Source: Candidatus Borrarchaeum weybense
GTDB lineage: Archaea; Asgardarchaeota; Sifarchaeia; Borrarchaeales; Borrarchaeaceae
Direction: 5' to 3'
Assembly (NCBI GenBank): GCA_019057385.1
Contig: JAHQJS010000004.1
Coordinates: 1,169,068-1,233,067, forward strand
DNA length: 64,000 nt
Below the pieces are notes generated by a model. The model was not told where the DNA came from, made no database searches, and was given only the letters and a program-made list of their open reading frames with translations. Positions within the stretch are counted from its first letter, which is position 1. The number at the start of each line of letters is the position of its first letter. A program made the translations under genes and the position numbers. This document shows positions 1-64,000 of the stretch, piece by piece.

Positions 1-855
1 TGTCGATTTCACATGACCTGCGGTATCCCCTACGAGCATTAAATTGTCTTTTACTGTTATAGGGACTGGACCGCCCATCGGAATAAGTCCTGCAAGTTTA
101 TTCTTTATTTCCCAATTCTTACCAAATTTCTTGGAAGCAACTGGATGTTTTTTTATGAAATTTAGAAGGTTTTGAGAAGCTTGCTTTAAAGTACCTTTAA
201 CACCGATACCTACTCTGGCAAGATGCTCGTTCACTGGAATAATCCATGAAAAGAAGCCTGGAGAGAATTTTGAAGAAAAATAAACTTCAACTGACTCAAT
301 ATCCTCATACGAAACCGGGGATATTTCCATCTGGAAACTACTAATGAAATTCTTTTTTGTAGGTAAACCACATTGTTTTGCAATTAAGGAGCGCACACCT
401 TCAGCATCAATAATCACATCAGCATGAATTTCAATATGACTAGAGTTCTGTCGTACAACAATTCCACAAATTCTGCCATTTTTTCTTAGGGGCTTTAGTC
501 CCTTTGTTTTCAGAAGTACCTCTACTCCTTTATCTTGTGCCTCTTGACAAAGTTCTTTATCGAATGCTCCACGATCTACAATGTAAGCCTGAGGAATTCT
601 CTTTTTCGCAAGAATACAATGTCCAGAAGGGGAATAGAAATAACTTCCTTTGACAGTATTTAGAATACTTTTTCTTGACAGATTTAATTCTCTACATGCA
701 CGTGTAGATATTTTACCTGCGCATTGCACTGGCTTTCCAATTACTTTATGATCTTCAATGAGGAGAATTTTGTAACCCTTAACTAAGGTAGCGATTTCTT
801 TTGCAGCATAAGATCCGCTAGGTCCACCACCTATCACAAGAACATCACATTTCAT
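1..855 (-). CDS. Geranylgeranyl reductase family FAD-dependent oxidoreductase (3' end runs off the window)
   Basis: Not in ORF track. Manual translation from ATG at 855 (SD GAGGAG): MKCDVLVIGGGPSGS...KILLIEDHKVIGKPVQCAG...; GLIPMGGP and DNLMLVGDTAGHVKS motifs near the window edge. Confidence 0.85.
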   Translation of the reverse strand, partial: MKCDVLVIGGGPSGSYAAKEIATLVKGYKILLIEDHKVIGKPVQCAGKISTRACRELNLSRKSILNTVKGSYFYSPSGHCILAKKRIPQAYIVDRGAFDKELCQEAQDKGVEVLLKTKGLKPLRKNGRICGIVVRQNSSHIEIHADVIIDAEGVRSLIAKQCGLPTKKNFISSFQMEISPVSYEDIESVEVYFSSKFSPGFFSWIIPVNEHLARVGIGVKGTLKQASQNLLNFIKKHPVASKKFGKNWEIKNKLAGLIPMGGPVPITVKDNLMLVGDTAGHVKST

Positions 856-964
856 GTAAGGCTCCTCATTCAAATAAAGTAGATAATGTAGAAGTGAGGT
901 ATCTATATATTTCCCTTAAAGAAAAAATAGAAATAGGTTAAAAAGATTCTATAACAGTATAACT

Positions 965-2551
965 TTACTTGGTGCTTCCTTTCAGTTCTTCTTTGAGTGT
1001 TTTTCTTAGAACCTTTCCTACGCTTGTCATTGGAAGGCTTTCTCGAAATTCCACAAGTTTAGGTACTTTAAATTTCGCAATTTTTTCTTCACAGAACTTG
1101 ATAATTTCTTCTTCTGTCGCGTTTTGTCCTTCTTTGAGTACAATGTATGCTTTCACAGTTTCTCCTCTGTATTCGTCTGGAATGCCAATGGCAGCAGCTG
1201 TTTTTACATTTGGATGTTCGTATAACACTTCCTCGACGTCGCGTGGGTATACATTATAGCCTGAAACATTGATCATGTCCTTCTTTCTATCTACGATAAA
1301 GAAATATCCTTCCTCATCCATAGTAGCAATATCTCCAGTACGAAGTTCACCGTTTACTAACGCAAGTTTCGTTTCTTCAGGTTTTTTCCAGTATCCCTTC
1401 ATCACATTAGGTCCACGAATCGCTAACTCACCACGTTCGCCGATAGGCAATTCATTTCCATTTTCATCTATAACACGTGCGACAATGTCAATAATTGGGA
1501 TTCCTATTGAACCTCCCTTTTTTCGTGCTATTGGGCTTAAATGAGTAACTGGGGCAGCTTCTGTAAGCCCGTAACCTTCCAAAAGATTTACACCTGTCTT
1601 GTCCGAAAATTGTCGCATTACTTGAACTGGAAGAGATGAACCACCAGAAAGCGCAAATCGAAGTGAACTAAGATCAGATTTTTCAAGTTCTGGGTAGTGT
1701 AAGAGCGCGATAAACGCTGTTGGAACGCAAGGTAAATATGTAATCTTATAGGTTGAAATCAGTTCAAGTACCTTCACTGGATTAAATCTTGGCATCAAGA
1801 ACACGGTTCCTGCACTTGAAAGTGGGCCTGTCATCGCACAGGTCATACCGAAAATATGCGTAAGTGGTAAGACGGCAATGGTACTTTCCTTTCCCTCTTC
1901 GAAATAAAACCAGTTAGTGAATGTTATAGCATTTGATACAAGGTTGTAATTAGTGAGCAGAGCTCCTTTGGGGATTCCAGTCGTACCTCCTGTGTAACCT
2001 AAGACTGCGATGTCTTCTGATTGTATATCTACTTCAGGAGGATTAGGTTCAGTTTTAGAAAGTAACTCATAAAAACTAAGAGTATTTGGAAAAGTTTCTT
2101 TTCCGACAATTATTACATTTTTTAGAGATGATTCTTTTCGAACATTTTCCACTACAGGATATGATTCTTCAGTGACTACTATAGTTTCAGCTCCTGAATC
2201 CTTGATTATGAAACCTATTTCTTTTTCGCGATATGCTGCATTACACGGAACAACAATTGCCCCTACCCGATTTACGGCAAAATAACTAATTAGATAAGCA
2301 GGGATATTCGGAAGATACAAAGCAACCTTGTCAGTGTATTTTACTCCCAATGAGTGAAGAGCCGCAGCAAACTTCTCAATTTGAGTATAATACAGCTCAT
2401 AACTCGTTCTTTCATCTTCAAAAACATACGCTGTAATATTTGGAAATGCTTCTGCAGATTCTTTTACCAATTGATAAAGCGGAACTTTTGGATATGTCAA
2501 AGTTTGTGGAATATCAGTTGGCCAATGTGCAATCCATGGCTTTGTTGTCAT
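965..2551 (-). CDS. Long-chain fatty-acid--CoA ligase (ANL superfamily)
   Basis: YTGGTTGIPKG P-loop, EGYGLTE, TGD, DRKKDMI and GKVLR motifs. Confidence 0.93.
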   Translation of the reverse strand: MTTKPWIAHWPTDIPQTLTYPKVPLYQLVKESAEAFPNITAYVFEDERTSYELYYTQIEKFAAALHSLGVKYTDKVALYLPNIPAYLISYFAVNRVGAIVVPCNAAYREKEIGFIIKDSGAETIVVTEESYPVVENVRKESSLKNVIIVGKETFPNTLSFYELLSKTEPNPPEVDIQSEDIAVLGYTGGTTGIPKGALLTNYNLVSNAITFTNWFYFEEGKESTIAVLPLTHIFGMTCAMTGPLSSAGTVFLMPRFNPVKVLELISTYKITYLPCVPTAFIALLHYPELEKSDLSSLRFALSGGSSLPVQVMRQFSDKTGVNLLEGYGLTEAAPVTHLSPIARKKGGSIGIPIIDIVARVIDENGNELPIGERGELAIRGPNVMKGYWKKPEETKLALVNGELRTGDIATMDEEGYFFIVDRKKDMINVSGYNVYPRDVEEVLYEHPNVKTAAAIGIPDEYRGETVKAYIVLKEGQNATEEEIIKFCEEKIAKFKVPKLVEFRESLPMTSVGKVLRKTLKEELKGSTK

Positions 2552-2701
2552 TTACTAACCCTCGTAGTTATTGATACAGTTACGCATGTTTTACCAGAAC
2601 GATATTTAAATCTAATCGATAAAAGCAGGTGTCTTTTTATTAATTAAAAAAGAGATTACAAAAAACAACTTCGGAAATGAAACGGTGAAAAATGGATTGT
2701 T

Positions 2702-3619
2702 TCACTCCGACTTTTTTCTTCCCCGTAATTTCGTTATCGCAACTATTGCAGTTATAATGGTGCCGATAAAACCAATAACTGCCGCTAGCACAGTTGGAGT
2801 TGTCAAGAGATCCATAATGAGCTCGGTGGTGGTGGGCTCGTATTCTCTAATTACCAGCGTCACTGAAGTAATAGCAGTCTCGCCTCCGGTGCTTGTTCCT
2901 GTGACAGTAAGGATATGACTTCCTAGTGTTGCAGTTTCAGTCGTAGCTATGGATAGAGTTGAGGTAAAATCTGATGTGCCTGAAATTGGTGAGAATGCTG
3001 AACTACAGCCATCTGGAACACCTGAAATGCTTAGAGTAACAGTTTCTGGCGTACCTGAGGTCCACTCAACACTGATAGTGAAATTTGTCGTTCTGCCCCT
3101 CACAACATTTCTCGATGATGGTGAGGCGTCCACATTGAAGGCGGCAACAGGAGGCGCCCCTATATCAATTTTGTAAATTTTGAGATCACCGGAATCAGCA
3201 TGCCACAGGTATTGTCCATCCCACGCTAATCCTGTTGGTCTAGATCCTGGAGAGTCAAAGGAGTCGACTACGGCACCCGTAGAAGGATTGAGTTTGTAAA
3301 TTTTCTTAGTATCCCAATCGGCGCTCCAAAGATTTTGTCCATCCCACGTTAATTCTCTTGGATATGTTCCTGGAGAGTTAAAGGAGTCGTCTATATCACC
3401 CGTAGACGGATTGATTTTGTAAATTTTGTCATTAATGCCATCAGTGTGCTAGAGGTAGTCTCCATCCCACGTCAATCCATGTGGATCAGGTCCCAGAGCA
3501 GAAATGGATGAAACAACAGATTCTTGGGCCATCGTTGGGTTCGGATACAAATAGATCGCCGATAGGAGTAAAAGTAAACTCAATAGTATTAAAGAGTTTT
3601 TTCTATTTTTTGTACACAT
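2702..3619 (-). pseudogene. Membrane-anchored surface protein (signal peptide, three ~41-aa WDG propeller blades, Ig-like domain, C-terminal TM) interrupted by an in-frame TAG
   Basis: ATG at 3619 is in frame with the 2702..3133 ORF. TAG at 3449-3451 (codon 57) falls where the other two repeats have TGG: LTWDGDYL* / LTWDGQNLW / LAWDGQYLW. Confidence 0.8.
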
Positions 3620-3971
3620 TCAAATCCCCCCTTCAGGTCTTACTGAGATGCTTTTGGATGTTTAAATCAAAATTGTTTTATCAAATAGATCGCTATTTCG
3701 GGCAAAAAGCTAATGCTGTCCTCTAATATCCCCTCTACTCATATATAAATTGTATTGATGTATCTTGAACATTAATGTAATGGAGTATTGTTCTCAAAAT
3801 GAGAACAAGCAAATTACTTAAATCAAATCATGTTTCTTGTTGGTCACATTCTTTCATTGAAATGTTAATTTCAAATGATTTATTTACGATAATGAGTTGA
3901 TTAAACAAAATGTGTTTATTGTATTCATTTGTCCTATCTATGCAACTTAGAAGAGATTTTAAACGGTTAGA

Positions 3972-5774
3972 GTGGATATAATGGCAAAAGGACAGTACAA
4001 AAGTGCATTGTCTTATCAGTTGTCTGCACTTCGACGATACCCATTCTTAACCATGGTAAGTGTCGGTCTAGCCTTTCTTGCCTCACTGTTTCAAGCTTTA
4101 CCGATTATTATCCTTGGCCAAGCAATAGATGAACTGCACACATCGATGAGCTTGACGCCAAGGTTTATTACTTTTGTGTGGATGATTGTTGGAATTGCAT
4201 GTGCGCTCTTTGCTACGATATTTTTAGTTGGGTATAGCTTTGCAATTATGGTTCTCCGTTGGGAGCGTGATGCCCGACAGGAGTTTTTTGAAGTCCTGCA
4301 AGACAATAGCATGACGTTCCACGACCAGATAGACAGCAAAACACTACTCGCTGTTGCCATGCAAGATATCCGCTGGATACGGTTCTCGTTGAATCCAGCT
4401 CTAAGGACGATTATTACGACAATTGGTTCATTTTTGATAACAGTTGTTTTCCTTTGGCTGATTGATTTCACAATCGGAATCATTGCAGTGGTTGGAATAC
4501 CACTCTATCTCTATTTTGCCTACCGTTACGCCGTCACTGTTGAACCTATTAGACGCAAACGGTCTGAACAGAACGAAAGATTAACTAGTATTAGCCAAGA
4601 AGTCTTTAGAGGAATAGAAGTTGTTAGGGCGTTTGGTAGTGAAGAATATGAAGAAGAAAAATTTCGCAAGATTTCAATGGAGTATCAAGAAATACAGACG
4701 AATGAAGGGCGCTTAGCTGCGTTCTACCTCCCTGCTCTCATAATGACTGCTGTTACAGGATTATCTTTTCTCTATGGAGCAAATCAAGCTCTGTTGGGTA
4801 TTTTCTCAGTAGGTACTCTTGTTGAGATGCTTGGGCTTTTAATTGCACTGGACGCTTATGGCTTCATATTGCCAAGATTCCTGCTTGAAATTAGAGGTGG
4901 TTACATAAACGCCCAAAGACTTGTTAATATTTTAAACTGGAAAGATCCGATGACAGAACCCGACAAATCCCGTCTAACTGTAAACTGGGCTGGAGATATC
5001 GTATTTGAAAACGTGAACTTTAGTTATACTAACAATAATGGTAAGAATAGCAATTATGCGTTAAAGAATCTAAATTTCAGGATACCTGGAGGCTCAAGAG
5101 TTGCCCTTATTGGTGGACCTGGGGGAGGAAAAAGCACAATTCTGAAGTTACTATTGAGATTATATGATCCTACGGAAGGTCGTGTTCTAATCGATGGCAC
5201 TGATCTTAGGTCTATTCATACGAAAAAGGTCAGGAAAGCTGTTGGGTTAGTTGAACAAGACATCTTCCTCTTCAGAATGAGCATCAGGGATAATATTGCC
5301 TTTGGAAATATGCTAGCAAGTGATGAAGAAGTGATTGAAGCAGCAAAACGGGCACAGGCTCATGAATTTATCTCCCTTATGCCTGATGGATATGAGACTA
5401 AAATAGGGGAAAGAGGAATGACTCTTTCGGGAGGGCAGCGACAGAGACTAGCTATTGCTAGAACTATTCTACATGATCCCAAAGTTCTCTTGTTGGATGA
5501 TTCAGTATCTGCTATTGACGCACAAACCGAGTATTCCTTGAGAAAAGCATTATCAGAGGTGATGCAAGGGCGAACGAGTATAACAGTCACACAAAGGTTG
5601 AGAGCTCTTCTTGAATCGGATTTGATTGTAGTCGTTGATAAAGGTGAACTCGTGGCAATTGGAACTCACAAGGAACTGCTTAAAACCTCGGATCACTACC
5701 ACCGCATCTTTGAAAAATTGCCAGGTGCATTGCAGTATGCCAATGGAGTAATCAAAACGGGAGGTGCGATATAA
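3972..5774 (+). CDS. ABC exporter subunit, TMD+NBD (heterodimer partner 1)
   Basis: TM N-terminus, Walker A GGPGGGKS, LSGGQ signature, degenerate Walker B LLLDD and TQR in place of the H-loop; probable start ATG 3981. Confidence 0.92.
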   Translation: MDIMAKGQYKSALSYQLSALRRYPFLTMVSVGLAFLASLFQALPIIILGQAIDELHTSMSLTPRFITFVWMIVGIACALFATIFLVGYSFAIMVLRWERDARQEFFEVLQDNSMTFHDQIDSKTLLAVAMQDIRWIRFSLNPALRTIITTIGSFLITVVFLWLIDFTIGIIAVVGIPLYLYFAYRYAVTVEPIRRKRSEQNERLTSISQEVFRGIEVVRAFGSEEYEEEKFRKISMEYQEIQTNEGRLAAFYLPALIMTAVTGLSFLYGANQALLGIFSVGTLVEMLGLLIALDAYGFILPRFLLEIRGGYINAQRLVNILNWKDPMTEPDKSRLTVNWAGDIVFENVNFSYTNNNGKNSNYALKNLNFRIPGGSRVALIGGPGGGKSTILKLLLRLYDPTEGRVLIDGTDLRSIHTKKVRKAVGLVEQDIFLFRMSIRDNIAFGNMLASDEEVIEAAKRAQAHEFISLMPDGYETKIGERGMTLSGGQRQRLAIARTILHDPKVLLLDDSVSAIDAQTEYSLRKALSEVMQGRTSITVTQRLRALLESDLIVVVDKGELVAIGTHKELLKTSDHYHRIFEKLPGALQYANGVIKTGGAI

Positions 5775-7627
5775 TGTCTAGACGTCGTAGATTTATTGGA
5801 GAAACAGAGAAGCGAAGCAGACCGATATTTGTTCTCTTAATCAGAATGCTTGGGTATGTGGGTCGCTTCAAGAGGATCATTGCCATCGGAGTTATACTTG
5901 CCTTGGTTTCAACGATTTTCCAAGCGATTGATCCATTGGTTCTTTCATGGGGAATTGATCTTGTGCTGACTCCTGGTAGCACCATTAGGGGAATTTTGCT
6001 CCTTGGCGGTATTTACGTGGGACTAAGGCTCAGTAGTTGGCTACTTAATTCCATTAATACTTGGATCCTGTCAGGTGCGCGAGCTGGATTTATTCAAAAT
6101 ATTCAACAGGATTTATATAACCATCTGGTTCGTACTGATTTGTCCTACCTTAAGTCCGAACAGAGTGGGAATGTAACATCGCGAGTGACTTCTGATATCG
6201 ACGATCTTGGAATTGGGGTTCAGACGACAATAGATTTTTCAAGTCAAATTCTCTTATTAGTTATAACCTTTGTAATAATGTGGCTTACGAACCCTTTAAT
6301 CGCCTTGACGGCTTTGGCAGTCACTCCCGCCGTAGTCTTTGTTGTAGTACTATTTGGTACTGTAGGCCAGAGGATAATGTTGGCCTCGCAACGAGCCTAC
6401 GGTAAGGTCTCTGGACAAATCGCTGAGGATCTGAGTGGTATTCATGTTGCTAAAGCCTTCAACCGAGAGGAGGAAACAGCAGCAAAAATGAAACAACTTA
6501 ATCAAATGGCATATCGCCACGGATTACGCTTCATGATTTTAATGACGCTTATGCAGCCTTTAATAAGAGCAATGGGAATCATTGGAATCGCAGCCCTTTT
6601 ATTTGTTGGAGGTAGCTTAGCAATTGGTACAGCCCCAGTTTTAACACTAGGTGAAGTATTTCTTGGAGTAATTCTTGTTCAACGATTTCTTTGGCCTCTG
6701 CTCGCCCTTAGCTGGATGGCGACTCAGTTTCAAGCGTCATTAGCGAGCATGGATCGTATTTTAGACGTTCTTGAAGTACAACCAACGATAGTAAACTCTC
6801 CAAACGCAGTTTCTTTAAAAGAGACTAATGACGGTATCACTTTTGAAAATCTATCATTTGCGTACGTAGAAGGAACAAAAGTACTAAAGAAAATAAATTT
6901 CAAGATCGCTCCTGGTGAAACAGTTGCGATGGTAGGGCACACTGGGGCTGGAAAAACGACAGTTGCAGCCCTTGTCAATCGATTTTATGATCCTCAAGAA
7001 GGTCGAATCCTAATTGGTGATCAAGACATTAGGGATGTGACGCTTGAATCCCTACATGACACAATTGCCCTTATTTCCCAAGAACCTTATCTGTTTGACG
7101 CTAATGTCTTAGAAAATATTCGATATGGAAGACAATCTGCCAATGACCAAGAGATTGTTGATCTCTGCAAGCTTATCGGAGCTCATGAGTTCATTGAAGT
7201 TTTATCAAATGGGTATGATACAATTGTTGCTGAAGGTGGTAAAAATCTCAGTGCTGGTCAAGTTCAAATGATTGCTATTGCTCGGACAATGTTAGCCGAT
7301 CCCAAGATCCTTATCCTTGATGAAGCTACTAGCCGTCTTGATGCCTACTCGGAGTCACTGGTTCAAGCCGCGCAAGAAAAGTTATTTGCAGACAGAACCA
7401 CTGTGGTCATTGCCCACCGGCTTACGACAATCGCAAATGCATCACGTGTGTTCGTTTTTGATCACGGAGAACTCATAGAGCGGGGTACCCACAAAGAACT
7501 ATTACGTCTTGGGGGTAAATATAAAGCTTTATACGACACTTACTATGCACATCAATCAGTAGAAGAACTCTCCGAAGAGATTGCCAAGGTTGCTCAAGAA
7601 GAACTTGCAATGGTTTCCGATAAATAA
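5774..7627 (+). CDS. ABC exporter subunit, TMD+NBD (heterodimer partner 2)
   Basis: GHTGAGKT, LSAGQ, ILDEATS, IAHRL; start overlaps the upstream stop (TAATG). Confidence 0.92.
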   Translation: MSRRRRFIGETEKRSRPIFVLLIRMLGYVGRFKRIIAIGVILALVSTIFQAIDPLVLSWGIDLVLTPGSTIRGILLLGGIYVGLRLSSWLLNSINTWILSGARAGFIQNIQQDLYNHLVRTDLSYLKSEQSGNVTSRVTSDIDDLGIGVQTTIDFSSQILLLVITFVIMWLTNPLIALTALAVTPAVVFVVVLFGTVGQRIMLASQRAYGKVSGQIAEDLSGIHVAKAFNREEETAAKMKQLNQMAYRHGLRFMILMTLMQPLIRAMGIIGIAALLFVGGSLAIGTAPVLTLGEVFLGVILVQRFLWPLLALSWMATQFQASLASMDRILDVLEVQPTIVNSPNAVSLKETNDGITFENLSFAYVEGTKVLKKINFKIAPGETVAMVGHTGAGKTTVAALVNRFYDPQEGRILIGDQDIRDVTLESLHDTIALISQEPYLFDANVLENIRYGRQSANDQEIVDLCKLIGAHEFIEVLSNGYDTIVAEGGKNLSAGQVQMIAIARTMLADPKILILDEATSRLDAYSESLVQAAQEKLFADRTTVVIAHRLTTIANASRVFVFDHGELIERGTHKELLRLGGKYKALYDTYYAHQSVEELSEEIAKVAQEELAMVSDK

Positions 7628-7674
7628 ATCGCCTTTCAGGGAAAGTCAATATTTCGACGAATAAAACTTTTTAT

Positions 7675-9040
7675 AGTACTCTCCGCAAGAAGACCCCCCA
7701 ATGTGTTGGGGGGATGAAGTGCGTGTTTTACGTGTTTCACTTTCACCGTAGTGTCCCCCAGCTTTAAATAGGTATTTGCGTATAGTAACTCTCGTGACAT
7801 GAATTTCAGGGGAACACAGGGATACGTATGATGACACGGACTTACAAATATCGCGTGTATCCAACCACACAACAGGCAACTACGTTAACGCAATGGCTTA
7901 CTACCTGTCGTCTGTTGTATAATAACGCTCTGGCAGCGCGAAAAGACGCTTGGCACACTCACCAACAATCAGTTACCTATTATGAACAAGCCACCCAACT
8001 ACAAGTTGCTAAACAGACCAACCCGTGTTTGAAGGTGGTGCATTCTCAGGTACTCCAAGATACACTCAGAAGACTGGATAAGACCTTCAGCAACTTTTTT
8101 AGGCGTCTTAAGAAGGGGGAAAAAGCCGGTTACCCACGATTTAAAGGAAAATACCGGTATGATTCCTTCACGTACCCGCAAAGTGGGTTCTCCCTCGAAA
8201 AGAACAACAAGAAACTCCGGCTCTCGAAAATTGGAAGTATCAACATTACACTCCACCGCCTTATCCCCTCTGAAGGAGTGATCAAGACCTGTACTATTAC
8301 ACGCGATGTTGACCACTGGTATGCCTGCTTTACAGTAGCACTGCCTGATCCCGAGCCTGAGTCTCAGCAGAGAGGAATAAAGAAGGCGATAGGGGTGGAT
8401 GTTGGGTTAAAGAGTTTACTTACGTTTAATAACGGAGATACCATAGCTAACCCCCGTTGGTTAAGACACTCGGAGAAGAAAGTAGCGAAAGAACAGAGAA
8501 GAAAAGATAGGAGGCAGAAAGGGTCACATAACCGTCACAAACAGAACACAAAGGTAGCACAGGTACACCAGAAGATACGTAACCAACGGAAGGACTTTCA
8601 TCACAAGCTTAGTCGAACACTGGTCGATGCTTATGACCTAATAGTGTATGAGAATCTCAAGATCACCAACATGGTGAAGAACCATCATGTAGCGAAGTCG
8701 ATTAGTGACGCCGGCTGGGGGCAACTTATGTGTTTTACGGAGTACAAAGCGGAGGAAGCTGGTACTCTAGTAGAATATGTGAGTGCCTATAATACCACAC
8801 AACTGTGTAGTAGGTGTGGGAAGCTGGTACCGAAAACACTAGCAACTCGCATCCACAGCTGTCCTTACTGTGTCCTTGATGTAGCACGAGATCATAACTC
8901 GGCCATCACCATTTTACACCGATCACGCTACTATGTAGCATCACGATCAGGGCAGGAACTGTCCGTCGAGCCTGTTTGACATGTCCCGTTGGGGAATGGA
9001 TGATTCAGGAAGCCACCCTACTTGTAGGGTGGTAGTTCAC
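7675..9040 (+). mobile_element. IS200/IS605-family (IS1341-type, tnpB-only) element
   Basis: TTTAT at 7670-7674, left-end hairpin CCCCCCAA-TGTG-TTGGGGGG, TATA box TTTAAATA 7763-7770, tnpB, right-end hairpin CCACCCTAC-TT-GTAGGGTGG ending GTAGTTCAC at 9040; higher GC than host; no tnpA. Confidence 0.9.
7828..8979 (+). CDS. tnpB: RNA-guided endonuclease TnpB (HTH_OrfB, RuvC, Zn ribbon)
   Basis: TYKYRVYPT N-terminus, GYPRFK, RuvC triad GVDVG / YENL / RDHNSA, CSRC...CPYC. Confidence 0.95.
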   Translation: MMTRTYKYRVYPTTQQATTLTQWLTTCRLLYNNALAARKDAWHTHQQSVTYYEQATQLQVAKQTNPCLKVVHSQVLQDTLRRLDKTFSNFFRRLKKGEKAGYPRFKGKYRYDSFTYPQSGFSLEKNNKKLRLSKIGSINITLHRLIPSEGVIKTCTITRDVDHWYACFTVALPDPEPESQQRGIKKAIGVDVGLKSLLTFNNGDTIANPRWLRHSEKKVAKEQRRKDRRQKGSHNRHKQNTKVAQVHQKIRNQRKDFHHKLSRTLVDAYDLIVYENLKITNMVKNHHVAKSISDAGWGQLMCFTEYKAEEAGTLVEYVSAYNTTQLCSRCGKLVPKTLATRIHSCPYCVLDVARDHNSAITILHRSRYYVASRSGQELSVEPV

Positions 9041-9056
9041 AGCCTTTCTCATCAGC
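8890..9056 (+). ncRNA. Predicted TnpB omega/reRNA overlapping the tnpB 3' end and right end; guide = 3' flank from 9041
   Basis: Structured GC-rich 3' region and right-end hairpin as in known TnpB loci; 5' boundary approximate. Confidence 0.6.
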
Positions 9057-9071
9057 ATTAAGAGGTCAATA

Positions 9072-9410
9072 TTAGACCAACGAATGGCGCATTTGATGCT
9101 GTTTTATTTCGTCATCAGGAATTCCGAGAATCCATCCAAGCCAAGCAGTTCTTAAATTCCTCTCAAGGTATGGTATTGACCCAGCTCGCATACCTTTTTC
9201 GAATTTAGCACGACTTTCTATTTCACGAAAATATTCTGCGAAGACTTCTTCTTCTTTGGGCTTTTCAAATAAAACCCATTGTAAGATCGAGAGACCTACG
9301 TTTCTAAGACTTTGACCTATGACGCCTTGAGCGGAAACTCCGATGGCATCTGATTCAGCTCGCTTTTTCTGTTCTTCATATTTTTCAAGCAATTCATCTT
9401 CGCTTCTCAT
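9072..9410 (-). CDS. Hypothetical small helical protein with internal duplication (paralog of 20683..21063)
   Basis: Shares EDELLEKYEEQ and TAWLGWILGIPD-EI-x-HQ with the 20683 ORF. Confidence 0.75.
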   Translation of the reverse strand: MRSEDELLEKYEEQKKRAESDAIGVSAQGVIGQSLRNVGLSILQWVLFEKPKEEEVFAEYFREIESRAKFEKGMRAGSIPYLERNLRTAWLGWILGIPDDEIKQHQMRHSLV

Positions 9411-9449
9411 ATGATCACATATCCTGTAAATTTGGTATTTAATCAGGTA

Positions 9450-9465
9450 TTTGTTCTATAGAAAT
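9450..9465. promoter_or_regulatory. Candidate operator with TTCTATAGAA palindrome upstream of paralog 1
   Basis: 16-bp TTTGTTCTATAGAAAT is the exact reverse complement of 20623-20638, upstream of paralog 2. Confidence 0.55.
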
Positions 9466-9560
9466 GCTTTGGTTCAAACAAATTGATGAAAAGTCATTAA
9501 AAGATTTTTTTCATTTAATTTGTTGTGCTTCCGTCTCAGCTTTTTAAAAGACGAGCAAAA

Positions 9561-10565
9561 TTAGGAGGATAATTTCTCTTTCAAGACCTTTTTTTCAGAT
9601 TCTATCATCGCAAGGATCTCAGAATCCATTTTAAATAGTCTGTTGTGAAAATTTTCATTCAAGGGCATTTTTTGGTATAACTCTTTTCTTTGAACTTCAA
9701 GGAGCATAGGTGAAAGTCCCATAAATTCAGCAACGCAATAAATATGGTTACCATTCTTCTTGGCAGTCTTATAGACGTCTTCAAGATGATCTTTCCACTT
9801 TGCATCACGAAGTAAGTGATGATCTACTATAATCATATCAATCTGGGAAGCTAGTTTCTTGAGGTTCGCTATCCCACTCATTAAATCCTCTTTCGGTACT
9901 TGTCGTAAATAAGTAGGCGGGCCACCAATCAAAAGTAAGTTAGGTTTTTCCTCTTCTATTAGTGATAAAGTATATTCAGACATTGGCCCTTGTACATCTG
10001 AAGCGTGGAGAATTTTTTCATCATTATATTCGATAGCTGTCATTATTACCCAGCCAAAGCGACTGCCTTCTGGTCCATGCCAGACAGGCTCAGAACAACG
10101 AATAGTTGTTTGCTTAAACATAAATGACTGACTATCTGCAGGACGAATTTCGCAATCTTCACGCTTATAGAGGTAATATGATCGTCTTTTTTGAGAGTAA
10201 TTGATGGAGCTTCTGTTTGATCGATCTTTGGCTAAGATTATTTTTCCCGAATATAATTGCGTAGCAATAGTTTCATTTGTCCATTGATAGACCTGTGAGA
10301 GTGAAGTAGTATAATGATCGAAATGAAAATGTGAAATCACTAATACATCGCATTTTTTAGCTCTTTCTTGTATGAGTTCTCTAGTTAACTTCGCTGCAGC
10401 TAGTTCTTTAATATGAGGGGGAAGTCTATCTCGTCGAGGTGCCAGCGCCACACTTGGATCTATCAAGATGGCTAAATCTGGTGTTTTAACATAAAAACAA
10501 AATGATCGTGTACCAAGAGATTCCGCTCCTATAGGCTCAATATGGAGTTTTTCCAGACCTAACAT
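9561..10565 (-). CDS. UPF0282-type metallo-beta-lactamase-fold hydrolase
   Basis: GAESLGTRS, SHFHFDH, HASDVQGP, DHHLLRD motifs. Confidence 0.85.
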   Translation of the reverse strand: MLGLEKLHIEPIGAESLGTRSFCFYVKTPDLAILIDPSVALAPRRDRLPPHIKELAAAKLTRELIQERAKKCDVLVISHFHFDHYTTSLSQVYQWTNETIATQLYSGKIILAKDRSNRSSINYSQKRRSYYLYKREDCEIRPADSQSFMFKQTTIRCSEPVWHGPEGSRFGWVIMTAIEYNDEKILHASDVQGPMSEYTLSLIEEEKPNLLLIGGPPTYLRQVPKEDLMSGIANLKKLASQIDMIIVDHHLLRDAKWKDHLEDVYKTAKKNGNHIYCVAEFMGLSPMLLEVQRKELYQKMPLNENFHNRLFKMDSEILAMIESEKKVLKEKLSS

Positions 10566-10645
10566 GTCTGTTGCCTTACTATATTATTTTGAATGCATGA
10601 TCGTCTCGATAGTTTTCTTAAATAAATATTGGTTTTTTGGATTCA

Positions 10646-11626
10646 TTATACTTCTTTATTCAATCGAATGGACTGTGTTGGGTATGGCATGTCTATACCA
10701 GCTTCGGTCAATGCATTTTTAATATTGTTCAGCATTCTGCTTTCTGTTTCAAAAACTCCGCCCGCTTTTGTTGTATCCACAAAAACCCTAGCTTCCATAT
10801 TAACTGCAAAGTCGCCTAGTTTTGTTACGACAATTTCTATCGGAGCAAAATAGCCTTGTCCTGATATTCCTGAGGTGACTGTAGCTGTATCCTTCTCTAG
10901 GACTTCTCGTATAATTTTTATCGCTTGCGATATGTCTGACTCATAAGCTATACCTATCTTGTGGAAAAGCCTTCTTAGCCGATGCGTTGAATAATTAATT
11001 ATCGCATCACTAGCTACCATTGAATTAGGCAAACTGATTAAAGTGTTATCAGGTGCGATAATAGTTGTAGATCGTAGATTAATCTCTATAACCTTCCCTA
11101 CTATATCATTCTTTTTCAACTGTATCCAGTCACCTATCTTGAATGCTTTATCAAAGATAATACTAACGCCTGCGAAAATATTAGCGACTGTTTGCTGGGC
11201 AGCAAGTCCTAATACGATTCCGGCAAAACCCGCACCGACTAATATCCCTTGAACGGCTGTAATAAGCCCAAAAACACCTAGAGTTAGTATAAAAGCGATG
11301 ATATAAATAAAATATCTAATTAGTCTTTTAAAGAGCATATTTAATCTTGTAGGAATATCAGCCACCCAGTGTATCACTTTGTCGTAAATGGTTAGGCTTA
11401 TTCTTACTGCATAAACTGCAACAAGCCAAATAATTACTATTTCTAACAACTGCGTTAGGAGTGGATAGGTAGTTGAAATCTGTACCCAATAAGAATAGAA
11501 ATTATATCTTAACATTAAAAAACCTAAAATTATTAGAAGAAAAATCACCGGAATTAAATAACTAGCTAGTATTCTTCTAGTTGTCGTTTGTATTTGAGAA
11601 TCATCAGTTTGCGAAATTCTTTTCAC
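10646..11626 (-). CDS. mscS: Small-conductance mechanosensitive channel (MscS family)
   Basis: GAGFAGIVLGLAAQQTVANIFAG, FKIGDWI, PNS, IDMPYP motifs. Confidence 0.9.
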   Translation of the reverse strand: MKRISQTDDSQIQTTTRRILASYLIPVIFLLIILGFLMLRYNFYSYWVQISTTYPLLTQLLEIVIIWLVAVYAVRISLTIYDKVIHWVADIPTRLNMLFKRLIRYFIYIIAFILTLGVFGLITAVQGILVGAGFAGIVLGLAAQQTVANIFAGVSIIFDKAFKIGDWIQLKKNDIVGKVIEINLRSTTIIAPDNTLISLPNSMVASDAIINYSTHRLRRLFHKIGIAYESDISQAIKIIREVLEKDTATVTSGISGQGYFAPIEIVVTKLGDFAVNMEARVFVDTTKAGGVFETESRMLNNIKNALTEAGIDMPYPTQSIRLNKEV

Positions 11627-11924
11627 TTCCTTTCAGAAAAATTAATGGCATAATACTATTAAGTTTAACCAAGGCGGCTTATAGTCTATTAAATATTTAT
11701 GTAAACCGAAATTCGTTGAGTTGTCACTTGTGTTTCTACTTAGGGAAAACGCAACTCAACTGTGATTCTATGAAGCTTAATAACAAGAGAAGGGTTTTTT
11801 AATCATAATAAATATTGCTTGTGTGTATGATAAAATTTTAATAGTCTCTAAGAGTGCTTTAAACACACTCCGCAAAACTAGTAAATAATAAATAAAAATA
11901 CGAGCAATCCGATGGTATTTTCAA

Positions 11925-13100
11925 ATGAAATTTCTATTAGGTGTATGCGGAATAGGACTGGGTCATGCAGGAAGATCAGTAAAACTTGCTGAAATGTTGA
12001 CTTCTCAAGGGCATGATGTTTTTTTCACATCCTTTGGTGTCGCCTCCGATTTTATCAAATTAAACGGGTACAAAGTTTACAGAATCCCGCCATATGAGTG
12101 GTATTCTGCGGGGACAGAACCCAATTGGTCAATGTCCGCGATTAACGGTGCGCCGATCATCCACCGCATTGTAAGGGGCTACAAAAAAATTCTAAAAATC
12201 ATAAAGAAAGAAGCCCATCTCGATTACATTATCTCAGATACTGATTTTCCTACGTTGCTGACACTTGCAAGACACAATTTTGAAGGGTGTATTCTCACAA
12301 ATACATTACGAATTGGCGTACTTGGGAAGCAGTTGCTCGAATACGGTGTGACAGGTCGAATACTTCGACCTAATTTGAAATTCCTTTTCAATAGGAAGAT
12401 AGATGCTCTCTTCCTCTATTTATACAAGCGCACTAACAAGGTTTATTGTTTCGATTTCCCCCCGCCGTACACACTAGCCAGACATAATATACTTCCTGAT
12501 GAGTCATTTGATGGTGAATTGCGGTACTGCGGCCTGATTAAAGGAAAAGACCCCCAAGAACTACCTTCTAAAGAAGAAATCATGGAAAAATTGGACTTAA
12601 ATCCCGATTTGCCGACAATATACATCGGCATAAGCGGACCGAATAAATACCAACTCATTAACTTTTTCGCAAACCATTATGATGGTTGCAAAGATAAGAA
12701 CATAATTATTACCACAGGAACGCCCTCTTCATCATTACCGACTTATAGAAATCAGGAGTTCAGAGTTTTTCATTGGTATCCTGTACGAGAGGAACTTCTG
12801 AAAGTTGCAGACGTTATCGTGGCCCGTGCTGGTTTAAACACGATTTCAGAAATTTTAACTTTCGGAAAGAAAAGTCTATTAATTCCAGAATTACAACCAG
12901 AGCAGATGGAAAATGCACATTCTCTAGAAAGCCTAGGTCTCTGTGTTACAATTCATCAAAAGGCTCTAAATGAAGAAATCTTTAATATTCAATTAGCAAG
13001 AGTATTAGAAAATAATCAAATGACAAAACGGTTAAAAGAATATCAATCACTTTGTAGACGATATGATGCACTTTCAATGATAACAAACGATTTTAATTAA
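11925..13100 (+). CDS. GT-B glycosyltransferase, family 28 / MurG-like
   Basis: GIGLGHAGR N-terminal motif, ARAGLNTISE, QPEQMENA. Confidence 0.85.
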   Translation: MKFLLGVCGIGLGHAGRSVKLAEMLTSQGHDVFFTSFGVASDFIKLNGYKVYRIPPYEWYSAGTEPNWSMSAINGAPIIHRIVRGYKKILKIIKKEAHLDYIISDTDFPTLLTLARHNFEGCILTNTLRIGVLGKQLLEYGVTGRILRPNLKFLFNRKIDALFLYLYKRTNKVYCFDFPPPYTLARHNILPDESFDGELRYCGLIKGKDPQELPSKEEIMEKLDLNPDLPTIYIGISGPNKYQLINFFANHYDGCKDKNIIITTGTPSSSLPTYRNQEFRVFHWYPVREELLKVADVIVARAGLNTISEILTFGKKSLLIPELQPEQMENAHSLESLGLCVTIHQKALNEEIFNIQLARVLENNQMTKRLKEYQSLCRRYDALSMITNDFN

Positions 13101-13155
13101 GCTTATTTTATATGAATAAAAAAAGAAGAACTCGATCTCAGTTCTAAAAATAACC

Positions 13156-13524
13156 CTAAAGGTCTAAAGCAGACCTTACCTTACTAGCAAACAGTTTCCC
13201 CTTTACTCCATGAGACTCAACCTTTATATTGCCATCACTTTCAGCTTGTTTTGCGAGATCCTTATCACCTGAATTAATTACCTTTTTAATAATATCACTT
13301 TTTCCTGTAATGGTGACGTGAGGGCCATCATGAAGTCCTTCGTCGATCGTGATGCTTCCATCAGTCTGGATCACAGCAGATGCTACATCTTCAGGATCTT
13401 GACCCACTACATTAATCTTAGCTGCACGTACGATCTTTAAGAACACTTTAGATTTTTTACTTTCCTTTAAATAGTTTTCAGCTTCTTTTAATCTCTTACT
13501 TACACATTCAAAAATTGTACTCAT
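13156..13524 (-). CDS. Hypothetical protein, possibly SCP2 (sterol carrier)-like fold
   Basis: GSITIDEG..GPHVTITG pattern resembles SCP2 domains; weak. Confidence 0.45.
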   Translation of the reverse strand: MSTIFECVSKRLKEAENYLKESKKSKVFLKIVRAAKINVVGQDPEDVASAVIQTDGSITIDEGLHDGPHVTITGKSDIIKKVINSGDKDLAKQAESDGNIKVESHGVKGKLFASKVRSALDL

Positions 13525-13691
13525 TATTGGGATGCCTCCGATAGTGCTAACTCAATTTCGGGATATTATTATATATAGTTTATAGTTTTTACGATTGAAA
13601 GTTGATTGGAATTCAACTTCTGAATAAAAGTTGAATGTATTAATAGCAATTTTCAAAAATCTTAAACAACAAATAGATGAAGTGAGAGATT

Positions 13692-14177
13692 ATGACTACA
13701 AAAAAGGAGCCTCATCAGGTAATTGAACTTACTGAAGAGTATGCAGAAGCGATCGAACAACTCTTCAAAGATGTTTGGCCACACGCAACAGAATATCCGC
13801 ATGACTGGCGAGAAAAAAGAATGCTATCCAAAGAAGAAATTATTGATGAGATGAGACAAGGATATCATTACTTTGGTATCAAATTTGAAGGCAAATTAGC
13901 TGGACTTTACAAAGCCCTAATTACCCCTGAGGGATGCTTCGGAGCACATCAGTCGATAAACCCGAAATATTGGAGGGGCGGCATGGGTGGAGCTATGTAC
14001 ACGCAATTTATAGAATTTGCAAAGAAGATGGGGTGTAAACGCAATTATTGCAACATTTTAATCGGTCAAACTGCTAGTGAAAAACTGGTAAAGAAATTTG
14101 GATTCAAAGAAGTTGGTGAACCATATGAACAGGCAAAAGGAATGCTTGTGCAGATGTATGAAAGAGAGGTAGAATAA
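13692..14177 (+). CDS. GNAT-family N-acetyltransferase
   Basis: SINPKYWRGGMGG acetyl-CoA motif A and KFGFKEVG motif B. Confidence 0.8.
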   Translation: MTTKKEPHQVIELTEEYAEAIEQLFKDVWPHATEYPHDWREKRMLSKEEIIDEMRQGYHYFGIKFEGKLAGLYKALITPEGCFGAHQSINPKYWRGGMGGAMYTQFIEFAKKMGCKRNYCNILIGQTASEKLVKKFGFKEVGEPYEQAKGMLVQMYEREVE

Positions 14178-14180
14178 CGT

Positions 14181-15257
14181 TTGAACTATGCAACTTTAAA
14201 AACTGAATTACTTTGCCTAGGAGCAAAAGCTAAAACTAAACGACATTTAAGAAAAACTGGAGCTGGACCCGCAGGTGGATCTTATTTTGTTCTTCCAAAT
14301 AGGAGTCTAGTCCAAATACCTGTTGTAGGTCACTTCGTCCAAAATTCCCCTTTTTCAATTATTGAAGACTCAGATGTGTTATATCTCTTTAAAAACAGTG
14401 AAAAGGTATGTGAAATACAAGGAGTGCCTACACCGCAGTTCTATGGAATTAATACATCAGATGGCATTCCCATGTGGAAAATTGCATTAATTCACGGTGT
14501 AGACTGTCTTGCAACAACCGTAGACCAGACTTGTATACACTGGCGCCATAATTTACAATGCGATTTCTGCGGCATTGAATTATCACTCAAACATCACAGA
14601 ACGATTACGAGAAAATCACCTGAAAAATTGATAGAAGTAATACAAGCTGCACGTGCAGAAAATAGGGCTAATCATATCACGTTAACTATTGGTACACAAG
14701 CTGGAGAAGATCGAGGTGCAAATATTCTTTCAAAAACGACCAGAAGGATAAAAGAGGAAATTGATATCCCTATTCACGCACAAGCAGAACCCGCAGATGA
14801 AATATATCTAGGGAAACTAAAAGATTCAGGAGTAGATACGCTCGGAATTCATATTGAGACCACTGACCCCGATATTTTCAAAAAAGTGTGCCCTGGTAAA
14901 GCAATGCTCGACTTTGAATATTATGAGAAGATTTGGGGGCATGCAGTAGACATTTTCGGTAAGAATCAAGTAAGTTCATTTGTAATAGTAGGTTTAGGAG
15001 AATCAGATGAAAGCATTCTAAATGGCGCTAAGTGGATGGCATCAATTGGGGTAATTCCTTTTGTAGTTCCACTTCGACCAATTCCTGAAACGCCTTTAGA
15101 AAATGCAATACCTCCTTCGCCAGAACGAATGATTTATTTATATGAAGAAGTGGGAAAAATCTTAAAGGAAAATAATCTAAATCCTAATAAAAACAAAGCT
15201 GGGTGTGTTCGCTGTAAAGGATGCTCATCCGTTGATGAGTTTGTAATCGGTTATTAA
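14181..15257 (+). CDS. Radical SAM protein, MSMEG_0568 family
   Basis: GAGPAG, LIHGVDCLATTV, atypical CxxxxxxxxCxxC (CIHWRHNLQCDFC), PFVVPLRP, C-terminal KAGCVRCKGCS. Confidence 0.8.
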   Translation: MNYATLKTELLCLGAKAKTKRHLRKTGAGPAGGSYFVLPNRSLVQIPVVGHFVQNSPFSIIEDSDVLYLFKNSEKVCEIQGVPTPQFYGINTSDGIPMWKIALIHGVDCLATTVDQTCIHWRHNLQCDFCGIELSLKHHRTITRKSPEKLIEVIQAARAENRANHITLTIGTQAGEDRGANILSKTTRRIKEEIDIPIHAQAEPADEIYLGKLKDSGVDTLGIHIETTDPDIFKKVCPGKAMLDFEYYEKIWGHAVDIFGKNQVSSFVIVGLGESDESILNGAKWMASIGVIPFVVPLRPIPETPLENAIPPSPERMIYLYEEVGKILKENNLNPNKNKAGCVRCKGCSSVDEFVIGY

Positions 15258-15468
15258 TAAAACCTTTCTCCCAGTTCTTTTGTGGAATTGATTTACTTTT
15301 TTTAAATCTTCATTAACTACATTCAAGATTAGAATGTAGAAAAAGCACTCTAATAATTTGCTCAAATAATTGAATATATAATGCAAAAAATCGAAAATAA
15401 CTGGACAAACAACTTTTGATAGAGGCTTGAATGCATGTAAGAGACGTTATAAAAAATTAGGTGATTAA

Positions 15469-17346
15469 ATGACATTTAAAGATTTAATAGACCCGAATCC
15501 TAAGAAAGCCTTCTTACTAGCTAATGAAGCTATAGCAAGAGCGGCTATTGAAAAGGATGTTAAAGTAGCAGCATTTTATCCTGGTTCTCCTACAAGTGAA
15601 ATTTTAGATACAATGTATATTCTTGCAGGATATTTAGACGACCTAAAAATGGAAGTAGCTTCGAATGAAATGGTGGCTCTTGAAACCGTAGCTGGTGCTT
15701 CGATGGCGGGAGTACGTGGATTTACTTCTATGAAAAGTGTAGGACTAAATGTTGCTGCAGATTCATTCTTTAGTTTGGGCTATACTGGTGTAAATGCAGG
15801 TTTAGTTTTATTAATAGCGGATGATCCACATGCCCATTCTTCACAAAGTGAACAGGATGCAAGGATTTTCGGTGAAGCTGCACATGTACCTATGCTTGAA
15901 CCGTCTTCTGCACAAGAAGCATATGATATGGTTAAGTGGGCTTTTGACTTATCTGAAAAATACAAAATGCTGGTTCTGATCAGAACAACAACACGGGTAA
16001 ATCATCAAAGTGGAATAGTACAGTTAGGTGAACTGAAGAGAAAACCTTTCAAAAGAAACGATTGGAAAGAGATTCAAAGTAAATATTACACTTTAAGTGC
16101 TACTGCTAGAAGGTTAAAAGGAGAGGCTCTAGAGAAACTGAAAAAAGTCGAAGAAGAATTTGAAACGAATCCATTCAATAAACTAACTTTAGGAGAAGGA
16201 GATATTGGAATTATTACTTCTGGTGTTTCATATCTGCATGTTCTAGAGGCTGTTGACATCTTAAATATAAATCCTCATATCTTGAAACTTGGAACTACAC
16301 ATCCTCTCCCGAAACAAATGATTGGAGACTTCCTTAAAAAAGTCAACAAAGTCATAATTGTAGAAGAACTCATGCCGTATCTTGAATTAAGAGTTACTGC
16401 AATTGCCAAAGATGCGACCCCATCAGTTGAAATATACGGAAAATATACAAATAATTTTGATTATGTTGGAGAATACACTGTACAGTCAGTCGTTAAAGGA
16501 ATTTCCTCCGTTTTAGGTCTTGGTAGCCCAGTGGATTACGATTTTTATCTTAACCGTGCTGAAAAACTGAAATCTATTTTACCAAAGAGAATGCCTACCT
16601 TCTGCCCAGGATGCCCGCACAGATCGACATTATGGGCAGTGCAACAGGCTATCAAGGAGCAAGACTATGTTGTCAACAATGACATCGGCTGTTATTCGAT
16701 GCTGCTTTTGGAGCCGTATGAAATTACTGACTCTTTATTGTGCATGGGGGCGTCTCTAGGCATTTCAAGCGGTATGCAACACGCACTTAATGATAAAGTC
16801 ATTTCATTCGTAGGTGACTCAACATTTTTCCATGCTTCATTGCCGGGGTTTGTAAACGCTGTGCATAATAAACACAATATTACTGTGTTCATCCTAGATA
16901 ATGCAGTCACCGCTATGACTGGTCAACAGCCAAATCCTGGTTCTGATTTTGGAGCACTTCCAGTTGTTGAAATTGACATCGAGGCCATCGTTAGAGCTAT
17001 TGGTGTCGAGCATGTTACCATGATCAATGCCTTTGATCCTAAGAACAACGTTGACAAGATAAAAGAGGCTTTAGAATTTGAAGGAGTTTCTGTTGTAATT
17101 TCAAAAGGTCCTTGTGCTTTATATAATGACCGCTTGAAGAGAAAACGCGGAGTTCCGATAATTCCGAATATGGTCGATAAGGAAGAGTGTAAGACTATCT
17201 ATGCTTGTATTAGGGACTTCTACTGTCCTGCAATTGAGATGGATATGGAAAGCCGGCAAGCTGTCATTCTAAAAGATTTATGCGATGGCTGCATGGTCTG
17301 TGCCAAACTCTGTCCAGTTTCGTCAATAAAAACTACAGGTGGTTGA
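15469..17346 (+). CDS. iorA: Indolepyruvate:ferredoxin oxidoreductase alpha subunit
   Basis: YPGSPTSEI, MKSVGLNVAAD, SSQSEQD, FCPGCPHR, DIGCY, GDSTFFH, C-terminal ferredoxin. Confidence 0.95.
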   Translation: MTFKDLIDPNPKKAFLLANEAIARAAIEKDVKVAAFYPGSPTSEILDTMYILAGYLDDLKMEVASNEMVALETVAGASMAGVRGFTSMKSVGLNVAADSFFSLGYTGVNAGLVLLIADDPHAHSSQSEQDARIFGEAAHVPMLEPSSAQEAYDMVKWAFDLSEKYKMLVLIRTTTRVNHQSGIVQLGELKRKPFKRNDWKEIQSKYYTLSATARRLKGEALEKLKKVEEEFETNPFNKLTLGEGDIGIITSGVSYLHVLEAVDILNINPHILKLGTTHPLPKQMIGDFLKKVNKVIIVEELMPYLELRVTAIAKDATPSVEIYGKYTNNFDYVGEYTVQSVVKGISSVLGLGSPVDYDFYLNRAEKLKSILPKRMPTFCPGCPHRSTLWAVQQAIKEQDYVVNNDIGCYSMLLLEPYEITDSLLCMGASLGISSGMQHALNDKVISFVGDSTFFHASLPGFVNAVHNKHNITVFILDNAVTAMTGQQPNPGSDFGALPVVEIDIEAIVRAIGVEHVTMINAFDPKNNVDKIKEALEFEGVSVVISKGPCALYNDRLKRKRGVPIIPNMVDKEECKTIYACIRDFYCPAIEMDMESRQAVILKDLCDGCMVCAKLCPVSSIKTTGG

Positions 17347-17347
17347 A

Positions 17348-18814
17348 ACAGTTCTAATTAACTTACTATAACTTTATATCACCTCATATTATTGAAGCGT
17401 CCACCTTCTGTGTCAGCTTTTAGTTACATCCTGGGGTCTGTCTGTTTATAGGGATGAGACCCCATAATTACTACTAGTTGTTAAACATGACGGCGATTAT
17501 TACACTGCCAGGGGTCATCACCTCGGTTACTAACAGGGCATTGTTGAATGCCCTTCTGCGAAAATTCGGCAATGCCCGAAGACGGGCTTTTTCTCTGAAA
17601 CGCAAAGGTTTAGCGACTTCCTGTATCGAAACAATCCTTCAGCAAGAAATCGGGCTCAATGCCCGTTATATTAAGGACGCATATTACTCCATCAAAGATT
17701 TACCTTATAATACCACGTTTGGGGGGTTGAAGAACCAGCGGTTGCGCGAGAAAGGTAAAATTACCAAAGAAGAATACAAGCAACGCCGAAATGCGCTCCT
17801 TATCTCCCGAGGAGAACGCTCTAAGAAGGGCAACCTCAACCTCAGACTTGATTTTTCCACCATGCAACTGCGCATCAACACCTGTCGTAACGATAACAAG
17901 TGGATGTTTGCCAATGTATTCATCCCGCAAAAATATCTCGACAAATACCATGGATATCTGGACGGTTCGCACCCTTATACCGTGCTGCTTAAGCGGCGGG
18001 ACTTTGACCGGGGCTATGACCTGCGTATCAGCATTAAAATCCCCTGCATGATACAGGAGGCCTCACGGGTGATGACACTGGATATCAATGCTGGTCACAC
18101 CGATTTCGCTGTGATGAACAAGGAGGATGGCATGCCTGTAGCGATAGGGAGGTTCAACCATCATAAGACCCAGTACACTAGGCGGGGAAAACGCAACCAT
18201 CTGTTGAACATGCTGGTGAGAAAGATCGGCAACTTAGCGCGACATTACTATGCTGAGGTAGTGGTGGGATCTCTCAACACAGGTAAGTTCAAAAGTTACA
18301 GCAAGAAAGCCACACGGACGATTCGCCAGCTGCCGCAGTACCAGTTTAGGCACTTGCTGAAGCGGTTGGAGTTGCAGGGTACAAAAGTGAGTGAAAGGTC
18401 GGAGGCCTACACCAGCAAGTTAGGTGACGTCATCTCTCAGTTAATAGGGTATGACATTCACAAGTGTGCGGCGATGATGTTCGCACTGAAGGTCATCAAC
18501 TATGACTTATTTAAGCAGTTGAAGACGTTTCTCTTCGGAGTCCCATCATATGAGGCTTATGGAAGGCGGAGACGTGGGCGAAGGAGAGAAAGCGGGCTAA
18601 CTGCCCCCATCCAGTACCGAAAGTTTCTAAAAAGTATGAAGTTCTGGATGGCGATGAACTCCTCAATAGTAAAAGAGGATGGAGGCTACCTCCCGACTCC
18701 AGGTAGGGAGGGGTTGTCCTTTCTGGACAATTTAAAAGCGAACTTTCCTTGTCTGACCATGAACATATGGTAAGCTATATGAAGATATGGTAAGTATCGT
18801 GACCTGGTGTTCAA
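17348..18814 (+). mobile_element. Non-autonomous IS607/IS605-like TnpB element inserted between iorA and iorB
   Basis: Removing it restores GGTGGTTGAA-TA-ATG (iorA stop next to iorB start). Higher GC than host. ATATGGTAAG twice at the right end (18764, 18785) with an inverted-like CTTACTATA at the left (~17362). No tnpA; boundaries +/- a few bp. Confidence 0.75.
17478..18773 (+). CDS. tnpB: TnpB-related RuvC protein without Zn finger, rearranged catalytic site
   Basis: FGG...EEYKQRRN..ISRG..KKGNLNLRL family signature; RuvC-I TLDIN, RuvC-II VVVGSL, SEAYTSK, IHKCAA; probable start ATG 17487. Confidence 0.8.
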   Translation: MLNMTAIITLPGVITSVTNRALLNALLRKFGNARRRAFSLKRKGLATSCIETILQQEIGLNARYIKDAYYSIKDLPYNTTFGGLKNQRLREKGKITKEEYKQRRNALLISRGERSKKGNLNLRLDFSTMQLRINTCRNDNKWMFANVFIPQKYLDKYHGYLDGSHPYTVLLKRRDFDRGYDLRISIKIPCMIQEASRVMTLDINAGHTDFAVMNKEDGMPVAIGRFNHHKTQYTRRGKRNHLLNMLVRKIGNLARHYYAEVVVGSLNTGKFKSYSKKATRTIRQLPQYQFRHLLKRLELQGTKVSERSEAYTSKLGDVISQLIGYDIHKCAAMMFALKVINYDLFKQLKTFLFGVPSYEAYGRRRRGRRRESGLTAPIQYRKFLKSMKFWMAMNSSIVKEDGGYLPTPGREGLSFLDNLKANFPCLTMNIW

Positions 18815-18816
18815 TA

Positions 18817-19449
18817 ATGGTAGCCGGTTATAATATTATGCTGTCGGGTGTTGGTGGTCAAGGACTTATGTTACTATCATCAATCATTGGAAATGCCTGT
18901 AACAAACTAGGACTGAAAGTAATAACTGGAGAACAGCATGGCCTCTCTCAAAGATCTGGCTCAATCTATGTCCATCTTAGAATCGGTGAAAAGGTACATT
19001 CGCCATTAATTCCTTATGGTTTCGCAGACATGATTATTTCTATGGAAGCTACTGAGGTTCTGCGTTATATTGAATTTCTCAAAGATGATGGAATCATCAT
19101 TATGAACAGACGTATTATGCATCCTTCTCTAGTAACTGCTGATATTGCAAAGCACAGAGATGAAAATCGTAGATATATCACCTTAGAACAGATATTTGCT
19201 CAGTTAAAACAAGTAACTAGCAATATTATTATATTAGACGCAACAAAACTTGCTGAACTTGCTGGGAATCCAAGAACCGAAAACACGGTATTGAGTGGTG
19301 CAGCCAGTGCTTTACAAGAGTTCCCCATCGATAAAGATGTTCTGAAGGAGGCTATCAAGGATTTGGTGCCATCTAAGACAATTGAAGAAAATATTAGAGC
19401 GTTTGACTTAGGCTATGAAGAGGCAAAGAAAATCCTTACGAGTCTATGA
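18817..19449 (+). CDS. iorB: Indolepyruvate:ferredoxin oxidoreductase beta subunit
   Basis: SGVGGQG, HGLSQRSGS, SPLIP, ENIRAFDLG; ATG 18817 lies just outside the element. Confidence 0.93.
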   Translation: MVAGYNIMLSGVGGQGLMLLSSIIGNACNKLGLKVITGEQHGLSQRSGSIYVHLRIGEKVHSPLIPYGFADMIISMEATEVLRYIEFLKDDGIIIMNRRIMHPSLVTADIAKHRDENRRYITLEQIFAQLKQVTSNIIILDATKLAELAGNPRTENTVLSGAASALQEFPIDKDVLKEAIKDLVPSKTIEENIRAFDLGYEEAKKILTSL

Positions 19450-19692
19450 GCTCACTTTTTTTATAATAGCAAGATACGAGAAAAAAGAGAGTCTACTAGT
19501 AGAATGATTAAACTTAAAAACAAAGAGAAAGAAAGAGAATCTAATTGACAAAATGATTAAATTTAAAAATAAAAATTTATTCTATGGTTTTTGTTTAGAA
19601 TCAAAAGAAGTTAAGAAGTTTTAAATTTCCAAGTTTATGCTTTTTTTCGTCTAATGAATTTTAAGTTAAAACCAGTATAGGAGGCTATATTT

Positions 19693-19890
19693 ATGCCAGA
19701 AGGAACTGTAAAATTTTTCAATACTATGCGAAACTTCGGCTTTATTACCGGCGATGACGGCAAAGACTACTTCGTCCACATTAGTGGAATTAAAGAAGGA
19801 ACAGTAATTGGTGATGGTGACCGGGTCGCTTTTGAGGTAGTCCAAGGCGATAGAGGACCGAAGGCTGAACAAGTTGTAAAAATTGAGTGA
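19693..19890 (+). CDS. Cold-shock domain protein
   Basis: GTVKFFN..NFGFI, DYFVHISGI, GDRGPKA; SD GGAGG. Confidence 0.95.
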   Translation: MPEGTVKFFNTMRNFGFITGDDGKDYFVHISGIKEGTVIGDGDRVAFEVVQGDRGPKAEQVVKIE

Positions 19891-20367
19891 ATGACAAATC
19901 CAAACTACCCTTCTTGCGTGAAGGGGCGACAAATAATCAAGTAGATCGTATCTTATAGTTAGTAACTATTTCGCGTGCTATCTATAGTCCAAAAACTAAA
20001 AACCTTTAAACTAGCGTACAGCAACGTATCAATTTGCGGATTCCGCTAATTGACCTCACGATTCATCTATTTTTCTATCGAGAACTTAGCACAACGAAAA
20101 TGCCGCGATGTGAAAGACTTCCATAACATCTTTCATACTGACAATTTTATGGCGAATCATTTTCTCTGCACCAGGAATGTTACAGTAACAGTCTCTTCTA
20201 CTCCATCTTCATAAACTTCTTCAGTAGTCTGCAATTCCAAGAACCTCACCATTTTTTATCGTTTTTTTAATGATAAATTATTTATATTCATTCCAAAAAA
20301 AGCGCATTGCGTTGAAGATCCTTAAAAAAAAATAGAATATCGATTATGAAATCTATGCTAAGGTGGT

Positions 20368-20523
20368 ATGTTTGTGGATGTTGAATTACAGGTAAATGGT
20401 AATAATATTCCTCTTCATAAATTTGCACAAAAAATCTGGCGTGGAGTCATTATTGGGCTTGTTAAAGAACTGAAAGGGGTTCCTGACGATATACATAATG
20501 TAAAACTACAGATTAAACTATGA
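20368..20523 (+). CDS. 51-aa protein resembling the C-terminal extension of archaeal MobB
   Basis: Below the ORF-track cutoff: MFVDVELQVNGNNIPLHKFAQKIWRGVIIGLVKELKGVPDDIHNVKLQIKL. Confidence 0.65.
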   Translation: MFVDVELQVNGNNIPLHKFAQKIWRGVIIGLVKELKGVPDDIHNVKLQIKL

Positions 20524-20622
20524 TATTCTTAATATGCTTTAAGAAAATATTCTTATGTCAAATAGTAGATGACCAGTAATGCCAAATTTAGTCTGTCTGC
20601 TAGTTTTTGTTCACATCGATAA

Positions 20623-20658
20623 ATTTCTATAGAACAAACTTAATCGTTCGATAGAAAT
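20623..20658. promoter_or_regulatory. Candidate double operator (inverted repeat) upstream of paralog 2
   Basis: ATTTCTATAGAAC-N10-GTTCGATAGAAAT, 12/13 inverted match. Confidence 0.55.
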
Positions 20659-20682
20659 GATTTTAAATCATTTATTCCTTGC

Positions 20683-21063
20683 TTGAGAAATGATGATTTT
20701 TACAGGAGGACGAATATTATCAGAAATGAAGAAGAGTTATGGAAAAAATACGAAGAGCAGCTGAAGTTATTAAAAAGTGATGATCAACCGAATCCCTTTG
20801 AGAGTATGTCGACGTTTCAATTAAGAAGAATAAGTATTTCGCTTCTTGAGTGGACGTTAGGCCTTAAAAGCGAAAAACCCACCGAAGAAGAAATCCACGC
20901 CGAATATATTAAACAAATAAAAAATCGCCCAAGACCACAAAAAGGCATTATGCGAGGTCTCCCTGCTCAGAAACGGAATGTAACGACCGCTTGGCTTGGA
21001 TGGATTCTTGGCATACCGGACAACGAAATAATGAAGCATCAAAAGCAGCATGAGGTTAAGTGA
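20683..21063 (+). CDS. Hypothetical small helical protein (paralog of 9072..9410)
   Basis: Aligns with the paralog from IRNEEELWKKYEEQ; SD GGAGG favours a start near 20716-20719. Confidence 0.75.
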   Translation: MRNDDFYRRTNIIRNEEELWKKYEEQLKLLKSDDQPNPFESMSTFQLRRISISLLEWTLGLKSEKPTEEEIHAEYIKQIKNRPRPQKGIMRGLPAQKRNVTTAWLGWILGIPDNEIMKHQKQHEVK

Positions 21064-21152
21064 GCATCATTAGTGTTTAGTATTTCCATAACAGTTCACA
21101 TTCGATAATCGTGAATAACTTTCTTATGAATTGAATGTACGGAGGCAAGAAA

Positions 21153-22061
21153 ATGTCTGCATTGGAAACAGTTGATCTAAGAACCGTTATAGATCCAATA
21201 TTTGAAAAAGTAGTAGGAAGAAGGAAAGAAGTAGTGCTTATTCTCTCGGCATTAAAAGCGGGAAAGCCCATTCTTCTTGAAGGACCCCCAGGAGTTAGCA
21301 AAACAACAATTTTACGAACTTTGAGTGGTATTTTAGGAGTACCATTTCATTTTGTTGAAGGTAATGAGGATCTAACAGCCTCGAAATTAATTGGCTATTT
21401 TGACCCTGCAGCTGTATTACAGACTGGATATCGCCCAGAGAATTTCAGAGAAGGGGCTCTTACGTTAGCAATGCGAGATGGAGGTATACTTTATATTGAA
21501 GAAATAAATAGAGCACCCCCAGACGCGCTAAACAGTCTAGTTGTAGCGCTTTCTGAAAAAGAAATTCATGTTCCACGTTTTGGGGAAATCTCTGCGAGCC
21601 CAGGATTCCGAGTTGTTGCTGCGATGAATCCTTATGATGATATTGGTGTTCAAAGAATTAGCAGAGCTATTCTTGATCGATTCACAAAATTAAAGCTGGA
21701 TTACCAGAGTAAAGAAGAAGAAATGGAAATAGTGCGTGTAAACACCAAGGACAACAGTGAAAAACTAATGGAGTTAGGTGTAGAAATAGGACGCCGCAGT
21801 CGAGATAACCCTGACTTACGCTTGGGAGCAAGTGTCAGAGGAGCTATTGATTTTGTAAACGTGGTAATGGAAAGACAAGTGTTTGATCCTTCACTTACAA
21901 AGGAAGATCTTATCGAATGCGCTTCCTTGACGTACAGCTCAAAGATCTGGCTCTCAGCAACGACAGAAAAAACCGAAGAAGATGTAATTAGGGATATCGT
22001 TAATGCAGTCTTCAATGAGATGGAACCAGAAACACTTGAAGAGATAAATAAAAACTCGTAG
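21153..22061 (+). CDS. MoxR-family AAA+ ATPase
   Basis: LLEGPPGVSKT, IEEINR, AAMNP, DRF, GASVRG. Confidence 0.9.
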   Translation: MSALETVDLRTVIDPIFEKVVGRRKEVVLILSALKAGKPILLEGPPGVSKTTILRTLSGILGVPFHFVEGNEDLTASKLIGYFDPAAVLQTGYRPENFREGALTLAMRDGGILYIEEINRAPPDALNSLVVALSEKEIHVPRFGEISASPGFRVVAAMNPYDDIGVQRISRAILDRFTKLKLDYQSKEEEMEIVRVNTKDNSEKLMELGVEIGRRSRDNPDLRLGASVRGAIDFVNVVMERQVFDPSLTKEDLIECASLTYSSKIWLSATTEKTEEDVIRDIVNAVFNEMEPETLEEINKNS

Positions 22062-22333
22062 TAGGGCGACTCGCGATCCATAGACCGCTCCTGTTTAATA
22101 ACTGATCTTTTTTCCATCTCTATTTAATATCTTTTTTCATTTTTTAACAGTTTATTTTACTGTTTTTCTAAGGGTAATTGCGCGCCTAATGAGCTACAAT
22201 TACACCCCCAATCCAACAACCTATTTTTGTATTCCATAAGTTTTTATCTATGAAATAATAGAGTATAGGAATAATTTCTTATAAAAATATTCCAATACAA
22301 AAATAGAAAAAAAAAAATTCGTAGGTGTTAAGT

Positions 22334-24322
22334 ATGCCACAGATTTTTGATCCAATAAGCTTTGGTCGTATGAAATTAGAGAACCGTTACATTGCTGCGC
22401 CAATGCTGACTGATACGTTAGATGAAGATGGATCTATGACTGAACGCTATTTAGAAACCATGAAGTATACTGCAAAAGGGGGATGGGGGCTTGTCCTATG
22501 CCAAGCAACGCAGGTCCATCCAAGTGGACAAGTTGTTCGTAATGAATTAGCCGCTTATGACGATAAGTTTACACCTGGACTATACGAAGTTGCGGAAACT
22601 ATCAAACGAGAGGGCCCTCATGCAGGAATCCAACTCTTCCATGGTGGAGCTCTTTGTCATCCATTAGTGATTCGAAAAACAGTAGATGCACCGAGTCCGG
22701 AGTTTCCTCCTGAAACACCAGTTGCACCGAGTCCGATAAAATCTTTTCTTAACCCTGCCGTAACATGTAAAGAGTTGACGCACGAAGAAATACTGGAATT
22801 AGTTGAATGCTATGGGGCGGCAGCTGGAAGAGCTAAGGAAGCGGGATTCGAATGCATCGAAATACATGCCTGCCATGGGTCACTTCCACACCAATTTCGA
22901 ACGCCACGAAACAATCTAAGAGACGATGAATGGGGACAGGATAAGCACCTTTTCATTAAAAAAATTGCAGAGTCTGTGAGAAAAAACGTGGGGCCAGATT
23001 TTCCGTGGTGGTTTAGGATCAGTGCGGATGATCATGCCGCGCCAGGTACGCCCGGATTTACATTAGAGGACACGGCAACAAAACTCGTACCCGTCTTAGA
23101 AAAGGCTGGTGTAGCTGCTATTCATTCTTCAAGTGGGGCAGTAGATGCTTCAGGTGTCTGGGTGATTCAACCGCTTTATTGGGAGCAAGGATGTCTTGTA
23201 CCAGAAGCTAAACGCCTAAAAGAGGTGGCGACCGTACCTGTTGGTACTGTAGGCAAGATTATGGCTCCTGAGATGGCTGCCAGAATCATTGAGGAGGAGA
23301 GTGCAGATTGGGTTGCCCTCGGCAGACCAGCTTGGGCAGATCCCTGGTATCCAAAAAAACATTTTGAGGGACGACCAGAGGATGTTCGCCGGTGCATTTC
23401 TTGTGACTGGTGTACATATCTCTACATTCTCGCAAATGTGCCAGCTAGATGTGCTGTAAATTACTCCTTTGGACGGGAAACTCGATATCCGCCAGATGAG
23501 TATCTACAACCCGCTGAAACTCCTAAGGATGTCCTCGTTATCGGAGGAGGAGTTGCAGGAATGGAGGCGGCGAGAGTAGCTGCGCTTCGAGAGCACAACG
23601 TCACATTATATGAAAAGGACAATGAACTTGGCGGAATTATGCGCTATGCGTCCGATATCCCTTATCTCTACACTGGCGATTTAATGCAAATAGCTACATG
23701 GCAAATGACCCAATTGGAGAAACTTGGGGTCGAGGTAAAGTTAGGCGAAGCAGTAACCGTAGATCTCGTGGATAGAATAAACCCAGACGTCGTCGTAGTC
23801 GCCACTGGTGGAGTTTCTCCCAAACCGACAAGAATCCCAGGAATTGAACGCGCTATAACTTTTGACGAGTACTTGATGAAACGTCCCGAACTAGGTAAAG
23901 ATGTAGTAGTTTTAGGAGGATACGAAGGAGCAGAAGCATCGGTTTCTATCGCCCGACAAGATAAGAACGTGACCATGGTAAGTGAATCTGGTAGTATAAC
24001 AGAGGCTGCTTACTTCTTTAATCTTCTTAGAGTTGTGCCATTGACGCTGTTTTTTATGCCGGATGCAAATGTAAAATCTATCACTAATGCGACAATAAAA
24101 GAAATAACTGCTGATAGTGTTCGTATTGAGGTCGAAGGGGCAGAAAAAGTTCTTAAAGCTGATAATGTTGTTACATGCTTCCCAAGAGAACCCGTGGGAA
24201 TGGCTCTTTACAATTCACTAAAGGGTAAAGTCCCAGAACTCTACAAAGCCGGTGATTGTGTAAAAGCAGGAGCAACGTGGAACGCAATTGATGATGGAAA
24301 CTGGATAGCCCGTAAGATTTAG
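22334..24322 (+). CDS. NADH:flavin oxidoreductase, old-yellow-enzyme family with Fe-S and FAD domains (2,4-dienoyl-CoA reductase-like)
   Basis: IQLFHGG, EIHACHG, CISCDWC...C, IGGGVAGMEAA, VVVATGG, GDC. Confidence 0.9.
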   Translation: MPQIFDPISFGRMKLENRYIAAPMLTDTLDEDGSMTERYLETMKYTAKGGWGLVLCQATQVHPSGQVVRNELAAYDDKFTPGLYEVAETIKREGPHAGIQLFHGGALCHPLVIRKTVDAPSPEFPPETPVAPSPIKSFLNPAVTCKELTHEEILELVECYGAAAGRAKEAGFECIEIHACHGSLPHQFRTPRNNLRDDEWGQDKHLFIKKIAESVRKNVGPDFPWWFRISADDHAAPGTPGFTLEDTATKLVPVLEKAGVAAIHSSSGAVDASGVWVIQPLYWEQGCLVPEAKRLKEVATVPVGTVGKIMAPEMAARIIEEESADWVALGRPAWADPWYPKKHFEGRPEDVRRCISCDWCTYLYILANVPARCAVNYSFGRETRYPPDEYLQPAETPKDVLVIGGGVAGMEAARVAALREHNVTLYEKDNELGGIMRYASDIPYLYTGDLMQIATWQMTQLEKLGVEVKLGEAVTVDLVDRINPDVVVVATGGVSPKPTRIPGIERAITFDEYLMKRPELGKDVVVLGGYEGAEASVSIARQDKNVTMVSESGSITEAAYFFNLLRVVPLTLFFMPDANVKSITNATIKEITADSVRIEVEGAEKVLKADNVVTCFPREPVGMALYNSLKGKVPELYKAGDCVKAGATWNAIDDGNWIARKI

Positions 24323-24489
24323 CCTTCACTTCTCCTATTTTCTTTTTTTATTCATTCTCTGTTGTTTTGGAATGCTAGAAACGAAATCTATATAAAGCTT
24401 CAAAAATGCCCAGATACTTAATTAGTTCTCGATTGAGACTCGCCTCCTGTTTAGTTAATGATTTCAAATATTTTGGCGAGGAAAGGCCA

Positions 24490-25698
24490 GTGATATTCGC
24501 AAAAAGTGAGATAGACTCATCTTTTATTGACCAAATTTCATCGCTTAGCGGGCAAAATATTAGATTGTGCTCTCAATGCTCTCAATGTACTAGCAGTTGC
24601 CCAATTTCTTATGTTGACTCTTTTAACATTAGAAAATTGATAAGAGAGTTACAATTTGGTTTAAAAGAGAAAATCCTGCCTGGTGATGACATTTGGAAGT
24701 GTACTATGTGTTACGAGTGTTATGATCGCTGCCCAAATAACGTCAACATACCTAAAGTTATTGCAACGCTGAGAAAGTTGGCAATAGATGAAGGCTTAGG
24801 ACCTAAAGCAGTGTTAGATGCAGAAAAAAACATCCTAGAATCGGCGAATGTCTTTAACCTAGACGAAGAAACGAGAGAGTTAGCATTAGAGGACATAAAG
24901 GACAGACTTGCTGCAAAAAGAATATCTTTTCCTACAAAACCTAAAGCCAAAGTTGTATACTTTCCAGGATGCCTCTCTCTATATTTAAATAGAGCCCAAG
25001 AAATCGCCTGTTCAATCATTGCGATTCTCAATAAAGTTAAGGAAAATTGGACGTTTCTAGAAGAACTAAAATGCTGTGGACAGCCTCTTATCCTCACTGG
25101 CGCAGCTTCTGAAGATGATCTTAAGAAAATCGCTGAATGGAATGTGGACCAGATTGAAAAAAGTGGAGCGAAACGTTTGGTAACAGGTTGCCCTAGTTGT
25201 TTTCAAGCCTTTAAAGAAGAGTACCCTAAGATTCTAGGAAGAGAGCCAAATTTTGAAGTTGTTCACTTTATTCAACTTTTGAACGAGTACATTAATAAAA
25301 GACGCCTTCAGCGTCCTAGAAAACTGATCGAGCGAGTTACATATCATGATCCATGCGAACTCGGACGCGTTTGTGGAATATTTGATGAGCCCAGAGAACT
25401 CTTACTGAGAAAAAAACTCGTAAGTAGATTTGTTGAGAGTAAAGAGAGTTTAAGGAATAGCCGATGTTGTGGTGCAGGTGGTTTCTTAAAAAGTACGCAT
25501 GAAAAATTGTCTAATGATTTGGCTAATGAGCGAATTAAGACTCTCATAAAAACTAAAACTGGACAGCATGTCCCAGTTTGTATCACAGCCTGTCCAAGTT
25601 GCAAGTTAAATCTTATAGATGCTGCTCAACGAAATAATGACGAAATAAAAATAATGGACATAGCTGAACTGGTTGCGCAGCAATTAAGATTACTGTAA
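24490..25698 (+). CDS. HdrD-like Fe-S oxidoreductase (HdrC-like 2x[4Fe-4S] plus two CCG domains)
   Basis: CSQCSQCTSSCP, CTMCYECYDRCP, YFPGC, CCG, YHDPCELGR, CCGAGG, ACPSC; frame is open from 24406. Confidence 0.88.
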   Translation: MIFAKSEIDSSFIDQISSLSGQNIRLCSQCSQCTSSCPISYVDSFNIRKLIRELQFGLKEKILPGDDIWKCTMCYECYDRCPNNVNIPKVIATLRKLAIDEGLGPKAVLDAEKNILESANVFNLDEETRELALEDIKDRLAAKRISFPTKPKAKVVYFPGCLSLYLNRAQEIACSIIAILNKVKENWTFLEELKCCGQPLILTGAASEDDLKKIAEWNVDQIEKSGAKRLVTGCPSCFQAFKEEYPKILGREPNFEVVHFIQLLNEYINKRRLQRPRKLIERVTYHDPCELGRVCGIFDEPRELLLRKKLVSRFVESKESLRNSRCCGAGGFLKSTHEKLSNDLANERIKTLIKTKTGQHVPVCITACPSCKLNLIDAAQRNNDEIKIMDIAELVAQQLRLL

Positions 25699-25788
25699 AC
25701 TCACCTCGCGTATAGAATGTTAGATCGCACCTAAGTTAGAGACTTTCTACGAATGATTTCACCTTTTCTTCATAAGTGCAAGATTTAA

Positions 25789-26105
25789 CTTCTTCTGAAA
25801 GTCACTAAGTGTGCGTGGAAAACAGCGTACAACGATCTCAGCGATTGGCTCTTAATTTGGCATGATATTGTTACTAAGACCATAAATCCAAAGGCAACCG
25901 TTGAACGCCCTAAAGGAATGTGTGCAGAGGATCCATATTGCGAATATGTTTGGAGAATAGAAGAGTGAACCTAGTACTTTAACGCGGTCTCTAAAGCTGT
26001 CGTGCATAGGAGTGAACATAAATGGGGGAATTATTGGAGAAAATACCGATTGAAACGTGTTGGGCAATAACTGCTAAAATTCTCTGGATATTCATATTTT
26101 TCTAA
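25789..26105 (+). pseudogene. Two remnants of V4R/ATC-hydrolase-like small genes
   Basis: Start-less C-terminal piece 25789-25968 (KVTKCAWK...INPKATVERPKGMCAEDPYCEYVWRIEE*), then an SD-led 27-codon piece 26022-26105 (MGELLEKIPIETCWAITAK...). Confidence 0.5.
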
Positions 26106-26166
26106 ATTCTTCTTTTCTCACTGTAAGATCTGTTATAAAAAATGGAAAAAAACAAAGAGATTTAAG

Positions 26167-26472
26167 CTAAAAGATTTCATCGCCACTTTTGCCTTCAAGT
26201 TTTGGATGATTATCAAATCGTATTGCGCCTACTGGGATTTTTCCTTCCACTGCTTCAACTATTTTTACAACACCTTTGTGACCAAATCCCCCACATAATT
26301 CAAATGCTTCAATTCCTTCTTCTTCAACCAATTTCTTTGCAACTTCAACTGCTTCTTCATAGTTTTTTGCAGATACTATATACGCTTCTACTGATGGTGT
26401 TGAGACGATTGCTTTGTGTTTTTCAGGATCCCCATCTGGAGACAGGAAAATAAATGCAAATTTAAAAGCCAA
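26167..26472 (-). CDS. DUF6506-family protein
   Basis: AFIFL, GIEAFELCGGFG, IPVG motifs. Confidence 0.75.
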   Translation of the reverse strand: MAFKFAFIFLSPDGDPEKHKAIVSTPSVEAYIVSAKNYEEAVEVAKKLVEEEGIEAFELCGGFGHKGVVKIVEAVEGKIPVGAIRFDNHPKLEGKSGDEIF

Positions 26473-26578
26473 AAATATCCCTCCACACTTAGTATATTCT
26501 ATTTATATTCCTAGATTCTTCATAAAAGTTTTCTCAAAAATTTGTTAAATTCTAATGGGCAGATCAAAATATACATTT

Positions 26579-29500
26579 TCAAGCGACTTCCCCTATTTTT
26601 TCGTGGTTCTTTTTGTGAACTTTTTCTTTGATAGTTTCAGTAAGTTCCTTAACCAAGTTGGCAAACTTTTCTCCTTCACTTGCTGAGATCGATTCAAATC
26701 GAAATCTTTTTTCATCAATTTCATTCTTTTTCATCCAGCGACGGAAGCGTTTAATAGCAGAGTTAGTTCCAGAGATATAGTGACAGTCCTGAGGGTGACA
26801 ACCTATAACTGCTACTGCCCCAGCTCCTAGTTTAAAGGCCTCAGAAACAAAATCGACATCAACTCGTCCACTACACATGACACGTATAATTCTTATATTA
26901 GATGGATACTGCATTCGTGAAATTCCTGCAAGATCTGCTCCTGCATAGGAACACCAATTACAACAAAAAGCAATAATTTTCTCCTCAGGTGACTCTTGCA
27001 AGGCAGTACGCACTTGTGTGAGGATTTGCTCGTCAGTGAAATGTCTCATGGTTATTGCATCATTTGGACAGTCAGCCGCACAAACTCCACACCCTTTACA
27101 CAATGCTTCCGTAACTACTGCTTTTGATTCATTCTCTTGCACCTCTTTAAGTATGATGGCGCCATAAGGGCAGTTCTTAATGCAGATTTGACACCCTGTG
27201 CACTTCTCTTCATCAATGAAGGCTGTTATTCCTTCACTTACCACGAATCCTTTCGCCATGGGAATTGACGCCCTCATATCAGCCCCTAGTGCCTGAGCGA
27301 TCGTATCAGTTACTCCTTTTGGCGCTTGCGCACAGCCACAAAGATAAATACCATCGGTTGCAAAATCGAGCGGCCTTAGTTTCATATGCGCTTCTTGGAA
27401 GTATTTGCCTGCGCCTATTGGGATTTTCAACTTCTTTGCAAGGTCTTCTACCCCTTCACTTCCCTTAGTTGCCATTGTTAGTACAACTAGATCTGGTCGG
27501 AGTTCTATTTCATCACCAAGGTATGTGTCATACGTCCTTACTACTATGTCACCATTTTCAGTATAGAGTTGCGGTTTTCTTTCTTTTTCATATCTAACGA
27601 AGTTGATATCATAATTTTCTAATATATTTCGGTAATATTTCTCATCTTTGCCGCCCAGAACGATGTCTTGGTATAAAATGTAGATTTTTGTTCCTGGATA
27701 GATATCCTTAATGTATTTTGCATTCTTAATGGCAGTTGCACAACCGATTCTACAACAACCAGTTATGCCATTTTCTTCCCCTCTAGCTCCCACGCAATTG
27801 ATCATTACGATATTGTTCACTTTCTTTAAATCGTTATTTTTGAGCATATTTTCGAGTTGAAGTTGAGTTATCACATTTTCGTATTTTCCATACCCATAAT
27901 ATCCATCTGCATCTAGTTCTTTATGTCCAGTCGCAATAACGATCGTAGATACATTGAAATTTTTGCGTTGTGTACTTTGAGAGATAGTAACGACGTAGTT
28001 TCCGATATATCCCTCAATATCTTCGATCTCGCTTCCTGTATAAGCTTCAATATTCTTATGACTGCAAAGTTTAGAACTCCACTGCTTGAGCATTTCTTCA
28101 GCGGGGATATCATATGGAAATAATTTATACAATTTTTTGAGCATGCCGCCAAGTTCTTTTTCTCTCTCGACTAAATATACTTTAAAGCCCATGTCAGCTG
28201 CATTTAACGCTACAATAATTCCAGATATGCCTCCTCCTACTACTAGGCATTCTTTTCCAACAGAGAGTTTACTTTCCTTCTGAGGTTCAAGAAGACGTGC
28301 TTTAGCCACTGCCATAGCTACTAGATCTTTGGCTTTCTTTGTGGCTGCCTCAGGTTCATCTGTATGAACCCATGAGCATTGTTCTCTAATATTTGCAAAT
28401 TCAAAAAGGTAGGGATTCAATCCAACTTCTCGGAGAGTGTCTCTGAATAGATATTCATGCGTACGAGGAGTACATGCCGCTGCTACTACTCTGTTGAGAT
28501 GATATTCATTAATAACTTCCTTTATTGTTTCTGCATAGTCTGCAGAACAGAGAAATTGCCCTTCTTCAGCATGGATGACATTTGGAAGAGTTTTAGCATA
28601 CTCGACAATTTCCGACACATCGACTACAGCCCCAATATTCTTTCCACAATGACAAACGAATACACCTATCCTTGGTTTCTCTGTTAAATCAATCTCAATC
28701 TCTGGGGGCAACTCAAGCTCTTTGGTTTCTGTGCCTCTTACATCTTTTAAGGGAATTACAGCTTTGGCAGCAGCAGCACTCGCCTGCGCCACTGCGTCTG
28801 AGATGTCCATCGGTCCCTGACATGCGCCACAAAGATATATACCCTTTTTATTGGTTTCAAAAGGCCTTGAAGGGTCTGCCGCCTTAATGAATCCATCTTC
28901 ATCAAGTTCGATCCCCAGCATTTCTGCAAGTTTGGTATTTCCATCGTTTGGTATAATAGGAGGACATAGAATCAATAGATCTACTCGCAGAGTTTCAATA
29001 GTGTCCGTATCGATATTTTCATATCTAATCAATATATCTCCAGTTTCATGATCCTCTGAAACTTCTCCAGGTATACTTCGAATATATTTTACCTTATACC
29101 TTTCCTCCGCCCTTTTACGATATTCTTCATATCCTTTGCCATAGGATCTTCGATCAATGTAAAAGATGTAGGTTTCTGCGTCTGTTTCATGTTCTTTAGT
29201 GAGGATGGCTTCTTTTGCAGAATACATACAGCAAATTTTTGAACAGTATATTTTTCCTTTTCTTACATTCCTAGATAGAACGCATTGTATCCAGGCTACT
29301 TTCTTAATAGGTTTTTCATCTGAAAGTCTCACTAGATGGCCGCCTGTCGGACCTGATGCGCTAAGCAATCTTTCATATTGTAGGGACAAAATTACATTTT
29401 TGTAAATACCATAACCGTATTTTTCGATAGGTTCTAGAAGTTTGTAGCCTGTTGCCACTATTATACTTCCGACCCTAATCTCAATTATCTCTTCTTTTTG

Positions 29501-30052
29501 CCAGAAATCTACTGCATTGGGTCCTTCCTTTTCGCAGGCGGCAATGCAATCACGGCATCCCCCACCAAATTTCTTGCATGCCTCCATATCAACCGTGAAA
29601 ATATTTGGAACAGCTTGATCAAAAGGGCGATGTATTGCCTTTCGTTGTGCAATACCCATATCAAACTCGCTAGGAACTTTTACTATGCAAACTATTTCAC
29701 ATTCACCACAAGAGTTACATAAGTCCTCTTTCACATAACGTGGTTTCTTTAGTATTTTTACAATAAAATTTCCAGCGATCCCTTTCACTTCTTTGACTTC
29801 AGAATATGTCAGAAGTTCAATATTTGGATGCCTTAAGGCATCAAGCATCTTTGGAGCTTCGATACAGATACTACAATCATTTGTAGGAAAGGTTTTATCT
29901 AGCTGTGCCATATGTCCGCCAATGCTTGGTGTCCTCTCGACTAAATAGACCTTAAAGCCTTGATCAGCTATATCTAATGAAGCTTGAATACCAGTAATTC
30001 CCCCACCAATTACTAGAACTGCTCCAGATAATTCCTCAAGATTCTGCGCCAG
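26579..30052 (-). CDS. hdrA: Heterodisulfide reductase HdrA-like flavoprotein (two FAD modules) fused to an MvhD [2Fe-2S] domain; CTG start
   Basis: Frame extends 47 codons upstream of the called ATG through VLVIGGGITG to CTG at 30052 (SD GGAGG, in-frame TAG beyond); KTFPTNDC, VFVCHCG, NIREQCSWVH, C-terminal CNWCSYAGAD/MCSGRV/GCHPQDCHY. Confidence 0.92.
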   Translation of the reverse strand: MAQNLEELSGAVLVIGGGITGIQASLDIADQGFKVYLVERTPSIGGHMAQLDKTFPTNDCSICIEAPKMLDALRHPNIELLTYSEVKEVKGIAGNFIVKILKKPRYVKEDLCNSCGECEIVCIVKVPSEFDMGIAQRKAIHRPFDQAVPNIFTVDMEACKKFGGGCRDCIAACEKEGPNAVDFWQKEEIIEIRVGSIIVATGYKLLEPIEKYGYGIYKNVILSLQYERLLSASGPTGGHLVRLSDEKPIKKVAWIQCVLSRNVRKGKIYCSKICCMYSAKEAILTKEHETDAETYIFYIDRRSYGKGYEEYRKRAEERYKVKYIRSIPGEVSEDHETGDILIRYENIDTDTIETLRVDLLILCPPIIPNDGNTKLAEMLGIELDEDGFIKAADPSRPFETNKKGIYLCGACQGPMDISDAVAQASAAAAKAVIPLKDVRGTETKELELPPEIEIDLTEKPRIGVFVCHCGKNIGAVVDVSEIVEYAKTLPNVIHAEEGQFLCSADYAETIKEVINEYHLNRVVAAACTPRTHEYLFRDTLREVGLNPYLFEFANIREQCSWVHTDEPEAATKKAKDLVAMAVAKARLLEPQKESKLSVGKECLVVGGGISGIIVALNAADMGFKVYLVEREKELGGMLKKLYKLFPYDIPAEEMLKQWSSKLCSHKNIEAYTGSEIEDIEGYIGNYVVTISQSTQRKNFNVSTIVIATGHKELDADGYYGYGKYENVITQLQLENMLKNNDLKKVNNIVMINCVGARGEENGITGCCRIGCATAIKNAKYIKDIYPGTKIYILYQDIVLGGKDEKYYRNILENYDINFVRYEKERKPQLYTENGDIVVRTYDTYLGDEIELRPDLVVLTMATKGSEGVEDLAKKLKIPIGAGKYFQEAHMKLRPLDFATDGIYLCGCAQAPKGVTDTIAQALGADMRASIPMAKGFVVSEGITAFIDEEKCTGCQICIKNCPYGAIILKEVQENESKAVVTEALCKGCGVCAADCPNDAITMRHFTDEQILTQVRTALQESPEEKIIAFCCNWCSYAGADLAGISRMQYPSNIRIIRVMCSGRVDVDFVSEAFKLGAGAVAVIGCHPQDCHYISGTNSAIKRFRRWMKKNEIDEKRFRFESISASEGEKFANLVKELTETIKEKVHKKNHEKIGEVA

Positions 30053-30219
30053 ATTTTTAGCCTCCTACCTTATCTTACTGGCGTGCTTTCTATGATAATG
30101 TCTTTGCTACTTATACAGATTTTTAATTGAGATTGTAAAAATATATCTATTTATGCAAAGCGTCCTTGTGAATTTTGCAAACGTGTTTTGCACTCTTCGC
30201 TTTAAAATTTAAGATAGTG

Positions 30220-31431
30220 TCAGAGTATTGGAGTGAATGTTTCTAAGGTGCGCTTTATAGAGCGTAAAAATTGTGCTGCAAGTGCACCGTCAACAACTCT
30301 GTGATCGAACGACAAGCTTAATTTAGTCATAGGTTTGATCACTATGCCTTCATCGACTACAATGGGTTTCTTGGCAATTCGTCCAACTCCTAAGAGAGCA
30401 GTTTGTTGTGGAGTTAAAATAGGTGTGAATTCATCAACGTCAAACATACCTAAATTAGAGATAGTAAATGTACCTCCTCTCACTTCCGAGATGGAAAGTT
30501 TATTTTGTCGTGCCTTCTCGACAAGATCCTCTATAATTGTATTCAACTCTTTCAATGATTTCATATCAGCATTAGGAATTACTGGAACAATGAGGCCACC
30601 GTCTCCGCGCGCTATTGCCAGTCCGACGTTTATATTGGGATTTATTCGAATTTCGTTTTCTTCTATAGTAGAATTGAAAATCTTGTAGGCTTGTAACGCA
30701 TCAGTTACAGCCTTGATAAGAATTGCATTATAAGACAACCTTAAGCGAGTTTTTTCTTCGAATTCTTTACGTAGTTTTACCATATTTGATGCATCTGCTT
30801 CCATCATCACTGTAACATGAGGGGCAGTTCGATAACTCTGAGTCATTCGTTCAGCAATGATTTTTCGAACTCCAGTTAACTGTATCCTCTCTTCCTCAGG
30901 AACAGCTGGCATAATTGTTCCCTGGTCTATTACTCTTAAAATATCTTCTTTTACAATCCGTCCCCCTGGTCCTGTCCCTTCAATCTGCGTTATATCGAGT
31001 TCGTGTTCTTTTGCAAGTCTTTTTGCAATTGGTGAGATTTTAATCCGTTCTGGCTTGACTTTTACTTCTTCTTCCTTTTTAATAACCCCTTTTTCTTCTC
31101 TTTCAGCTACTATGGGAACTTCAATCTTTAATTTTTCTTCGGCCTCTTTAACAGCTTTCTCTAATGCATCTGAAGAGTCTTCAACTTCCGAGATTATCGC
31201 TATCGTTTTTCCAATGGGAACTTCTTCGGCTTCCTTGACGAATATCTTATGGATGATCCCTGTGATTGGTGACTCGACTATAAATGAAACCTTTTCACTC
31301 ATAACTTCGACTATTTCTTCGCCTTGAGTGACAGTATCTCCCTGTGCTTTCAGCCATTCTACAACCATACCATTTTCTTGTTCTTCGTCCAAGCGAGGCA
31401 TAAAAAGAATCTTCGTAGAGATCACCCTCAT
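30220..31431 (-). CDS. 2-oxoacid/acetoin dehydrogenase E2, dihydrolipoamide acyltransferase
   Basis: Lipoyl domain (SEKVS), E3-binding ISPIAKRLA...GTGPGGRI, catalytic FDHRVVDG. Confidence 0.93.
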   Translation of the reverse strand: MRVISTKILFMPRLDEEQENGMVVEWLKAQGDTVTQGEEIVEVMSEKVSFIVESPITGIIHKIFVKEAEEVPIGKTIAIISEVEDSSDALEKAVKEAEEKLKIEVPIVAEREEKGVIKKEEEVKVKPERIKISPIAKRLAKEHELDITQIEGTGPGGRIVKEDILRVIDQGTIMPAVPEEERIQLTGVRKIIAERMTQSYRTAPHVTVMMEADASNMVKLRKEFEEKTRLRLSYNAILIKAVTDALQAYKIFNSTIEENEIRINPNINVGLAIARGDGGLIVPVIPNADMKSLKELNTIIEDLVEKARQNKLSISEVRGGTFTISNLGMFDVDEFTPILTPQQTALLGVGRIAKKPIVVDEGIVIKPMTKLSLSFDHRVVDGALAAQFLRSIKRTLETFTPIL

Positions 31432-31447
31432 TAGTTTATTTTTAAAT

Positions 31448-32431
31448 TTAAAATAATTTTTTGGCAGCTGCGACTATTTTGTCTTTATTTGGAAGCATGA
31501 GTTTAATCAGAGGAGGAGCTACAGGTTCAGGGATTTGAAGAGTAGCGACACGCATTATGGGACCGTCTAGATAATCGAATGCATCTTCTGCGACGATTGC
31601 AGCAATTTCAGCAGCAACTCCGCATGCTAAATGATTATTATCCACAACTACCAACTTATTTGTCTTCTTAACGGAGTTTATAATGGTTTCTTTATCAAGT
31701 GGAACTAATGTACGCGGATCTATGACTTCAACGTTGATTCCTTCCTTATCTTCTAGTTGTTCGGCTGCTTCAAGTGCCTCACGCACTAAGTTACAGATTG
31801 CCACAATAGTCAGATCAGTTCCTTCCCTCTTGACATCAGCTTCACCAAAGGGGATCAGATACTCTTCTTCTGGCACTGGACCTTTAATTAAATAGAGTTT
31901 TGCTGTCTCAAAAAACATAACGGATGCCTTGTCTCTTATAGCCGTTTTTAATAATCCCTTAGCATCGTACGGAGTTGATGGTACAACAACTTTTAGTCCT
32001 GGAGTCTGTACAAACCACGGTATAAGAGTCTGAGCATGATCAGCTCCCGAACCGCGACCTTGTATAATTGCTGTTCTAATCGTCAAAGGTACGGTTAACT
32101 GTCCTCCAGTCATATAATGTAGTTTTGCCATATGATTTGTGATTTGGTTCATGGCACAGGGTAGAAAATCAGGATACATTATCTCTACAATCGGATTTAA
32201 CCCGGTTATCGCTGCCCCAATACCTGCTCCTACAAATCCATCTTCACTAATTGGGGTATCACGGACCCTTTCTGGGCCAAATTCATCCAATAGTCCTTTT
32301 GACACGCCATAAACGCCACCAAGAAATCCTACATCTTCACCCATAAGAATTACGGTCGTATCTCTCCTCATTTCTTCACGTATGGCTTCATTAAGTGCTT
32401 CAGCCATATTAATTTCTCTTTGTGTATTCAT
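31448..32431 (-). CDS. 2-oxoacid/acetoin dehydrogenase E1 beta
   Basis: MGEDVG, DTPISE, PSTPYDAKGLL, DPRTLVPLD. Confidence 0.93.
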   Translation of the reverse strand: MNTQREINMAEALNEAIREEMRRDTTVILMGEDVGFLGGVYGVSKGLLDEFGPERVRDTPISEDGFVGAGIGAAITGLNPIVEIMYPDFLPCAMNQITNHMAKLHYMTGGQLTVPLTIRTAIIQGRGSGADHAQTLIPWFVQTPGLKVVVPSTPYDAKGLLKTAIRDKASVMFFETAKLYLIKGPVPEEEYLIPFGEADVKREGTDLTIVAICNLVREALEAAEQLEDKEGINVEVIDPRTLVPLDKETIINSVKKTNKLVVVDNNHLACGVAAEIAAIVAEDAFDYLDGPIMRVATLQIPEPVAPPLIKLMLPNKDKIVAAAKKLF

Positions 32432-32444
32432 TTCCTTTCCCTCC

Positions 32445-33419
32445 CTAGAAAACGAATCTCTCTAATTCTTCTGGACCTGGAAATTCGCTGTCAATAGCAA
32501 ATTTTTCCGCCTCAGCAACTTCCGCCTCAACGTCTTTCTCAATGTTAGTAAGTTGCTCTTCGCTCGCGATAGTACATTCAAGAAGATACTTTCTATGCCG
32601 TGCTATTGGATCTCTTTTCTTCCATTCTTCAACTTCTTCTTTCGTTCTATATGCGGTTCCTGGATCACCATAATAATGACCGTGATGCCTGTAAGTTTTA
32701 GCTTCTATTAATGTGGGTCCCTCACCCTTTCGTGCCCGCTCAACTGCAGTACGTGCAGTTTTGTATACTTCTATTACATCGTTTCCGTCTATAGCAAAGC
32801 CTGGTATATTATAAGCTTTTGCTCGAACAGCTATGTCTTTTACAGATGTCGATCGATTAACGCTTACAGAAATCGCGTATAGATTATTTTCACAAACGAA
32901 AACTACTGGAAGTTTCCATATTGACGCAAGATTGAGACTTTCGTGAAAGCCGCCTGTATTAGCTGCCCCATCTCCAAAGAAACTTGCAATAACTTGATTT
33001 GTTTTTCTCAATGTAGCTGATAGCCCAGCACCAACTGCTAATGGCGCACCAGCACCAACTATGGATGATGAATATAACATTCCTTCAGAGGGCCACGATA
33101 AATGCATTGTCCCTCCTCTACCTCTACAGCATCCTGTTACCTTGCCTAAGATTTCAGCAGCTGTCACATTCATTGGTGCGCCTTTCGCAATAGTATGTGC
33201 ATGTGCCCGATGAGTGCTTGTTACTAAATCTTCTTTTATTAGATTTGCGCACACACCAACTGCTACAGCTTCTTGACCAGTAGAAAGGTGTAGTGTTCCA
33301 GGACATAACCCTCTAGCATAGAATTCGCCCATCTTATCATCAAAAAGTCTCACTCTTACCATTTCTCGATATAATTCAACCAATTTTTCATTGCTTATGG
33401 CTTCTTCTAATTCTATCAC
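32445..33419 (-). CDS. 2-oxoacid/acetoin dehydrogenase E1 alpha (TPP-binding)
   Basis: GQEA, STHR, GRGGTMH, GDGAAN...ENN, TYRHHGH. Confidence 0.93.
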   Translation of the reverse strand: MIELEEAISNEKLVELYREMVRVRLFDDKMGEFYARGLCPGTLHLSTGQEAVAVGVCANLIKEDLVTSTHRAHAHTIAKGAPMNVTAAEILGKVTGCCRGRGGTMHLSWPSEGMLYSSSIVGAGAPLAVGAGLSATLRKTNQVIASFFGDGAANTGGFHESLNLASIWKLPVVFVCENNLYAISVSVNRSTSVKDIAVRAKAYNIPGFAIDGNDVIEVYKTARTAVERARKGEGPTLIEAKTYRHHGHYYGDPGTAYRTKEEVEEWKKRDPIARHRKYLLECTIASEEQLTNIEKDVEAEVAEAEKFAIDSEFPGPEELERFVF

Positions 33420-33543
33420 CCTCCGACAGAAGTTTAATATACACTAAAAAATGTAATGATATAATAGTATGTAAATGGTTTATAAGAATTGATATTTTGG
33501 ATAAAAAAATGTAACTTACATGAATCTCCGGGAGGGAATCTGC

Positions 33544-34074
33544 ATGAGCGTGAAAGAAGTTCCTTTTAAAGAGGCTTCTGGCGAACTCAGCAGTACAATC
33601 CGTTACCAAGCCGCCGCTGGTAAACTCGGTAAAGTAATTATTGGTCGACTATTACCAGGCACTGATGTTATTGAAGGAATAGAGAAAATATGCAAAGATT
33701 ATAGTATTAAATCAGCCTTTGTAAGCCTATCAATAGGAAGTTTGCAAAAAGCAACATTTATGTTGGCAATGGCGAAAGAGGGTACCAAGTTAGGAATCGT
33801 TTATACAGAACCTATTGAAGTACCAGGACCTATTGAGTTTCTCAGTGGTCTTGGAGTAGTTTGTGAAGGAGGAACAGAAGGAGAATTGGAAACTCATTTT
33901 CATGCGACATTTAGTAACGAGAAAAAAGAAGTCTACGGCGGTCACCTTGTAAAAGGTAAAAACCCAACTCTAGCTACAATTGATCTTTCAATAATTGAAG
34001 TCCTGGGTGTTAGATTAGGTAGAAAATTTGATGAGGAAACTGGGTTCGTCCTTATTTCTCCAGAATCAATATAA
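33544..34074 (+). CDS. PPC/DUF296 domain protein
   Basis: RLLPGTD, IGSL, HFHATF, GGHL. Confidence 0.85.
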   Translation: MSVKEVPFKEASGELSSTIRYQAAAGKLGKVIIGRLLPGTDVIEGIEKICKDYSIKSAFVSLSIGSLQKATFMLAMAKEGTKLGIVYTEPIEVPGPIEFLSGLGVVCEGGTEGELETHFHATFSNEKKEVYGGHLVKGKNPTLATIDLSIIEVLGVRLGRKFDEETGFVLISPESI

Positions 34075-34105
34075 TGAAAATTATATCCGCTAGGTTGAAA
34101 AAGAA

Positions 34106-36400
34106 TTACAATAACCGAAGAAGTTCTTCCAGTATTAATAATGCGCCTTTTTTATCAAGAGGTTCATTGTTATTGCCACACTTAGGAGACATAATACATG
34201 CAGGACACCCATCCTCACATTCACAATCACTTATCATTTCATATGTAGTCTGCAAGAATCCTGTATCTAATAACTTATAGATTTTTTCAGCAATGCCAAT
34301 CCCAAATTCGTAACCGTCGTAAATGAAAATAGCAGCTTTCTTTTCATCTTCGTGATATGGACTAGAGACACCACCTATGTCCCATCTGTCGCATAACGCG
34401 TACATGGGTGCCATTGCAATCATGGCATGCTCACAAGCATGAATAGCCCCCTCAAAATCATACCCACTCTCGGCTACTTTCTGTTGAATCCATTCTGGAA
34501 GTGTGAAATAAACGGCAACTGTCTGAAACTTCAATGGAGGTAGATCAATAGGTCGCCTCCCGATTATGACATCATAACGCTTTATCACATAAGAATGATA
34601 GAATTCAGTGACTTCTACATCAGCAACTTTCAATTCGAAGCCTAAACTAATTTCCTTTTCTTCTGTGATTTTCAGTATTTGAATATCTGTTTCTTCTAAC
34701 GGATTTGTATGAAGTTCAACATCTTCTTTTCTAACCGACGCAATCATTTTTTCGAGATCAAGGTTCTCTACGACATAGGTTTCTCCCTGATGAAGTAAGA
34801 CTGCACCTTTATAGGCCTCTCTATAAGCCTTTGGTAAATCCATTGTTTCAAGCAATTTACCATTATAATGAACGTAAACCATCTTATTTGAGATATTGTT
34901 TATGTTAACTACCTCAGTAGCACGCATCTTACCTGAATAGACATATCCCCTCGGAGTCTGCGTGATCAATTTGTGACGTTGCAAAGCATCTAATGATTCT
35001 TCAAATTTCAAACCGAAATACTTGTCATCTTCTAATTTGGCAATTGGAAGTTCAGCGGAAGCGCACATTAAATGACCAAGCACAACATATGGATTTTTTA
35101 AATCAATTACAGCATGTTCTGGTGAACTTCCAAAAAATTTTTCTGGATGTTTCATAAAGTATTGATCAAGAGGGTTTGAAAACGGTACTAAAATTGCCAA
35201 TGAATCATCCATTCCTCTTCCTGACCGTCCGGCTTGTTGCCATGTTGAAATTATAGTTCCTGGATACCCAGAGATAATAACGGCATCAAGCGAACCAACG
35301 TCGATTCCAACTTCGAGAGCAGTTGTTGAAGTCACACCTAGTAATTCCTTATTTTTCAAGCGTTGCTCAATATCTCTTCTTTCCTCTGGAAGGTATCCTG
35401 CCCGATAAGGACTTATTCGATCTGCTAAGAACTCACTAGCTAGATCTTCAGATAGAGCCTCTCTTGTCCACCTTGCAATTAATTCAGCCATTTGACGGGA
35501 AATTGTAAAGCACAGAGTCTGGATACTGCTTTTAACACTTTCAGTAAGTAAAAACATAGTTTCTTGGTGAGTTGAGCGTCTTATGCATTTAGCCTCATCG
35601 CTATAGGGAGGATTCCAAAAAACAAAGAACTTTCTTCCTCGGGATGATCCGTCTTCTGAAATAACTACACATTTTTTCCCGGTAAGATTAAAAGCTTGTT
35701 CTTCAGGATTCGCTATAGTAGCGCTAGAGAGAATAAACTGTGGAGATGAGCCATAATAATCACATATCCGAAGAAGTCTTCGAAATAGGAAGGCGCAATT
35801 AGCACCGAAAACACCTCGATAAGTATGAGCCTCATCAATCACGATAAATTTCAATCCCTGAAAGAATTTCTTCCATTTTGAATGCCAAGGAAGATATTGA
35901 TGTATCGCATATGGATTGCTTAAGATCATCCTTGATTTTTGTCTAATATTGGGACGTGCATGGGATGGTGTATCACCATCGTAAACACTTGCTTTTGTTT
36001 CTATGCTAGTTTCACTTTCAAATTGTGATAAGATCATTAGTTGATCATTAGAAAGAGCTTTTGTTGGATACAAAAATAATGCTGTAGAATTGGCATTTTT
36101 CCAAAGTTCTTCAAAGATTGATAGAGTATATGCTAAGGTTTTTCCGCTAGCTGTTGGTGTCGTAATTATTATATTATTTCCTCTTCGAATTTCATTTATC
36201 GCTTCTGCTTGGTGAATGTAAAGTTGCATGCTTCTTTTGTTGAGAAAACTTTGAAGAGGCAAGCCGAGTGGAAAATCGAGTGATCCATACTTTGGTTCTT
36301 TTTTTGGAAGTGTTTCTGTATGTACAATTTGTCCTTCATAATCTGAGGTTTCCTTTAATCCTCTAAGAAATATCTCAATTGAACTCATCATAAATTTCAC
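34106..36400 (-). CDS. DEAH-box helicase with C-terminal DUF1998 (Hrq1/MrfA/SftH-like)
   Basis: TPTASGKT, DEAH, SAT, QQAGRSGR, CECEDGCPAC Zn motif. Confidence 0.92.
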   Translation of the reverse strand: MKFMMSSIEIFLRGLKETSDYEGQIVHTETLPKKEPKYGSLDFPLGLPLQSFLNKRSMQLYIHQAEAINEIRRGNNIIITTPTASGKTLAYTLSIFEELWKNANSTALFLYPTKALSNDQLMILSQFESETSIETKASVYDGDTPSHARPNIRQKSRMILSNPYAIHQYLPWHSKWKKFFQGLKFIVIDEAHTYRGVFGANCAFLFRRLLRICDYYGSSPQFILSSATIANPEEQAFNLTGKKCVVISEDGSSRGRKFFVFWNPPYSDEAKCIRRSTHQETMFLLTESVKSSIQTLCFTISRQMAELIARWTREALSEDLASEFLADRISPYRAGYLPEERRDIEQRLKNKELLGVTSTTALEVGIDVGSLDAVIISGYPGTIISTWQQAGRSGRGMDDSLAILVPFSNPLDQYFMKHPEKFFGSSPEHAVIDLKNPYVVLGHLMCASAELPIAKLEDDKYFGLKFEESLDALQRHKLITQTPRGYVYSGKMRATEVVNINNISNKMVYVHYNGKLLETMDLPKAYREAYKGAVLLHQGETYVVENLDLEKMIASVRKEDVELHTNPLEETDIQILKITEEKEISLGFELKVADVEVTEFYHSYVIKRYDVIIGRRPIDLPPLKFQTVAVYFTLPEWIQQKVAESGYDFEGAIHACEHAMIAMAPMYALCDRWDIGGVSSPYHEDEKKAAIFIYDGYEFGIGIAEKIYKLLDTGFLQTTYEMISDCECEDGCPACIMSPKCGNNNEPLDKKGALLILEELLRLL

Positions 36401-36746
36401 AATAAATTGTTTGAAGAATAATTCTTGATTTCATAAAAAAGTCTATTGATTTAAGGAACTATTTTTTTCCACAATTGTTTTCTATTTACTGTTTATTGTT
36501 ATTAAATTAACCATGGCTATAATATAGGCGCATTAAGAATGTCTCAAATCATATAAGGACAAAATCGCTTAATTTTCTCATCTTTCCTTTTTTTCTTATC
36601 ATTTTTTACTTATTTTTGATATTAGGGTCGTTCTTAAGATACATTCTGTCCGCTAGTTCTGCGAAATACTGTCTGCATAAAATGTAAAAATGAGTATTAC
36701 GTGTTTCTCTTAAAGATTTGCAGCCCTTGACAAAATTTAAAAATTA

Positions 36747-39700
36747 TTGCCTAATTGGGTGAAAAACAAGTTGAACGATCACGATAAAACAAAAGAGCAA
36801 CTTATCGAAGAATTAATAGAAATGCGTCAAATTGCTGCTAATTTGAAGACACTTGAAAATATGTATAAACAAACTGAAGAAAAACTTCGAGATTCGGAAG
36901 AGAAATATCATATAATGGTCGAGAATGCCAATGAACCTATCTTTGTAGCACAGGATGGGATAATTAAATTCGCAAATCAGAAGGCTATTGAAGTATTTGG
37001 GTATCAATTAGATGAATTGACTTCAAGACCTTTTGTGGATTTTATTCATCCAGATGATCGAGAGATTGTTATTGAACGTCATATAAAAAGACTCAAAGGT
37101 GCTGAAATTCCCCATGTCTACCCTTTCAGAATTATAAACAAAAACGGAAATGAAATATGGGCCGAAATCAACGTAGTTCTTATCAAATGGGAGGAAAGAC
37201 CTGCTACTTTATTTTCAATAAGAGACATAACCGAACGTAAACATACAGAGGAATTATTGAAAAAATCGGAAGAAAAATACGCAACTATCGTAGAACAGGG
37301 AAACGACGGGATCGCTATTGCTCAGTATGGGATGGTAAAATTTGTAAACAAAAAGTTGCTTGAGCTTTTTGGCTATTCGTTAGAAGAAACACTTGAAAAA
37401 CCATTTCTTGATTTTATTGCTCCAGAATATCGAAAAATAGTTATGGAACAATATAAAAATAGGCTCGCTGGAGAGAATTTTCAAACTAGATACGAATTAG
37501 CAATCAATACAAAAGATGGTAGGAAGATACCCGTTGAAATAAATGCCAGTTTGATTGAATATGAGGGGAGAACCGCAGATTTAGCGATAATACGAGACAT
37601 TAGCGAGCGTAAGCGGTCAGAAAAATCACTAAGAGAATCTGAAGAGAAATGCCGTAAGTTGATCGAGCATTCCCTATATGGAGTATTAATTATACAAGAC
37701 CAGGGTATCGTATTCGCTAATCCAGCATTCGCTAAGATTCTTGGCTATACAATGGAGGAATTGTTAGCTTTTTCGCCAGAAGAAATGAGGATGCTTGTAC
37801 ATTCAGAGGATCGAGCACTCGTTGAAGTGAGGATACGAGATCGCTTTATGGGGGAATCGGTGCCTCAACGCTACTCTTTTCGTATGATCAGGAAGGATGG
37901 CTCAACAAGGTGGCTAGAATCATCTACAAATCTTATCAATTATCTTGGAAGACCTGCTGTACAGGGTATTTTGGTAGATATTACCGAACGCAAACAGGCA
38001 GAAGAATTACTTAGAGACTCCGAGGAAAAATTCAGGCAGCTTGCAGAGCAGTCACCAAACATGATTTTCATTAATAAGAAGAGTAGGATAGTATACGCCA
38101 ATAAGAAATGTGAAGAAGTTTTGGGCTATACACGGGAGGAATTCTATTCACCTGGTTTTGATTTCCTTTGTTTGATTGCCCCAGACTATAGAAACTTGAT
38201 ACTTTCAAGGTTACATACACATATGGATGGCGATGAGATCGCGCCCTATGACTATGCTCTTGTCACCAAAGATGGTAAGAGAATTGAGGCAATAATCACT
38301 AGCAAATTAATAGAATATGATGGAGAGAGGGCGATCCTTGGGATAGTAACTGACATCACTGATCGAAAACGGACTGAGAAAGCGCTGGAGCAGCGGGTGC
38401 GAGAACTGGATCTGCTGGATAAGGCGCGCTCATCCCTAGCTAAAGGTCTAGATCTACCGAAGGTCATCCGTACCGTTGTTGAGGGCATTGTCGAGACGTT
38501 CGGCTATACTCTGGTCAGCCTCTACTTGCGTAAAGGTGATATATTGATACTTCAACATCAGATGGGTTACCACAAAGAAATCTCCGAAATTCCGATAACA
38601 AAGGGGGTCTCTGGCCGCGTTGTTCGTACCGCAGAACCTGTGTTACTCGAAGATGTTCGCACCGATCCCGAGTTCCTAGGGGCTATTGAAAATATCGCCT
38701 CTGAGATCTGCGTTCCGTTGTTCGACCAAAATGAGGTAGTGGGCACTTTAAACGTTGAGAGCAAAGCGGGTAAACACCTCACGGAAGCTGACTTGCGCCT
38801 TATGACAGCTCTGGGCGAATACGTTAGTGTTGCCATCGGAAAAGCCAGACTTTACGATGCAGCGCAACGGGAAATCGCCGAGCGCAAGAAAATAGAGAGT
38901 CAGTTAATTGAATCAGAAAAAAAATATCGTATGTTAATTGATCAGTCGCTCCAAGGTATTACAATTTTACAGGACGGCTTTATTAAGTTCGCTAATCCAG
39001 CATTCGCAGAGATCAGCGGATATACGATTGAGGAACTACTGAATTTTTCACCCGAAGACGCGAGGGCACTTGTGCACTCAGAGGATCGGGAAATTGTGCA
39101 AGAATGGATAAGAGATCGATTTATGGGCAAGCCAAGTTCTTTGCGTTACGATTTTCGAATAACCAGAAAAGATGGGTCGGTGAGCTGGCTGGACGCATCT
39201 GTTACTCTTATTGAATATCAAGGAAAACTCGCTAATCAGGTCACCTTTTTAGATATTACAAAGCGTAAACATGCTGAAGAAGAAATGAGGAAATATACTG
39301 AAAACTTGGAAAAACTCGTTGAAGAGAGGACATCGGAACTCATGGAGTCAGAGGCCCGTTATCGGGGGTTATATGAGTCCTCCATAGATGGCATCGCCTT
39401 CACAAATATGGAGCAAAAGATAGTGGACTGTAATCAGGCCTTCGCGGATATGCTCGGATACACTAAGGAGAAACTGTATCAATTAAGCCTATGGGACATC
39501 ACGCCCAGTAAGTGGATTGATATGAACAAAAAAATCTTTTCTAAAGAAGTGTTTGCGAAGGGTTATTCCGATGAGTACGTAAAAGAATACATCAAGAAGA
39601 ACGGAACAATCGTCCTAATCTCTGCAAGGTCATGGGTCATCAAGGATAAGGAGGGCACACCCACCGGATCATGGGGCATCGTTCGTGATATCACAGAACG

Positions 39701-40427
39701 GAAGAAAGTTGAACAAATGCAGTCACAATTCATCAATGTAGCTGCACACGAACTTCGAACTCCATTAAGCGCATTAAAAGCCCACGTAGATCTCCTTAAG
39801 ATAAAAATTAGTCGAGGTTTTTGGTCACTCCCTGGAGAAGTAAATGAGAAGATAGACATTATAGCACGGAATGCAGGCAGACTTGCTCTTCTTATCAATA
39901 ATCTTCTTGATTTTACTCGCCTTGAAGCCGGCACGATAAGAATGAATATTGAATTAAGCTCACTTGAAAATTTGGCAATTGAAATTGTAAAAGAAGTCAA
40001 TCCATTAGCTAAAAAGCATAAGCATGAGATTAAAATCATAACTCTAAAGTCATTGCCGTTGATTTATTTAGATAAAGACAAGATAAATGTGGTTTTTAAT
40101 AACTTGCTTTCTAACGCGATCAAATATACGCCTAAAGGTGGTAAAATTAACGTCTTGCTAACGGAACTAGATAACAATATCCATATCATGGTGAAAGATA
40201 ACGGTATAGGTATCGCGGAAGAAGATCTTGAAAGTATCTTTCTACCTTTTCACGTAGCTGATGTGAATACTACTAACAGACTTCAAATACAACCTGAGTT
40301 CGAACGAACAGGATTAGGACTGGCTATAACGAAAGAATACGTTAAAATGCATGGCGGCTCAATATGGGTGGAAAGTCAAGTCGGAGAGGGAAGTACTTTC
40401 CATGTGATCCTTCCCAAGAGAAGATAG
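36747..40427 (+). CDS. Soluble sensor histidine kinase: six PAS, one GAF, HisKA, HATPase
   Basis: Repeated DITERK linkers, GAF (SEICVPL), HELRTPL, NLLSNAIKY, DNGIGI, GLGL. Confidence 0.93.
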   Translation: MPNWVKNKLNDHDKTKEQLIEELIEMRQIAANLKTLENMYKQTEEKLRDSEEKYHIMVENANEPIFVAQDGIIKFANQKAIEVFGYQLDELTSRPFVDFIHPDDREIVIERHIKRLKGAEIPHVYPFRIINKNGNEIWAEINVVLIKWEERPATLFSIRDITERKHTEELLKKSEEKYATIVEQGNDGIAIAQYGMVKFVNKKLLELFGYSLEETLEKPFLDFIAPEYRKIVMEQYKNRLAGENFQTRYELAINTKDGRKIPVEINASLIEYEGRTADLAIIRDISERKRSEKSLRESEEKCRKLIEHSLYGVLIIQDQGIVFANPAFAKILGYTMEELLAFSPEEMRMLVHSEDRALVEVRIRDRFMGESVPQRYSFRMIRKDGSTRWLESSTNLINYLGRPAVQGILVDITERKQAEELLRDSEEKFRQLAEQSPNMIFINKKSRIVYANKKCEEVLGYTREEFYSPGFDFLCLIAPDYRNLILSRLHTHMDGDEIAPYDYALVTKDGKRIEAIITSKLIEYDGERAILGIVTDITDRKRTEKALEQRVRELDLLDKARSSLAKGLDLPKVIRTVVEGIVETFGYTLVSLYLRKGDILILQHQMGYHKEISEIPITKGVSGRVVRTAEPVLLEDVRTDPEFLGAIENIASEICVPLFDQNEVVGTLNVESKAGKHLTEADLRLMTALGEYVSVAIGKARLYDAAQREIAERKKIESQLIESEKKYRMLIDQSLQGITILQDGFIKFANPAFAEISGYTIEELLNFSPEDARALVHSEDREIVQEWIRDRFMGKPSSLRYDFRITRKDGSVSWLDASVTLIEYQGKLANQVTFLDITKRKHAEEEMRKYTENLEKLVEERTSELMESEARYRGLYESSIDGIAFTNMEQKIVDCNQAFADMLGYTKEKLYQLSLWDITPSKWIDMNKKIFSKEVFAKGYSDEYVKEYIKKNGTIVLISARSWVIKDKEGTPTGSWGIVRDITERKKVEQMQSQFINVAAHELRTPLSALKAHVDLLKIKISRGFWSLPGEVNEKIDIIARNAGRLALLINNLLDFTRLEAGTIRMNIELSSLENLAIEIVKEVNPLAKKHKHEIKIITLKSLPLIYLDKDKINVVFNNLLSNAIKYTPKGGKINVLLTELDNNIHIMVKDNGIGIAEEDLESIFLPFHVADVNTTNRLQIQPEFERTGLGLAITKEYVKMHGGSIWVESQVGEGSTFHVILPKRR

Positions 40428-40560
40428 AATTAGGATGAAGTATTAAATTTATAATAAACATTGAATTGCGTGAAAGTGTCCTTTCATGCAATTATATCCA
40501 CATTAGTTTTTTTAACTGTTCAAACATCACTAAAATAGCGAGTCGTATGAGGCTTCTGAA

Positions 40561-41052
40561 GTGAACACATTAGTCATAGCAACATGCGTTAAAGAGAAAC
40601 GAAAGGGAAGTCATAAAGCTAAAGATCTCTATATTTCGGATCTATTCAAAAAGATGAGAAAATATGTTGAAACGTATAATTATGACTGGAGAATTATTTC
40701 TGCAAAACATGGATTGATTAATCCAGAAAAAGTGATTGATTCCTATGAGGATGAATCACTAGATCAATTTAAATTACTTCAAGGAAAACAAACTGAAAAC
40801 TTAAGGGCAAAAAAAGAAACATTGAGAAATATAATTGACGAACAGTTGAGACCAGTTCTAACAAACTATGAGCGAATAATTTTAATGTGCGGAAAGCAGT
40901 ACAGAGACGTTATATTACCATTACTTGAGGAAAAAGAGGTTATAAACTATTTTAAGGGAACAAAAGGAATAGGTGAAATTAAGCAAAAACTCAGTAGTGA
41001 TATCGCCAAGAAAAAACAGCTCCCTCTCGATGAATATCTCACCGCCGCATAA
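40561..41052 (+). CDS. DUF6884-like protein (YaaA/DUF5591-related fold, seen near TGT/DpdA genes)
   Basis: C..K....AKDLY.S.LFKK, IISAKHGLI, GKQY, GIGE motifs. Confidence 0.7.
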   Translation: MNTLVIATCVKEKRKGSHKAKDLYISDLFKKMRKYVETYNYDWRIISAKHGLINPEKVIDSYEDESLDQFKLLQGKQTENLRAKKETLRNIIDEQLRPVLTNYERIILMCGKQYRDVILPLLEEKEVINYFKGTKGIGEIKQKLSSDIAKKKQLPLDEYLTAA

Positions 41053-41125
41053 GTTAAAAAGTTAAGAGGATAACAGTACACCATATTTTTCGTTTTTAAA
41101 AAATCTATGCGGAGTGGTGTTGTAA

Positions 41126-42343
41126 ATGAAATTCTATTTACCATTCTGGTGGCCTGATGGGATCAATACGCATTTTGACCCCTTCTTAGAAACCGTTCCG
41201 CATAAAGAAAAAGTTCGAATTTGGAATATCTATAATCCTCCACCCTTAGATGGTATCCTTGTTTCGAGAGTAAATGTAGAATCAAAACCTCCCGAAAATG
41301 ATGACATTCATACAGCTTTAGACTTCAAAGGATCCATAATGGGCGATTGTGGGGCGTTTTCCTATATCGACGAAGCAGAACCGCCCTACGATCCTATAGA
41401 CACTCTAGAATTTTATGAAAAATACGGATTTGATATTGGGGTGACCGTTGATCACCTCATTGTTCCTAAATACGATAATGAGAAAGAATATCGACAAGAA
41501 CTGACCATCAAAAACGCAAAAAAGATGTTTGATGTGTGGAAAAACAAAGAAACTAAATTAAAACTACTTGGTGTTGTCCAGGGATGGAATGCTAACTCTT
41601 ATGCAACTGCAGCTCTTGAACTCGCTGAATATGGTTTTGATTACATTGCACTAGGAGGTTTGGTACGCGAACCGACAGAAAACATAAAGAAAATCCTAGA
41701 GATGGTTCATGCCATACTTCAAACAAACTCTCAAGAAAAAGGCGTACAAACAAAAATTCATTTGTTTGGCATTGCACGAGAGTCACTTTTCGCTACGATG
41801 AAACATACAGGAATACACTCTTTCGATAGTGCAGGAAGTCTTCGAAATGCTTGGTTGAGCGCCAAAAAAAATTATTATTTGGATAATGTGCCCTATTGTG
41901 CCATTCGCATCCCCAGGCCAAAAGATCTACGAGGTAAAAAAAAGAAATTTGTAGAAGAGCACGAAATTTCGAAAGACCTTTTGGTTAAATTGGAAAAAAA
42001 AGCGTTGGCAAACATCCGAGCGTTTCAAAAGCAAGAAATTACTCTTGATGAAGTACTGACAGCATTAAAAGAATATACCTCTGTTTTCACCCCTCCTAAG
42101 CAAACAGATCAAATCATCAACGAGTATCAACGGACACTCAATGCTAGACCATGGGAGTTGTGTGACTGCTCACTTTGTAAAAAGATAGGGATTGACATAA
42201 TTTTCTTCAGAATGCACGAAAGGAATATGCGACGCGGGTTTCATAATGTCTACGACTTTTATAATCACTTCAAAAAGTGGGAACAAAACTATTTACCATC
42301 TAAGAAAAACGAAAAGGAAAACCAACAATTGAAGTTAGTTTAG
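41126..42343 (+). CDS. dpdA: DpdA-type guanine transglycosylase (7-deazaguanine insertion into DNA)
   Basis: DGILVS, MGDCGAFSY..E..PPY, VTVDHLI, GVVQGW, IALGGLV, IHLFG, SFDS, RPWELCDCSLC...RRGFHN. Confidence 0.82.
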   Translation: MKFYLPFWWPDGINTHFDPFLETVPHKEKVRIWNIYNPPPLDGILVSRVNVESKPPENDDIHTALDFKGSIMGDCGAFSYIDEAEPPYDPIDTLEFYEKYGFDIGVTVDHLIVPKYDNEKEYRQELTIKNAKKMFDVWKNKETKLKLLGVVQGWNANSYATAALELAEYGFDYIALGGLVREPTENIKKILEMVHAILQTNSQEKGVQTKIHLFGIARESLFATMKHTGIHSFDSAGSLRNAWLSAKKNYYLDNVPYCAIRIPRPKDLRGKKKKFVEEHEISKDLLVKLEKKALANIRAFQKQEITLDEVLTALKEYTSVFTPPKQTDQIINEYQRTLNARPWELCDCSLCKKIGIDIIFFRMHERNMRRGFHNVYDFYNHFKKWEQNYLPSKKNEKENQQLKLV

Positions 42344-42370
42344 ACTATTTGTAACAAGCACTAAATTCAA

Positions 42371-43579
42371 TCATATCGCTAAAGAGTCACTCATTAAGTG
42401 CGGAATATTCCCACAGGGACATTGTTTTGTATCCTTTAGTTCTATCCACTTCTTTGTATCACTAGCGTAACGAGGTTTTAGTTTAAAAATCAATACTAAT
42501 TCTTGCCCGGTTGATAAAAGTTGTTTTCCTTCTATCTTAACTACTACCTTGTTCTTTTTTACATCAACTGTCCATTCGAATGGCTCAGCAATCTCGCTAT
42601 ATGATTTGGTTAGATTAATCTCGCCTATTTTTCGCTTATGATCCATTAGAATTTCGCATGATACTGCGCCATTGAATTTGGAAAATTCATAACTAAGTTT
42701 AAGCGCGTCTAAACGCCTAAGTTTTAGCCAATAGTGAAAACATGCTGAAAACTTGTTTTTATTCAGTTTACAAACGTACATTCTCTTTTTATCTTGAATA
42801 TTGATCGTATATGACTCACCTAGTCGTAAGTTGTTATAGTAACTCTTAATAATTTCCGGTGAGACGGTAGCATTTGCGATCGTTAAATCCTTCAATTTAT
42901 GGGTGAAGACATTTGGCTCGTAGGGAAGAGACTCATCAAATTCATTTGTAATCTCAACTTCATAAGGGTCATTAGAAGAAAACAAAGTAACATAAGTGAT
43001 GAAAGGAGCCCTATTTGATAATTTTAAATATTTTCTTCGCTCAAAATAGTCCATTAACCCATCACGTCGAATTTTCCATGTAATATCCTTTGTAAGTAGC
43101 CAATGTATTTGCGTATGATTTGTAAAGAATTCAAAGAGGTCGGAATAACGAGATATCTCATTTTCAGATGCTACTTTACTCTGAAAATCGACAGGAATAT
43201 CCTTTGTAAAATATGAGGAGGGTAGGCTTCGTCCAAAGTACAAAATTCGTTTCTTTATCGTCCAAAAATCAGCAAGAGCCTTTTTTCTCTTCTTCTTTTC
43301 CTTATTGATAAGTTCTAATTGTTCCAGTGCATTTAATGCCCTTCTTACATTAGCTAATGGTTCTTGTAGCTGATCTGCCAAATCATGTGTAAAGAACCCT
43401 TTTTTGTTTTCGAGAAGTCGAGCATATGCTTTGAGGGCAGTATCATTTTTCCAGCCCATTACCTTTCCGAATGCTTCAATTTTATCTTTATTATTCATCA
43501 TATCCTCTGAAAGGATAAATTCGCTTGCAGTAGATTTCGATTCTGAGTTTTTGAGTTTCTTTTTAGGCAATAGACTCAC
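42371..43579 (-). CDS. Hypothetical protein: N-terminal winged HTH (TFE/TrmB-like) plus unknown beta-rich domain
   Basis: DLADQLQEPLANVRRALNALEQLELI...FW pattern. Confidence 0.6.
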   Translation of the reverse strand: MSLLPKKKLKNSESKSTASEFILSEDMMNNKDKIEAFGKVMGWKNDTALKAYARLLENKKGFFTHDLADQLQEPLANVRRALNALEQLELINKEKKKRKKALADFWTIKKRILYFGRSLPSSYFTKDIPVDFQSKVASENEISRYSDLFEFFTNHTQIHWLLTKDITWKIRRDGLMDYFERRKYLKLSNRAPFITYVTLFSSNDPYEVEITNEFDESLPYEPNVFTHKLKDLTIANATVSPEIIKSYYNNLRLGESYTINIQDKKRMYVCKLNKNKFSACFHYWLKLRRLDALKLSYEFSKFNGAVSCEILMDHKRKIGEINLTKSYSEIAEPFEWTVDVKKNKVVVKIEGKQLLSTGQELVLIFKLKPRYASDTKKWIELKDTKQCPCGNIPHLMSDSLAI

Positions 43580-43935
43580 AGTTCAGTTTTTTTACAATTA
43601 TCTCATTCGTCCTATAAAATTTTTTGTAACAGCTTTTTTATTTCATCAAAACTTCAAACCTTAATCAATACACACAAGAAATAAGCATCCAATATCAAAA
43701 TAAAACACTTAAACAAGTTTTATCCTGGTTATTTTTGCTCCTCAGCGGATTTTTAGTCTTTATATCGATTTAACATTCAAGTACAACTGTGAACCTGTTA
43801 CAATTTCTGTCATTGGAAATCCCTAAATTCGCTGATTGATAAAAAGAGTATAGAGCATTAAATTCCTGTTTTGAGTACATTTCCGACAAAAACTAGTATA
43901 TTTGAAAATAAGAGGCATATCTAAGGAGGAATTCC

Positions 43936-44493
43936 ATGGAAGAAATGGATGCAAAGCACATGAACGAACAAGATAGTAAGATGAAGATCTTCGCGGATAG
44001 TAAGGAAGCTGCGTTAACCGCGATAATGGCAGCGTTATATGCTGTTCTTACATGGGTTGTAGCCCCGATTGCTTATGGTCCAATACAATTTCGAGTGAGT
44101 GAAGGATTAAAGGGATCTGTAATTAAAAAGAAGGTTCTTATTATTAGCTTTATTATTGGGAATGCGTTATCCAATATATTTAGCCCCCAGGCAGGTATTT
44201 GGGAATTTCTCTGGATGCCCTTTTGGAACCTCATCGGTGGTGGATCATGTTATCTCATTGCCAATAAACTTACTTACAACTTTAATTACAAAGATGGAGA
44301 ATACAACCTATTCTATTTTGTTGGTGCTTTCGTGTATGCGTTCTGCATAGCATTCGCTGTAGCATTCATGCTCGCAATTCTCTTTGCCCTTCCCTTTTGG
44401 ATCCTACTTCCAGTACTTCTTCTACCAGAAGCCATACTGATCGTCGGTCTTACACCTGTAATGACTCGTATTATGAATGAAATAGAGTGGTAA
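43936..44493 (+). CDS. queT: QueT-family queuosine-precursor transporter (ECF S component)
   Basis: AALYAVLT...PIAYGPIQFRVSE signature, multiple TM helices. Confidence 0.85.
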   Translation: MEEMDAKHMNEQDSKMKIFADSKEAALTAIMAALYAVLTWVVAPIAYGPIQFRVSEGLKGSVIKKKVLIISFIIGNALSNIFSPQAGIWEFLWMPFWNLIGGGSCYLIANKLTYNFNYKDGEYNLFYFVGAFVYAFCIAFAVAFMLAILFALPFWILLPVLLLPEAILIVGLTPVMTRIMNEIEW

Positions 44494-44543
44494 GACCATA
44501 ACCACTTTTTCCTTACTGTTTTTCTATACTTATGGGATTAGGT

Positions 44544-44792
44544 TTACTTGAAAAGCCAATCTTCTCTTTTCTTTTTCATATGAGTCTCCAAGACAGTCTT
44601 TGTATGAATGTCTCCTACTGTTTCAAAAACCATGTGTGACTGAAGGGGTTTTTTTCTAGCTGGTTCAAATCCCTGAACTGGGCACAGTTCTATTGGTGTT
44701 TTAGCTAGAACTTTATGTTCAAAACAATCGCCTTTGACTTCATCTACTGGTTTGTAGTATTTACAATCCCTACAAATGAACTCTTCACGCAT
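44544..44792 (-). CDS. Small four-Cys protein (possible Fe-S/Zn; BssC/HpdC-like Cys spacing)
   Basis: CRDC...KGDC...CP..GF; its 5' UTR is split by the adjacent element. Confidence 0.6.
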   Translation of the reverse strand: MREEFICRDCKYYKPVDEVKGDCFEHKVLAKTPIELCPVQGFEPARKKPLQSHMVFETVGDIHTKTVLETHMKKKREDWLFK

Positions 44793-44794
44793 TT

Positions 44795-45123
44795 CCCTTA
44801 GGGAAGCGCCTGCCCTTTAGGGTGGGGAAGAATTGAGGGTGTTTTTCACTTTTATTAGGGCCTCTCCACTTTTAAATACGTGTTCTGAGATAGAGGTACG
44901 TGGTCTAAAGGCACACCTCTCATAGAAGTGGAAATGGTTAATGACCTCAAGGATGAGGAGCAGTAAACTGGTATAGCCCGACTCTATATGAGGATTACTG
45001 GGCTGGGCTGCGGTAAACACGCCCATGTGTTAGCGTGCGATGAGGTTGAAACTCTTTTGCAAAGAAGAGGACTGAGACCAAGCACAGCTAAAAGCCTCAC
45101 TGCTTTAGCGTGAGGTAGTTTAC
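44795..45123 (+). mobile_element. Protein-less IS200/IS605-type element carrying a promoter and a structured RNA
   Basis: Left hairpin CCTGCCC-TTTA-GGGTGGG, TTTAAATA 44871-44878, right hairpin CCTCAC..GTGAGG ending GTAGTTTAC; flanked by ACGCATTTCCCTT direct repeat. Confidence 0.85.
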
Positions 45124-45322
45124 GCATTTCCCTTCCTCTCCTTTTATCAAATGAAATCGGAATCTTTCACAACGTCATTATATCGATTTATTCATGCAAG
45201 ATTAGTTGTTATTGTATCACTATAATATATTTTCATGATATAAAATATTTTGTATGAGTTTTTTGACGAAAACTATTAATCCTTAAAACAATTAAGATAA
45301 TGTTCTAAAATGGTCTTAGGAG

Positions 45323-46369
45323 GTGAATCTATTAGTAGGATCTTACAGGCTGACTAAAGCAGTAAGGGTTCATGGTTGATCCTGTAAGTTGCCCCAAGCA
45401 GACCTAGAAAAGTTACTAGAGAGCATAGAAGTCTATCTACCCGAAGGTTCAGTTAAAGAGAAAATGTTAGCAGGAGCAGGAGATGACGCCGCAGTAATAC
45501 AGATTAGAGATGATCTAGCACTTATTGAAACTGTAGATTTTTTCACACCAAATATTGACGAGCCAATGATTCAAGGAGAAATCTCTGCATGTAATACAAC
45601 TAATGACATTTATGCGATGGGCGCTGTAGACATTCTTAGTGTACTAGTTGTTATGGGTGCACCAACAAATATGCCTTTTGAAATCTCTCGAGATCTTTTA
45701 AAGGGATTTAAAAATTTCTGTGAACGTCTAGGAACACACATTGTCGGCGGACATACTATAATAAATCCATGGCCTTTCATTGGTGGTTGCGCACTAGGTT
45801 TGGCGCACCCAAATAGCGTTGTCTATAATCGCGGTGCAAAAGTTGGAGACATTCTTCTCTTAACAAAACCTTTAGGAACGCAACCTGCGATGGCAGCATA
45901 TCGTTTACTCAAAGAAGAACAACAATTAATTGATTTATCTGAATATTTACCCACTAAAGTAATTGATCGTGCAATACAAAAAGCAATTGAGATAATGACA
46001 ACAACAAACAGGCCAATAGCAAAAATTATGCAGGAAATCAAGGTTAATGCCGCAACGGATGTAACCGGCTTTGGATTGACTGGGCATGCACGTGAAGTAG
46101 CAACACAAAGCAAGGTAAATATTGTGATTGATACTATGCCGATCATAAAAGGAACTAATATCCTTTCTGATCAACTAGGCTATTCATTAATGGAGGGTAC
46201 ATCTGCAGAGACTGCTGGAGGAATGTTACTCTCGTTATCACGTGATAATGTTGATCTATTCAAAGAAAAACTAATAGAAAGAGGAATAAAATCCTTTGAA
46301 ATAGGGCATGTTAAGGAGGGCAGCGGACAGGTGAATATTGTGCCTGATATAAGAATTATTGAAGTTTAG
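45323..46369 (+). CDS. selD: Selenophosphate synthetase, selenocysteine-containing (UGA 45377-45379)
   Basis: In-frame N-terminus YRLTKAVRVHG-TGA-SCKLP upstream of the called start; GDDAAV, TVDFFTP, NDIYAMG, GGHT, LTKPLGT, TDVTGFGL, ETAGG. Confidence 0.95.
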
Positions 46370-46443
46370 ACGGCGCGTAATGAAAAAGACAGAAACCGCA
46401 AGGAGGGTCTTTAGAGCTTTCCACCAATGCAGGTGGCACCGTC
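46369..46443 (+). promoter_or_regulatory. 3'-UTR SECIS-like element with AUGA/GA kink-turn core
   Basis: Outer stem GACGGCGC/GCACCGTC; ATGAA 46380-84, stem AAAGAC/GTCTTT, apical AAA plus CC-GCAA-GG, AGAG 46413-16. Confidence 0.75.
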
Positions 46444-46463
46444 AATATCCTCATATCTAAATT

Positions 46464-47372
46464 CTATTTCTCTCCATAGTCAACATTGCCAAATGCTTTG
46501 TTGTATTCATTGCTGAGTAACTCGTCGACCACATGCGTATACTTCTGCGTCGTAGATAGATTTGAATGCCCCAGCTGTTGTTGAATAACCCTTACATCCA
46601 TACCTCTGGATAAAGCAGTCGTAGCAAAGAAATGTCGTAGTTTATGACAACTGATAGCGGGATTTATACCTGCCAGATCTCGATATTTTGCAACTATATG
46701 TTGAATGGTACGAATGGCAATTCTTTTCCCATTCCTACTTATAAATAATGCATCATTTTCTTCGATCTTAGGTCGGATTTTTAAGTAATCGTTGATTAGA
46801 TCAAGCGCTGTAGTGCTAATTTTAACGTATCTGTGTTTTCCTCCCTTTGAAACAAGCCTTAGCGTTTCCTTTTCAAAATTGATATCTTTTAAACTCAAGT
46901 TATGGATGCCTTTTACACGAGCTCCAGTATAGATAAAAACAGCTAAAATCGCTAAATCACGAGTCTTATAATTTGAATTTCCTTCTTTGACAGTCTCAAT
47001 AAGTTTATGTATTTCTTTTTCCGTGGGAAAAATTGGCAATGTATGATCTAGTTTTGGTGTTTTGATTTCACCCATTGGACTTGTCTTAAGGTATTTCTCT
47101 CTTAACAAAATGTCATAGAATGTTCTGAGAGTCGAAACCTTTCGAGCTAAAGTGGTTTTTTTGTATCCTTTATCGCGTTTTAAATGAACTAAGAAGGCTC
47201 TAATATCTCTTGTTGTGGCATTTATAAGGGGTTTTTTAGTGAACTTGGAGAACAACGTCAGATCGTGAAGATACTGATTAAGGGAGGAACTTGCAAGCCC
47301 TTCTTCAACTTCTTTGATCACACGGAATTGATCGATTAATTCTTCATCAGATAAAACTTTTGTTTCCGACAT
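46464..47372 (-). CDS. xerA: Xer-type tyrosine recombinase
   Basis: SAM-like N-domain; catalytic R (GARV), K (SKGGK), HKLRH, LGH, Y (TQKYT). Confidence 0.85.
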   Translation of the reverse strand: MSETKVLSDEELIDQFRVIKEVEEGLASSSLNQYLHDLTLFSKFTKKPLINATTRDIRAFLVHLKRDKGYKKTTLARKVSTLRTFYDILLREKYLKTSPMGEIKTPKLDHTLPIFPTEKEIHKLIETVKEGNSNYKTRDLAILAVFIYTGARVKGIHNLSLKDINFEKETLRLVSKGGKHRYVKISTTALDLINDYLKIRPKIEENDALFISRNGKRIAIRTIQHIVAKYRDLAGINPAISCHKLRHFFATTALSRGMDVRVIQQQLGHSNLSTTQKYTHVVDELLSNEYNKAFGNVDYGEK

Positions 47373-47545
47373 ATTCGAAACTTCCGCAAGAACGGTATTT
47401 AGTTATTCTAATTTTGATTCATAGATTTAAAGCTTTATATTTTTAAGATTTCTGAGATTTTTATCCGCTTTTGTAGAGGATAAACATTAATATCGGGATG
47501 TTTTATTTCAAATGATCTAAAAGGTTTAGTAACATCTTGATAAGA

Positions 47546-47875
47546 TCATTTTAGAATCCTTTTCCATTTTGGTAAGTCTCTTTGTCTGTATTTTTCAATT
47601 ACCTTTATTAAGACCGCTTCGAGATCAATATTTCTCTTATTTGCCAAAGATATCAGTACAAATAGTAGATCACCAATTTCTAATTCTAATTCCGCTTCAA
47701 AATTGATGTGCGAATCTTCTTTTGCTATAGGACGAAATCCTTTTAGGCGCTGCAAAACGTGTGCAATTTCACCTAATTCTTCTATCATTCGAGCTAAGAT
47801 AATGGGATCTTCCCAGTATCCTCCTATTTCATTGATAAATTCATCAACGATTTTTTGAAGTTCTCGTAATTCCAA
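47546..47875 (-). CDS. MazG-like nucleotide pyrophosphohydrolase (YpjD-like)
   Basis: GYW, EELGEIA, EIGDLLF. Confidence 0.88.
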   Translation of the reverse strand: MELRELQKIVDEFINEIGGYWEDPIILARMIEELGEIAHVLQRLKGFRPIAKEDSHINFEAELELEIGDLLFVLISLANKRNIDLEAVLIKVIEKYRQRDLPKWKRILK

Positions 47876-48091
47876 TGGTCTTCCCTCATCAGTGATATAT
47901 TGAAAAAATGTAATTTTTTAATCTTATTTTGTAAGAATTTATCTAGTAACAAAACTCCTTTTCTGAGTTCCTCTATCAGATCTCAAGGGATGGATATGAA
48001 CGCAATCAGATCTCTTACTGAAGTAATTCTCACAAAATATAAAAATAATGATTGTGGTGCTTTTACTAAGTAACGAAGCGAAGTGATATCC

Positions 48092-48580
48092 ATGAGGATT
48101 GAGTTACCAGGTAAAAACTGCGAAAACTGCGGTAAATGCGTTATTCTATGCCCAGATAATCTTTATGTCGTTGACCTGACCACAGAAAAAGCGGTAATAG
48201 CTGATGATACCGTTTTTAATGAATTAGAAGATCGTATAAGTGGCGCCTTACTTACATTAATTAAGGAGCAAATACATAGTGATGGAAAAGTTACCGATGA
48301 TGAAAAAGCGCTCCTAGGTGTTATCACACGTAGTTTCTCAACGTTTAGTAATATGAGAAAAGTCGCGGAGCCAATTCTATTTTCAGCAAAAAAATATCTC
48401 TTCAAAAAAATCTGGGAAGAAGCAATAAAGGACGATGTCATTAGCGAAGATGAGCAAGCAATACTTGACATCATGGTTGATAAATTAAAAATCGCCCCAA
48501 ATGAAAAAGAACAATTCATTTCGGAAGTTGAAGCCGAAGCGGCAGCTATTAAGAAGTTAAAGCAAAAATTGGCAAAGTAG
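48092..48580 (+). CDS. 4Fe-4S motif fused to TerB-like repeated D[GD]x[VI][TS]xDE helices
   Basis: CENCGKCVILCP; DGKVTDDEKALL and DDVISEDEQAIL. Confidence 0.65.
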   Translation: MRIELPGKNCENCGKCVILCPDNLYVVDLTTEKAVIADDTVFNELEDRISGALLTLIKEQIHSDGKVTDDEKALLGVITRSFSTFSNMRKVAEPILFSAKKYLFKKIWEEAIKDDVISEDEQAILDIMVDKLKIAPNEKEQFISEVEAEAAAIKKLKQKLAK

Positions 48581-48764
48581 GTTTTCACCATAATTATTTA
48601 TAACAAGCCTTCCTTTTTGATTTTAAAACTTACCTTTTTACTGAGATTACTGTTCTAGTGGATTTTTTTAGTTTTTACGCGTCTTTTAATTTTATAGGGG
48701 TCATGTTTGTTCACTTTCTTCACAGATCCAAAATTCTCGATAGGAATATCTAAATCAGTTAGGT

Positions 48765-49095
48765 GTGAACTACCACCTAACGAGTGAGGTGGCTTCTGTC
48801 CTCCTAGACTGTTCTGCTTAGCCAACACGGTTGGACACATGCAGCCTAGTCATCGACAGTTCGGGCTGGTCAACGGCAGCCCCCGTCCCTCAAGGGACAC
48901 TTGAGGTCCGACAGTACCCTCATCGGTACTGTGTCTTGTGTACGCCCTTCACGCTAAGCCAGACACCTTGGATACCGCATATTTTTATTGTAATTAACTG
49001 CTATTTAAGTTGAAGGAGACCTGTGTGAAAGTGAAACAAGTAAAAGACGCAATTCATCCCCCCAACAAGTTAGGAGGTCTTCTTGCGGTAGATCT
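48765..49095 (-). mobile_element. Protein-less IS200/IS605-type element (same left end as the 7675 element) carrying a promoter and a structured RNA
   Basis: Minus strand: TTTAT-AGATCTACCGCAAGAAGACC...GGGGGGATGAA..TGTTTCACTTTCAC closely matches 7670-7746; CTTAAATA box; right end GAAGCCACC...GGTGGTAGTTCAC. Confidence 0.9.
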
Positions 49096-49208
49096 ATAAA
49101 TTGTAGAAAGACCTTTCGTCAACGGTGATGCCTCCTTTTATGAAGGAAGATTTATCCACAGTTAGGTATAAAATATAGAAAGACCTCACATAAGTAGTGG
49201 TGAAAAAT

Positions 49209-49844
49209 ATGCCTTTACAACCATTCACAAGGAATTTTAAAGATGAAAGTACACATACAGGATTTCAGTTTACATTTTATTGCGACAATTGTGGCGACGG
49301 CTACAAAACAAAATTCATAGAGTCAAAATCCTACAAGAAGAAAGGCCTTCTAAGAAAACTTTCAAAGGCAGTCTCAACTGCAGGCCGTTTTACTGGAACT
49401 GGGTCATTTAGTCTTGGATATGGATATGAAAGTTATCCGCCTGCATGGCATAAAGAGCACGAAAAAGCTTTTGAAAAAGGCTGGAACGAAGCCATAGAAC
49501 ATTTCCATAAATGTCCGAACTGTGGTAAACATGTCGATGACAACTGCTGGAATGGCCAGACGGATCTTTGCACAAAATGTTCCCCAAGAGAAGCAATAGA
49601 AGTAGCTGTAGCAAGATCGGATAAAATGAGGACAGATATAAGGGCAAAGGCTGCCCAGACTGAAGTATTTACTGGAGAAGTCGATAAAAGAACGACATTA
49701 TGTCCAGAGTGCGGTCAACCTGCTGGCGAAGGCAAATTCTGTAGCGAATGTGGTGCCCCTCTCGCACAAATCCAATGTCCCAATTGTGGAACACCGCTTA
49801 AACCTGGCACAAAGTTCTGCAACGAATGTGGAAAGAAACTCTGA
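49209..49844 (+). CDS. Double zinc-ribbon (DZR) protein
   Basis: GFQFTFYCDNCG and multiple CxxC pairs (CPECG, CSECG, CPNCG, CNECG). Confidence 0.85.
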   Translation: MPLQPFTRNFKDESTHTGFQFTFYCDNCGDGYKTKFIESKSYKKKGLLRKLSKAVSTAGRFTGTGSFSLGYGYESYPPAWHKEHEKAFEKGWNEAIEHFHKCPNCGKHVDDNCWNGQTDLCTKCSPREAIEVAVARSDKMRTDIRAKAAQTEVFTGEVDKRTTLCPECGQPAGEGKFCSECGAPLAQIQCPNCGTPLKPGTKFCNECGKKL

Positions 49845-49926
49845 AAAAAACGTCTTAGCATCGTTTAAAAGAATAGTACAAAATTTGTACTGTTATCACC
49901 CCCTAATTTTTTCTTTCTTAAAATAA

Positions 49927-50913
49927 TTATTCTCCTTTTTCCAATATGACAGACGTCTTTGGGTACGGAATTTCTATGTCTTTATCTGTTAATGCGTTTT
50001 TAATGTTTGCCAGCATTCTGCTCTCGGTTTCGAAAAGTCCTCCTGCCTTAGTTGTATCCACAAAAACCTTTGCTTCCATATTAACAGAAGATTCGCCAAA
50101 TTTTGTTATGACTACCTCTATCGGAGTAAAATAGCCCTGACCATCTATTCCTTCTTTTGCTGTAGCAGGGTCATTTCTCAGAACTTCTTGTATAATTTTT
50201 ATGGCTTTCGATACGTCTGACTCGTAAGATATATTAATCTTATGAAAAAGTCTTCTTAACCGGTGCTCTGAATAATTAACTATTGCTTCCTTATCAACCA
50301 TCGAATTAGGCAGGTTAATTGGAGTATTGTCAGGCGCAACTATAGTTATTGAACGCAAACTCATAGTCCTAACTGTGCCTACTATGTTTTTCCCTTTAAG
50401 GTGAATCCAATCTCCGATCTTGAACGGCTTGTCAAGTATGAGGGATACCCCAGAGATGAAGTTAGAAAATGTCTGCTGCGCAGCAAGCCCCAAAACGATA
50501 CCTGCAAAACCTGCACCGACTAATAAGCCCTGAATAATTCCAACAAGTTCAAATACTCCTAAAGTCCATATAACAGCTACGACTAAAATACTGATTTTAA
50601 TCAGGTTTTTGATTAACATACTTACTCTGAGAGGTATGTCCTTAACCCGTTCTATCACTTTGATATAAACTTCTATACTTAGTCTTACAACGTACACTGC
50701 GCCAATCCATATAATTGCTATCAGTACCAATTGAGCCATGAAAGGATTGTTTGTACTGAACAGCACCCAATAAGAATTGAGGTTGTATCGCAACACAAGA
50801 AAGATCAAAATCGCTAAGATAACGATTATTGGAATCAACTTACGGCTTAATATGCCGCCTACAGTCTCTCGTACGTTATAGTTCTTTATTTTCTTAATTT
50901 CTATCTCCTCCAA
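49927..50913 (-). CDS. mscS: MscS-family channel (paralog of 10646..11626)
   Basis: Same motifs as the first copy, visibly high identity. Confidence 0.9.
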   Translation of the reverse strand: MEEIEIKKIKNYNVRETVGGILSRKLIPIIVILAILIFLVLRYNLNSYWVLFSTNNPFMAQLVLIAIIWIGAVYVVRLSIEVYIKVIERVKDIPLRVSMLIKNLIKISILVVAVIWTLGVFELVGIIQGLLVGAGFAGIVLGLAAQQTFSNFISGVSLILDKPFKIGDWIHLKGKNIVGTVRTMSLRSITIVAPDNTPINLPNSMVDKEAIVNYSEHRLRRLFHKINISYESDVSKAIKIIQEVLRNDPATAKEGIDGQGYFTPIEVVITKFGESSVNMEAKVFVDTTKAGGLFETESRMLANIKNALTDKDIEIPYPKTSVILEKGE

Positions 50914-51811
50914 ACTGCTTAATAATTTTATAAGTTTAAAATGTACATAAAGCCATTTATCTTAATTTGAAATAATCAAACCCTAAAATTCGAATAGAAA
51001 ATACTTTTTAACGCAAGGAAAACGTTAGAAACTCACTAAAAATTCTAATCTTACTTTATATCCCTGCAGGTATCAAATTCTATCCTTTCCTCGTTGATTA
51101 AAATGGGTTCAACATAGAAGGAATATTCGATCAAACGGAAACTGTCAAAGTTCTCCTCTTTTGTTCCTTCTCTGAATTAGTGAACTAACTCACTATTAAA
51201 TCCCTCACACCAATATTTGAAATGAATTTTATAAATATAACGGGTTGGAAAATATTAGACTAAATAGTATTTTTTCATTTCATTCTTTTATTGTTACTTA
51301 CCATCGCACTCTGATGCTTTTTATGAAAAGTGATGTTCTTGCCGATTTTTAACTTTGTCATTTTTTCCTACCAGTTTAATATAACTGATATAAAGAAAAT
51401 ATTGAAATACTAGAGCGTGGAGAAGAATTGATATTAATATAGGGAAAATTTTGACTGGAATGCCAGGTACAGCGCTTTACGTTGCCGGAATATTTAGGAT
51501 GAACAATGAATCAATAAGAGATCTTTAAATATTGAAGGGAGGTTTTAAGAATATCTTTTTTTAGTAAGCCTATATTAATCACTTTTGAAAAAACATCGTT
51601 ACATTTATATGTATCAAATTAAAAATAATAGTCAATAATATATGCAAGATAATTTGTAGTTCTATTGAATACTAAATGAAGTAATTGAAGAAATTCTTTT
51701 TGAATTACTCGTTAAACAATTTCCTATCTTGTTCTTCACTTAGAAGATAGTAAAGGTCTTTTAGAAGTTGCCAGTTCTACACGTTTGTTTGCAATATGGA
51801 TGAAAGTAAGT

Positions 51812-52993
51812 ATGAGTTCAAATACCGTAGAAGACGTTTTTTCAAAGGGTTTTGTAAGCGTCAATGAAAATGAAACACTCTCTAATTGCTTCTCGCTCTT
51901 TAAAGAAGAATTAACACCAGTCTTAATTGTTTTAAACAGTAAAGGCCGATATAAGGGTATATTGACACTCCGATCGATAATCAGGTCGAGGTTCGATCCA
52001 TCCACAACTAAAGTAAACACCTTAATGCGTTCTGCGCCTGCTATTACAGTGCAGGATTCTCTTAGTAAAGTTGCTCGATTGATGATAGAGAGTGAAGTTA
52101 AAGAACTTCCAGTTTACAGTAGTGAAAAACTCGTAGGAGTAATTAAAGACGAAGATATCATTCATGAAGCTGTCATCAATGAATGGGGAGACACAAAAGT
52201 TAAGGAAATAATGAGCAAAAAACCATTTGTTGTTGAAGAGGATGATTCAGTAGCAGAAATAATAAGTCTCTTTAAAGATCAAGGCATTTCTCACGCACCT
52301 GTTGTGTATAAGGGTAAACCAACTGGAATGATAAGCATTCAAGATATTATTGACAGCGTTTACATCCCAAAAGAAAGTGAAACATCTACTGAAAGACGGG
52401 GGGCAGGAGAAAATATCAAAGTTATGAGTGCAAAAGTGAGTGGTATAATGTCAAAGCCACTCATTACGGTTTCGCCTGAAACTAATTTGCGAGAGACCGC
52501 AGAGAAAATGCATGAATTTGATATTTCCTCATTGGCGGTTGTCAGTGATGAAAGGATTGTAGGCATTGTGACAAAAAGAGATTTTCTTGAACCAATTGCA
52601 CAAATAGAGCCGAAAGGTAGGTTTCTCATACAATTTACCATTAAAGATGTGAACATAGACGATACCCAAGAAAAAATGATTATGGATGATTTCGAATCGT
52701 TCGAAAATAGATTTGAAGAAACACTAGAAGCCGGTACACTTTTCGTCTACCTGAAAAGTCATGGCGCAAACATCAAGGGAGATCAACTTGTTCATTGCCG
52801 TCTTCATATGCGATCAAGAAAAGGCTACTTCTTCAGTTCTAGTGAAGGGTGGGGGGTAGAAGAAACCTTCCGCCTGGCGTTGGATAGACTTGAAAGAAAA
52901 ATTTTGAAAAGCAAAACATTTCAAGCCGATCCAGAATTTGCTAAAACATATTTACGACGATTCCCTATAGTTGAAGACAAGAGGAAGTTCTAA
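51812..52993 (+). CDS. Four-CBS protein with C-terminal HPF/S30AE-like domain (candidate archaeal ribosome hibernation factor)
   Basis: Four CBS repeats, then SSSEGWGVEETFRLALDRLERKI resembling the last helix of HPF. Confidence 0.75.
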   Translation: MSSNTVEDVFSKGFVSVNENETLSNCFSLFKEELTPVLIVLNSKGRYKGILTLRSIIRSRFDPSTTKVNTLMRSAPAITVQDSLSKVARLMIESEVKELPVYSSEKLVGVIKDEDIIHEAVINEWGDTKVKEIMSKKPFVVEEDDSVAEIISLFKDQGISHAPVVYKGKPTGMISIQDIIDSVYIPKESETSTERRGAGENIKVMSAKVSGIMSKPLITVSPETNLRETAEKMHEFDISSLAVVSDERIVGIVTKRDFLEPIAQIEPKGRFLIQFTIKDVNIDDTQEKMIMDDFESFENRFEETLEAGTLFVYLKSHGANIKGDQLVHCRLHMRSRKGYFFSSSEGWGVEETFRLALDRLERKILKSKTFQADPEFAKTYLRRFPIVEDKRKF

Positions 52994-53047
52994 AAGCAAA
53001 GCATTTCAATACGATCCAGAATTTGCTAGGACGTATTTAAGACGATT
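52907..53047 (+). repeat. Diverged ~56-bp direct repeat (85-bp period) of the CBS gene 3' end
   Basis: 52907-52962 vs 52992-53047, shared core GATCCAGAATTTGCTA. Confidence 0.85.
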
Positions 53048-53159
53048 TTACATGACGTATCTCTAAGAAAAACCAAAATTAAAACAAACAAATCAAATCT
53101 ATGGTTTAGTTTGCTTTCTGTAATATACTAGGCGTAAAATAATTCAAAATTGAGTTGAA

Positions 53160-54092
53160 ATGATGTCCAACTATATCCAAAAAATTATCGATAACGTAGC
53201 TGAAAATTTACGTATTAGTTATCTCATTAGTTTCATAACCAGTTCTTCCCTCTTTTTAGTCCTGATGTTACTTTATAATTGGGATATAAGCAGTTTTACT
53301 GAATTAACATTCCTTTTAATCCTGACTGCGATTTCAGGAGTTACAATGCGATTTTTGAGTGGCTGGGGGTTAATTCTCACATATGCTATGGTTTGCTCCT
53401 ACGTATTAAAGATATTTTCAGGTTTTATAAAGGGTAGAAAAACTAGTGGAAAGATATTCAAGGCACTCCTCTTGGGCGTAACAGGTATAATATGGGGGTA
53501 TGGGGGTTACGTATTTATAACAGCTGTTTTTTACATGCGCACCCTTTCATTCATTGAGGAGTGGATCAGCCTTCTTTTTGGTATATGGTCTTTAATAGTC
53601 TTGGTTTATCTTGTTCCTGTAATCTGGGGTAAATACCAACCTCTTGCCGAAGAGAGACTCAGAGATAGGATAAAGGGAAAACTTGGAGGACTCAAATATT
53701 CTATCTGGAGCGGATACAAGTCAAAGATTCGTAAAGATTACGGAAAAGTATATGCTGCAGAATATGAACGCTATAAAACAGAAATAGAAGATATTCGAGA
53801 CCAATTAAGTGGAATCTTATTGCTCCCATTCACGTTCATGTTGATTGCCTTTCTTCCTCTTATGGGAGTTACCATCATCTTGTGGATTAGATTATTCTCG
53901 CATCATAAAAAACCATTTACAATTGGAGAAAGAATCTTACTATCACTTGTTCTTGCTGGAATCTTAACAATAAGCACGTTAATACTTTTATTTGTCGATA
54001 TAACAGCATTAATGACCTTTTTTAACATATCCTATGCTATGGGTATTTTTTCAGGAGTTGTTTTATTGATATATGTCATCATCAAATCTTAG
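53160..54092 (+). CDS. Hypothetical polytopic membrane protein
   Basis: About 8 hydrophobic segments, no family recognised. Confidence 0.7.
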   Translation: MMSNYIQKIIDNVAENLRISYLISFITSSSLFLVLMLLYNWDISSFTELTFLLILTAISGVTMRFLSGWGLILTYAMVCSYVLKIFSGFIKGRKTSGKIFKALLLGVTGIIWGYGGYVFITAVFYMRTLSFIEEWISLLFGIWSLIVLVYLVPVIWGKYQPLAEERLRDRIKGKLGGLKYSIWSGYKSKIRKDYGKVYAAEYERYKTEIEDIRDQLSGILLLPFTFMLIAFLPLMGVTIILWIRLFSHHKKPFTIGERILLSLVLAGILTISTLILLFVDITALMTFFNISYAMGIFSGVVLLIYVIIKS

Positions 54093-54263
54093 CGTGGTGA
54101 CATTCTTCGAGTTTATCGCTTTTTCGTTAAGAAGGTTAAAAAACAGAATTTCATATAAAAAAATAGGAGGCGACTGTAATTATGGGTAGCAGTGATCATA
54201 CTGATCGTCATTTTCGGGGCAAAAAGACTTTCCAGTAAACCAAGAAATAAGAGGTGATTAAAA

Positions 54264-54722
54264 ATGTATACAAAAATTTTACTTGCAACTGATGGATCGG
54301 ACAACGCTAATCGTGCGGCCGAACGGGTAATTGAATTTCAGAAAAAATGGAATAGCAAAGTGGTCTTATTTCATTCTATAAGGCAAAAAATGATTCCAAA
54401 ATTGATAATTACTTTGCCTGGTCAGGCATATGCCATTCCAAGGGCTGTTTATGACGAAACTAGAAAAAAACACGAGAATGCGGGAGAGAAGATATTGGCC
54501 GAAACTAAGAAAATGTTTGATGATGCAGGTATGCCTGTTGAAACTCGATTAATCAAATACGAAAAGCCAGAGGATTATATCTTAAATATTCTTGAAAAAG
54601 AATACTTTGACCTAATAGTATTAGGAAGTAAAGGCCATTCCACACTAGAACGTATTTTTTCAGGATCGGTTACTCAAGAAGTTTTAAACAACGCGTACTG
54701 CGATTTACTCGTTGTTCGCTAA
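54264..54722 (+). CDS. Universal stress protein
   Basis: KILLATDGS, DLIVLGSKG, GSVT..VL. Confidence 0.93.
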   Translation: MYTKILLATDGSDNANRAAERVIEFQKKWNSKVVLFHSIRQKMIPKLIITLPGQAYAIPRAVYDETRKKHENAGEKILAETKKMFDDAGMPVETRLIKYEKPEDYILNILEKEYFDLIVLGSKGHSTLERIFSGSVTQEVLNNAYCDLLVVR

Positions 54723-54879
54723 TTTTTTTAATTCAATTTTAATTGAATTTTCAGAAAATTGAATTCAATAGGAGTAATATTATTTGACTAATTCGACCCT
54801 TTATGGAAAAAAGACTTCTCAAAAAGGAACCTCTTTTACAGAAATAATCCATATACTTATCGGAACTATTCTTGTGGCC

Positions 54880-55239
54880 TCAATTTTTCTTAACTTTTTT
54901 ATCTTTTGATTCTTCCGATACGTCTATTTCTTCTAATACGTCTTCTAACTCTTCCATCAGAGCTCCATGATGTTGACCATAACTTTTGCCAATGACTTGG
55001 TTATCTTTGTGTGCTAGTTTACTAGGAACTTCTGGCAATACTGGTTCTTTCGCATACTTTATCCCATCCTCTTTCAAAGAATGTACTTCTTCTGTTAAAT
55101 CTTCGATTGAGTCTCTTAACGCAATAATTTCTTTCTTTATTCCTTTGGGAGGTGCTCTTTTCTTTTTATGCATGTGTCCCTTATGAATTTTCAATCCGTG
55201 TAGGTTCTTGCAAACCTTGCCACAGATTTCGCATTGCAT
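54880..55239 (-). CDS. C2H2 zinc-finger protein with basic patch and coiled coil
   Basis: From ATG 55239: CEICGKVCKNLHGLKIHKGHMH = C-x2-C-x12-H-x4-H. Confidence 0.7.
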   Translation of the reverse strand: MQCEICGKVCKNLHGLKIHKGHMHKKKRAPPKGIKKEIIALRDSIEDLTEEVHSLKEDGIKYAKEPVLPEVPSKLAHKDNQVIGKSYGQHHGALMEELEDVLEEIDVSEESKDKKVKKN

Positions 55240-55613
55240 TTTTTTAACTTTGATGATTGCGTGAATTATCATATTGATAATTGATTTACATAAGCAGTTT
55301 TCTGTCCTAAAAACTTGTACATGAACCATTTCAAGAATAAAAAAGATAATCTTATTCTACTTTCCATTTCTTGCGATTCATTGGACTTTTTAATTCAAAA
55401 AGCTACGTAATCTTTTTGGGACAATAATAGTTTTAAAATAGCCGAGATATAAGAACATAGCGTTCGTAATAAATACGCGATAATTCTTTAATCACAAAAT
55501 ATCATTCAATTGTCGAGAATAGCCAACTTTATGATAAAATAATTCATAGAATGCCTAGCAAAAGCATCTTAATCGTTCTCCTTTTCGATATCGTAAAATA
55601 AGGGTATTAAAAA

Positions 55614-55922
55614 ATGGAATGGATCGAAAATAAACAAGAAATGAAAATGCGTGGCTCTCTTTCAGTTTTAGAACGAGAAGACAGTCTATACAAGATTGTT
55701 GTTGATAAACCTTCTATATACTGGATAGAGACAGGTAATGGTTACTATATTGAGTACTGTTTGAGCGATAGTTACTATACTGATTACAGTATTTCTGTCC
55801 TAAAATACGATGAAAATACTAATGAATGGACTATTCCCGTTATAAATCGTTTTGAGAGTACGTACGAAGAAATGGAAGACGTAGTTGAATTTTTTAAAAA
55901 GAAGTATGACGCACTTGGATAA
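55614..55922 (+). CDS. Hypothetical protein
   Basis: 102-aa ORF, plausible composition, SD-like AAGGG. Confidence 0.55.
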   Translation: MEWIENKQEMKMRGSLSVLEREDSLYKIVVDKPSIYWIETGNGYYIEYCLSDSYYTDYSISVLKYDENTNEWTIPVINRFESTYEEMEDVVEFFKKKYDALG

Positions 55923-56036
55923 CTGTGAATATTATTATTAAAGAACGACTAGAAATCTAAAGAAATGGCTTTTCGAGAGCCAGAAGTGGAGGTTTGAATT
56001 CTATAGTTCTTTTAGACAAACCCCCCATAAATTTAT

Positions 56037-57407
56037 TTACCAGCCTAATAAGGCTGAAATCAGGAAAATATAACCAGTTGCAACAACGAGATTTACAATT
56101 GTAATGAGCGTGCCTAATTTCATAAATTCAAGCCATGAAATCCCATTTCCTTCCTTTTTTAAGAGTCCAATCGCCACTATGTTCGCGACACCACCTATTG
56201 GAGTTAAATTTGCCCCTAGATTCGCACCTAGGATTGTGGACCAGATAATGGCTGTTTCGCTAAAACCGCCCGTTGTAGCAATAGTTGGGATGACAAAGAT
56301 CAATACTGCTGTAACACTAATGTTGTCCATAAATCCGGAAAGAATGGCACTCAACCATATTATAATAAACCAGAGGAGATATTTATTATCACCGGCCACG
56401 ATACTTATAGATTCCGCAAATATATCTAAGAGCCCTACTTTATGAGCACCACCTACAAGAATAAAAATGGCTACAAAAAATATCGCCATCTCCCAATCTA
56501 TTTGTCTCAGAATGATCTCTATCCTCGTATCTGAAAAGAGAATAAAAAGAATGGCACTAGTCAATGCGACGACATAGAATGGCATATTTATGAAACTGGC
56601 AATTATAAATGCTGCGATTGTTCCTATCAACAAAATTGCGGCAATATAGAACACCCTACGACTCCTGACGACTTGCCACTCATCCAAACCTAGAAAAGTC
56701 CTTTTAAGATCTACAGATATATTCGCGGTTTCTTCTTGCATTTTTTTGCCGTAAAGTAACTTAAATAAGAATAAATTAGTTATGACAAGAAGTACGCCGA
56801 TTGGAAGACCAAGGACAATAAATCCTTCATAGGAAAGAAAATATTTATGAGCAAGATCATAATTAGATGCTACAAGGATGTTTACGAATGAACTAATAAC
56901 AGTAGAGACACCAGCAGAGTTAGCAGTCATAATCTCACTAACAATGAAGGGTACAGGATCCAAATGCATGTTTCTGGTAACGACAAGTGTAAGTGCTCCA
57001 ACGATGATAAACGCTGGAGCGGCACCTAAAAGGGCAGAAAGACCAAAAGTAAGCAGATTCATGTAGAGAAAAATCTTGATAGGTTCTCCTTCTGTTAGCT
57101 TTATTATCTTAATTGTGATAAAGTCGAACAACCCAGATTCGCGTGACGCCTCAACAATCACTAAAACGGATACTACTATCGTTATTGTTCGCCAATGAAT
57201 TAATTCACCGAATAACTCTGCATCAGTAAAGATTTTAATACCTGAAGTCAGGAAGATAACTTTTACAAATAATATAACACCGATTCCCCCAAGCAAAGCT
57301 GCTAACGTTTTGTTCATTTTTTCTGTTGAAATAAGGACATATGTAGCGATTAGTATAATGGCAATCCCAATCATTGCGACGGTACTATTAACGGACATTG
57401 TTATCAA
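56037..57407 (-). CDS. ArsB/NhaD/SLC13 (P-permease) ion transporter
   Basis: LSGFMDNI, GANLGANLTPIG..AN, about 12 TM. Confidence 0.88.
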   Translation of the reverse strand: MITMSVNSTVAMIGIAIILIATYVLISTEKMNKTLAALLGGIGVILFVKVIFLTSGIKIFTDAELFGELIHWRTITIVVSVLVIVEASRESGLFDFITIKIIKLTEGEPIKIFLYMNLLTFGLSALLGAAPAFIIVGALTLVVTRNMHLDPVPFIVSEIMTANSAGVSTVISSFVNILVASNYDLAHKYFLSYEGFIVLGLPIGVLLVITNLFLFKLLYGKKMQEETANISVDLKRTFLGLDEWQVVRSRRVFYIAAILLIGTIAAFIIASFINMPFYVVALTSAILFILFSDTRIEIILRQIDWEMAIFFVAIFILVGGAHKVGLLDIFAESISIVAGDNKYLLWFIIIWLSAILSGFMDNISVTAVLIFVIPTIATTGGFSETAIIWSTILGANLGANLTPIGGVANIVAIGLLKKEGNGISWLEFMKLGTLITIVNLVVATGYIFLISALLGW

Positions 57408-58140
57408 CTAAATAATGTTTTATTCTATATATTTAAACACTCAGAGAGAACCACGTAATTAGATGGCATATCTGAGTTAAAAGTTCTCCAACTTTCTAGA
57501 AAGTTAGCGAGAAATTCCCCAGAATTGGAGGGACAGTTAACAGAATAAAATACAGTTTTATTGGCTAACTAGCGAGAAGACCTACCAATTTATTGGGATT
57601 CTAAATAGAAATGAAGTCTCTGTTAGAGAGACAAATAATTAGATAATTTATATCCTTTTTAAAGCTTCTGGAAAAAAACAAAATCTTATATCGATAATTT
57701 TAAGGTCTCCTACATAAGGCATCGATATTTTATTGCTAAAAAAACGCTTTAAATTCAATTAGATATCAAATTAAACACTTTTACAAATTGATCATAAATC
57801 AAGGTTTAAGAAAAGCATTTAAAACAGATTTTATAAACTTTAAATCGTTAGAAGAAAATATTTTTTTGAAAATATGTTTCAAAATAAATGATTTTGTATT
57901 TTAAAAAGCAAGATCGCCTATTTCTTGATTATACCTTCTCTTTTTGATTTGCCGTAATAAAAACATTTATAAGGTTATCGAAACATAACTATATATAGAT
58001 ATAGAAGATGCGGTTTTACAGATATCTAATTATTGAATTCATACTTGATGAACTTTTTTTAAAGAGAAATACGCATTAATTAGATATGGTGCCCCATTCT
58101 GAAAACTGATCCATCTTGAAAAGAGAATAGGGGTGATATA

Positions 58141-59106
58141 TTGAGTGAAGCATTAGAAACTAAGGGCAAAAACCAAATGAATTATAGTAAGAGCTTATTT
58201 AAAGGGGTGCATTGCATTGAGTGCGGTTCAACTGATATCATTTGGGATGAAACTCGCGGTGAAATTATTTGCAACAATTGTGGATTAGTTATCAAAGAAC
58301 ATATGATGGATATGGGACCTGAATGGAGGAGTTATACGGCGGAAGAACGAAAGAAAAGAAGCCGTGTAGGAAGCCCCATTAATTATTCTATTCATGACAA
58401 AGGCTTATCAACTATGATTGGTCGTGAAAATAGAGATACTTATGGCAAAAAACTTGGCCCCAGCCGACGTGCTGAAATTTATAGATTAAGAAAATGGCAA
58501 CGACGAATACGAATCCATAGTTCACGTGAACGAAATCTTATTCGAGCGTTAAGCGAACTAGATCGTTTAGCGAGTCAAATGGGCATTCCACGATCTATAA
58601 AAGAAGAAGTGGCAATGATTTATCGCAAGGCGTTAGAAAGTGGAATTAGTAGAAGTACTTCAATCGAAGAACTAGTTGCTGCCGCGCTATATGCTGTCTG
58701 TCGAATCAGAAAAATACCTCGGACCTTAGATGAAGTTGCAGAAAAATCGCACATCAGAAAAATTAAACTTGGAAAAGCATTTCGACAACTTGTCAGAAAG
58801 GTTAATGTAACAATCCCAATTAGTTCTCCAATTGATTTTATTCCACGATTTTCCAACGAACTAGAACTCTCTGGAAAGGTTGCAAACAGAGCAAAAGAAA
58901 TCCTCGACGAAGCAAAAGAAGAAGGCATCACAGCTGGAAAAGACCCAACAGGAATGGCTGCTGCTGCACTTTATGTAGCAGGAATAATCGAGAATGAACG
59001 ACGAACACAACGAGAAATCGCACGGGTTGCCCGAGTCACCGAGGTAACAGTTCGAAATCGATACAAAGAAATAGTACGAGAACTTGGGATTTCAGCAACT
59101 CCTTAA
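58141..59106 (+). CDS. tfb: Transcription initiation factor IIB
   Basis: CIECG...CNNCG Zn ribbon, GPEWR, HDKGLST, two cyclin repeats, VTEVTVRNRY. Confidence 0.95.
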   Translation: MSEALETKGKNQMNYSKSLFKGVHCIECGSTDIIWDETRGEIICNNCGLVIKEHMMDMGPEWRSYTAEERKKRSRVGSPINYSIHDKGLSTMIGRENRDTYGKKLGPSRRAEIYRLRKWQRRIRIHSSRERNLIRALSELDRLASQMGIPRSIKEEVAMIYRKALESGISRSTSIEELVAAALYAVCRIRKIPRTLDEVAEKSHIRKIKLGKAFRQLVRKVNVTIPISSPIDFIPRFSNELELSGKVANRAKEILDEAKEEGITAGKDPTGMAAAALYVAGIIENERRTQREIARVARVTEVTVRNRYKEIVRELGISATP

Positions 59107-59410
59107 GTACCCCCACTAGATACTACTCTTTTTTAATTTGATTTTTTTTGACTGTTTTGGAACTATTCAACGTTTAAGTTCAATTTTTTTGAGATCAGTT
59201 CTATCTCAAACTAATCTCTAATTGGATTATCTTTAAATATGTTGTAAACTAATATGGGGTATAAGAGATGCGTTTACGGGATTTTTGATATAATGAAGTT
59301 GCAAATGAAAATCTTCTTTTATTTGTATTCTGCACTTCAAGATTTTTGCTATTCTAATCCGTAAACCAATCTATATACTTGATAGATTCAAGGCGAGGCG
59401 GTTTAAAACA

Positions 59411-60357
59411 ATGGAAAATTAGTAACTAATAAAAAACGAAGACCAGATTGCCATACAATCATTTGTACTGAATGTAGCTCAACCGATGTCGTGTGTGATG
59501 AAACTCGTGGTGAGATTACCTGCAATAGATGCGGCTTAGTTATTATAGAACACATAATTGATTTGGGACCAGAGTGGCGAAGCTATACAACTGAAGACCG
59601 AATGAAAAAAAGCCGTGTAGGAAGTCCCATTAATTACTCCATTCATGATAAAGGCCTATCTACTATGATTTGTTGGAGAAATCGAGATGCTAAAGGTCGA
59701 AAATTCTCACCTAGGCGACGTATAGAAGCATATAAATTGAGAAAGTGGCAAAAACGCACAAGAATTCGTAATGTTCGAGAAAGAAACCTTGTTCGGGCAT
59801 TAAGAGAGTTAAATCGTTTAGCAAGCCAGTTAAGTATTCCGCGATCTACAAAAGAAGAGGCTGTAATTATCTATCGCAAGGCAGTGGATAAAGGGTTGAG
59901 TAGAGGCATAAATATGGAAACATTAGTTGCAGCCGCACTGTATACTGCCTGTCGAGCCCGAAGAATTCCACGTACCTTAGATGAAATCGCAGAAAAGTCA
60001 CAAACTAGCAAAAAACACATTGGATCATGGTTTCGACGACTTGTTAGAAAGATGAAGATTTCTATCCCTATAAGTAAACCGGTGGACTTTATCTCTAGAT
60101 TTTCTAATGAATTAGAGCTTTCGGGAAGAGTAATAAGTAGAGCTATAGAACTCCTTGAAGAAGCAAAAGAAGAGGGAATTACAAATGGGAAAGTCCCGAC
60201 TGGAATAGCCGCTACTGCACTCTATATTGCTGGAATCCTTGAAGATGAACGAAGAACAAAGCGAGAAATCTCACGAGTTGGACAAGTCACAGAAGTTACT
60301 GTTCGAAACAGATATAATGAATTCGTGGAGAATCTTGAGATAGAGATTATGGCATAA
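59411..60357 (+). CDS. tfb: Second TFB, tandem paralog; natural ATG is 1 nt out of frame
   Basis: CTEC of the Zn ribbon lies upstream of the called GTG 59491; ATG 59411 (SD GAGGCGG) reads ATG GAA AAT TAG. Confidence 0.85.
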
Positions 60358-60682
60358 GTGATTTGCTGAACTCAATTCTTTTTTATTATTTTTTGTTGAT
60401 CGTTAATGATTAATTTCTTGAAGTTCTCATCAATTGAAACTATATAATGATTTGTTTCCTATTTCTTTTAGTAGACTTCAACAACTTTCTCCTGAGACAA
60501 TATCTGTGAAGGATTTTCTTATCAAGAATGATTAACGGTTTTTCAGATTTATGCGGTTGATTGGAAATATTTCTGAATTGGTATGAGTCCCGTACAACCG
60601 AAAGTCCTATAAGGTCGAGCAGAATATGTTAAGATACAAATATCGTAGTGCAGAGTTTCTAATCCTGCTGCGAAAAAGAAAG

Positions 60683-61075
60683 GTGGTATCTCTGAATTTA
60701 GTTTTAATCCCTGTAGATGGATCTATTCGCTCAGAAAAATCAATCGAATTTGCTTCAAGTATTCTAGACCATTCCATAAAAGTAATTGTATTCCATGTTA
60801 TGAAACCTGGCGGTAATTTAAATGAAGCAAATACCTTTGTTAATCGAGCTAAAGACACCTTAGAGAAATCTGGATTCGAAAATATTAAAACAGAAATAGC
60901 TGAATCACTAAGCGATCCTAGTGAAGAAATACTGAACAAGATTTCCCGAGAAAACATAGATTTTGTAATTATAAGCGCTTATGGTTATGGAAAAAGTGAA
61001 GAGAGCAAGGAAATTGGATCAGTTACCCTGAGTGTTGTTAATCGAGCAAAGTGCTCCATAATCGTGGTTAAGTGA
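60683..61075 (+). CDS. Universal stress protein
   Basis: VLIPVDGS, GSVT..VV..AKCSIIVVK; start GTG 60683 or CTG 60692. Confidence 0.88.
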   Translation: MVSLNLVLIPVDGSIRSEKSIEFASSILDHSIKVIVFHVMKPGGNLNEANTFVNRAKDTLEKSGFENIKTEIAESLSDPSEEILNKISRENIDFVIISAYGYGKSEESKEIGSVTLSVVNRAKCSIIVVK

Positions 61076-61083
61076 TTTACCCG

Positions 61084-63087
61084 CTAGATAGTGATAACTA
61101 GATTCTCGGTAGCGGGAACTATTTTGAAATATGGCTCTTCAAGTTGATATCTGCCCCCCTCAACGCTAATTTCCTCTCCAGCAGCACAGGGTATCAAGAA
61201 GGTGATTTCTTCTGGAGTTTTCAAATAAACCTTCGTAAGATGTTCATCTATATGACTTTTCAAAGAAATATCTTTACCAAGGAATTTAAAATTGTGTATC
61301 TCAGAGGATTTAAAGATATCAATTGGAACGACTACCTGAAAATCCGCGCAGCGGATATCAAAGAATCCTTCTAAGATCGTTTTTATGTACTCTTCGTGAC
61401 TAAAACTTTGCGGAAAGTTACCTCTCTGCTCTAAGGAGCTAGGGTAAAAATGCTCAGCCATCAGTCCTAGACTATTTGAGCAAAAAATTGCAGAAGAAAG
61501 CAAATCGTAGTATCTATCGAACTTTCCTGCTCTGGTAAAATGTCTAGCAAGCCAGAATGTAGAAAGAAAGAATGGATGCTCCTCATCTGGATATCGGGCA
61601 AATCCTCCGTCTCTATCTAAGATCTTTACAATTTTATCTACTGTCTTCATCATCTTTGGATCGTCAATAGGAATTAATTCATAAAGACTAAGCGCTAATA
61701 CGGAAGAATCTAATATATGTTTCTCAAAACTTTGAACAAAGGATCCTTGAGACTCAGACCAGCCTTTAGTATCAATTTTCTTCATTATTGCTTCGAACGT
61801 TTCCTTATAGGGATCTAATATAACCGGTGAAGATAAAACCTTGCAGATAGTTATAAAATCTCTCAACCCTACCGCACATATAGCCTTGCCATAGACATAA
61901 TTGTACCTTTCTCCTCTAAATTCCCAAATTCCATTCTCTTTGAGATCCCAGATGTCTAAAATTACATCTGCAGCCAACTTCAATCGAGGGAAAGTTTCTT
62001 TCAAATAGTTGATATCTCCACTGTGTTGATAGTATTTGAGAACTGAATTAATTACTAGGCCTTCACTATCAATTTGAAATTGATCTGATGCCGCATTTCC
62101 AATCCGAATTTTACCTCCATACTCTTCAGGTATATCAAGCACGGATTCATTCCCCAATTTTTTACCATTGATAGTATAAAGAGGGTGTTCCCAGTGACCA
62201 TCATCGCCCTGAATACTGAAGAGAAAATCTAGAACTCTCCTAGAGGACGTAAAACAACTACTCATAGAAAGTGCTTCAGAGGTGAAGCATGCGTCCCTTA
62301 CCCAACAGTATCGATAATCCCAATTCCCGTCTTTACCAAGTGTATCAGGTATGCTGGTGGTGGGTGCTGCTAAAACAGCCCCTGTTGGATGATAGATCAA
62401 ATTGTGAAGAACCTGTAAGCTAATTTTATATATCTCAGAGATTTCCCTGAGACCGACATTGATCTGAACAGTATTTTCAAAAAACCTCTTCCAGAAGTCT
62501 AACTGCTGATTGAAAGGATGTGCTATTCCACACGGACCTCCGAATGAAAAATGCAGTTCGGTGAAAAAATCTCTGTCTAGATCTATTAGAATAATATTAT
62601 CTTTTTCAATATTCAAGTTGTGTTTTGAGCTAAGATAAATTTCAGAATTGCCTCCTGTAAGTTTGACAATATTTCCAATTTTTTCCAGTTTTACTTCTGC
62701 ATCATCGAAGAATTTAAGAGTCAACCCTAATTTTTCAGGAGGATTATCGTAAAAAGTGAGCCGCCTTAAATAACAATTTGTAGCATGTGGCATATAGTCA
62801 ATGAGATGAACAGTTAAGTTTGAATCCATCAGGATATTCACTAAAATGGGATAGTAATTTAAATAATGCAGATGAACACTCTCAAAGTTTTCTAGAAACG
62901 TATCTTCACCCGAATCTCTTGTAAACAATTTTATATAACCGCCCTTAGACTTATTTAAGATAGAAGCAATTAATAGATCAGAATCAAACTGAGGGAGAGA
63001 GAGCCATTCTATATTAGAATTTTCATTTATTAGCATTCCAGTGATACCATTTCCTAAGTAACCATAATTTGGGAACAACGACTTCAA
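61084..63087 (-). CDS. Glycoside hydrolase family 15 (trehalase/glucoamylase-like)
   Basis: AAPTTS.P, NWDYRYCWVRD, GIWEFR, GNFPQSFSH. Confidence 0.9.
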   Translation of the reverse strand: MKSLFPNYGYLGNGITGMLINENSNIEWLSLPQFDSDLLIASILNKSKGGYIKLFTRDSGEDTFLENFESVHLHYLNYYPILVNILMDSNLTVHLIDYMPHATNCYLRRLTFYDNPPEKLGLTLKFFDDAEVKLEKIGNIVKLTGGNSEIYLSSKHNLNIEKDNIILIDLDRDFFTELHFSFGGPCGIAHPFNQQLDFWKRFFENTVQINVGLREISEIYKISLQVLHNLIYHPTGAVLAAPTTSIPDTLGKDGNWDYRYCWVRDACFTSEALSMSSCFTSSRRVLDFLFSIQGDDGHWEHPLYTINGKKLGNESVLDIPEEYGGKIRIGNAASDQFQIDSEGLVINSVLKYYQHSGDINYLKETFPRLKLAADVILDIWDLKENGIWEFRGERYNYVYGKAICAVGLRDFITICKVLSSPVILDPYKETFEAIMKKIDTKGWSESQGSFVQSFEKHILDSSVLALSLYELIPIDDPKMMKTVDKIVKILDRDGGFARYPDEEHPFFLSTFWLARHFTRAGKFDRYYDLLSSAIFCSNSLGLMAEHFYPSSLEQRGNFPQSFSHEEYIKTILEGFFDIRCADFQVVVPIDIFKSSEIHNFKFLGKDISLKSHIDEHLTKVYLKTPEEITFLIPCAAGEEISVEGGRYQLEEPYFKIVPATENLVITI

Positions 63088-63266
63088 CCCCTTTTCTTAA
63101 TCCACTCTCTAGTAATTTATGTGTTTAAAATGATCAAATTTGCGAACTAAAAAGCCCCATTAACCCCCTTAAATCTAATTTATGCCTTCAAGAGGTTCAG
63201 AGCCTATCTGTTCTCTCCATTTTGCTCTGTCAAGATAAAAACCACCGTTGAAAAGTCCAGTGTGAC

Positions 63267-64000
63267 TCACTTCTTGTCGCTTTCAATTTCTTCTAATTCT
63301 GTTAATAGTGATCTCACTTCTCTAAAAGACTTCACACTGAATTTAGCATGAGAGGGCCCCAATCCCACCTTAATAGAATATCCTGATTCAGGAATGACTG
63401 CAAAAATATCTTCGTCGGTCACATCATCTCCTATTGCCAGAATAAAGTCCCAAGTATCTTTGGAAATCCAGTTTAACGCTGCCTTTCCCTTGTTTATACC
63501 AACGTTCTTGATCTCAATCACTTTGTTCCCTTCCAAAACTGCAACATTAAGATTGGCAAATAAATCTAAAAGCTGCGCTTTTAACTCACCTGCCCTTATT
63601 AAAGCCAATTCTGGATCTACTTGCCGATAGTGCCAGGCGAGGGAAAAATCTTTTTCTTCGATGAGGGCACCTGGAGTTCTATCTACATAGCGTTCAAGCA
63701 GTGGTCTTATTTCTTCTTTCCAATCGTTTCTTAAAGGCTCGATCATCTGCCACATACTTTCTTTTTCCTTAAGCCACACGCCATGCTCAGCAATCATTTC
63801 AAGCTTTAGACCACGCAACCATTTTTCCAATATTTCTTTGTCTCGTCCGCTTATTATGACAATTGTATTATTTGTATTCTGAGTAAGACATTTAAGCATT
63901 TCTAAGAGCTCCGCATCTGGTTTCGCTTTTGTGGGTTTTTTTACAAATGGAGTAAGAGTTCCATCGTAATCTAATAAAAGCAATCGTTTTTTGCTTTTAA
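63267..64000 (-). CDS. otsB: Trehalose-6-phosphate phosphatase domain, 5'-truncated by the window (probably a TPS/TPP fusion)
   Basis: LDYDGTL, ISGR, AEHG, NKG, GDDVTDED; frame stays open to the window edge. Confidence 0.88.
   Translation of the reverse strand, partial: KSKKRLLLLDYDGTLTPFVKKPTKAKPDAELLEMLKCLTQNTNNTIVIISGRDKEILEKWLRGLKLEMIAEHGVWLKEKESMWQMIEPLRNDWKEEIRPLLERYVDRTPGALIEEKDFSLAWHYRQVDPELALIRAGELKAQLLDLFANLNVAVLEGNKVIEIKNVGINKGKAALNWISKDTWDFILAIGDDVTDEDIFAVIPESGYSIKVGLGPSHAKFSVKSFREVRSLLTELEEIESDKK

Follow-up and report, generated by a model that had tools for sequence, protein, structure and literature searches.

One-sided flank duplications beside IS200/IS605-type elements of an Asgard archaeon and their possible origin in repair

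Introduction

Can members of a transposon family that leaves its target unduplicated come to lie between short direct repeats, and by what route? IS200/IS605 elements are the textbook case of transposition without target duplication. The family is, by definition, one that produces no target-site duplication (PMC7290912; 10.1101/2023.03.14.532601). The question is raised by three elements of this type, E1, E2, and E3, in a 64-kb window (the whole stretch of DNA that was analysed) from the genome of Candidatus Borrarchaeum weybense, here G000. A first-pass annotation had reported a duplication at all of them and proposed one-ended transposition as a possible cause.

Elements of the window

All three elements carry subterminal imperfect hairpins at both ends, read from the sequence and conserved across copies, have no terminal inverted repeats, and are inserted immediately 3′ of a conserved tetra- or pentanucleotide motif. 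Exact empty sites were found for E1 and E2. Because none of them encodes TnpA, the Y1/HUH transposase, the elements are non-autonomous; the whole genome has a single tnpA, at C7:194221-194586. No Rfam family was found at gathering score in the window, the putative right-end guide RNA included.

E1 as a canonical insertion

E1 (7675-9040, plus strand) is a TnpB-only, IS1341-like IS200/IS605 element, delimited by homology to ∼15 full-length copies covering 7670-9040. Its ORF (7828-8979) has Pfam matches to OrfB_IS605, Cas12f1-like TNB, and HTH_OrfB (PF01385, PF07282, PF12323), and its TTTAT target motif (TAM; 7670-7674, plus strand) is conserved 5′ of the left end in all type-A copies. The heptamer GCCTTTC is present on both sides, at 7631-7637 and 9042-9048 (plus strand), as first annotated, with the correction that a single A (9041) separates the right end at 9040 from the right copy. 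An exact empty site in a sister species (G004:C23, 2786/2787) corresponds to 7674 joined to 9041, has TTTAT as the last bases of its left arm, and already contains both heptamers and the 32-nt spacer. Since both copies and the spacer predate the insertion, E1 is canonical, its repeat is pre-existing rather than a target duplication, and it drops out as a duplication case. Heptamer repeats of this kind are at chance level in controls, and the spacer (7638-7669) has no second copy in the genome, its best matches of 14-16 nt likewise being at chance level.

An 11-bp duplication at E2

E2 (44800-45123, plus strand) is a 324-bp ORF-less IS200/IS605 derivative with left-end and right-end hairpins that ends in GTAGTTTAC. 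Here the target is duplicated: 11 bp, GCATTTCCCTT, stand twice in G000, at 44789-44799 and 45124-45134 (plus strand, 11/11 identical), and once in four independent empty alleles, namely G004:C120, G003:C13, and two metagenome contigs of run X7 (E2 joints 44797>45202 and 44799>45162). By these empty alleles, the right copy is the native target sequence. The repeat had been read as 13 bp because 'AC' ends both the target motif (TCAC) and the right-end motif (TTAC).

The target motif of the E2 family is NTCAC, here TTCAC (44784-44788, plus strand), and (N)TCAC occupies the same position in 21 copies from five genomes. The family consensus left end reads TCAC followed by TGATCCCCCTC AAGGAAGCC, and the left copy is only 6/11 identical to the consensus linker. 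Judged by this consensus, the left end was not truncated, as had been supposed, and its first 11 nt were replaced in register. The microhomology noted earlier does exist as a short in-register CCCT at the left junction, although the replaced part is linker and not stem. The left copy also provides an 82-aa ORF (44544-44792, minus strand) with its ATG, together with 7 bases upstream of it, and so restores the start codon of the interrupted gene. This ORF has no Pfam match, and the ATG is shared as start by its orthologues in G004 and G003. E1 and E2 together call for caution in annotation, as short direct repeats next to elements of this kind may be pre-existing or real duplications, and only an empty allele separates the two.

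Genome-wide frequency and asymmetry

Across the genome, 8 of 86 elements (∼9%) have 7-11 nt from the start of their right flank repeated to the left of the element, directly after a target motif, and ∼91%, including E1, are canonical without duplication. The feature thus belongs to a minority, not to all elements as first thought, yet it lies far above chance. When genomic copies were checked against controls, an exact right-flank match of at least 8 nt directly after a target motif up to 2.6 kb upstream was found at 6/86 elements (0.07 expected), a 10-mer with at most one mismatch in the same arrangement at 7 (0.16 expected), and a right-flank prefix of at least 9 nt near the element's own left end at 5/32, compared with 1% in controls. 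This excess rules out chance as the genome-wide cause; it is accepted for E1 only. The mirror-image test, which looked past the right end of the same element for a suffix of its left flank, gave no excess. Two candidates were excluded from the count: C5+24292, where the 11-mer lies within a conserved left-end box and the flank resembles a left-end remnant, and C4+891757, a 10-mer without left-end context. In a 'fossil guide' test of 55 left-end linkers against 86 right flanks, no match of at least 7 nt to the flanks of other copies was found besides E2's own.

The duplications are 7, 9, 9, 9, 10, 10, and 11 nt long in G000, and the sister genome G004 holds further cases of 8 and 9 nt. Two features of the first-pass annotation hold throughout: the right junction is always precise and the left variable, and the duplicated bases come from the right flank and follow the target motif without a gap, every left copy starting at base +1. 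Class 1 copies, such as that of E2, are in register with the consensus linker and show 1-4 nt of terminal microhomology. Their upper length limit could merely reflect the linker, which is 9-12 nt.

These regularities bear on one-ended transposition by TnpA into a new target, in which the right end would be joined precisely, the free 3′ end at the motif extended over the flank, and synthesis then diverted, through microhomology, onto the left end or onto donor flank. Precise right junctions, microhomology at left junctions, and a start at +1 all agree with it, and displacement synthesis from the 3′-OH of the motif would copy exactly the duplicated bases. A free template switch, by contrast, does not predict the in-register replacement of class 1, some 91% of elements, E1 included, are canonical, and a literature search turned up no such side reaction of TnpA. 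The proposal retains its precise right end, variable left end, and microhomology and loses E1, the truncation at E2, and the capture of donor flank considered below; it is regarded as unlikely.

E3 and the origin of the extra DNA

E3 (48765-49095, minus strand) is a 331-bp ORF-less IS200/IS605 derivative whose left and right ends are complete in alignment with four other copies; their flanks are unrelated, and the junctions of E3 are themselves canonical. The first 9 nt of its right flank, ACCTAACTG on the element strand (48756-48764, minus strand), recur, so that CAGTTAGGT is found at 48756-48764 and 49159-49167. As originally described, the distal copy adjoins the target motif (ATAAA on the plus strand, 49168-49172). 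This 9-mer is part of a larger unit, a 28-nt 'empty-site' copy (49159-49186, minus strand) that lies 72 nt from the occupied site, consists of 9 nt of right flank, the motif, and 14 nt of left flank, and is 26/28 identical to the split site. Of this copy, 49168-49186 is identical at 17/19 positions to the proximal copy of the repeat (49096-49114, minus strand), in which the target motif, reading TTTAT on the element strand, is accompanied by 14 nt of left flank; the local alignment has p=0.002 against shuffles. Between the two lies a 44-nt spacer (49115-49158) with weak similarity to neighbouring flanks and no second copy in the genome. The distal copy restores contiguity upstream of the TATA-like box, which contains the E3 target motif, of a zinc-ribbon protein gene (49209-49844, plus strand), and G004 has the same GTATAAAATAT box and gene.

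The extra DNA of E3 had been taken for captured donor flank. Nothing similar to the segment 49101-49158 was found upstream of the other copies, and the segment has no second copy in the genome, its best matches (14-16 nt) being at chance level, and with 7638-7669 equally single, foreign donor flank was rejected as the source of either spacer. The extra DNA of E3 opens instead with a stretch copied from the left flank of the locus itself, and the same relation holds at case f, where 12/12 plus 19/23 positions are identical to it, and at G004:C44 (14/14). The extra DNA is apparently a copy of the local left flank and not of foreign donor flank, which points to an occupied allele of the same locus, rather than a distant donor, as template. 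One-ended transposition is weakened further by these local matches without a copy elsewhere.

E3, case f, and G004:C44 form class 2, in which the repeat is exact only in a core of 22-28 nt and the remaining spacer is diverged or unrelated. Exact left copies beside diverged duplicated sequence would fit a function for the left copy, in which the motif and a guide match of 9-11 nt may act as a partial self-target, bound but not cut by TnpB, that regulates excision or neighbouring transcription. Catalytically dead relatives of TnpB are known repressors, which lends the idea some plausibility, and the 10-mer of case a is kept at the left end in two species. Promoter or coding constraint can also explain exact cores, however, the left copies occur at only ∼9% of elements, and their origin is left unexplained; such a function is very improbable as the main account.

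E3 occupies the same site in related populations (metagenome records 23 and 31). Its empty allele was not found, with no match in G001-G003 and no joint across E3 in the contigs of four runs, and G004 has an unrelated 2.3-kb insert at the locus. A 41-nt similarity that its flank seemed to share with the C7:366k copy, and that would have extended the right end of E3 into the flank, vanished on alignment. Among the other cases, no empty allele was found for case a, the locus being occupied in G004 as well, or for case c, whose locus is rearranged in relatives.

Recombination and selection at neighbouring genes

Two empty alleles were found for case j, which speaks for a real duplication there as at E2. 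This case keeps ∼30-44 diverged nt, has a truncated left end, and has a left copy that encodes a conserved N-terminus with synonymous differences. A 750-nt tract of 96-99% identity lies next to the element, and its two flanks differ strongly in their identity to G004. At E2, a tract of 97-100% identity begins ∼270 nt from the element. A co-conversion tract starting at the right end is thus seen at case j and not at E2, and was not used as evidence.

Such observations invite an explanation that needs no nuclease: empty and occupied alleles, in polyploid cells or through DNA exchange, would on rare occasions have recombined illegitimately or unequally, or short tandem repeats would have existed beforehand, and selection would have kept arrangements that rebuild the start codon or core promoter of the gene beside the left end. 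The asymmetry at case j suggests a recombination boundary, whereas the high-identity tract of E2 does not start at the element. Selection is suggested by the left copies of E2, with its ATG and 7 upstream bases, and of case j, with its N-terminus, and by the restored contiguity at E3; moreover, a divergent ORF starts within ∼170 nt of the left end in 7/8 duplication cases, a weak departure from the 50% expected for gene orientation. Pre-existing repeats do occur, as E1 demonstrates. Under this account there is no reason for each left copy to begin right behind the target motif, and selection alone leaves unexplained why class 2 copies stop at 8-10 nt, where no length constraint exists. It is considered improbable.

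Repair joints as the favoured origin

The reading given most weight, a tentative one that falls somewhat short of probable, is that the duplications are joints from the repair of a vacated or never-occupied site, with an element-bearing copy of the same locus as template. The substrate would be a chromosome copy in which the target motif is directly followed by the right flank. A break a few bases 3′ of the motif would leave a left DNA end that keeps the motif and the first 7-11 nt of right flank, and the right side would be restored by ordinary homologous recombination, which would account for the precise-looking right junction. In class 1, as at E2, the retained bases would be extended in register and overwrite the left-end linker, a register that is expected if pairing in the left flank anchors it. 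In class 2, as at E3, they would be joined further upstream to newly copied left flank, placing an 'empty-site' copy beside the occupied site. Survivors were probably enriched by selection, since it is from the retained bases that the gene on the left regains its start codon (E2) or promoter-proximal bases (E3).

The candidate nuclease is TnpB carrying the guide RNA of the element; its known job is to cut the vacated site at a position measured from the target motif. TnpB homing at vacated sites is established (10.1101/2023.03.14.532601), and for TnpB of ISDra2 the cleavage site on the non-target strand lies 15 bp from the motif (PMC8612924), which leads one to expect left ends with as many as 15 nt retained. 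Because this sole measured non-target-strand cut is at +15 and not +8 to +11, trimming or another geometry must be assumed. An exact core of 22-28 nt beside a diverged spacer is not what a simple recent copy predicts, and the length retained at case j falls outside the narrow range and counts against repair joints. With a single tnpA in the genome, the excision that creates vacated sites may now be rare. E3 and case a are old, being common to other populations or species, which also counts against this explanation.

The more specific reading, that the duplications were left in nature as footprints when RNA-guided TnpB cleaved vacated sites, and that matches to motif plus seed may also act as non-cleavable self-targets, is possible but doubtful. 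If true, it would provide genomic evidence of homing in Asgard archaea, and the 8-11 nt retained would mark the left end of the break in vivo. Demonstrations of TnpB homing are, to our knowledge, confined to laboratory bacteria. A duplication that recurs, is one-sided, and is anchored to the motif would be a signature of past homing or repair readable from sequence alone and searchable in any genome, and it would hint at the in vivo cut position of archaeal TnpBs. The cases also illustrate how insertions into gene starts and promoters can become harmless.

Comparison with known systems

Target-site duplications of DDE transposons are similarly short direct repeats of target DNA with a single copy in the empty allele, as at E2. 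The repeats described here differ in that they affect a minority of copies, have no fixed length, and come without a DDE enzyme, and in that their left copy either replaces part of the element or is found at a distance of 17-80 nt. Homology-facilitated illegitimate recombination and microhomology-mediated end joining share homology on one side, microhomology of 1-4 nt on the other, and possible filler DNA, whereas here the distance between the illegitimate junction and a transposon target motif is nearly constant.

Also comparable are the IS200/IS605 peel-and-paste elements (IS608, ISDra2, IS1341 type, and ORF-less derivatives), with which the present elements share subterminal hairpins without inverted repeats, insertion 3′ of a fixed motif of 4-5 nt (here TTTAT, TTTAA, TTAC, or TCAC), tnpB with OrfB_IS605 and TNB domains, and the lack of duplication in E1 and ∼91% of copies; the ∼9% that carry a 7-11-nt right-flank copy at the left end set them apart. 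In TnpB/omega-RNA homing, the position of the cut is counted from the motif, and the occupied sister copy serves for repair (10.1101/2023.03.14.532601; PMC8612924). The published reaction is described as scarless, with no duplication reported, whereas repair here would be imperfect on the left and the implied end, at +8 to +11, lies closer to the motif than the +15 that was measured. The likeness lies in the substrate, a motif directly followed by the right flank (10.1101/2023.03.14.532601; PMC8612924), and the left copies described here are the first bases of that substrate.

One-sided duplications at left ends

In the genome of Candidatus Borrarchaeum weybense (4.18 Mb, 37% GC, 8 contigs), one IS200/IS605 super-group is represented by ∼86 right ends. 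To look for copies of the right flank on the left side of these elements, the longest right-flank prefix recurring within 2.6 kb upstream was determined for all 86, with the upstream regions of other elements as controls. Prefixes of at least 9 nt recurred in 10 elements versus 1.7 expected, and those of at least 10 nt in five versus 0.4. When the upstream copy was required directly after the target motif, the short sequence preceding the left end, exact 8-mers occurred in six elements (0.07 expected) and 10-mers with at most one mismatch in seven (0.16 expected). A mirror test for left flank recurring past the element's own right end gave no excess. The phenomenon is real, recurrent, and one-sided.

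Cases comprise a (contig C7+195885, an autonomous tnpA+tnpB element, 10 nt duplicated), b (C4-399651, 9 nt), c (C5-56707, a 47-nt mini-element, 9 nt), E2 (11 nt), f (C7-358146, 10 nt), E3 (9 nt), i (C4+1154437, 7 nt), and j (C7-548893, 10 nt, one mismatch). Among relatives, a 9-nt case at C113 of the sister species' genome, G004, is one of 20 aligned E2-family copies from other genomes, and an 8-nt case at G004:C44 is one of ∼19 sampled G004 elements. The element of case a, the genome's only tnpA+tnpB element (C7:194107-195885), lies at the same site in G004:C91, and its 10-nt left-end linker, ATAGACTTGG, is identical there; the insertion is old and vertically inherited.

Element families

Right ends consist of a box such as GCAGGAAG, a hairpin, and then GGTAGTTCAC or GGTAGTTTAC. 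Left ends form four types by target motif, namely type A (TTTAT), type B (TTAC), the E2 family (TCAC), and type C (TTTAA). All four continue after the motif with a linker of 9-12 nt, a box (GCAAGAAG or CGGGAAG), and a hairpin. Type B and the E2 family are sisters with swapped motifs: type B has target TTAC and end TCAC, the E2 family target TCAC and end TTAC (44784-44788 and 45119-45123 in the window). A difference of this kind, a single base, would prevent the guide of either family from targeting that family's right junction. The whole genome has one tnpA (Y1) gene, at C7:194221-194586.

Mini-elements of 43-47 nt are numerous (genome coordinates C5 minus strand 56660-56707, C5+7263, C4+91745, and C6+592035). 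Each comprises a target motif, left-end linker and box, a single hybrid hairpin, and the right-end tail GGTAGTTCAC, a structure suggestive of recombination between left and right hairpins with loss of everything between. At C8:29170-29560 and in G004:C19, an E2-family copy runs straight into a second left-end-like sequence, which is different and carries a hairpin of its own; two hits on the retained target motif would be expected to give such a head-to-tail arrangement.

Elements of the window

The window spans 1169068-1233067 of contig C4. The first-pass annotation reported flank duplications at three of its elements, which is partly confirmed: the observation holds for E2 and, within a larger repeat, for E3, but not for E1. 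At E2, an ORF-less derivative at 44800-45123, the empty alleles in G004:C120 and in contig C13 of a further relative, G003, hold GCATTTCCC(G/T)T just once, ahead of CCTCTCC, so 11 bp are truly duplicated; two contigs from a metagenome run of another study likewise skip E2 and keep one copy. The 13 bp originally proposed included an AC that TCAC, as target motif, and TTAC, as right-end motif, have in common. The family consensus is TCAC followed by TGATCCCCCTC AAGGAAGCC (21 copies, five genomes); the first 11 nt of E2 match its own right flank at 11/11 positions and the consensus at only 6/11, with unchanged spacing. The linker has been overwritten in register, and the hairpin remains whole. 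The left copy includes the ATG and seven upstream bases of minus-strand ORF 44544-44792, whose orthologues start at the same place; without it, insertion would have severed the start codon from this ORF. Nearby, ORFs 45389-46369 and 46464-47372 (window 45400-47500) share 97-100% identity with G004:C120 against an 83-93% background on either side, which suggests recent exchange between the two species.

E3, an ORF-less derivative on the minus strand (48765-49095), has complete ends that align with four other copies in unrelated flanks. On the element strand, 14 nt of left flank, TTTAT, a 9-mer, and a 44-nt spacer are followed by the same 14 nt and TTTAT (17/19 identical), E3, the 9-mer again, and the remaining right flank. 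The reported repeat is therefore present as part of a larger one: 72 nt away from the occupied site, the distal site is the same insertion site in contiguous, unoccupied form (28 nt, 26/28 identical). A TATA-like box (GTATAAAATAT) upstream of a zinc-ribbon gene contains the target motif, and the box is also found in G004. In G004 an unrelated 2.3-kb insert occupies the locus, so E3 has no available empty allele. Between the two genes on either side of E3 (window 48580-49166), G004:C120:58254-60587 holds ∼2.3 kb that contain at least one long ORF, and the intergenic content is wholly different. Contigs of two other studies run from the left flank into E3 (48508-48838) and from E3 through the spacer to the distal copy (49007-49214), with 13-43 differences each from the window, so the arrangement is old and shared.

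E1 (7675-9040), a TnpB-only element with three TnpB Pfam domains on ORF 7828-8979, is a textbook insertion and drops out as a duplication case. Its exact empty site in G004 joins 7674 (the end of TTTAT) to 9041 and already holds both GCCTTTC copies and the 32-nt spacer, the very result that the first-pass annotation had named as refuting its claim. The left GCCTTTC lies within a small inverted repeat (CCTTTC AGG GAAAG, 7631-7648) just past the stop of ORF 5774-7627, possibly a terminator-like hairpin.

Architectures and proposed origin

In class 1 (a, b, c, E2, i, and the G004:C113 copy), the duplicate lies between motif and box in place of the consensus linker (CTTAATCGG in type C), at nearly the same length and with its final 1-4 bases matching consensus. 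In class 2 (E3, f, and G004:C44), the occupied site has upstream of it, across a 17-80-nt spacer, an unoccupied copy in which 12-19 nt of left flank, the motif among them, run into 8-10 nt of right flank. Case j stands apart: its duplication takes in ∼30-44 nt of right flank, and the left end has lost its hairpin. In its left copy the N-terminal codons of the gene stand in a diverged version native to this genome (...DTHIH.DGMSEDEL, differences mostly synonymous), and its right copy has ∼98% identity to G004. On the C7 plus strand (355400-357208), identity to G004 steps sharply exactly at a MITE, from 96-99% over 750 nt on the right-end side to 69-77% on the side of the gene; the element may mark a recombination boundary.

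In every case the right junction is exact, and the copied bases come from the right flank, lie on the left side, and begin at +1 after the motif; extra DNA, where present, opens as a repeat of the local left flank. One-ended transfer by TnpA followed by copying, close to the initial reading, accounts for the +1 start but leaves the local origin of the extra DNA and the register unexplained; the initial reading is partly supported. Only an unoccupied allele can supply a left DNA end that carries the motif and first right-flank bases, and only an allele occupied at that same locus can supply local left flank beside the element. The most economical explanation is accordingly that an unoccupied allele broke and was mended with an occupied one as template. 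The cutter may be TnpB with the right-end guide RNA, known from published work to cut exactly such a motif-plus-right-flank substrate and to set off repair of this kind (10.1101/2023.03.14.532601). In class 1 the retained tail, held by left-flank pairing, would be extended in register on the left end, and class 2 would result from joining of the end, with filler, to left flank that had been over-copied.

Selection probably acts as a filter, given that in seven of the eight cases a divergent ORF begins a short way from the left end and that the E2 and j copies carry coding or start sequence. Nuclease-free recombination with selection would explain E2 and j well, but not the 8-10-nt limit of the class 2 copies, and a regulatory self-target, itself possible, leaves the origin of the copies unexplained. 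Break repair has weak points of its own: case j, the age of several of the duplications, the single tnpA gene, and copies whose core is exact while their periphery has diverged. Another is cut position, as ISDra2 TnpB cuts 15 bp from the motif on the strand in question (PMC8612924); such a cut would leave at most 15 retained bases, and 7-11 would require trimming or a nearer cut.

Left-side duplications beside IS200/IS605 elements went unmentioned in the limited set of papers searched and are apparently undescribed, and the mechanism offered here is one that we infer. In that literature, IS200/IS605 elements insert with no target duplication, and their excision and homing are scarless.

Follow-up and report, generated by a model that had tools for sequence, protein, structure and literature searches.

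The iorAB operon of Candidatus Borrarchaeum weybense harbours a solo IS607-type element, and judging from sequence comparisons we consider it probable that its TnpB, with a convergently relocated RuvC-II glutamate, has remained a metal-dependent nuclease that cuts DNA under omegaRNA guidance. The element lies in a stretch of 64,000 nucleotides, hereafter the window. It is a non-autonomous IS607-family element between iorA and iorB and carries a single gene, encoding a 428-aa TnpB, together with a putative omegaRNA. Under this reading, the protein belongs to an archaeal clade of TnpBs in which the C4 zinc-finger/TNB insert was lost and the RuvC-III catalytic position is taken by His. Within this clade, its subfamily would have shifted the RuvC-II Glu: the former site, at the end of beta4, is now Gly264, and the Glu stands in the loop that follows beta5 (Glu309). 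The subfamily would also have fixed an Asp (D326) two residues ahead of the RuvC-III His. TnpB and omegaRNA would cut empty sites in which a G-rich GGWGG-type motif, the putative TAM, adjoins the guide match, and this cutting would keep the transposon, as with TnpBs generally. Structurally, the Glu relocation would match the solution found in Fanzor and TnpB2, but with an independent origin.

The element, its host genes and its end motifs are as follows:

15469..17346, + strand: iorA, putatively named from the look of its sequence (indolepyruvate/2-oxoacid:ferredoxin oxidoreductase alpha-like)
17340..17343, + strand: TGGT common to target and right end (left copy), holding the GG crossover core, from junction comparison
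17344..18808, + strand: solo (tnpA-less) IS607-type element of 1465 bp, from the empty site and copy comparison
17347..17400, + strand: left end with AACAGT motif, 10-bp phased AACTT.ATAT repeats and TATA-like TTTATAT, conserved in three copies and in locus L010
18817..19449, + strand: iorB, with its true start at MVAGYNIMLSGVGGQG

The empty iorA-iorB site in a congener (genome G003, locus L040) reads ACAGGTGGTGTTCAATAATGG. In the window, the left junction runs from ...GGTGGT into TGAAACAG, and the right junction from ...GACCTGGT into GTTCAAT. Comparing the empty site with both junctions gave no target-site duplication, i.e., the insertion was conservative and took place at a short core common to end and target, as is characteristic of IS607. 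The insertion point is two codons ahead of the original iorA stop; in the window iorA lacks the two final codons (VQ), and the element supplies it with a stop codon. At the empty site the iorB ATG overlaps the iorA stop (TAATG), and the element accounts for the 1.5-kb interruption of the iorAB operon in this genome. Three copies are present in this genome, in different contexts, and their flanks part exactly at the element ends. Among relatives, 22 distinct sites have GGAGG as left flank and CCWGG forms the right end without exception, and similarity among all family loci ends right after CCWGG. The AACAGT left end beside GGAGG also occurs in tnpA-bearing elements (L011, L015, L021), and the left end may serve as promoter and as TnpA-binding site.

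The gene carried by the element is the following:

17487..18773, + strand: tnpB, 428 aa, true start ATG 17487 (MTAIITLPG), as in homologues

A preliminary description of this DNA had placed the open reading frame at 17478..18773 on the + strand. The frame is present, although its TTG start at 17478, which gives 431 aa, is 9 nt outside the ATG that homologues support; the residue numbers used here (D202, G264, E309, D326, H328) follow the 431-aa version. A profile of the TnpB family alignment matches PDB Cas12f/TnpB chains at E 2e-9 to 1e-6. The AF2 model (pLDDT 87, pTM 0.79) has Cas12f, Cas12k and TnpB (ISDra2, ISFba1) as its best Foldseek matches, at E 1e-8 to 1e-4. By profile and model the protein is thus a member of the TnpB/Cas12 (OMEGA) superfamily, with a predicted WED-REC-RuvC fold homologous to TnpB/Cas12f. 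NCBIfam TIGR01766 scored 25 bits, under its 32-bit cut-off, a scan against a local copy of Pfam returned noise and no match, and PF27229 is the precomputed family assignment for all of the TnpB homologues.

The residues around the putative active site are these:

18081..18089, + strand: RuvC-I D202-I-N204 (DxN, motif TLDIN), with D202 at 18081-83, invariant in 80 sequences
18267..18269, + strand: G264 at the canonical RuvC-II Glu position (VVVGSL), end of beta4, from profile alignment
18402..18404, + strand: E309, the relocated Glu (SEAYTSK), in the loop immediately following beta5 and ahead of YTS, invariant throughout the core family
18453..18461, + strand: RuvC-III D326-I-H328 (YDIHKCAA), with D326 at 18453-55 and H328 at 18459-61

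In the profile alignment the Cas12f Glu (iqiEnL) pairs with G264 and the Cas12f Pro pairs with E309, and the sister group has Glu and Pro at these same two positions, which are exactly 45 residues apart. H328 occupies the canonical RuvC-III catalytic Asp position by motif register (D-x-N-A-A vs H-K-C-A-A) rather than by superposition. In the window TnpB the canonical RuvC-II Glu is thus missing from the end of beta4, and by this register the RuvC-III Asp is missing from its standard position as well. The secondary structure of the AF2 model places D202 in beta1, G264 at the end of beta4, E309 2 residues past beta5, and H328 where the RuvC-III helix begins. As the linker between YTSK and D326 is only 13 residues long and has no CxxC pair, the zinc-finger/TNB insert is absent, and neither CxxC pairs nor a zinc finger were found in any of the 194 full-length homologues. 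The preliminary description had singled out the kept Asp of TLDIN, the Gly of VVVGSL, the Glu 45 residues on and before YTSK where others carry Pro, the missing Zn finger and the H/D of YDIHKCAA, and each of these features was borne out by the alignments. It had also named conservation of the alternative Glu as a check, which E309 passes.

Conservation extends to the whole arrangement. The 14-member core alignment shows no variation at D202, N204, S308, E309, T312, D326, H328 or K329, and G264 is kept in at least 90%; His is found at the H328 position in at least 90% of all 80 aligned sequences, while D326 is invariant in the core family only. The combination D-G-E-D-H is present in 125 of the 194 full-length homologues and D-E-P/A-x-H in about 60, and in this set the two Glu positions, i.e., the canonical one of RuvC-II and the one after beta5, are mutually exclusive. 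The residue pattern is not due to chance, since it is invariant or conserved both in the core alignment and in these 125 homologues.

With both canonical carboxylates replaced and the DNA-loading TNB domain missing, it is conceivable that binding has been kept and cleavage lost, so that the protein would be a nuclease-dead, RNA-guided DNA binder of the TldR or Cas12k kind, acting as a repressor or roadblock, or solely as a targeting factor. Inactivated, exapted TnpBs are documented (PMC10691335), the window copy is co-oriented within the operon, the copies are old yet kept intact, and the cognate TnpA was not found in the genome. We nevertheless regard this alternative as unlikely. Several archaeal phyla, at 40-55% identity, share E309, D326 and H328 without variation, and the swap between the two Glu positions is a clean one, as would be expected of a working site rather than a dead one. 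The same Glu relocation is, moreover, catalytically competent in Fanzor and TvTnpB (PMC10530073). A search of a literature library found no activity report for members of this subfamily or for any zinc-finger-less RuvC-III-His TnpB.

The RNA partner bears on the same question. Its putative parts are:

18530..18808, + strand: omegaRNA scaffold of about 280 nt, covering the last ~80 tnpB codons and 35 nt past the stop
18809..18828, + strand: predicted guide segment in flanking DNA, overlapping the iorB start at 18817, proposed from TnpB biology

A consensus fold of the omegaRNA from 30 loci has 67 pairs, 44 of which show compensatory changes, and 95% of cells are paired compared with 38-50% in a control with slid partners. 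Within the overlap of tnpB and omegaRNA, synonymous-codon identity is 0.73-0.81 vs 0.16-0.5 upstream, and dS falls about 4-fold. The region had no match in Rfam. Its 3' limit is the right end of the element and the border between scaffold and flank is sharp; as the omegaRNA stops there, the guide would be read from flanking DNA, and the guide role and length of 18809..18828 are predicted from what is known of TnpBs. In metatranscriptome run X20, short contigs 87-96% alike cover parts of the gene, including 18530-18681; with their low word share in this RNA library, these are contigs of a relative about 90% alike and serve as evidence neither of transcription at this locus nor of RNA ends. In exapted TnpBs the genomic partner is fixed and the guide conserved, whereas here the contexts and flanks vary among copies, similarity ends at the right end, and the residues that replace the catalytic ones are invariant, unlike what is expected of an inactivated, TldR-like protein.

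Relatives in other archaea are still linked to TnpA: an IS607-type TnpA (HTH_17/MerR plus Resolvase) is found directly upstream of tnpB in L011, L013, L014 and L015, which again argues against exaptation. There is no tnpA in the window copy, and a search of this genome with the L011 TnpA protein as query yielded no IS607 TnpA. The sole Resolvase-domain gene of the genome (L089) was considered and rejected as an IS607 TnpA, because its catalytic domain is N-terminal and the MerR HTH is missing. Tblastn of three TnpAs against the regions upstream of tnpB gave no TnpA remnant (E 0.13 or worse). The three genomic copies are 80% identical and all intact, and between their tnpB genes dN/dS is 0.10-0.18 (about 0.13) at dS about 1; on these ratios, the three genes are under purifying selection. 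Given that no IS607 TnpA was found in the genome and that the copies are old, with dS about 1, they are not transposing now. An active rearranged nuclease is better supported by these comparisons than a dead RNA-guided binder: the alternative residues are conserved, the Glu swap is exclusive, selection is purifying, the omegaRNA is intact and relatives are linked to TnpA.

The preliminary description left it open whether the protein was related to Fanzor or convergent with it. A family tree recovers the sequences with Gly and the later Glu as a monophyletic group (SH-aLRT 98, one change) among zinc-finger-less lineages with Glu and Pro. When two zinc-finger TnpBs of neighbouring loci served as the root, long branches made the result unstable, and for this reason we claim the monophyly of the group alone, without the direction of change. 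True kinship, with the window protein as sister or ancestor of Fanzors, the Glu inherited in common and the Asgard host as a route into eukaryotes, would fit the shared Gly/Glu pattern with its 45-residue spacing and DxN in RuvC-I, the IS607 link, the Asgard archaeal host, and a Foldseek match to Fanzor2 (9b0l, E 1e-4). We hold it to be very unlikely. In sequence as well as in the tree, the proteins nearest to it, among them about 11 paralogues from this genome, retain the canonical Glu together with the Pro, and Fanzors show neither the zinc-finger loss nor the RuvC-III His of the clade. The Fanzor2 match is only 21st in the Foldseek list, beneath many Cas12f chains, and in the PDB the family profile gives no Fanzor chain at E <=1, only Cas12f/TnpB. 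RuvC-II rearrangements have in any case arisen repeatedly, in two major clades and eight large branches (PMC10691335). The family is found in Halobacteriota, Hadarchaeota, Bathyarchaeia and Asgard and has spread across archaeal phyla by transfer, hence the Asgard host says little about kinship with Fanzors.

Kinship with Fanzor is thus not supported by the sequences, and of the two halves of the earlier alternative the convergent one is the more likely. Given nearest relatives with the canonical Glu and a clade that combines zinc-finger loss with a RuvC-III His, the Glu relocation is best read as convergent with Fanzor, a placement by features and proxies rather than by a joint tree. The case says nothing about how Fanzors originated. 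A decaying insertion-sequence relic without present function is disfavoured and, in our view, barely credible: the TnpA was not found in the genome, the copies have come down to 80% identity, an N-terminal fragment (L008) carries a stop codon and several relatives are broken, but all three copies are intact under the dN/dS given above and compensatory changes have preserved the stems of the RNA.

What the element adds is that the relocated-Glu RuvC layout known from Fanzors also arose in a zinc-finger-less archaeal TnpB clade with a RuvC-III His. If the convergent TnpB is active, it would test how much of the RuvC site and TNB domain a protein can do without and yet cleave under RNA guidance, and it would offer a 428-aa scaffold with a G-rich TAM. 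We would give slightly less than an even chance that it represents a second, independently evolved RuvC-site solution that also does without the TNB domain; if true, it would lend itself to use as a small new scaffold for editing. The exact ends, the empty site and the defined omegaRNA together make bench testing straightforward.

Among known systems, Fanzor1 and Fanzor2 (PMC10432273, Saito et al. 2023; Jiang et al. 2023) share with the window TnpB the relocated RuvC-II Glu, the RuvC-I DxN, an omegaRNA/fRNA overlapping the 3' end of the ORF and the overall WED-REC-RuvC fold. In SpuFz1, D383 and N385 serve for Mg2+, and D202/N204 are their counterpart here. Fanzors differ in being eukaryotic or from giant viruses, in having an NLS, introns, a CCCC zinc finger and a RuvC-III Asp (SpuFz1 D606), and the family profile has no specific sequence affinity to them. 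The RIIr clades have Gly for the RuvC-II Glu with a Glu on beta5 (PMC10691335), and in ApmFNuc and TvTnpB the Glu at its new place is both active and essential (PMC10530073, Jiang et al. 2023). The layout with a distance of about 45 residues, which the preliminary description had ascribed to Fanzors and some TnpBs, agrees with both papers. The RIIr or "TnpB2" proteins, such as RIIr-5 and TvTnpB of Thermoplasma volcanium, an archaeal, TAM-dependent nuclease shown to be active (PMC10530073), likewise have Gly for the RuvC-II Glu and a Glu about 45 residues on, before YTS, but in them zinc finger and RuvC-III Asp are still in place. TvTnpB belongs to IS605 (Y1 TnpA) and has the TAM NTGAC, whereas the window element is of IS607 type with a GGWGG-like flank.

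Relatives of the element have, as in the IS607 family, a serine-recombinase TnpA (N-terminal MerR-type HTH plus resolvase) upstream of tnpB. The element itself shares with that family the lack of target duplication, the GG core at both junctions and short subterminal repeats, while the window copy is a solo derivative without tnpA. The DEDH tetrad of Argonaute illustrates that His can complete such an RNase H-fold site. A Glu on beta5 is found in RuvX, as noted by Altae-Tran et al. (PMC10691335), and RuvX 7ess is among the Foldseek matches. For both RuvX/YqgF and Argonaute PIWI the likeness is one of active-site layout only, not of family membership.

The nearest published pattern is that of the RIIIr-4 TnpBs, which have no C4 zinc finger and a RuvC-III Asp replaced by His, and which were judged likely active because this substitution is conserved (PMC10691335, Altae-Tran et al. 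2023, PNAS); the same study describes the RuvC-III motifs DRDxN and NADxN. On sequence features, the clade without zinc finger and with RuvC-III His appears to match this RIIIr-4-type pattern and not the Fanzor pattern: the C4 zinc finger is missing between RuvC-II and RuvC-III, His stands for the RuvC-III Asp, and the proteins are archaeal and on mobile elements. The sister D-E-P-x-H sequences, including the about 11 copies in this genome, fit the RIIIr-4 description. That a published TnpB clade already combines these two features, and that the gene sits in a full solo element with an empty site and a covarying omegaRNA, goes beyond the preliminary description. The window subfamily departs from it in having Gly for the RuvC-II Glu, a Glu after beta5 and an invariant Asp at His-2, and no RHH/MazE partner was seen at the window element. 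The family could equally be an archaeal Ser-# or RIIr-# branch of the tree in PMC10691335. Each rearrangement of the catalytic site has been published before, and the element is an interesting but precedented member of a known family.

The open reading frame at 17478-18773 on the forward strand, which the preliminary description took for a TnpB with a Fanzor-like rearranged RuvC active site, is real; the homologues' own starts place its initiation codon at ATG 17487, giving 428 aa (residue numbers here follow the 431-aa version starting at 17478). The motifs lie exactly where that description had put them, and an AlphaFold2 model built from an 80-member alignment (pLDDT 87, pTM 0.79, i.e., confident) places them in the fold as follows:

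D202 of RuvC-I, in TLDIN, + strand; in beta1
G264, in VVVGSL, + strand; at the end of beta4
E309, in SEAYTSK, 45 residues after G264, + strand; two residues past beta5
D326 and H328, in YDIHKCAA, + strand; H328 at the start of the RuvC-III helix

The YTSK motif and D326 are separated by 13 residues only, and no CxxC pair was found in this stretch. Within the C-terminal 90 residues, an Arg-rich stretch, GRRRRGRRRE (window 18560-18700, residues ~362-408), is disordered in the model (pLDDT under 50); protein and RNA constraints overlap here, since the same bases encode this stretch and form omegaRNA stems.

A local Pfam scan of the protein gave no match and NCBIfam a single sub-threshold, TnpB-related one, and a word-indexed search recovered 290 homologues, all carrying the precomputed family PF27229 and recorded at source as IS605 OrfB or TnpB-related. 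The family is narrow: 1.84 billion cluster representatives, searched exhaustively, yielded only 192 homologues. Among the hosts that the records name are Candidatus Borrarchaeum (82% identity, the genus of the window's genome), Alkanophaga, Methanophagales and Archaeoglobaceae, as well as Hadarchaeota, Hydrothermarchaeales, Bathyarchaeia, Hermodarchaeota and Jordarchaeum. Against solved chains, an 80-member family profile matched Cas12f and TnpB (E 2e-9 to 1e-6); in this alignment G264 falls opposite the Cas12f catalytic Glu (iqiEnL) and E309 opposite the Pro in npqYTSq. Foldseek searches with the model placed Cas12f, Cas12k and TnpB on top, with Fanzor2 21st and RuvX 35th.

The relocated Glu proved to be conserved in homologues, as E309 is invariant in 14 core members (40-81% identity), together with D202, N204, S308, T312, D326, H328 and K329, and G264 is nearly so. 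The arrangement D-G-E-D-H (the G/E subfamily) is found in 125 of 194 full-length homologues, and D-E-P/A-x-H (the E/P type) in ~60, the more distant ones; none of the 194 has a zinc finger. Almost none carries Glu at both or at neither RuvC-II position (two single exceptions, G-K and D-C), which shows that the beta4 Glu and the post-beta5 Glu are alternatives. The RuvC-III His is common to the entire zinc-finger-less group, with D326 fixed in the G/E subfamily only. By motif register (H-K-C-A-A vs D-x-N-A-A, with the published DRDxN and NADxN motifs as reference; PMC10691335), H328 probably occupies the position of the canonical catalytic Asp.

The window's own genome (4.18 Mb) holds three full copies in unrelated contexts (80-81% protein identity). 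Their DNA similarity starts directly behind the iorA stop and breaks off 35 nt past the tnpB stop, at ...CGTGACCTGG(T). Comparison with the uninterrupted iorA-iorB junction of a congener, ACAGGTGGTGTTCAATAATGG, delimits the element to 17344-18808 (1465 bp), with TGGT common to the target and the right end and no duplication; the empty junction also occurs in a sediment metagenome (loose ends in sequencing run X6). In the 29 genomic and 43 metagenomic loci compared, every right end reads ...CCWGG and the sequence beyond it is unrelated; at 22 distinct sites GGAGG forms the left flank. In four relatives (L011, L013, L014, L015) an IS607-type TnpA (MerR-HTH and Resolvase) lies directly upstream of tnpB, overlapping its start and preceded by the same AACAGT left end, hence the window copy reads as a solo derivative. 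Searches of the window's genome gave no IS607 TnpA, and the region upstream of the window tnpB showed no TnpA remnant. A 10-nt unit with the stop codon, ATATGGTAAG, occurs twice, in 10-bp phase, immediately ahead of the right end in Borrarchaeum-type copies (window 18762-18797) and once in other family members; in inverted orientation it corresponds to the AACTTCATAT repeats of the left end, and these are likely to be TnpA binding sites. Two close relatives on metagenome contigs (L046 and L048), 82% identical, meet a stop codon 28 codons into the match frame yet align at full length and may be frameshifted or broken; L012, L030, L033, L034 and L037 look broken too.

The element splits a translationally coupled gene pair (window 17340-17346 and 18805-18819; locus L040, 1480-1510). 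At the congener's empty site the iorA stop and iorB start overlap (TAATG); in the window, iorA has lost its last two codons, its stop codon is supplied by the element, and iorB starts at 18817, 1.47 kb downstream, which implies dependence on read-through or an element-borne promoter. The GGAGG or GGTGG insertion sites (window 17336-17343, and family-wide) look like Shine-Dalgarno sequences and like Gly-Gly codons, a likeness that may account for the position of copies at gene ends and operon junctions. A paralogous copy on contig 5 of this genome (L002:1073-1369 and 1355) is inserted exactly at the Gly-Gly codons at the C-terminus of a 98-aa MoaD/ThiS/SAMP-like ORF and adds GNNYH beyond the diglycine, so that a ubiquitin-like C-terminus would be masked. 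A 65-aa ORF at window 19693-19890 has the look of a cold-shock domain (GTVKFFN...FGFI...FVH), a fold uncommon in archaea.

Synonymous-codon identity between the three copies, 0.16-0.5 further upstream, reaches 0.73-0.81 in the last 100 codons, where dS is 0.2-0.3 instead of about 1.0. Folding 30 diverse loci together gave 50 consensus pairs, 36 of them with compensatory changes; on a 380-nt alignment there were 67 pairs, 44 with such changes, and 95% of cells were paired, a share that dropped to 38-50% once partners were shifted by 1-3 columns. No Rfam family matched the region, which comprises:

18530-18795, + strand, supported helices of the predicted omegaRNA
to 18808, + strand, predicted single-stranded tail 3' of the helices

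Judged from sequence, this is the classic TnpB layout, with a scaffold over the 3' end of the ORF and a predicted guide from the flank; a guide from 18809 would match the iorB start. The right end reads GACCTGG, as against GGWGG in targets, a difference that could spare the occupied site from cutting. In a wetland metatranscriptome (run X20), short contigs ~90% alike to parts of tnpB (window 18530-18681) were seen, one with its start at 18530, where the scaffold's 5' edge is predicted; this is a lead only, as contigs cannot show RNA ends.

Over residues 1-330 dN/dS is 0.10-0.18 at dS about 1, hence the protein is maintained. The most likely reading is that it is an active omegaRNA-guided nuclease, which we regard as probable given the invariant replacement residues, the exclusive Glu swap, the intact RNA, and the TnpA-linked relatives and variable contexts. 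An RNA-guided binder whose RuvC site is dead would fit the loss of both canonical carboxylates and of the TNB domain (the zinc-finger insert), and no assay of such a TnpB type was found in the literature searched; set against the evidence for an active nuclease, we consider it unlikely.

Every single feature of the protein is already published. In Fanzors and a subset of TnpBs the RuvC-II Glu is replaced by Gly or Pro and a Glu ~45 residues downstream is used instead; this Glu is essential in ApmFNuc, and TvTnpB, an archaeal TnpB with the relocated Glu, is active (Jiang et al. 2023, PMC10530073). RuvC-II rearrangements occur in two major clades and eight large branches, several rearranged branches being archaea-only, and a RuvX-like beta5 Glu has been described; a major clade, RIIIr-4, lacks the zinc finger, has RuvC-III Asp replaced by His and was judged likely active (Altae-Tran et al. 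2023, PMC10691335). The G/E subfamily may simply be one branch of that study. In the papers searched we found no description of both rearrangements in one clade, so their pairing, seen here in an Asgard genome in a solo IS607 element with well-defined ends, is possibly undescribed.

The window's genome also encodes ~11 E/P-type TnpBs of ~510 aa (L004-L007 and seven further places), the far more numerous sister type, zinc-finger-less with the canonical RuvC-II Glu and the RuvC-III His (GLDFN / VVEDL / FPGYTS / SVHHLASY). A maximum-likelihood tree was built from 21 G/E members, 65 E/P members without a zinc finger, and two zinc-finger TnpBs. In it the G/E group forms a single clade (SH-aLRT 98, with one state change) placed among E/P lineages; the root is unstable and the direction of the change is left unstated. 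The preliminary description had allowed for kinship with Fanzors or convergence, and was partly supported: an active, convergent protein is favoured, and kinship is not. At E of 1 or less, the family profile matched no Fanzor chain. SpuFz1 carries a CCCC finger and binds Mg2+ via D383, N385, E541 and D606, whereas the window protein's clade has no zinc finger and a RuvC-III His; most simply, the Glu relocated independently, in a clade already unlike Fanzors in these two other ways.

Follow-up and report, generated by a model that had tools for sequence, protein, structure and literature searches.

A probable trimmed Dpd-type DNA modification locus, with a predicted queuosine-precursor importer and a candidate regulator, in the Asgard archaeon Candidatus Borrarchaeum weybense

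Can DpdA work without DpdB, and what is the role of a DpdC of half the usual size? Both questions are raised by a locus in the chromosome of Candidatus Borrarchaeum weybense, located in the window studied here, a stretch of 64,000 nucleotides. Bacterial dpd islands combine DpdABC with DpdD-K and often carry folE/queCDE. The Dpd systems characterised so far are bacterial and DpdB-dependent, and in the literature that we searched DpdA subfamilies are named for bacteria and viruses only. The original prediction described four open reading frames at this locus, a DUF6884 gene, dpdA, a wHTH gene and queT, and all of them are present as predicted. The features are as follows:

40561..41052, plus strand: mini-dpdC, 163 aa; PF21818 (DUF6884), E 7e-24, 84.9 bits (cut-off 30)
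41126..42343, plus strand: dpdA, 405 aa; NCBIfam NF041059 DpdA, 330.3 bits (cut-off 200)
42371..43579, minus strand: wHTH protein gene, 402 aa; weak TrmB/Lrs14-type wHTH at residues 45-100; candidate regulator
43580..43935, no strand: predicted shared wHTH-queT control region; intergenic, with a conserved inverted motif
43936..44493, plus strand: queT, 185 aa; PF06177 QueT, 74.8 bits (cut-off 33.7); ECF S-component
44544..44792, minus strand: gene of an 82-aa Cys-rich protein, adjoining queT and conserved there within the genus
34106-36400, minus strand: DUF1998 (MZB) helicase gene; nearby, most likely unrelated

The dpdC gene lies upstream of dpdA, co-oriented with it as had been noted from the sequence; since both are on the same strand with a gap of 73 nt, they probably form one operon. 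The wHTH gene, on the opposite strand, converges with dpdA on one side and diverges from queT on the other.

The 405-aa protein is a true DpdA by family, and insertion of preQ0 into DNA is its predicted activity. In contrast to its score against the DpdA model NF041059, it reached 60.9 bits with arcTGT (cut-off 350) and 38.8 bits with bacterial Tgt (cut-off 307). The PADLOC DpdA model recognised it with an E value of 2e-93, and PDB 7UI4, the DNA-guanine transglycosylase of Salmonella, matched it at E 3.8e-53, against 3.6e-7 for the arcTGT 1IQ8. Residues D74, D109, D234, G177/G178 and the Zn site C346/C348/C351/H373 are invariant; the Salmonella equivalents of the Asp and Gly residues are D95, D130, D256 and G206/G207 (PMC10164549). 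In the tree the protein falls inside the DpdA radiation, so that the phylogenetic check against tRNA TGTs, the profile scores and the 7UI4 match all agree with the proposal of a DpdA-type enzyme instead of a tRNA TGT. The TGT superfamily has tRNA as its ancestral target, and position 152 is Gln, like in arcTGT, where Salmonella DpdA has His (H181); these two points would suit an archaeal DpdA-like enzyme which modifies RNA (tRNA or rRNA) and not DNA. We regard such a substrate as very improbable, given a DpdA match that exceeds that of arcTGT by ~270 bits, the lack of both the C-terminal tRNA-binding domain and the PUA domain, a full arcTGT encoded elsewhere in the genome and the position within the DpdA radiation.

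The DUF6884 protein had been taken for a novel partner, a view that we abandon. PF21818 corresponds to the DpdC family (bioRxiv 10.1101/2025.02.24.639861), which converts preQ0-DNA to amido-deazaguanine DNA, and the PADLOC DpdC matches agree with this identity. In bacteria and archaea alike it normally accompanies DpdA, either fused to it or encoded close by, as at 81 of 90 non-redundant DpdA loci from the two domains of life. In the fusions it is N-terminal to DpdA in bacteria and in one Asgard genome, and C-terminal in other archaea. Because DUF6884 is the DpdC family and is so regularly paired with DpdA, we favour, with moderate confidence, the reading that the locus represents the modification half of a 7-deazaguanine DNA system of the Dpd type, in a form suited to an organism unable to make the base. 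It would thus be a trimmed variant of Dpd, and not the undescribed archaeal system first suggested.

The family motifs CxxxK and (L/I)SAxxG (PMC11701544) are satisfied in the 163-aa protein by C9, K13, I45, S47, A48 and G51, and C9, K13, S47, A48 and Y62 are invariant across 21 DpdA-linked DUF6884 homologues. Full-length likeness to the canonical DpdC of ~310 aa was not found. The PADLOC DpdC models matched residues 12-63 only, with E values from 3e-4 to 6e-4, and the best PADLOC model was PDC-M57A (1e-20). An AF2 model (pLDDT 84) has as its best PDB folds in Foldseek 2Q07 and YaaA 5CAJ, the former being AF0587 with the ArcS C1 domain (PC-x3-KPY motif; PMC5699537, PMC10516641). Both proteins present a Cys-x3-Lys after the first strand, with a known or proposed action on the nitrile of nucleic-acid-bound preQ0, whereas ArcS works on tRNA and gives an amidine. 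Alignment of the DUF6884 and DUF5591 profiles with hhalign yielded a probability of 0.2%, leaving the ArcS-C1 link unsupported at this level; the likeness is therefore one of Foldseek and common motif only. The predicted target of the mini-DpdC is the 7-cyano group of preQ0 once this base is in DNA. Considering its half canonical length and the weak PADLOC DpdC match, the protein may catalyse a different reaction or only bind DNA.

The remaining Dpd genes were sought in the whole genome. DpdB gave zero matches with NF041060 and likewise none with an HMM trained on 14 DpdB sequences from bacteria, and the search for DpdD with NF041061 gave no match. The absence of DpdD-K refers to DpdD genome-wide and to DpdF and DpdJ as compared with the helicase. 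The original prediction held that the window has no Dpd gene except DpdA and no queCDE; this stands for DpdB, DpdD and queCDE, but DpdC is present as PF21818. Similarly, when dpdBC was looked for elsewhere, DpdB was absent genome-wide and the DpdC family member proved to be the DUF6884 gene of the locus itself. DpdB is present in 0/30 archaeal and 13/60 bacterial dpdA loci, and DpdA-DpdC pairs without it occur in 25 of 400 Asgard genomes as well as in Bathyarchaeia, Hadarchaeota, Aenigmatarchaeota and Halobacteriales. Salmonella DpdA requires DpdB and ATP (PMC10164549) and the Borrarchaeum locus has no DpdB substitute, an observation that speaks against our model.

The DUF1998 helicase, which had been left as a possible member of the locus, is most likely an unrelated, housekeeping-like protein. 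Its scores of 47.9 with the DpdF model and 41.3 with the DpdJ model are below the respective cut-offs of 550 and 800, it is separated from the dpd locus by the gene of a 1226-aa PAS/GAF histidine kinase, and it is found without DpdA in another genus. It is also 91% conserved, compared with 78% for DpdA. A score of 573 bits against an HMM of dpd-island helicases clustered by BLAST was rejected as an artefact, because that cluster held the orthologue of the helicase itself (L062); the islands in question encode genuine DpdE, DpdF and DpdJ proteins that differ from the window helicase.

These results bear on a defence or DNA-repair system, in which the 7-deazaguanine mark would guide an unrecognised nuclease or the MZB helicase, or be read by the C-terminal domain of the wHTH protein as a modified-DNA reader. 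In favour, the Dpd of bacteria serves restriction-modification (PMC10164549), PDC-M57A is a defence candidate, DNA-lesion binding has been reported for the DUF6884 member YfjM (PMC11701544), and other Asgard lineages have UvrD-like helicase, NurA-HerA and NUDIX genes around the DUF6884-DpdA pair. In Borrarchaeum, however, DpdD-K were not found within the scope given above, and the helicase stays below every DpdF and DpdJ cut-off, is better conserved than DpdA, occurs without it and is separated by the kinase gene, while the relatives of the wHTH protein track transporters and not DpdA; we thus consider such a function unlikely.

The modification-only reading requires a source of preQ0. Genome-wide searches of the host contigs revealed no canonical QueC, no PTPS/QueD and no QueE, the best chromosomal radical SAM match in the QueE search being NrdG2. 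No folE/queCDE was found among the window ORFs scanned at 34-47 kb, and none of the genome-wide QueC/QueD/QueE matches lies in the window. The sole QueD, QueE and QueC-like matches of the assembly are on a contig binned with the genome (C1), which we took as phage; its QueC-like protein (337 aa, QatC-like, beside a DNA methyltransferase), QueD-like protein and QueE were not counted as host. The genus-mate G001 does carry QueC, a point against our model. As the host lacks de novo synthesis of preQ0, import is needed, and QueT is by its family a predicted importer of queuosine precursors (preQ0/preQ1). Its gene is single-copy in the genome and sited in the dpd locus, and five EcfT/CbiQ genes elsewhere make an ECF T component available to it. 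The idea of a salvage-type locus importing preQ0/preQ1 is in this way upheld.

How closely import and modification belong together is less evident. Adjacency of queT and dpdA is conserved within one genus (3 genomes plus metagenome contigs) and not beyond it, so that the linkage foreseen holds in part. Class-wide, QueT and DpdA occur together in 3/3 genomes and are jointly absent in 3/3. We discarded this co-occurrence as evidence of a functional link, because the two genus-mates without either gene are also devoid of the genes on both flanks, their incomplete bins simply not covering this region.

The wHTH protein belongs to a small family that has had no name. Among 5.8 billion proteins, a search by word index found no more than 4 close clusters; an ESM Atlas search gave no usable match, and the AF2 model reached a pLDDT of only 32, too low for a fold. 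An exhaustive HMM search recovered distant full-length relatives, whose neighbours across archaea are QueT, QPTR/Vut_1, DUF5591 or RaSEA-like genes: QueT in P0008, QPTR PF02592 in P0013 and P0020, and ArcS-C1/RaSEA-like genes in P0005, P0007 and P0013. Though unrelated to QueT, QPTR likewise neighbours genes of this family, and its transport of preQ0/preQ1 is known (PMC11130926). Conserved C-terminal residues include W168, Y178, R182, D263, R266 and C280. The region 43580-43935 shows 79% mean identity over four orthologous loci and keeps both copies of the inverted motif, TTGTAACAG at 43624-43635 and CCTGTTACAA at 43792-43803. An Rfam scan of 40000-45500 detected neither a riboswitch nor any other Rfam family. 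The protein, for which a role as regulator or reader had been suggested originally, is probably a regulator of 7-deazaguanine salvage, its relatives adjoining precursor transporters as a regulator of precursor transport would.

Some of these pairs of wHTH and transporter genes lack a nearby DpdA (L153/L154, L159-161), and L153 is a QueT-wHTH pair; the two modules may therefore lie side by side independently. The genes queT and wHTH would then serve salvage for tRNA archaeosine via arcTGT, which is encoded in this genome and needs preQ0, with dpdC-dpdA adjacent and not co-regulated. The convergence, and not divergence, of the wHTH gene with dpdA and the confinement of the queT-dpdA linkage to one genus fit this explanation. 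We find it doubtful, since both modules share one rare metabolite, species with only 78% identity in DpdA retain the order of the four genes, and preQ0-supply genes take the equivalent place in other archaeal dpd loci, two of which have queCDE where Borrarchaeum has queT (L082, L092).

We return to the modification half of Dpd as the preferred reading. The sequence establishes the families, the intact catalytic residues, the linkage of the genes and the lack of QueC/D/E, DpdB and DpdD; we infer that DNA is the substrate, which product is formed, that DpdB is dispensable and that the wHTH protein regulates. QueT, driven by an ECF module that it shares, would bring in preQ0, which presumably also supplies arcTGT for tRNA archaeosine. 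DpdA would swap specific DNA guanines for preQ0 via the TGT double displacement, with D234 as the putative nucleophile and D74 as the acid/base. The mini-DpdC would then attack the nitrile of the DNA-bound preQ0, Cys9/Lys13 being the likely catalytic centre and 7-amido-7-deazaguanine (dADG) the probable product. The wHTH protein may bind the shared wHTH-queT control region and tune import, perhaps also dpdCA, to the precursor supply, and the DpdB ATPase and DpdD-K restriction genes would play no part.

Among the closest known systems is the Dpd of Salmonella enterica serovar Montevideo (dpdA-K; PMC10164549, PMC5699537), which has in common the catalytic Asp residues and Zn site of DpdA, an adjacent PF21818 partner and preQ0 as the expected substrate. 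The Borrarchaeum locus differs in its archaeal (Asgard) host, the lack of DpdB and DpdD-K, a DpdC of 163 aa versus ~310 aa, and QueT import in place of queCDE synthesis or YhhQ uptake. Bacterial restriction-less islands and DUF6884-DpdA fusions (GATOR-GC, 10.1101/2025.02.24.639861; L068-L137) share a modification-only set and a tight DpdC-DpdA coupling, whereas in Borrarchaeum the two proteins are separate and much shorter, and DpdB is missing; that preprint required dpdAB and covered bacteria only. Phage systems (DpdA1-4; PMC6884629, PMC10516641) also have DpdA without DpdB, and some depend on host precursors; unlike them, our locus is cellular, chromosomal and endowed with a DpdC homologue, and its DpdA is nearest in sequence to the bacterial type.

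As to regulation, queT/yhhQ are controlled in bacteria by the preQ1 riboswitch. The Borrarchaeum transporter gene may likewise be under a dedicated sensor, the candidate here being a protein (a wHTH with a C-terminal domain without known family). It is conceivable, though tentative, that the wHTH family comprises protein sensors of 7-deazaguanine precursors controlling QueT/QPTR, an archaeal counterpart of preQ1 riboswitches, and that Asgard chromosomes contain dPreQ0/dADG written by a DpdB-independent DpdA and a minimal ArcS-C1-like DpdC. If the family did sense preQ0-type bases, it would represent the first case of a protein regulating the salvage of queuosine/archaeosine precursors and a useful annotation handle for archaeal genomes. 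The candidate set for reconstitution is very small: enzymes of 163 and 405 aa, one importer and one candidate regulator.

A tRNA search of the whole 64-kb window found none, hence island borders could not be set from tRNAs. The 82-aa Cys-rich protein next to queT had zero matches in a family search, and orthologues of it are found in three further loci (L040, L041, L145).

This locus, from an Asgard archaeon of the Sifarchaeia/Borrarchaeum group, carries a reduced form of the Dpd system that lacks DpdB and the restriction genes and is fed by import. Its four genes lie where the original prediction placed them:

40561-41052, + strand: DUF6884 protein of 163 aa, DpdC homologue by sequence
41126-42343, + strand: TGT-fold protein of 405 aa (DpdA), starting 73 nt downstream of the DUF6884 gene
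42371-43579, - strand: wHTH protein of 402 aa, convergent with dpdA, its sole recognisable feature being a weak TrmB/Lrs14-type winged helix (residues 45-100)
43936-44493, + strand: QueT of 185 aa, separated from the wHTH gene by a 356-nt spacer

Upstream are genes for a PAS/GAF histidine kinase and a DEAD/MZB helicase, and downstream are genes for an 82-aa Cys-rich protein, an AIR-synthase-like protein and a Xer-type integrase. The closest public loci belong to Ca. Borrarchaeum yapensis and Ca. Sifarchaeum marinoarchaea, with DpdA identities of 90% and 78%, respectively. The kinase (36747-40427) has 1226 aa here and 795 aa in Borrarchaeum; its gene is missing between the helicase gene and dpdC on the Sifarchaeum contig (L145:9419-9932), indicating a lineage-specific difference, either insertion here or loss there. 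The same contig carries an extra 244-aa radical SAM gene (L145:3880-4614) between the small Cys-rich and AIRS-like genes, no remnant of which was found by tblastn in the equivalent interval of the window, 44793-45388 (~600 nt).

Judged from its sequence, the transglycosylase is a DpdA rather than a tRNA enzyme, as had been predicted. The NCBIfam DpdA model gives 330 bits (cut-off 200), whereas the arcTGT and bacterial Tgt models reach 61 and 39 bits, both far under their cut-offs. The structure of Salmonella Montevideo DpdA (7UI4) matches residues 70-382 with an E-value of 3.8e-53, compared with 3.6e-7 for an arcTGT structure. In an alignment of 15 archaeal DpdAs the residues D74, D109, D234, G177/G178 and C346/C348/C351/H373 are invariant, their Salmonella counterparts being the acid/base D95, D130, the nucleophile D256, the Gly loop and the Zn site (PMC10164549); Salmonella H181, however, is replaced by Gln152, a Gln also found in arcTGT. 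At another position the host genome also encodes a full-length arcTGT (529 bits). Phylogenetic analysis of 90 DpdA domains places the window protein in one clade with those of its two genus-mates, beside a Bathyarchaeia sequence. The Asgard DpdAs occupy at least four separate positions in this tree, which suggests repeated transfer.

The DUF6884 protein had been taken for a new partner of DpdA in an undescribed system; this overstated the novelty, because it was missed that DUF6884 is the DpdC family. According to the Pfam authors, DUF6884 is related to YaaA/DUF328 and is marked by the motifs CxxxK and LSAxxG (PMC11701544), older papers term DpdC a DUF328 protein (PMC5699537; PMC12839542), and a 2025 preprint writes "DUF6884, e.g. 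dpdC" (10.1101/2025.02.24.639861). Our collection of 20 Asgard loci plus 80 others drawn from prokaryotes as a whole, with flanks of ~8 kb, gave 90 non-redundant DpdA genes. A DUF6884 domain is fused to DpdA in 51 of them, the fusion being N-terminal in 42 bacteria and a single Asgard genome and C-terminal in 8 other archaea, and a further 30 of the 90 have a DUF6884 gene inside the fetched flank, mostly adjacent; these domains were confirmed by Pfam, independently of the iterative search. The window protein keeps the invariant residues C9, K13, S47, A48 and Y62 and on this sequence basis is a DpdC homologue, though an outlier in the family: it has 163 residues against ~310 in canonical DpdC, and PADLOC DpdC models match it at ~3e-4 over residues 12-63 only, compared with 1e-10 to 1e-11 for the bacterial fused or adjacent forms. 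Among PADLOC models it matches the defence candidate PDC-M57A best (1e-20); NCBIfam holds no DpdC model, NF041060 and NF041061 being DpdB and DpdD.

The predicted structure, a confident one (pLDDT 84), has as its best PDB folds AF0587 (2Q07, E 5e-4) and YaaA (5CAJ, E 1.8e-3). AF0587 carries the motif PC-x3-KPY-x2-S-x2-H of the ArcS C1 domain, the proposed catalytic core of the enzyme that converts preQ0-tRNA to archaeosine (PMC5699537; PMC10516641). Given this modelled likeness, it is reasonable to propose that the Cys-x3-Lys centre would attack the nitrile of nucleic-acid-bound preQ0; the predicted product would be an amide, an amidine or another group. Profile comparison found no sequence support for a link between DUF6884 and ArcS.

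DpdB and DpdD (NF041060, NF041061) have no match in the host genome, nor was DpdB found there with an HMM built from 14 bacterial sequences; it is present in 0/30 archaeal loci against 13/60 bacterial ones. True DpdE, DpdF and DpdJ occur in the collected bacterial loci but not in the window. The helicase at 34106-36400, whose membership had been left undecided, is TIGR03817/MrfA-like and scores under every Dpd helicase cut-off. Its gene directly adjoins dpdC on the Sifarchaeum contig; the helicase is 91% identical there, against 78% for DpdA, and is also found in another genus without DpdA. In our reading it is a housekeeping gene that lies nearby. A 573-bit score that seemed to connect it with the helicases of dpd islands proved to be an artefact, the islands' true DpdE/DpdF/DpdJ being different proteins.

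The predicted salvage of precursor by import was upheld. Canonical QueC is absent from the host (best match 41 bits, cut-off 150), its one QueT is at this locus, and five EcfT genes are available to power it. A 179-kb contig (C1) that we read as a binned phage carries the sole PTPS/QueD match, the best QueE match and a QatC-like relative of QueC, hence their exclusion from host preQ0 synthesis. These genes (G000:C1, e.g. 119.6-120.7 kb, 136.6-137.6 kb and 150.9-151.8 kb) have an HPRT-like gene and a DNA methyltransferase gene as neighbours. On the chromosome, the best QueE-like gene was rejected as an NrdG2 activase. Since an arcTGT is present and host QueC/D/E are not, both tRNA archaeosine and DpdA would depend on imported preQ0. 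In Hadarchaeota (L082) and Halobacteriales (L092) queC, queD and queE stand beside dpdA; the Sifarchaeia locus seems to follow the same plan, except that import provides the base. Some observations temper this reading: the queT-dpdA linkage is conserved within the host's genus and not beyond it, and one genus-mate has QueC. Class-level co-occurrence of QueT and DpdA carries no information, since incomplete bins lack the entire region.

The most original element of the locus is the family of the wHTH protein. A word-indexed search found four close clusters only; when 1.8 billion representatives were searched exhaustively with a profile, seven full-length but more distant relatives emerged, which share its C-terminal domain besides the wHTH. 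P0008 is divergent from QueT; P0020, on three contigs, from QPTR (PF02592), the other known preQ0/preQ1 transporter family, unrelated to QueT (PMC11130926); P0013 from an operon of QPTR/Vut_1, a RaSEA-like radical SAM gene and an ArcS-C1-like DUF5591 gene; and P0005 from DUF5591 and RaSEA-like genes. P0007 adjoins DUF5591, an arcTGT-like gene and a second DUF5591, P0011 has no deazaguanine-type neighbour, and P0006, on a 2.6-kb contig, has a single neighbour without family match. Pairing with two non-homologous importers of one metabolite is as expected of a dedicated regulator, a role already suspected. The wHTH-queT spacer is 79% conserved across species and holds an inverted TGTAACAG motif (TTGTAACAG at 43624-43635, CCTGTTACAA at 43792-43803; arms 156 nt apart), both arms being conserved in 4/4 orthologous spacers, which makes it a candidate operator; no riboswitch was found at the locus. 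From this combination we propose that the wHTH protein is a putative 7-deazaguanine-responsive transcription factor.

Other arrangements of these families were observed. The host has a second TGT-type operon (G000:C4 ~733.5-737.8 kb, - strand; L056:154-2337, L059:690-2760). Its four products are a TGT-like protein of 297 aa, scoring 62 bits with the arcTGT model and 31 bits with that of DpdA, an unknown of 428 aa, a 487-aa protein whose C-terminal domain is DUF6884/YaaA-like, and another unknown of 204 aa. A third DUF6884 gene of the host (161 aa; G000:C4 ~387.5-390.7 kb; L058:1477-1962, L058:2140-3045, L051:932-2262) adjoins genes for a DUF362 protein, a poly-ferredoxin and a 278-aa PP-loop ATPase having only the N-terminal motif in common with QueC. 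In Asgard family f31 (L029-L034), beside A-type ATP synthase genes, the neighbours of DpdA are a DUF6884 protein of 240-275 aa and a protein of 287-304 aa that BLAST-clusters with the former without a Pfam match; all but L033 add a DUF5591 protein, standalone and ArcS-C1-like, with a PC-x3-KP motif, an arrangement raising the possibility of an archaeosine-type mark in DNA. Families f22/f28 show the conserved order UvrD-like helicase, DUF6884, DpdA, NUDIX (L043-L048), with DUF6884, NurA, HerA, DpdA in L046, and in L042 a 795-aa DUF6884-DpdA fusion beside the same helicase type and QueC. A second, shorter TGT paralogue (~300-360 aa) lies a few kb from DpdA in many archaeal, Chloroflexota and Bacillota loci (L064, L076, L082, L085, L089-L094, L098, L107, L110, L113, L116, L128, L129, L134, L140, L141). 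Standalone ~160-aa ORFs in other Asgard genomes (G008:C49, G385:C22, G135:C17; L025-L027) match only the C-terminal 80-100 residues of the DpdA model, its Zn-site region.

Follow-up and report, generated by a model that had tools for sequence, protein, structure and literature searches.

The window, by which we mean the whole stretch of 64,000 nucleotides of the Candidatus Borrarchaeum weybense genome that was analysed, positions 1169068–1233067 of contig C4, contains the gene of selenophosphate synthetase, followed by a gene on the opposite strand.

45323–46369, plus strand: selD coding sequence (selenophosphate synthetase); the start codon GTG at 45323 is tentative, the stop codon UAG is at 46367–46369
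46464–47372, minus strand: XerA-type tyrosine recombinase gene xerA (NF040815, E 2.3e-75), convergent with selD

The in-frame Sec codon UGA of selD is located at 45377–45379 in the context ..VHG-U-SCK.., and the open reading frame with the TGA read through matches the NCBIfam model NF010705 (SelD) with an E value of 4.8e-115 and a score of 384 bits (cut-off 291 bits). Among named records, SelD from a Candidatus Borrarchaeum yapensis MAG comes closest, at 97% identity. Of 400 Asgard genomes searched at the protein level, 234 have selD, and nearly all full-length matches (among the matches listed; about 230 Asgard genomes) contain one in-frame TGA at the same site. The assembly, which is 4.18 Mb long with 37% G+C, also encodes SepSecS, with a score of 410 bits, and SelB, with 286.5 bits (cut-off 242 bits). 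The tRNA-Sec was not detected in this assembly, which contains N gaps, either by aragorn or with RF01852 (best score 39.1 bits, below the 47-bit cut-off). Given the presence of SelD, SepSecS, SelB and several Sec genes, the tRNA-Sec is probably unassembled or divergent. An odd tRNA on contig C5 was considered as tRNA-Sec and rejected; it is an intron-containing tRNA-Asn. Aragorn calls a tRNA-Pyl with the anticodon CUA on contig C7 of the same genome (complement 143743–143811). Judging from this call, UAG may be recoded in the genome as well, and the stop codon of selD is a UAG.

The intergenic region between selD and xerA is 94 nt long. The stop codon of xerA, at 46464, is positioned 20 nt beyond the end of the SECIS element described below, and a T-rich stretch is located at 46460–46475, downstream of the element. 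A 241-nt contig from a mangrove metatranscriptome spans 46353–46453, which includes the end of selD and the entire SECIS, with one difference, and then runs into a slightly different downstream sequence from a related strain. Since the contig is strandless and DNA carry-over is possible, it provides no evidence of a transcript end. DNA of the region 46353–46453 is also present in marine-sediment metagenomes from several studies.

The element occupies positions 46369–46443 and is composed of the following parts, all on the plus strand.

46369–46376: P1 outer helix, 5' strand GACGGCGC; pairs with 46437–46443 with one C/A mismatch (MFE fold)
46377–46378: C stem of the k-turn, 5' strand GU; wobble U46378.G46416 and pair G46377-C46417
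46379–46381: k-turn bulge L1–L3, 3 nt, AAU; its last two nucleotides open the AUGA (46380–46383)
46382–46383: 5' GA of the tandem G.A/A.G core; G in 48/48 and A in 48/48 sequences of the orthologue alignment
46385–46390: P2 (helix II, NC helix), 5' strand AAAGAC (MFE fold); preceded by A46384, which is opposite A46413
46391–46406: apical region AGAAA-CC-GCAA-GG-AGG, which fits the type II model of PMC11227280; purine bulge AGAAA 46391–46395, ministem CC/GG 46396–46397 with 46402–46403, tetraloop GCAA 46398–46401, 3' bulge AGG 46404–46406
46407–46412: P2, 3' strand GUCUUU (MFE fold and covariation)
46414–46415: 3' GA of the tandem G.A/A.G core; G 44 / A 4, then A in 47/48 of the orthologue alignment
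46416–46420: C stem, 3' strand GC, then the UUU linker to the third arm (column-pair covariation)
46421–46436: P3 third arm (side hairpin); CCACC 46421–46425, loop AAUGCA, GGUGG 46432–46436, without a spacer before the 3' strand of P1
46437–46443: P1, 3' strand CACCGUC (MFE fold and covariation)

A sequence-only reading of this DNA had described a structure directly after the selD stop codon and about 1 kb from the UGA, with an AUGA...GA tandem G-A core, a short 6-bp helix, an apex carried by the letters now located at 46391–46406, and a CCACC/GGUGG hairpin that makes a three-way junction. The layout agrees with this description. The AUGA of the core lies 1004 nt downstream of the Sec codon UGA, and the same three-way junction is formed in the unconstrained MFE fold of the element. 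The fold has an energy of -22.1 kcal/mol and a z-score of only -1.75, which makes the single-sequence energy weak evidence by itself. The final base of the stop codon is already the first of P1, and therefore each terminating ribosome must unwind the element.

The support for the structure is comparative. About 50 selD 3' ends were read from 11 families, including two one-contig Lokiarchaeia-type genomes, and all of them follow a common plan: P1, [A/G]UGA, P2 of 6–9 bp, an A-rich bulge with a ministem, GA, a short linker, P3 of 4–6 bp, and the 3' strand of P1 0–1 nt later. A covariance model built from 48 trimmed selD elements, named R1, recovers 48 elements from 11 Asgard families at E <= 0.01. 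In the alignment of the 48 elements, 78.8% of cells are paired, compared with 50.0% in shuffles. The covariation score of the 48 elements is 0.727, whereas shuffled alignments give 0.223 (0/500 reach 0.727) and slid registers 0.12–0.20; because the sequences are phylogenetically related, the shuffle counts overstate the significance. This alignment (A2) follows the model structure, which favours the modelled helices; the C stem is exempt from this effect. According to a strict MFE criterion, the junction is formed by 30/48 real elements, but by only 5.8% of flank-shuffled controls. All five modelled pairs of P1 change on both sides across the 48 orthologues; P1 is 72.5% paired, a value depressed by misaligned rows of family f7. 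Compensatory changes are found in 9/9 modelled pairs of P2.

The R1 model is specific for selD. In the Borrarchaeum genome it matches the 3' end of selD only (38.2 bits, E 4.5e-5), and the next best match has an E value of 1.5. A search of 151 Asgard genomes yielded 1–2 matches in each of 48 genomes; those that were compared with selD by their coordinates are all positioned directly 3' of the gene. Families without selD lack R1 matches (f5 0/14, f12 0/19, f21 0/7). Many genomes of family f10 contain two selD matches and two R1 matches about 1.3 kb apart, for example G013:C5:27622-27696 and 28959-29034. In these f10 genomes selD seems to be present as two copies in tandem, both followed by their own three-armed SECIS. 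No Rfam family matches the window at its gathering score, and no SECIS family matches positions 46200–46600 up to an E value of 10; the sole Rfam matches are chance ones on the minus strand. A scan of the Borrarchaeum genome with a descriptor of the full architecture was abandoned, since in this AT-rich sequence it was non-discriminating, with 89 matches versus 59 in reversed-sequence controls and only three known SECIS among them. An earlier, looser descriptor scan of the same genome was equally noisy.

The base of the element has the layout of a kink-turn. Alignment column pairs (9,55) and (8,56), which are outside the model structure, are 93.5% paired in the 48 orthologues, with the pair types CG 30 / UA 11 and CG 15 / UA 15 / GC 8. 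A register test on the alignment supported no other register with two consecutive C-stem pairs. The bulge columns contain A 40 / G 7 / U 1 and, in the next position, U 47 / C 1 in the 48 orthologues. The arrangement, with a C stem that directly adjoins the 3' GA and three bulged nucleotides N-[A/G]-U ahead of the 5' GA, is that of a textbook k-turn. As judged from sequence and covariation, the element is a member of the k-turns, with a C helix, 3-nt bulge, tandem G.A/A.G pairs and an NC helix. It shares these components with standard k-turns of the Kt-7 or box C/D type. Such k-turns are further characterized by a kinked geometry with cross-strand A-minor contacts and by L7Ae binding, which the Asgard element would be predicted to share. 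The -1b.-1n pair is mostly C-G in the Asgard element too. The C stem of the Borrarchaeum element is weak, with one G-C and one U.G pair.

The third arm, P3, is the best-supported helix of the structure. In the selD 3' UTRs of the 48 genomes from 11 Asgard families, 91.6% of its cells are paired and 5/5 pairs change on both sides; the exchange at one pair, for example, is AU 22, CG 9, GC 7, UA 4, GU 3 and UG 1. The loop has the consensus YGCRA (GCRA in 33/48, GC in 44/48), from which the loop AAUGCA of the Borrarchaeum element deviates. The linker has the consensus R-A-Y-U, and a U immediately precedes P3 in 35/48 elements. The side hairpin that the sequence-only reading had listed as an extra is thus real and conserved, but it is not peculiar to this selD locus: it is a general arm of Asgard SECIS. 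A third arm is present in 10/10 non-selD SECIS examined, from five families including that of Borrarchaeum. In the Borrarchaeum genome, two VhuD genes, a gene for an HdrA-MvhD fusion and a Prx-like gene have SECIS with P1 and a 3' side hairpin, as do VhuD genes of four other families. The loops of all ten non-selD third arms contain GCA, GCG or GCC. Since R1 misses the non-selD SECIS of the Borrarchaeum genome, the generality of the arm is established on individual loci and not by the model.

The k-turn core accompanies Sec genes. The Borrarchaeum genome contains 16 genes with FlpD/VhuD domains; all three with an in-frame TGA have an AUGA/GA core at the stop codon, and none of the 13 without an in-frame TGA has such a core within 200 nt. 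The absence of the structure from selD orthologues and from other UGA-Sec genes had been named in advance as the observation that would count against it; the structure is present in both. In the three FlpD-domain genes with an in-frame TGA, at C4:638628-638996(-), C6:371753-372118(+) and C6:186006-186371(+) (L091–L093), the AUGA core takes its UGA from the stop codon, and so it does in the selD genes of family f7 (L022–L033), in which the 5' strand of P1 (AGACCG) lies within the coding sequence. Where the stop UGA is part of the AUGA core, the terminating ribosome sits on the k-turn.

The core and apex of 46369–46443 are those of a published element, the type II eSECIS-like element of Asgard selD, alias SPS lokiSECIS. 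The SPS lokiSECIS was presented in Fig. 5 of Mariotti et al. 2016 (PMC4989117); their text likens it to type II and gives it a stem of reduced length and an additional stem at the apex. The text of Huang, Xiao & Zhang 2024 (PMC11227280) describes the type II eSECIS-like element of Asgard selD as a core, an upper stem, an apical loop and a simple 'internal loop and lower stem', and lists an AGAAA bulge for selD of Sif/Borrarchaeales. The Borrarchaeum element contains the core GA_[G/A]A of the type II model (PMC11227280), usually within AUGA, at 46380–46383 and 46414–46415. The upper stem, for which the model allows 7–15 bp with up to two mismatches, is at the lower limit of this range, with six Watson-Crick pairs and A46384.A46413. 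The bulge (4–12 nt in the model) has 5 nt in AGAAA and 3 nt in AGG, the ministem (2–8 bp) has 2 bp, and the apical loop (2–6 nt) has 4 nt. According to the model, the gene that carries the element in its 3' UTR further contains an in-frame Sec UGA, and the genome encodes Sec machinery; here, selD has such a UGA, SepSecS and SelB are present and tRNA-Sec was not found. In common with the published element, the Borrarchaeum structure follows directly after a Sec selD in the 3' UTR, has the AUGA...GA core and a main stem shorter than that of other Asgard SECIS, and continues from an A-rich bulge into a ministem. The published texts give the element a simple lower stem, whereas here this part is a C stem above a three-way junction, from which the conserved third arm branches. 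Neither the texts of PMC4989117 and PMC11227280 nor that of a 2026 review use the words hairpin, three-way or junction for the SPS lokiSECIS; their figures or supplements may draw the arm. We found no paper that links SECIS with 'three-way junction' in the sense meant here. The third arm, a conserved part of Asgard SECIS generally, is absent from the texts of the published accounts and apparently undescribed.

Eukaryotic SECIS of type II resemble the element in the AUGA/GA tandem G.A core, the unpaired adenines at a set distance above the core, the ministem, and the position in the 3' UTR about 1 kb from the UGA. Helix II of eukaryotic SECIS is roughly 9–12 bp long, whereas that of the Asgard element has 6 bp and the A.A opposition. 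The eukaryotic quartet with its internal loop contrasts with a standard k-turn in the Asgard element, with a 3-nt bulge and a C stem that abuts the 3' GA, and the third arm is a feature of the Asgard element and not of eukaryotic type II. The Rfam models of eukaryotic SECIS (SECIS_1 and related) had no match at E <= 10 in 46200–46600. Methanogen SECIS share with the element the location in the 3' UTR and an asymmetric internal loop made up of purines alone, above which a short G-C stem ends in a small loop. They are defined by a purine-only GAA_A bulge, termed 'kink-turn-like', and three S-S pairs (PMC11881835, PMC13188914). The Borrarchaeum element differs from the methanogen eaSECIS in having AGAAA/AGG and two pairs, CC/GG, in place of GAA_A and three S-S pairs, and the k-turn base with AUGA/GA and the third arm are outside the general methanogen model.

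Two other readings of the third arm were weighed. The side hairpin could be separate from the SECIS and belong to selD or to the convergent xerA, with a role at the 3' end, in stability or in termination, and its location in the 94-nt region between convergent genes, the T-rich sequence that follows at 46460–46475 and the RNA-library contig over 46353–46453, although strandless, are in line with such a role. However, the hairpin is enclosed by the covarying P1, one strand of which is 5' of the k-turn and the other 3' of the hairpin; it is conserved in 48 genomes irrespective of the downstream gene, and it recurs after the Sec genes of VhuD, HdrA-MvhD and Prx. Furthermore, the SECIS core with which the arm occurs, and which was scored here rather than lone hairpins, is missing from the 13 VhuD paralogues without Sec. 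Termination in archaea does not need hairpins, which also counts against a separate hairpin, and we regard this explanation as highly improbable. In a strict k-junction, as known from TPP riboswitches, the third helix would face the k-turn loop directly and be coaxial with the C helix; this reading deserves slightly more credit, but is still improbable. A k-junction has the same topology as the Asgard element, with an extra helix in the non-bulged strand between the GA of the NC side and the helix of the C side, and most elements have zero nucleotides between P3 and P1. Both the k-junction (Wang et al. 2014, PMC4005666) and the Asgard element have a third helix that branches from the non-bulged strand, but the helix of the k-junction is inserted opposite the loop, whereas the Asgard helix branches 2–5 bp lower, after a short linker. 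Between the G.A pairs and P3 there are two or more covarying C-stem pairs and a linker of 1–4 nt. Because the C stem and linker intervene (here a 2-bp stem and a 3-nt linker, 46416–46420), the junction is positioned below a normal k-turn and outside it, which differs from the definition of a k-junction.

The apex was the basis of a third alternative, in which the element is an evolutionary hybrid, a structural intermediate with an apex homologous to the SECIS motif of Methanococcales and Methanopyrus on a eukaryote-type k-turn. Only purines make up the apical internal loop (AGAAA / AGG), beyond which come S-S pairs and a loop of 4 nt, and because of this purine content the resemblance to the methanogen apex is real. 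The selD elements of family f7, with the apex GAAA-CCC-loop-GGG-AA, come close to GAA_A with three S-S pairs. A CCC/GGG ministem is present in some Asgard families other than that of Borrarchaeum, whose element has only CC/GG. The literature contains the converse, methanogen SECIS of VhuD, selD and frhA with [A/G]UGA_[G/A]A at the base, and descent between the two SECIS types has already been proposed. However, the upper stem here has two pairs and not three, the bulges have 5 and 3 nt and not 3 and 1, and the A-run follows a U in 21 of the 48 orthologues, a G in 17 and a C in 10. The apical adenines themselves are conserved, with A in 34, 37 and 47 of 48. Since G precedes the A-run in 17/48 only, the conserved feature is the AAA, as in eukaryotic and Loki SECIS. 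We therefore do not retain the archaeal-type GAA/A apex of the sequence-only reading, and its suggestion of a hybrid or new SECIS variant falls for the core and apex, which had been published as the SPS lokiSECIS (PMC4989117), with AGAAA reported for Sif/Borrarchaeales selD (PMC11227280). A hybrid origin is unlikely, though it is less remote than the two other readings of the arm.

The structure folds as described, is conserved, and is strictly associated with Sec genes. We are confident that 46369–46443 is the SECIS of the Borrarchaeum-like Asgard selD mRNA, a 3'-UTR signal for Sec at the UGA 45377–45379, with the architecture described here. Taken alone, the locus is a modest result, one more member of a published element. 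In this architecture, the 5' strand of P1 leads into the 2-bp C stem, the AAU bulge, the tandem G.A/A.G pairs and the 6-bp P2 with its AAA bulge, CC/GG ministem and GCAA cap. On the return path, the 3' strand leaves the C stem through the UUU linker, forms P3, and continues directly into the 3' strand of P1. By analogy with eukaryotic SECIS, the k-turn would be bound by a protein of the L7Ae fold, and the AAA bulge would contact SelB. P3 would be an integral structural module, which may either fix the geometry of the junction or dock a further partner, a protein or rRNA, through its YGCRA-type loop. An inspection by eye of whether the P3 loop type (GCAA/GCGA) covaries with the CC/GG ministem, as a GNRA loop and its receptor might, showed no pattern.

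The question at stake is how, in archaea, a SECIS in the 3' UTR acts on a UGA that is far away from it. The SECIS of Asgard archaea is taken as a bridge to the eukaryotic system. Eukaryotic SECIS are bound by SBP2, with eEFSec in contact with their AAR motif. The text of PMC4989117 states that no SBP2 homologue is known in archaea, Asgard included. We speculate that Asgard SECIS are three-way junctions on a canonical L7Ae-type k-turn, in which the YGCRA (GNRA-like) third arm might contact the missing partner of Sec insertion, a SECIS-binding protein or an rRNA receptor, and provide tethering like that of SBP2 in eukaryotes; the proposal is tentative, a possibility that we would sooner doubt than expect. 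If the conserved fold has a third arm and a textbook k-turn, current search models for Asgard selenoproteins are incomplete, the arm is a concrete bait for the missing partner, and comparisons with the eukaryotic helix I and internal loop need to be redrawn.

Two further sites in the Borrarchaeum genome are of note. Tandem AhpC/Prx-like genes with an in-frame TGA are located at C4:673325-673702(-) and C4:673994-674377(-) (L075, L076). They have a common 3' structure that is unlike the SECIS of the other genes, with an outer helix GAUUUGGU/ACCAAAUC and an A-rich hairpin that has GAUGA in its loop; conservation between the tandem copies does not extend to the 3' GA. An FlpD/MvhD domain is encoded at positions 26624–26977 of the window (C4:1195691-1196044, minus strand), within an open frame of 1161 residues without an in-frame TGA, which may be a fusion of the HdrA-MvhD type. 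The domain is a Cys-type paralogue of Sec forms encoded elsewhere in the genome.
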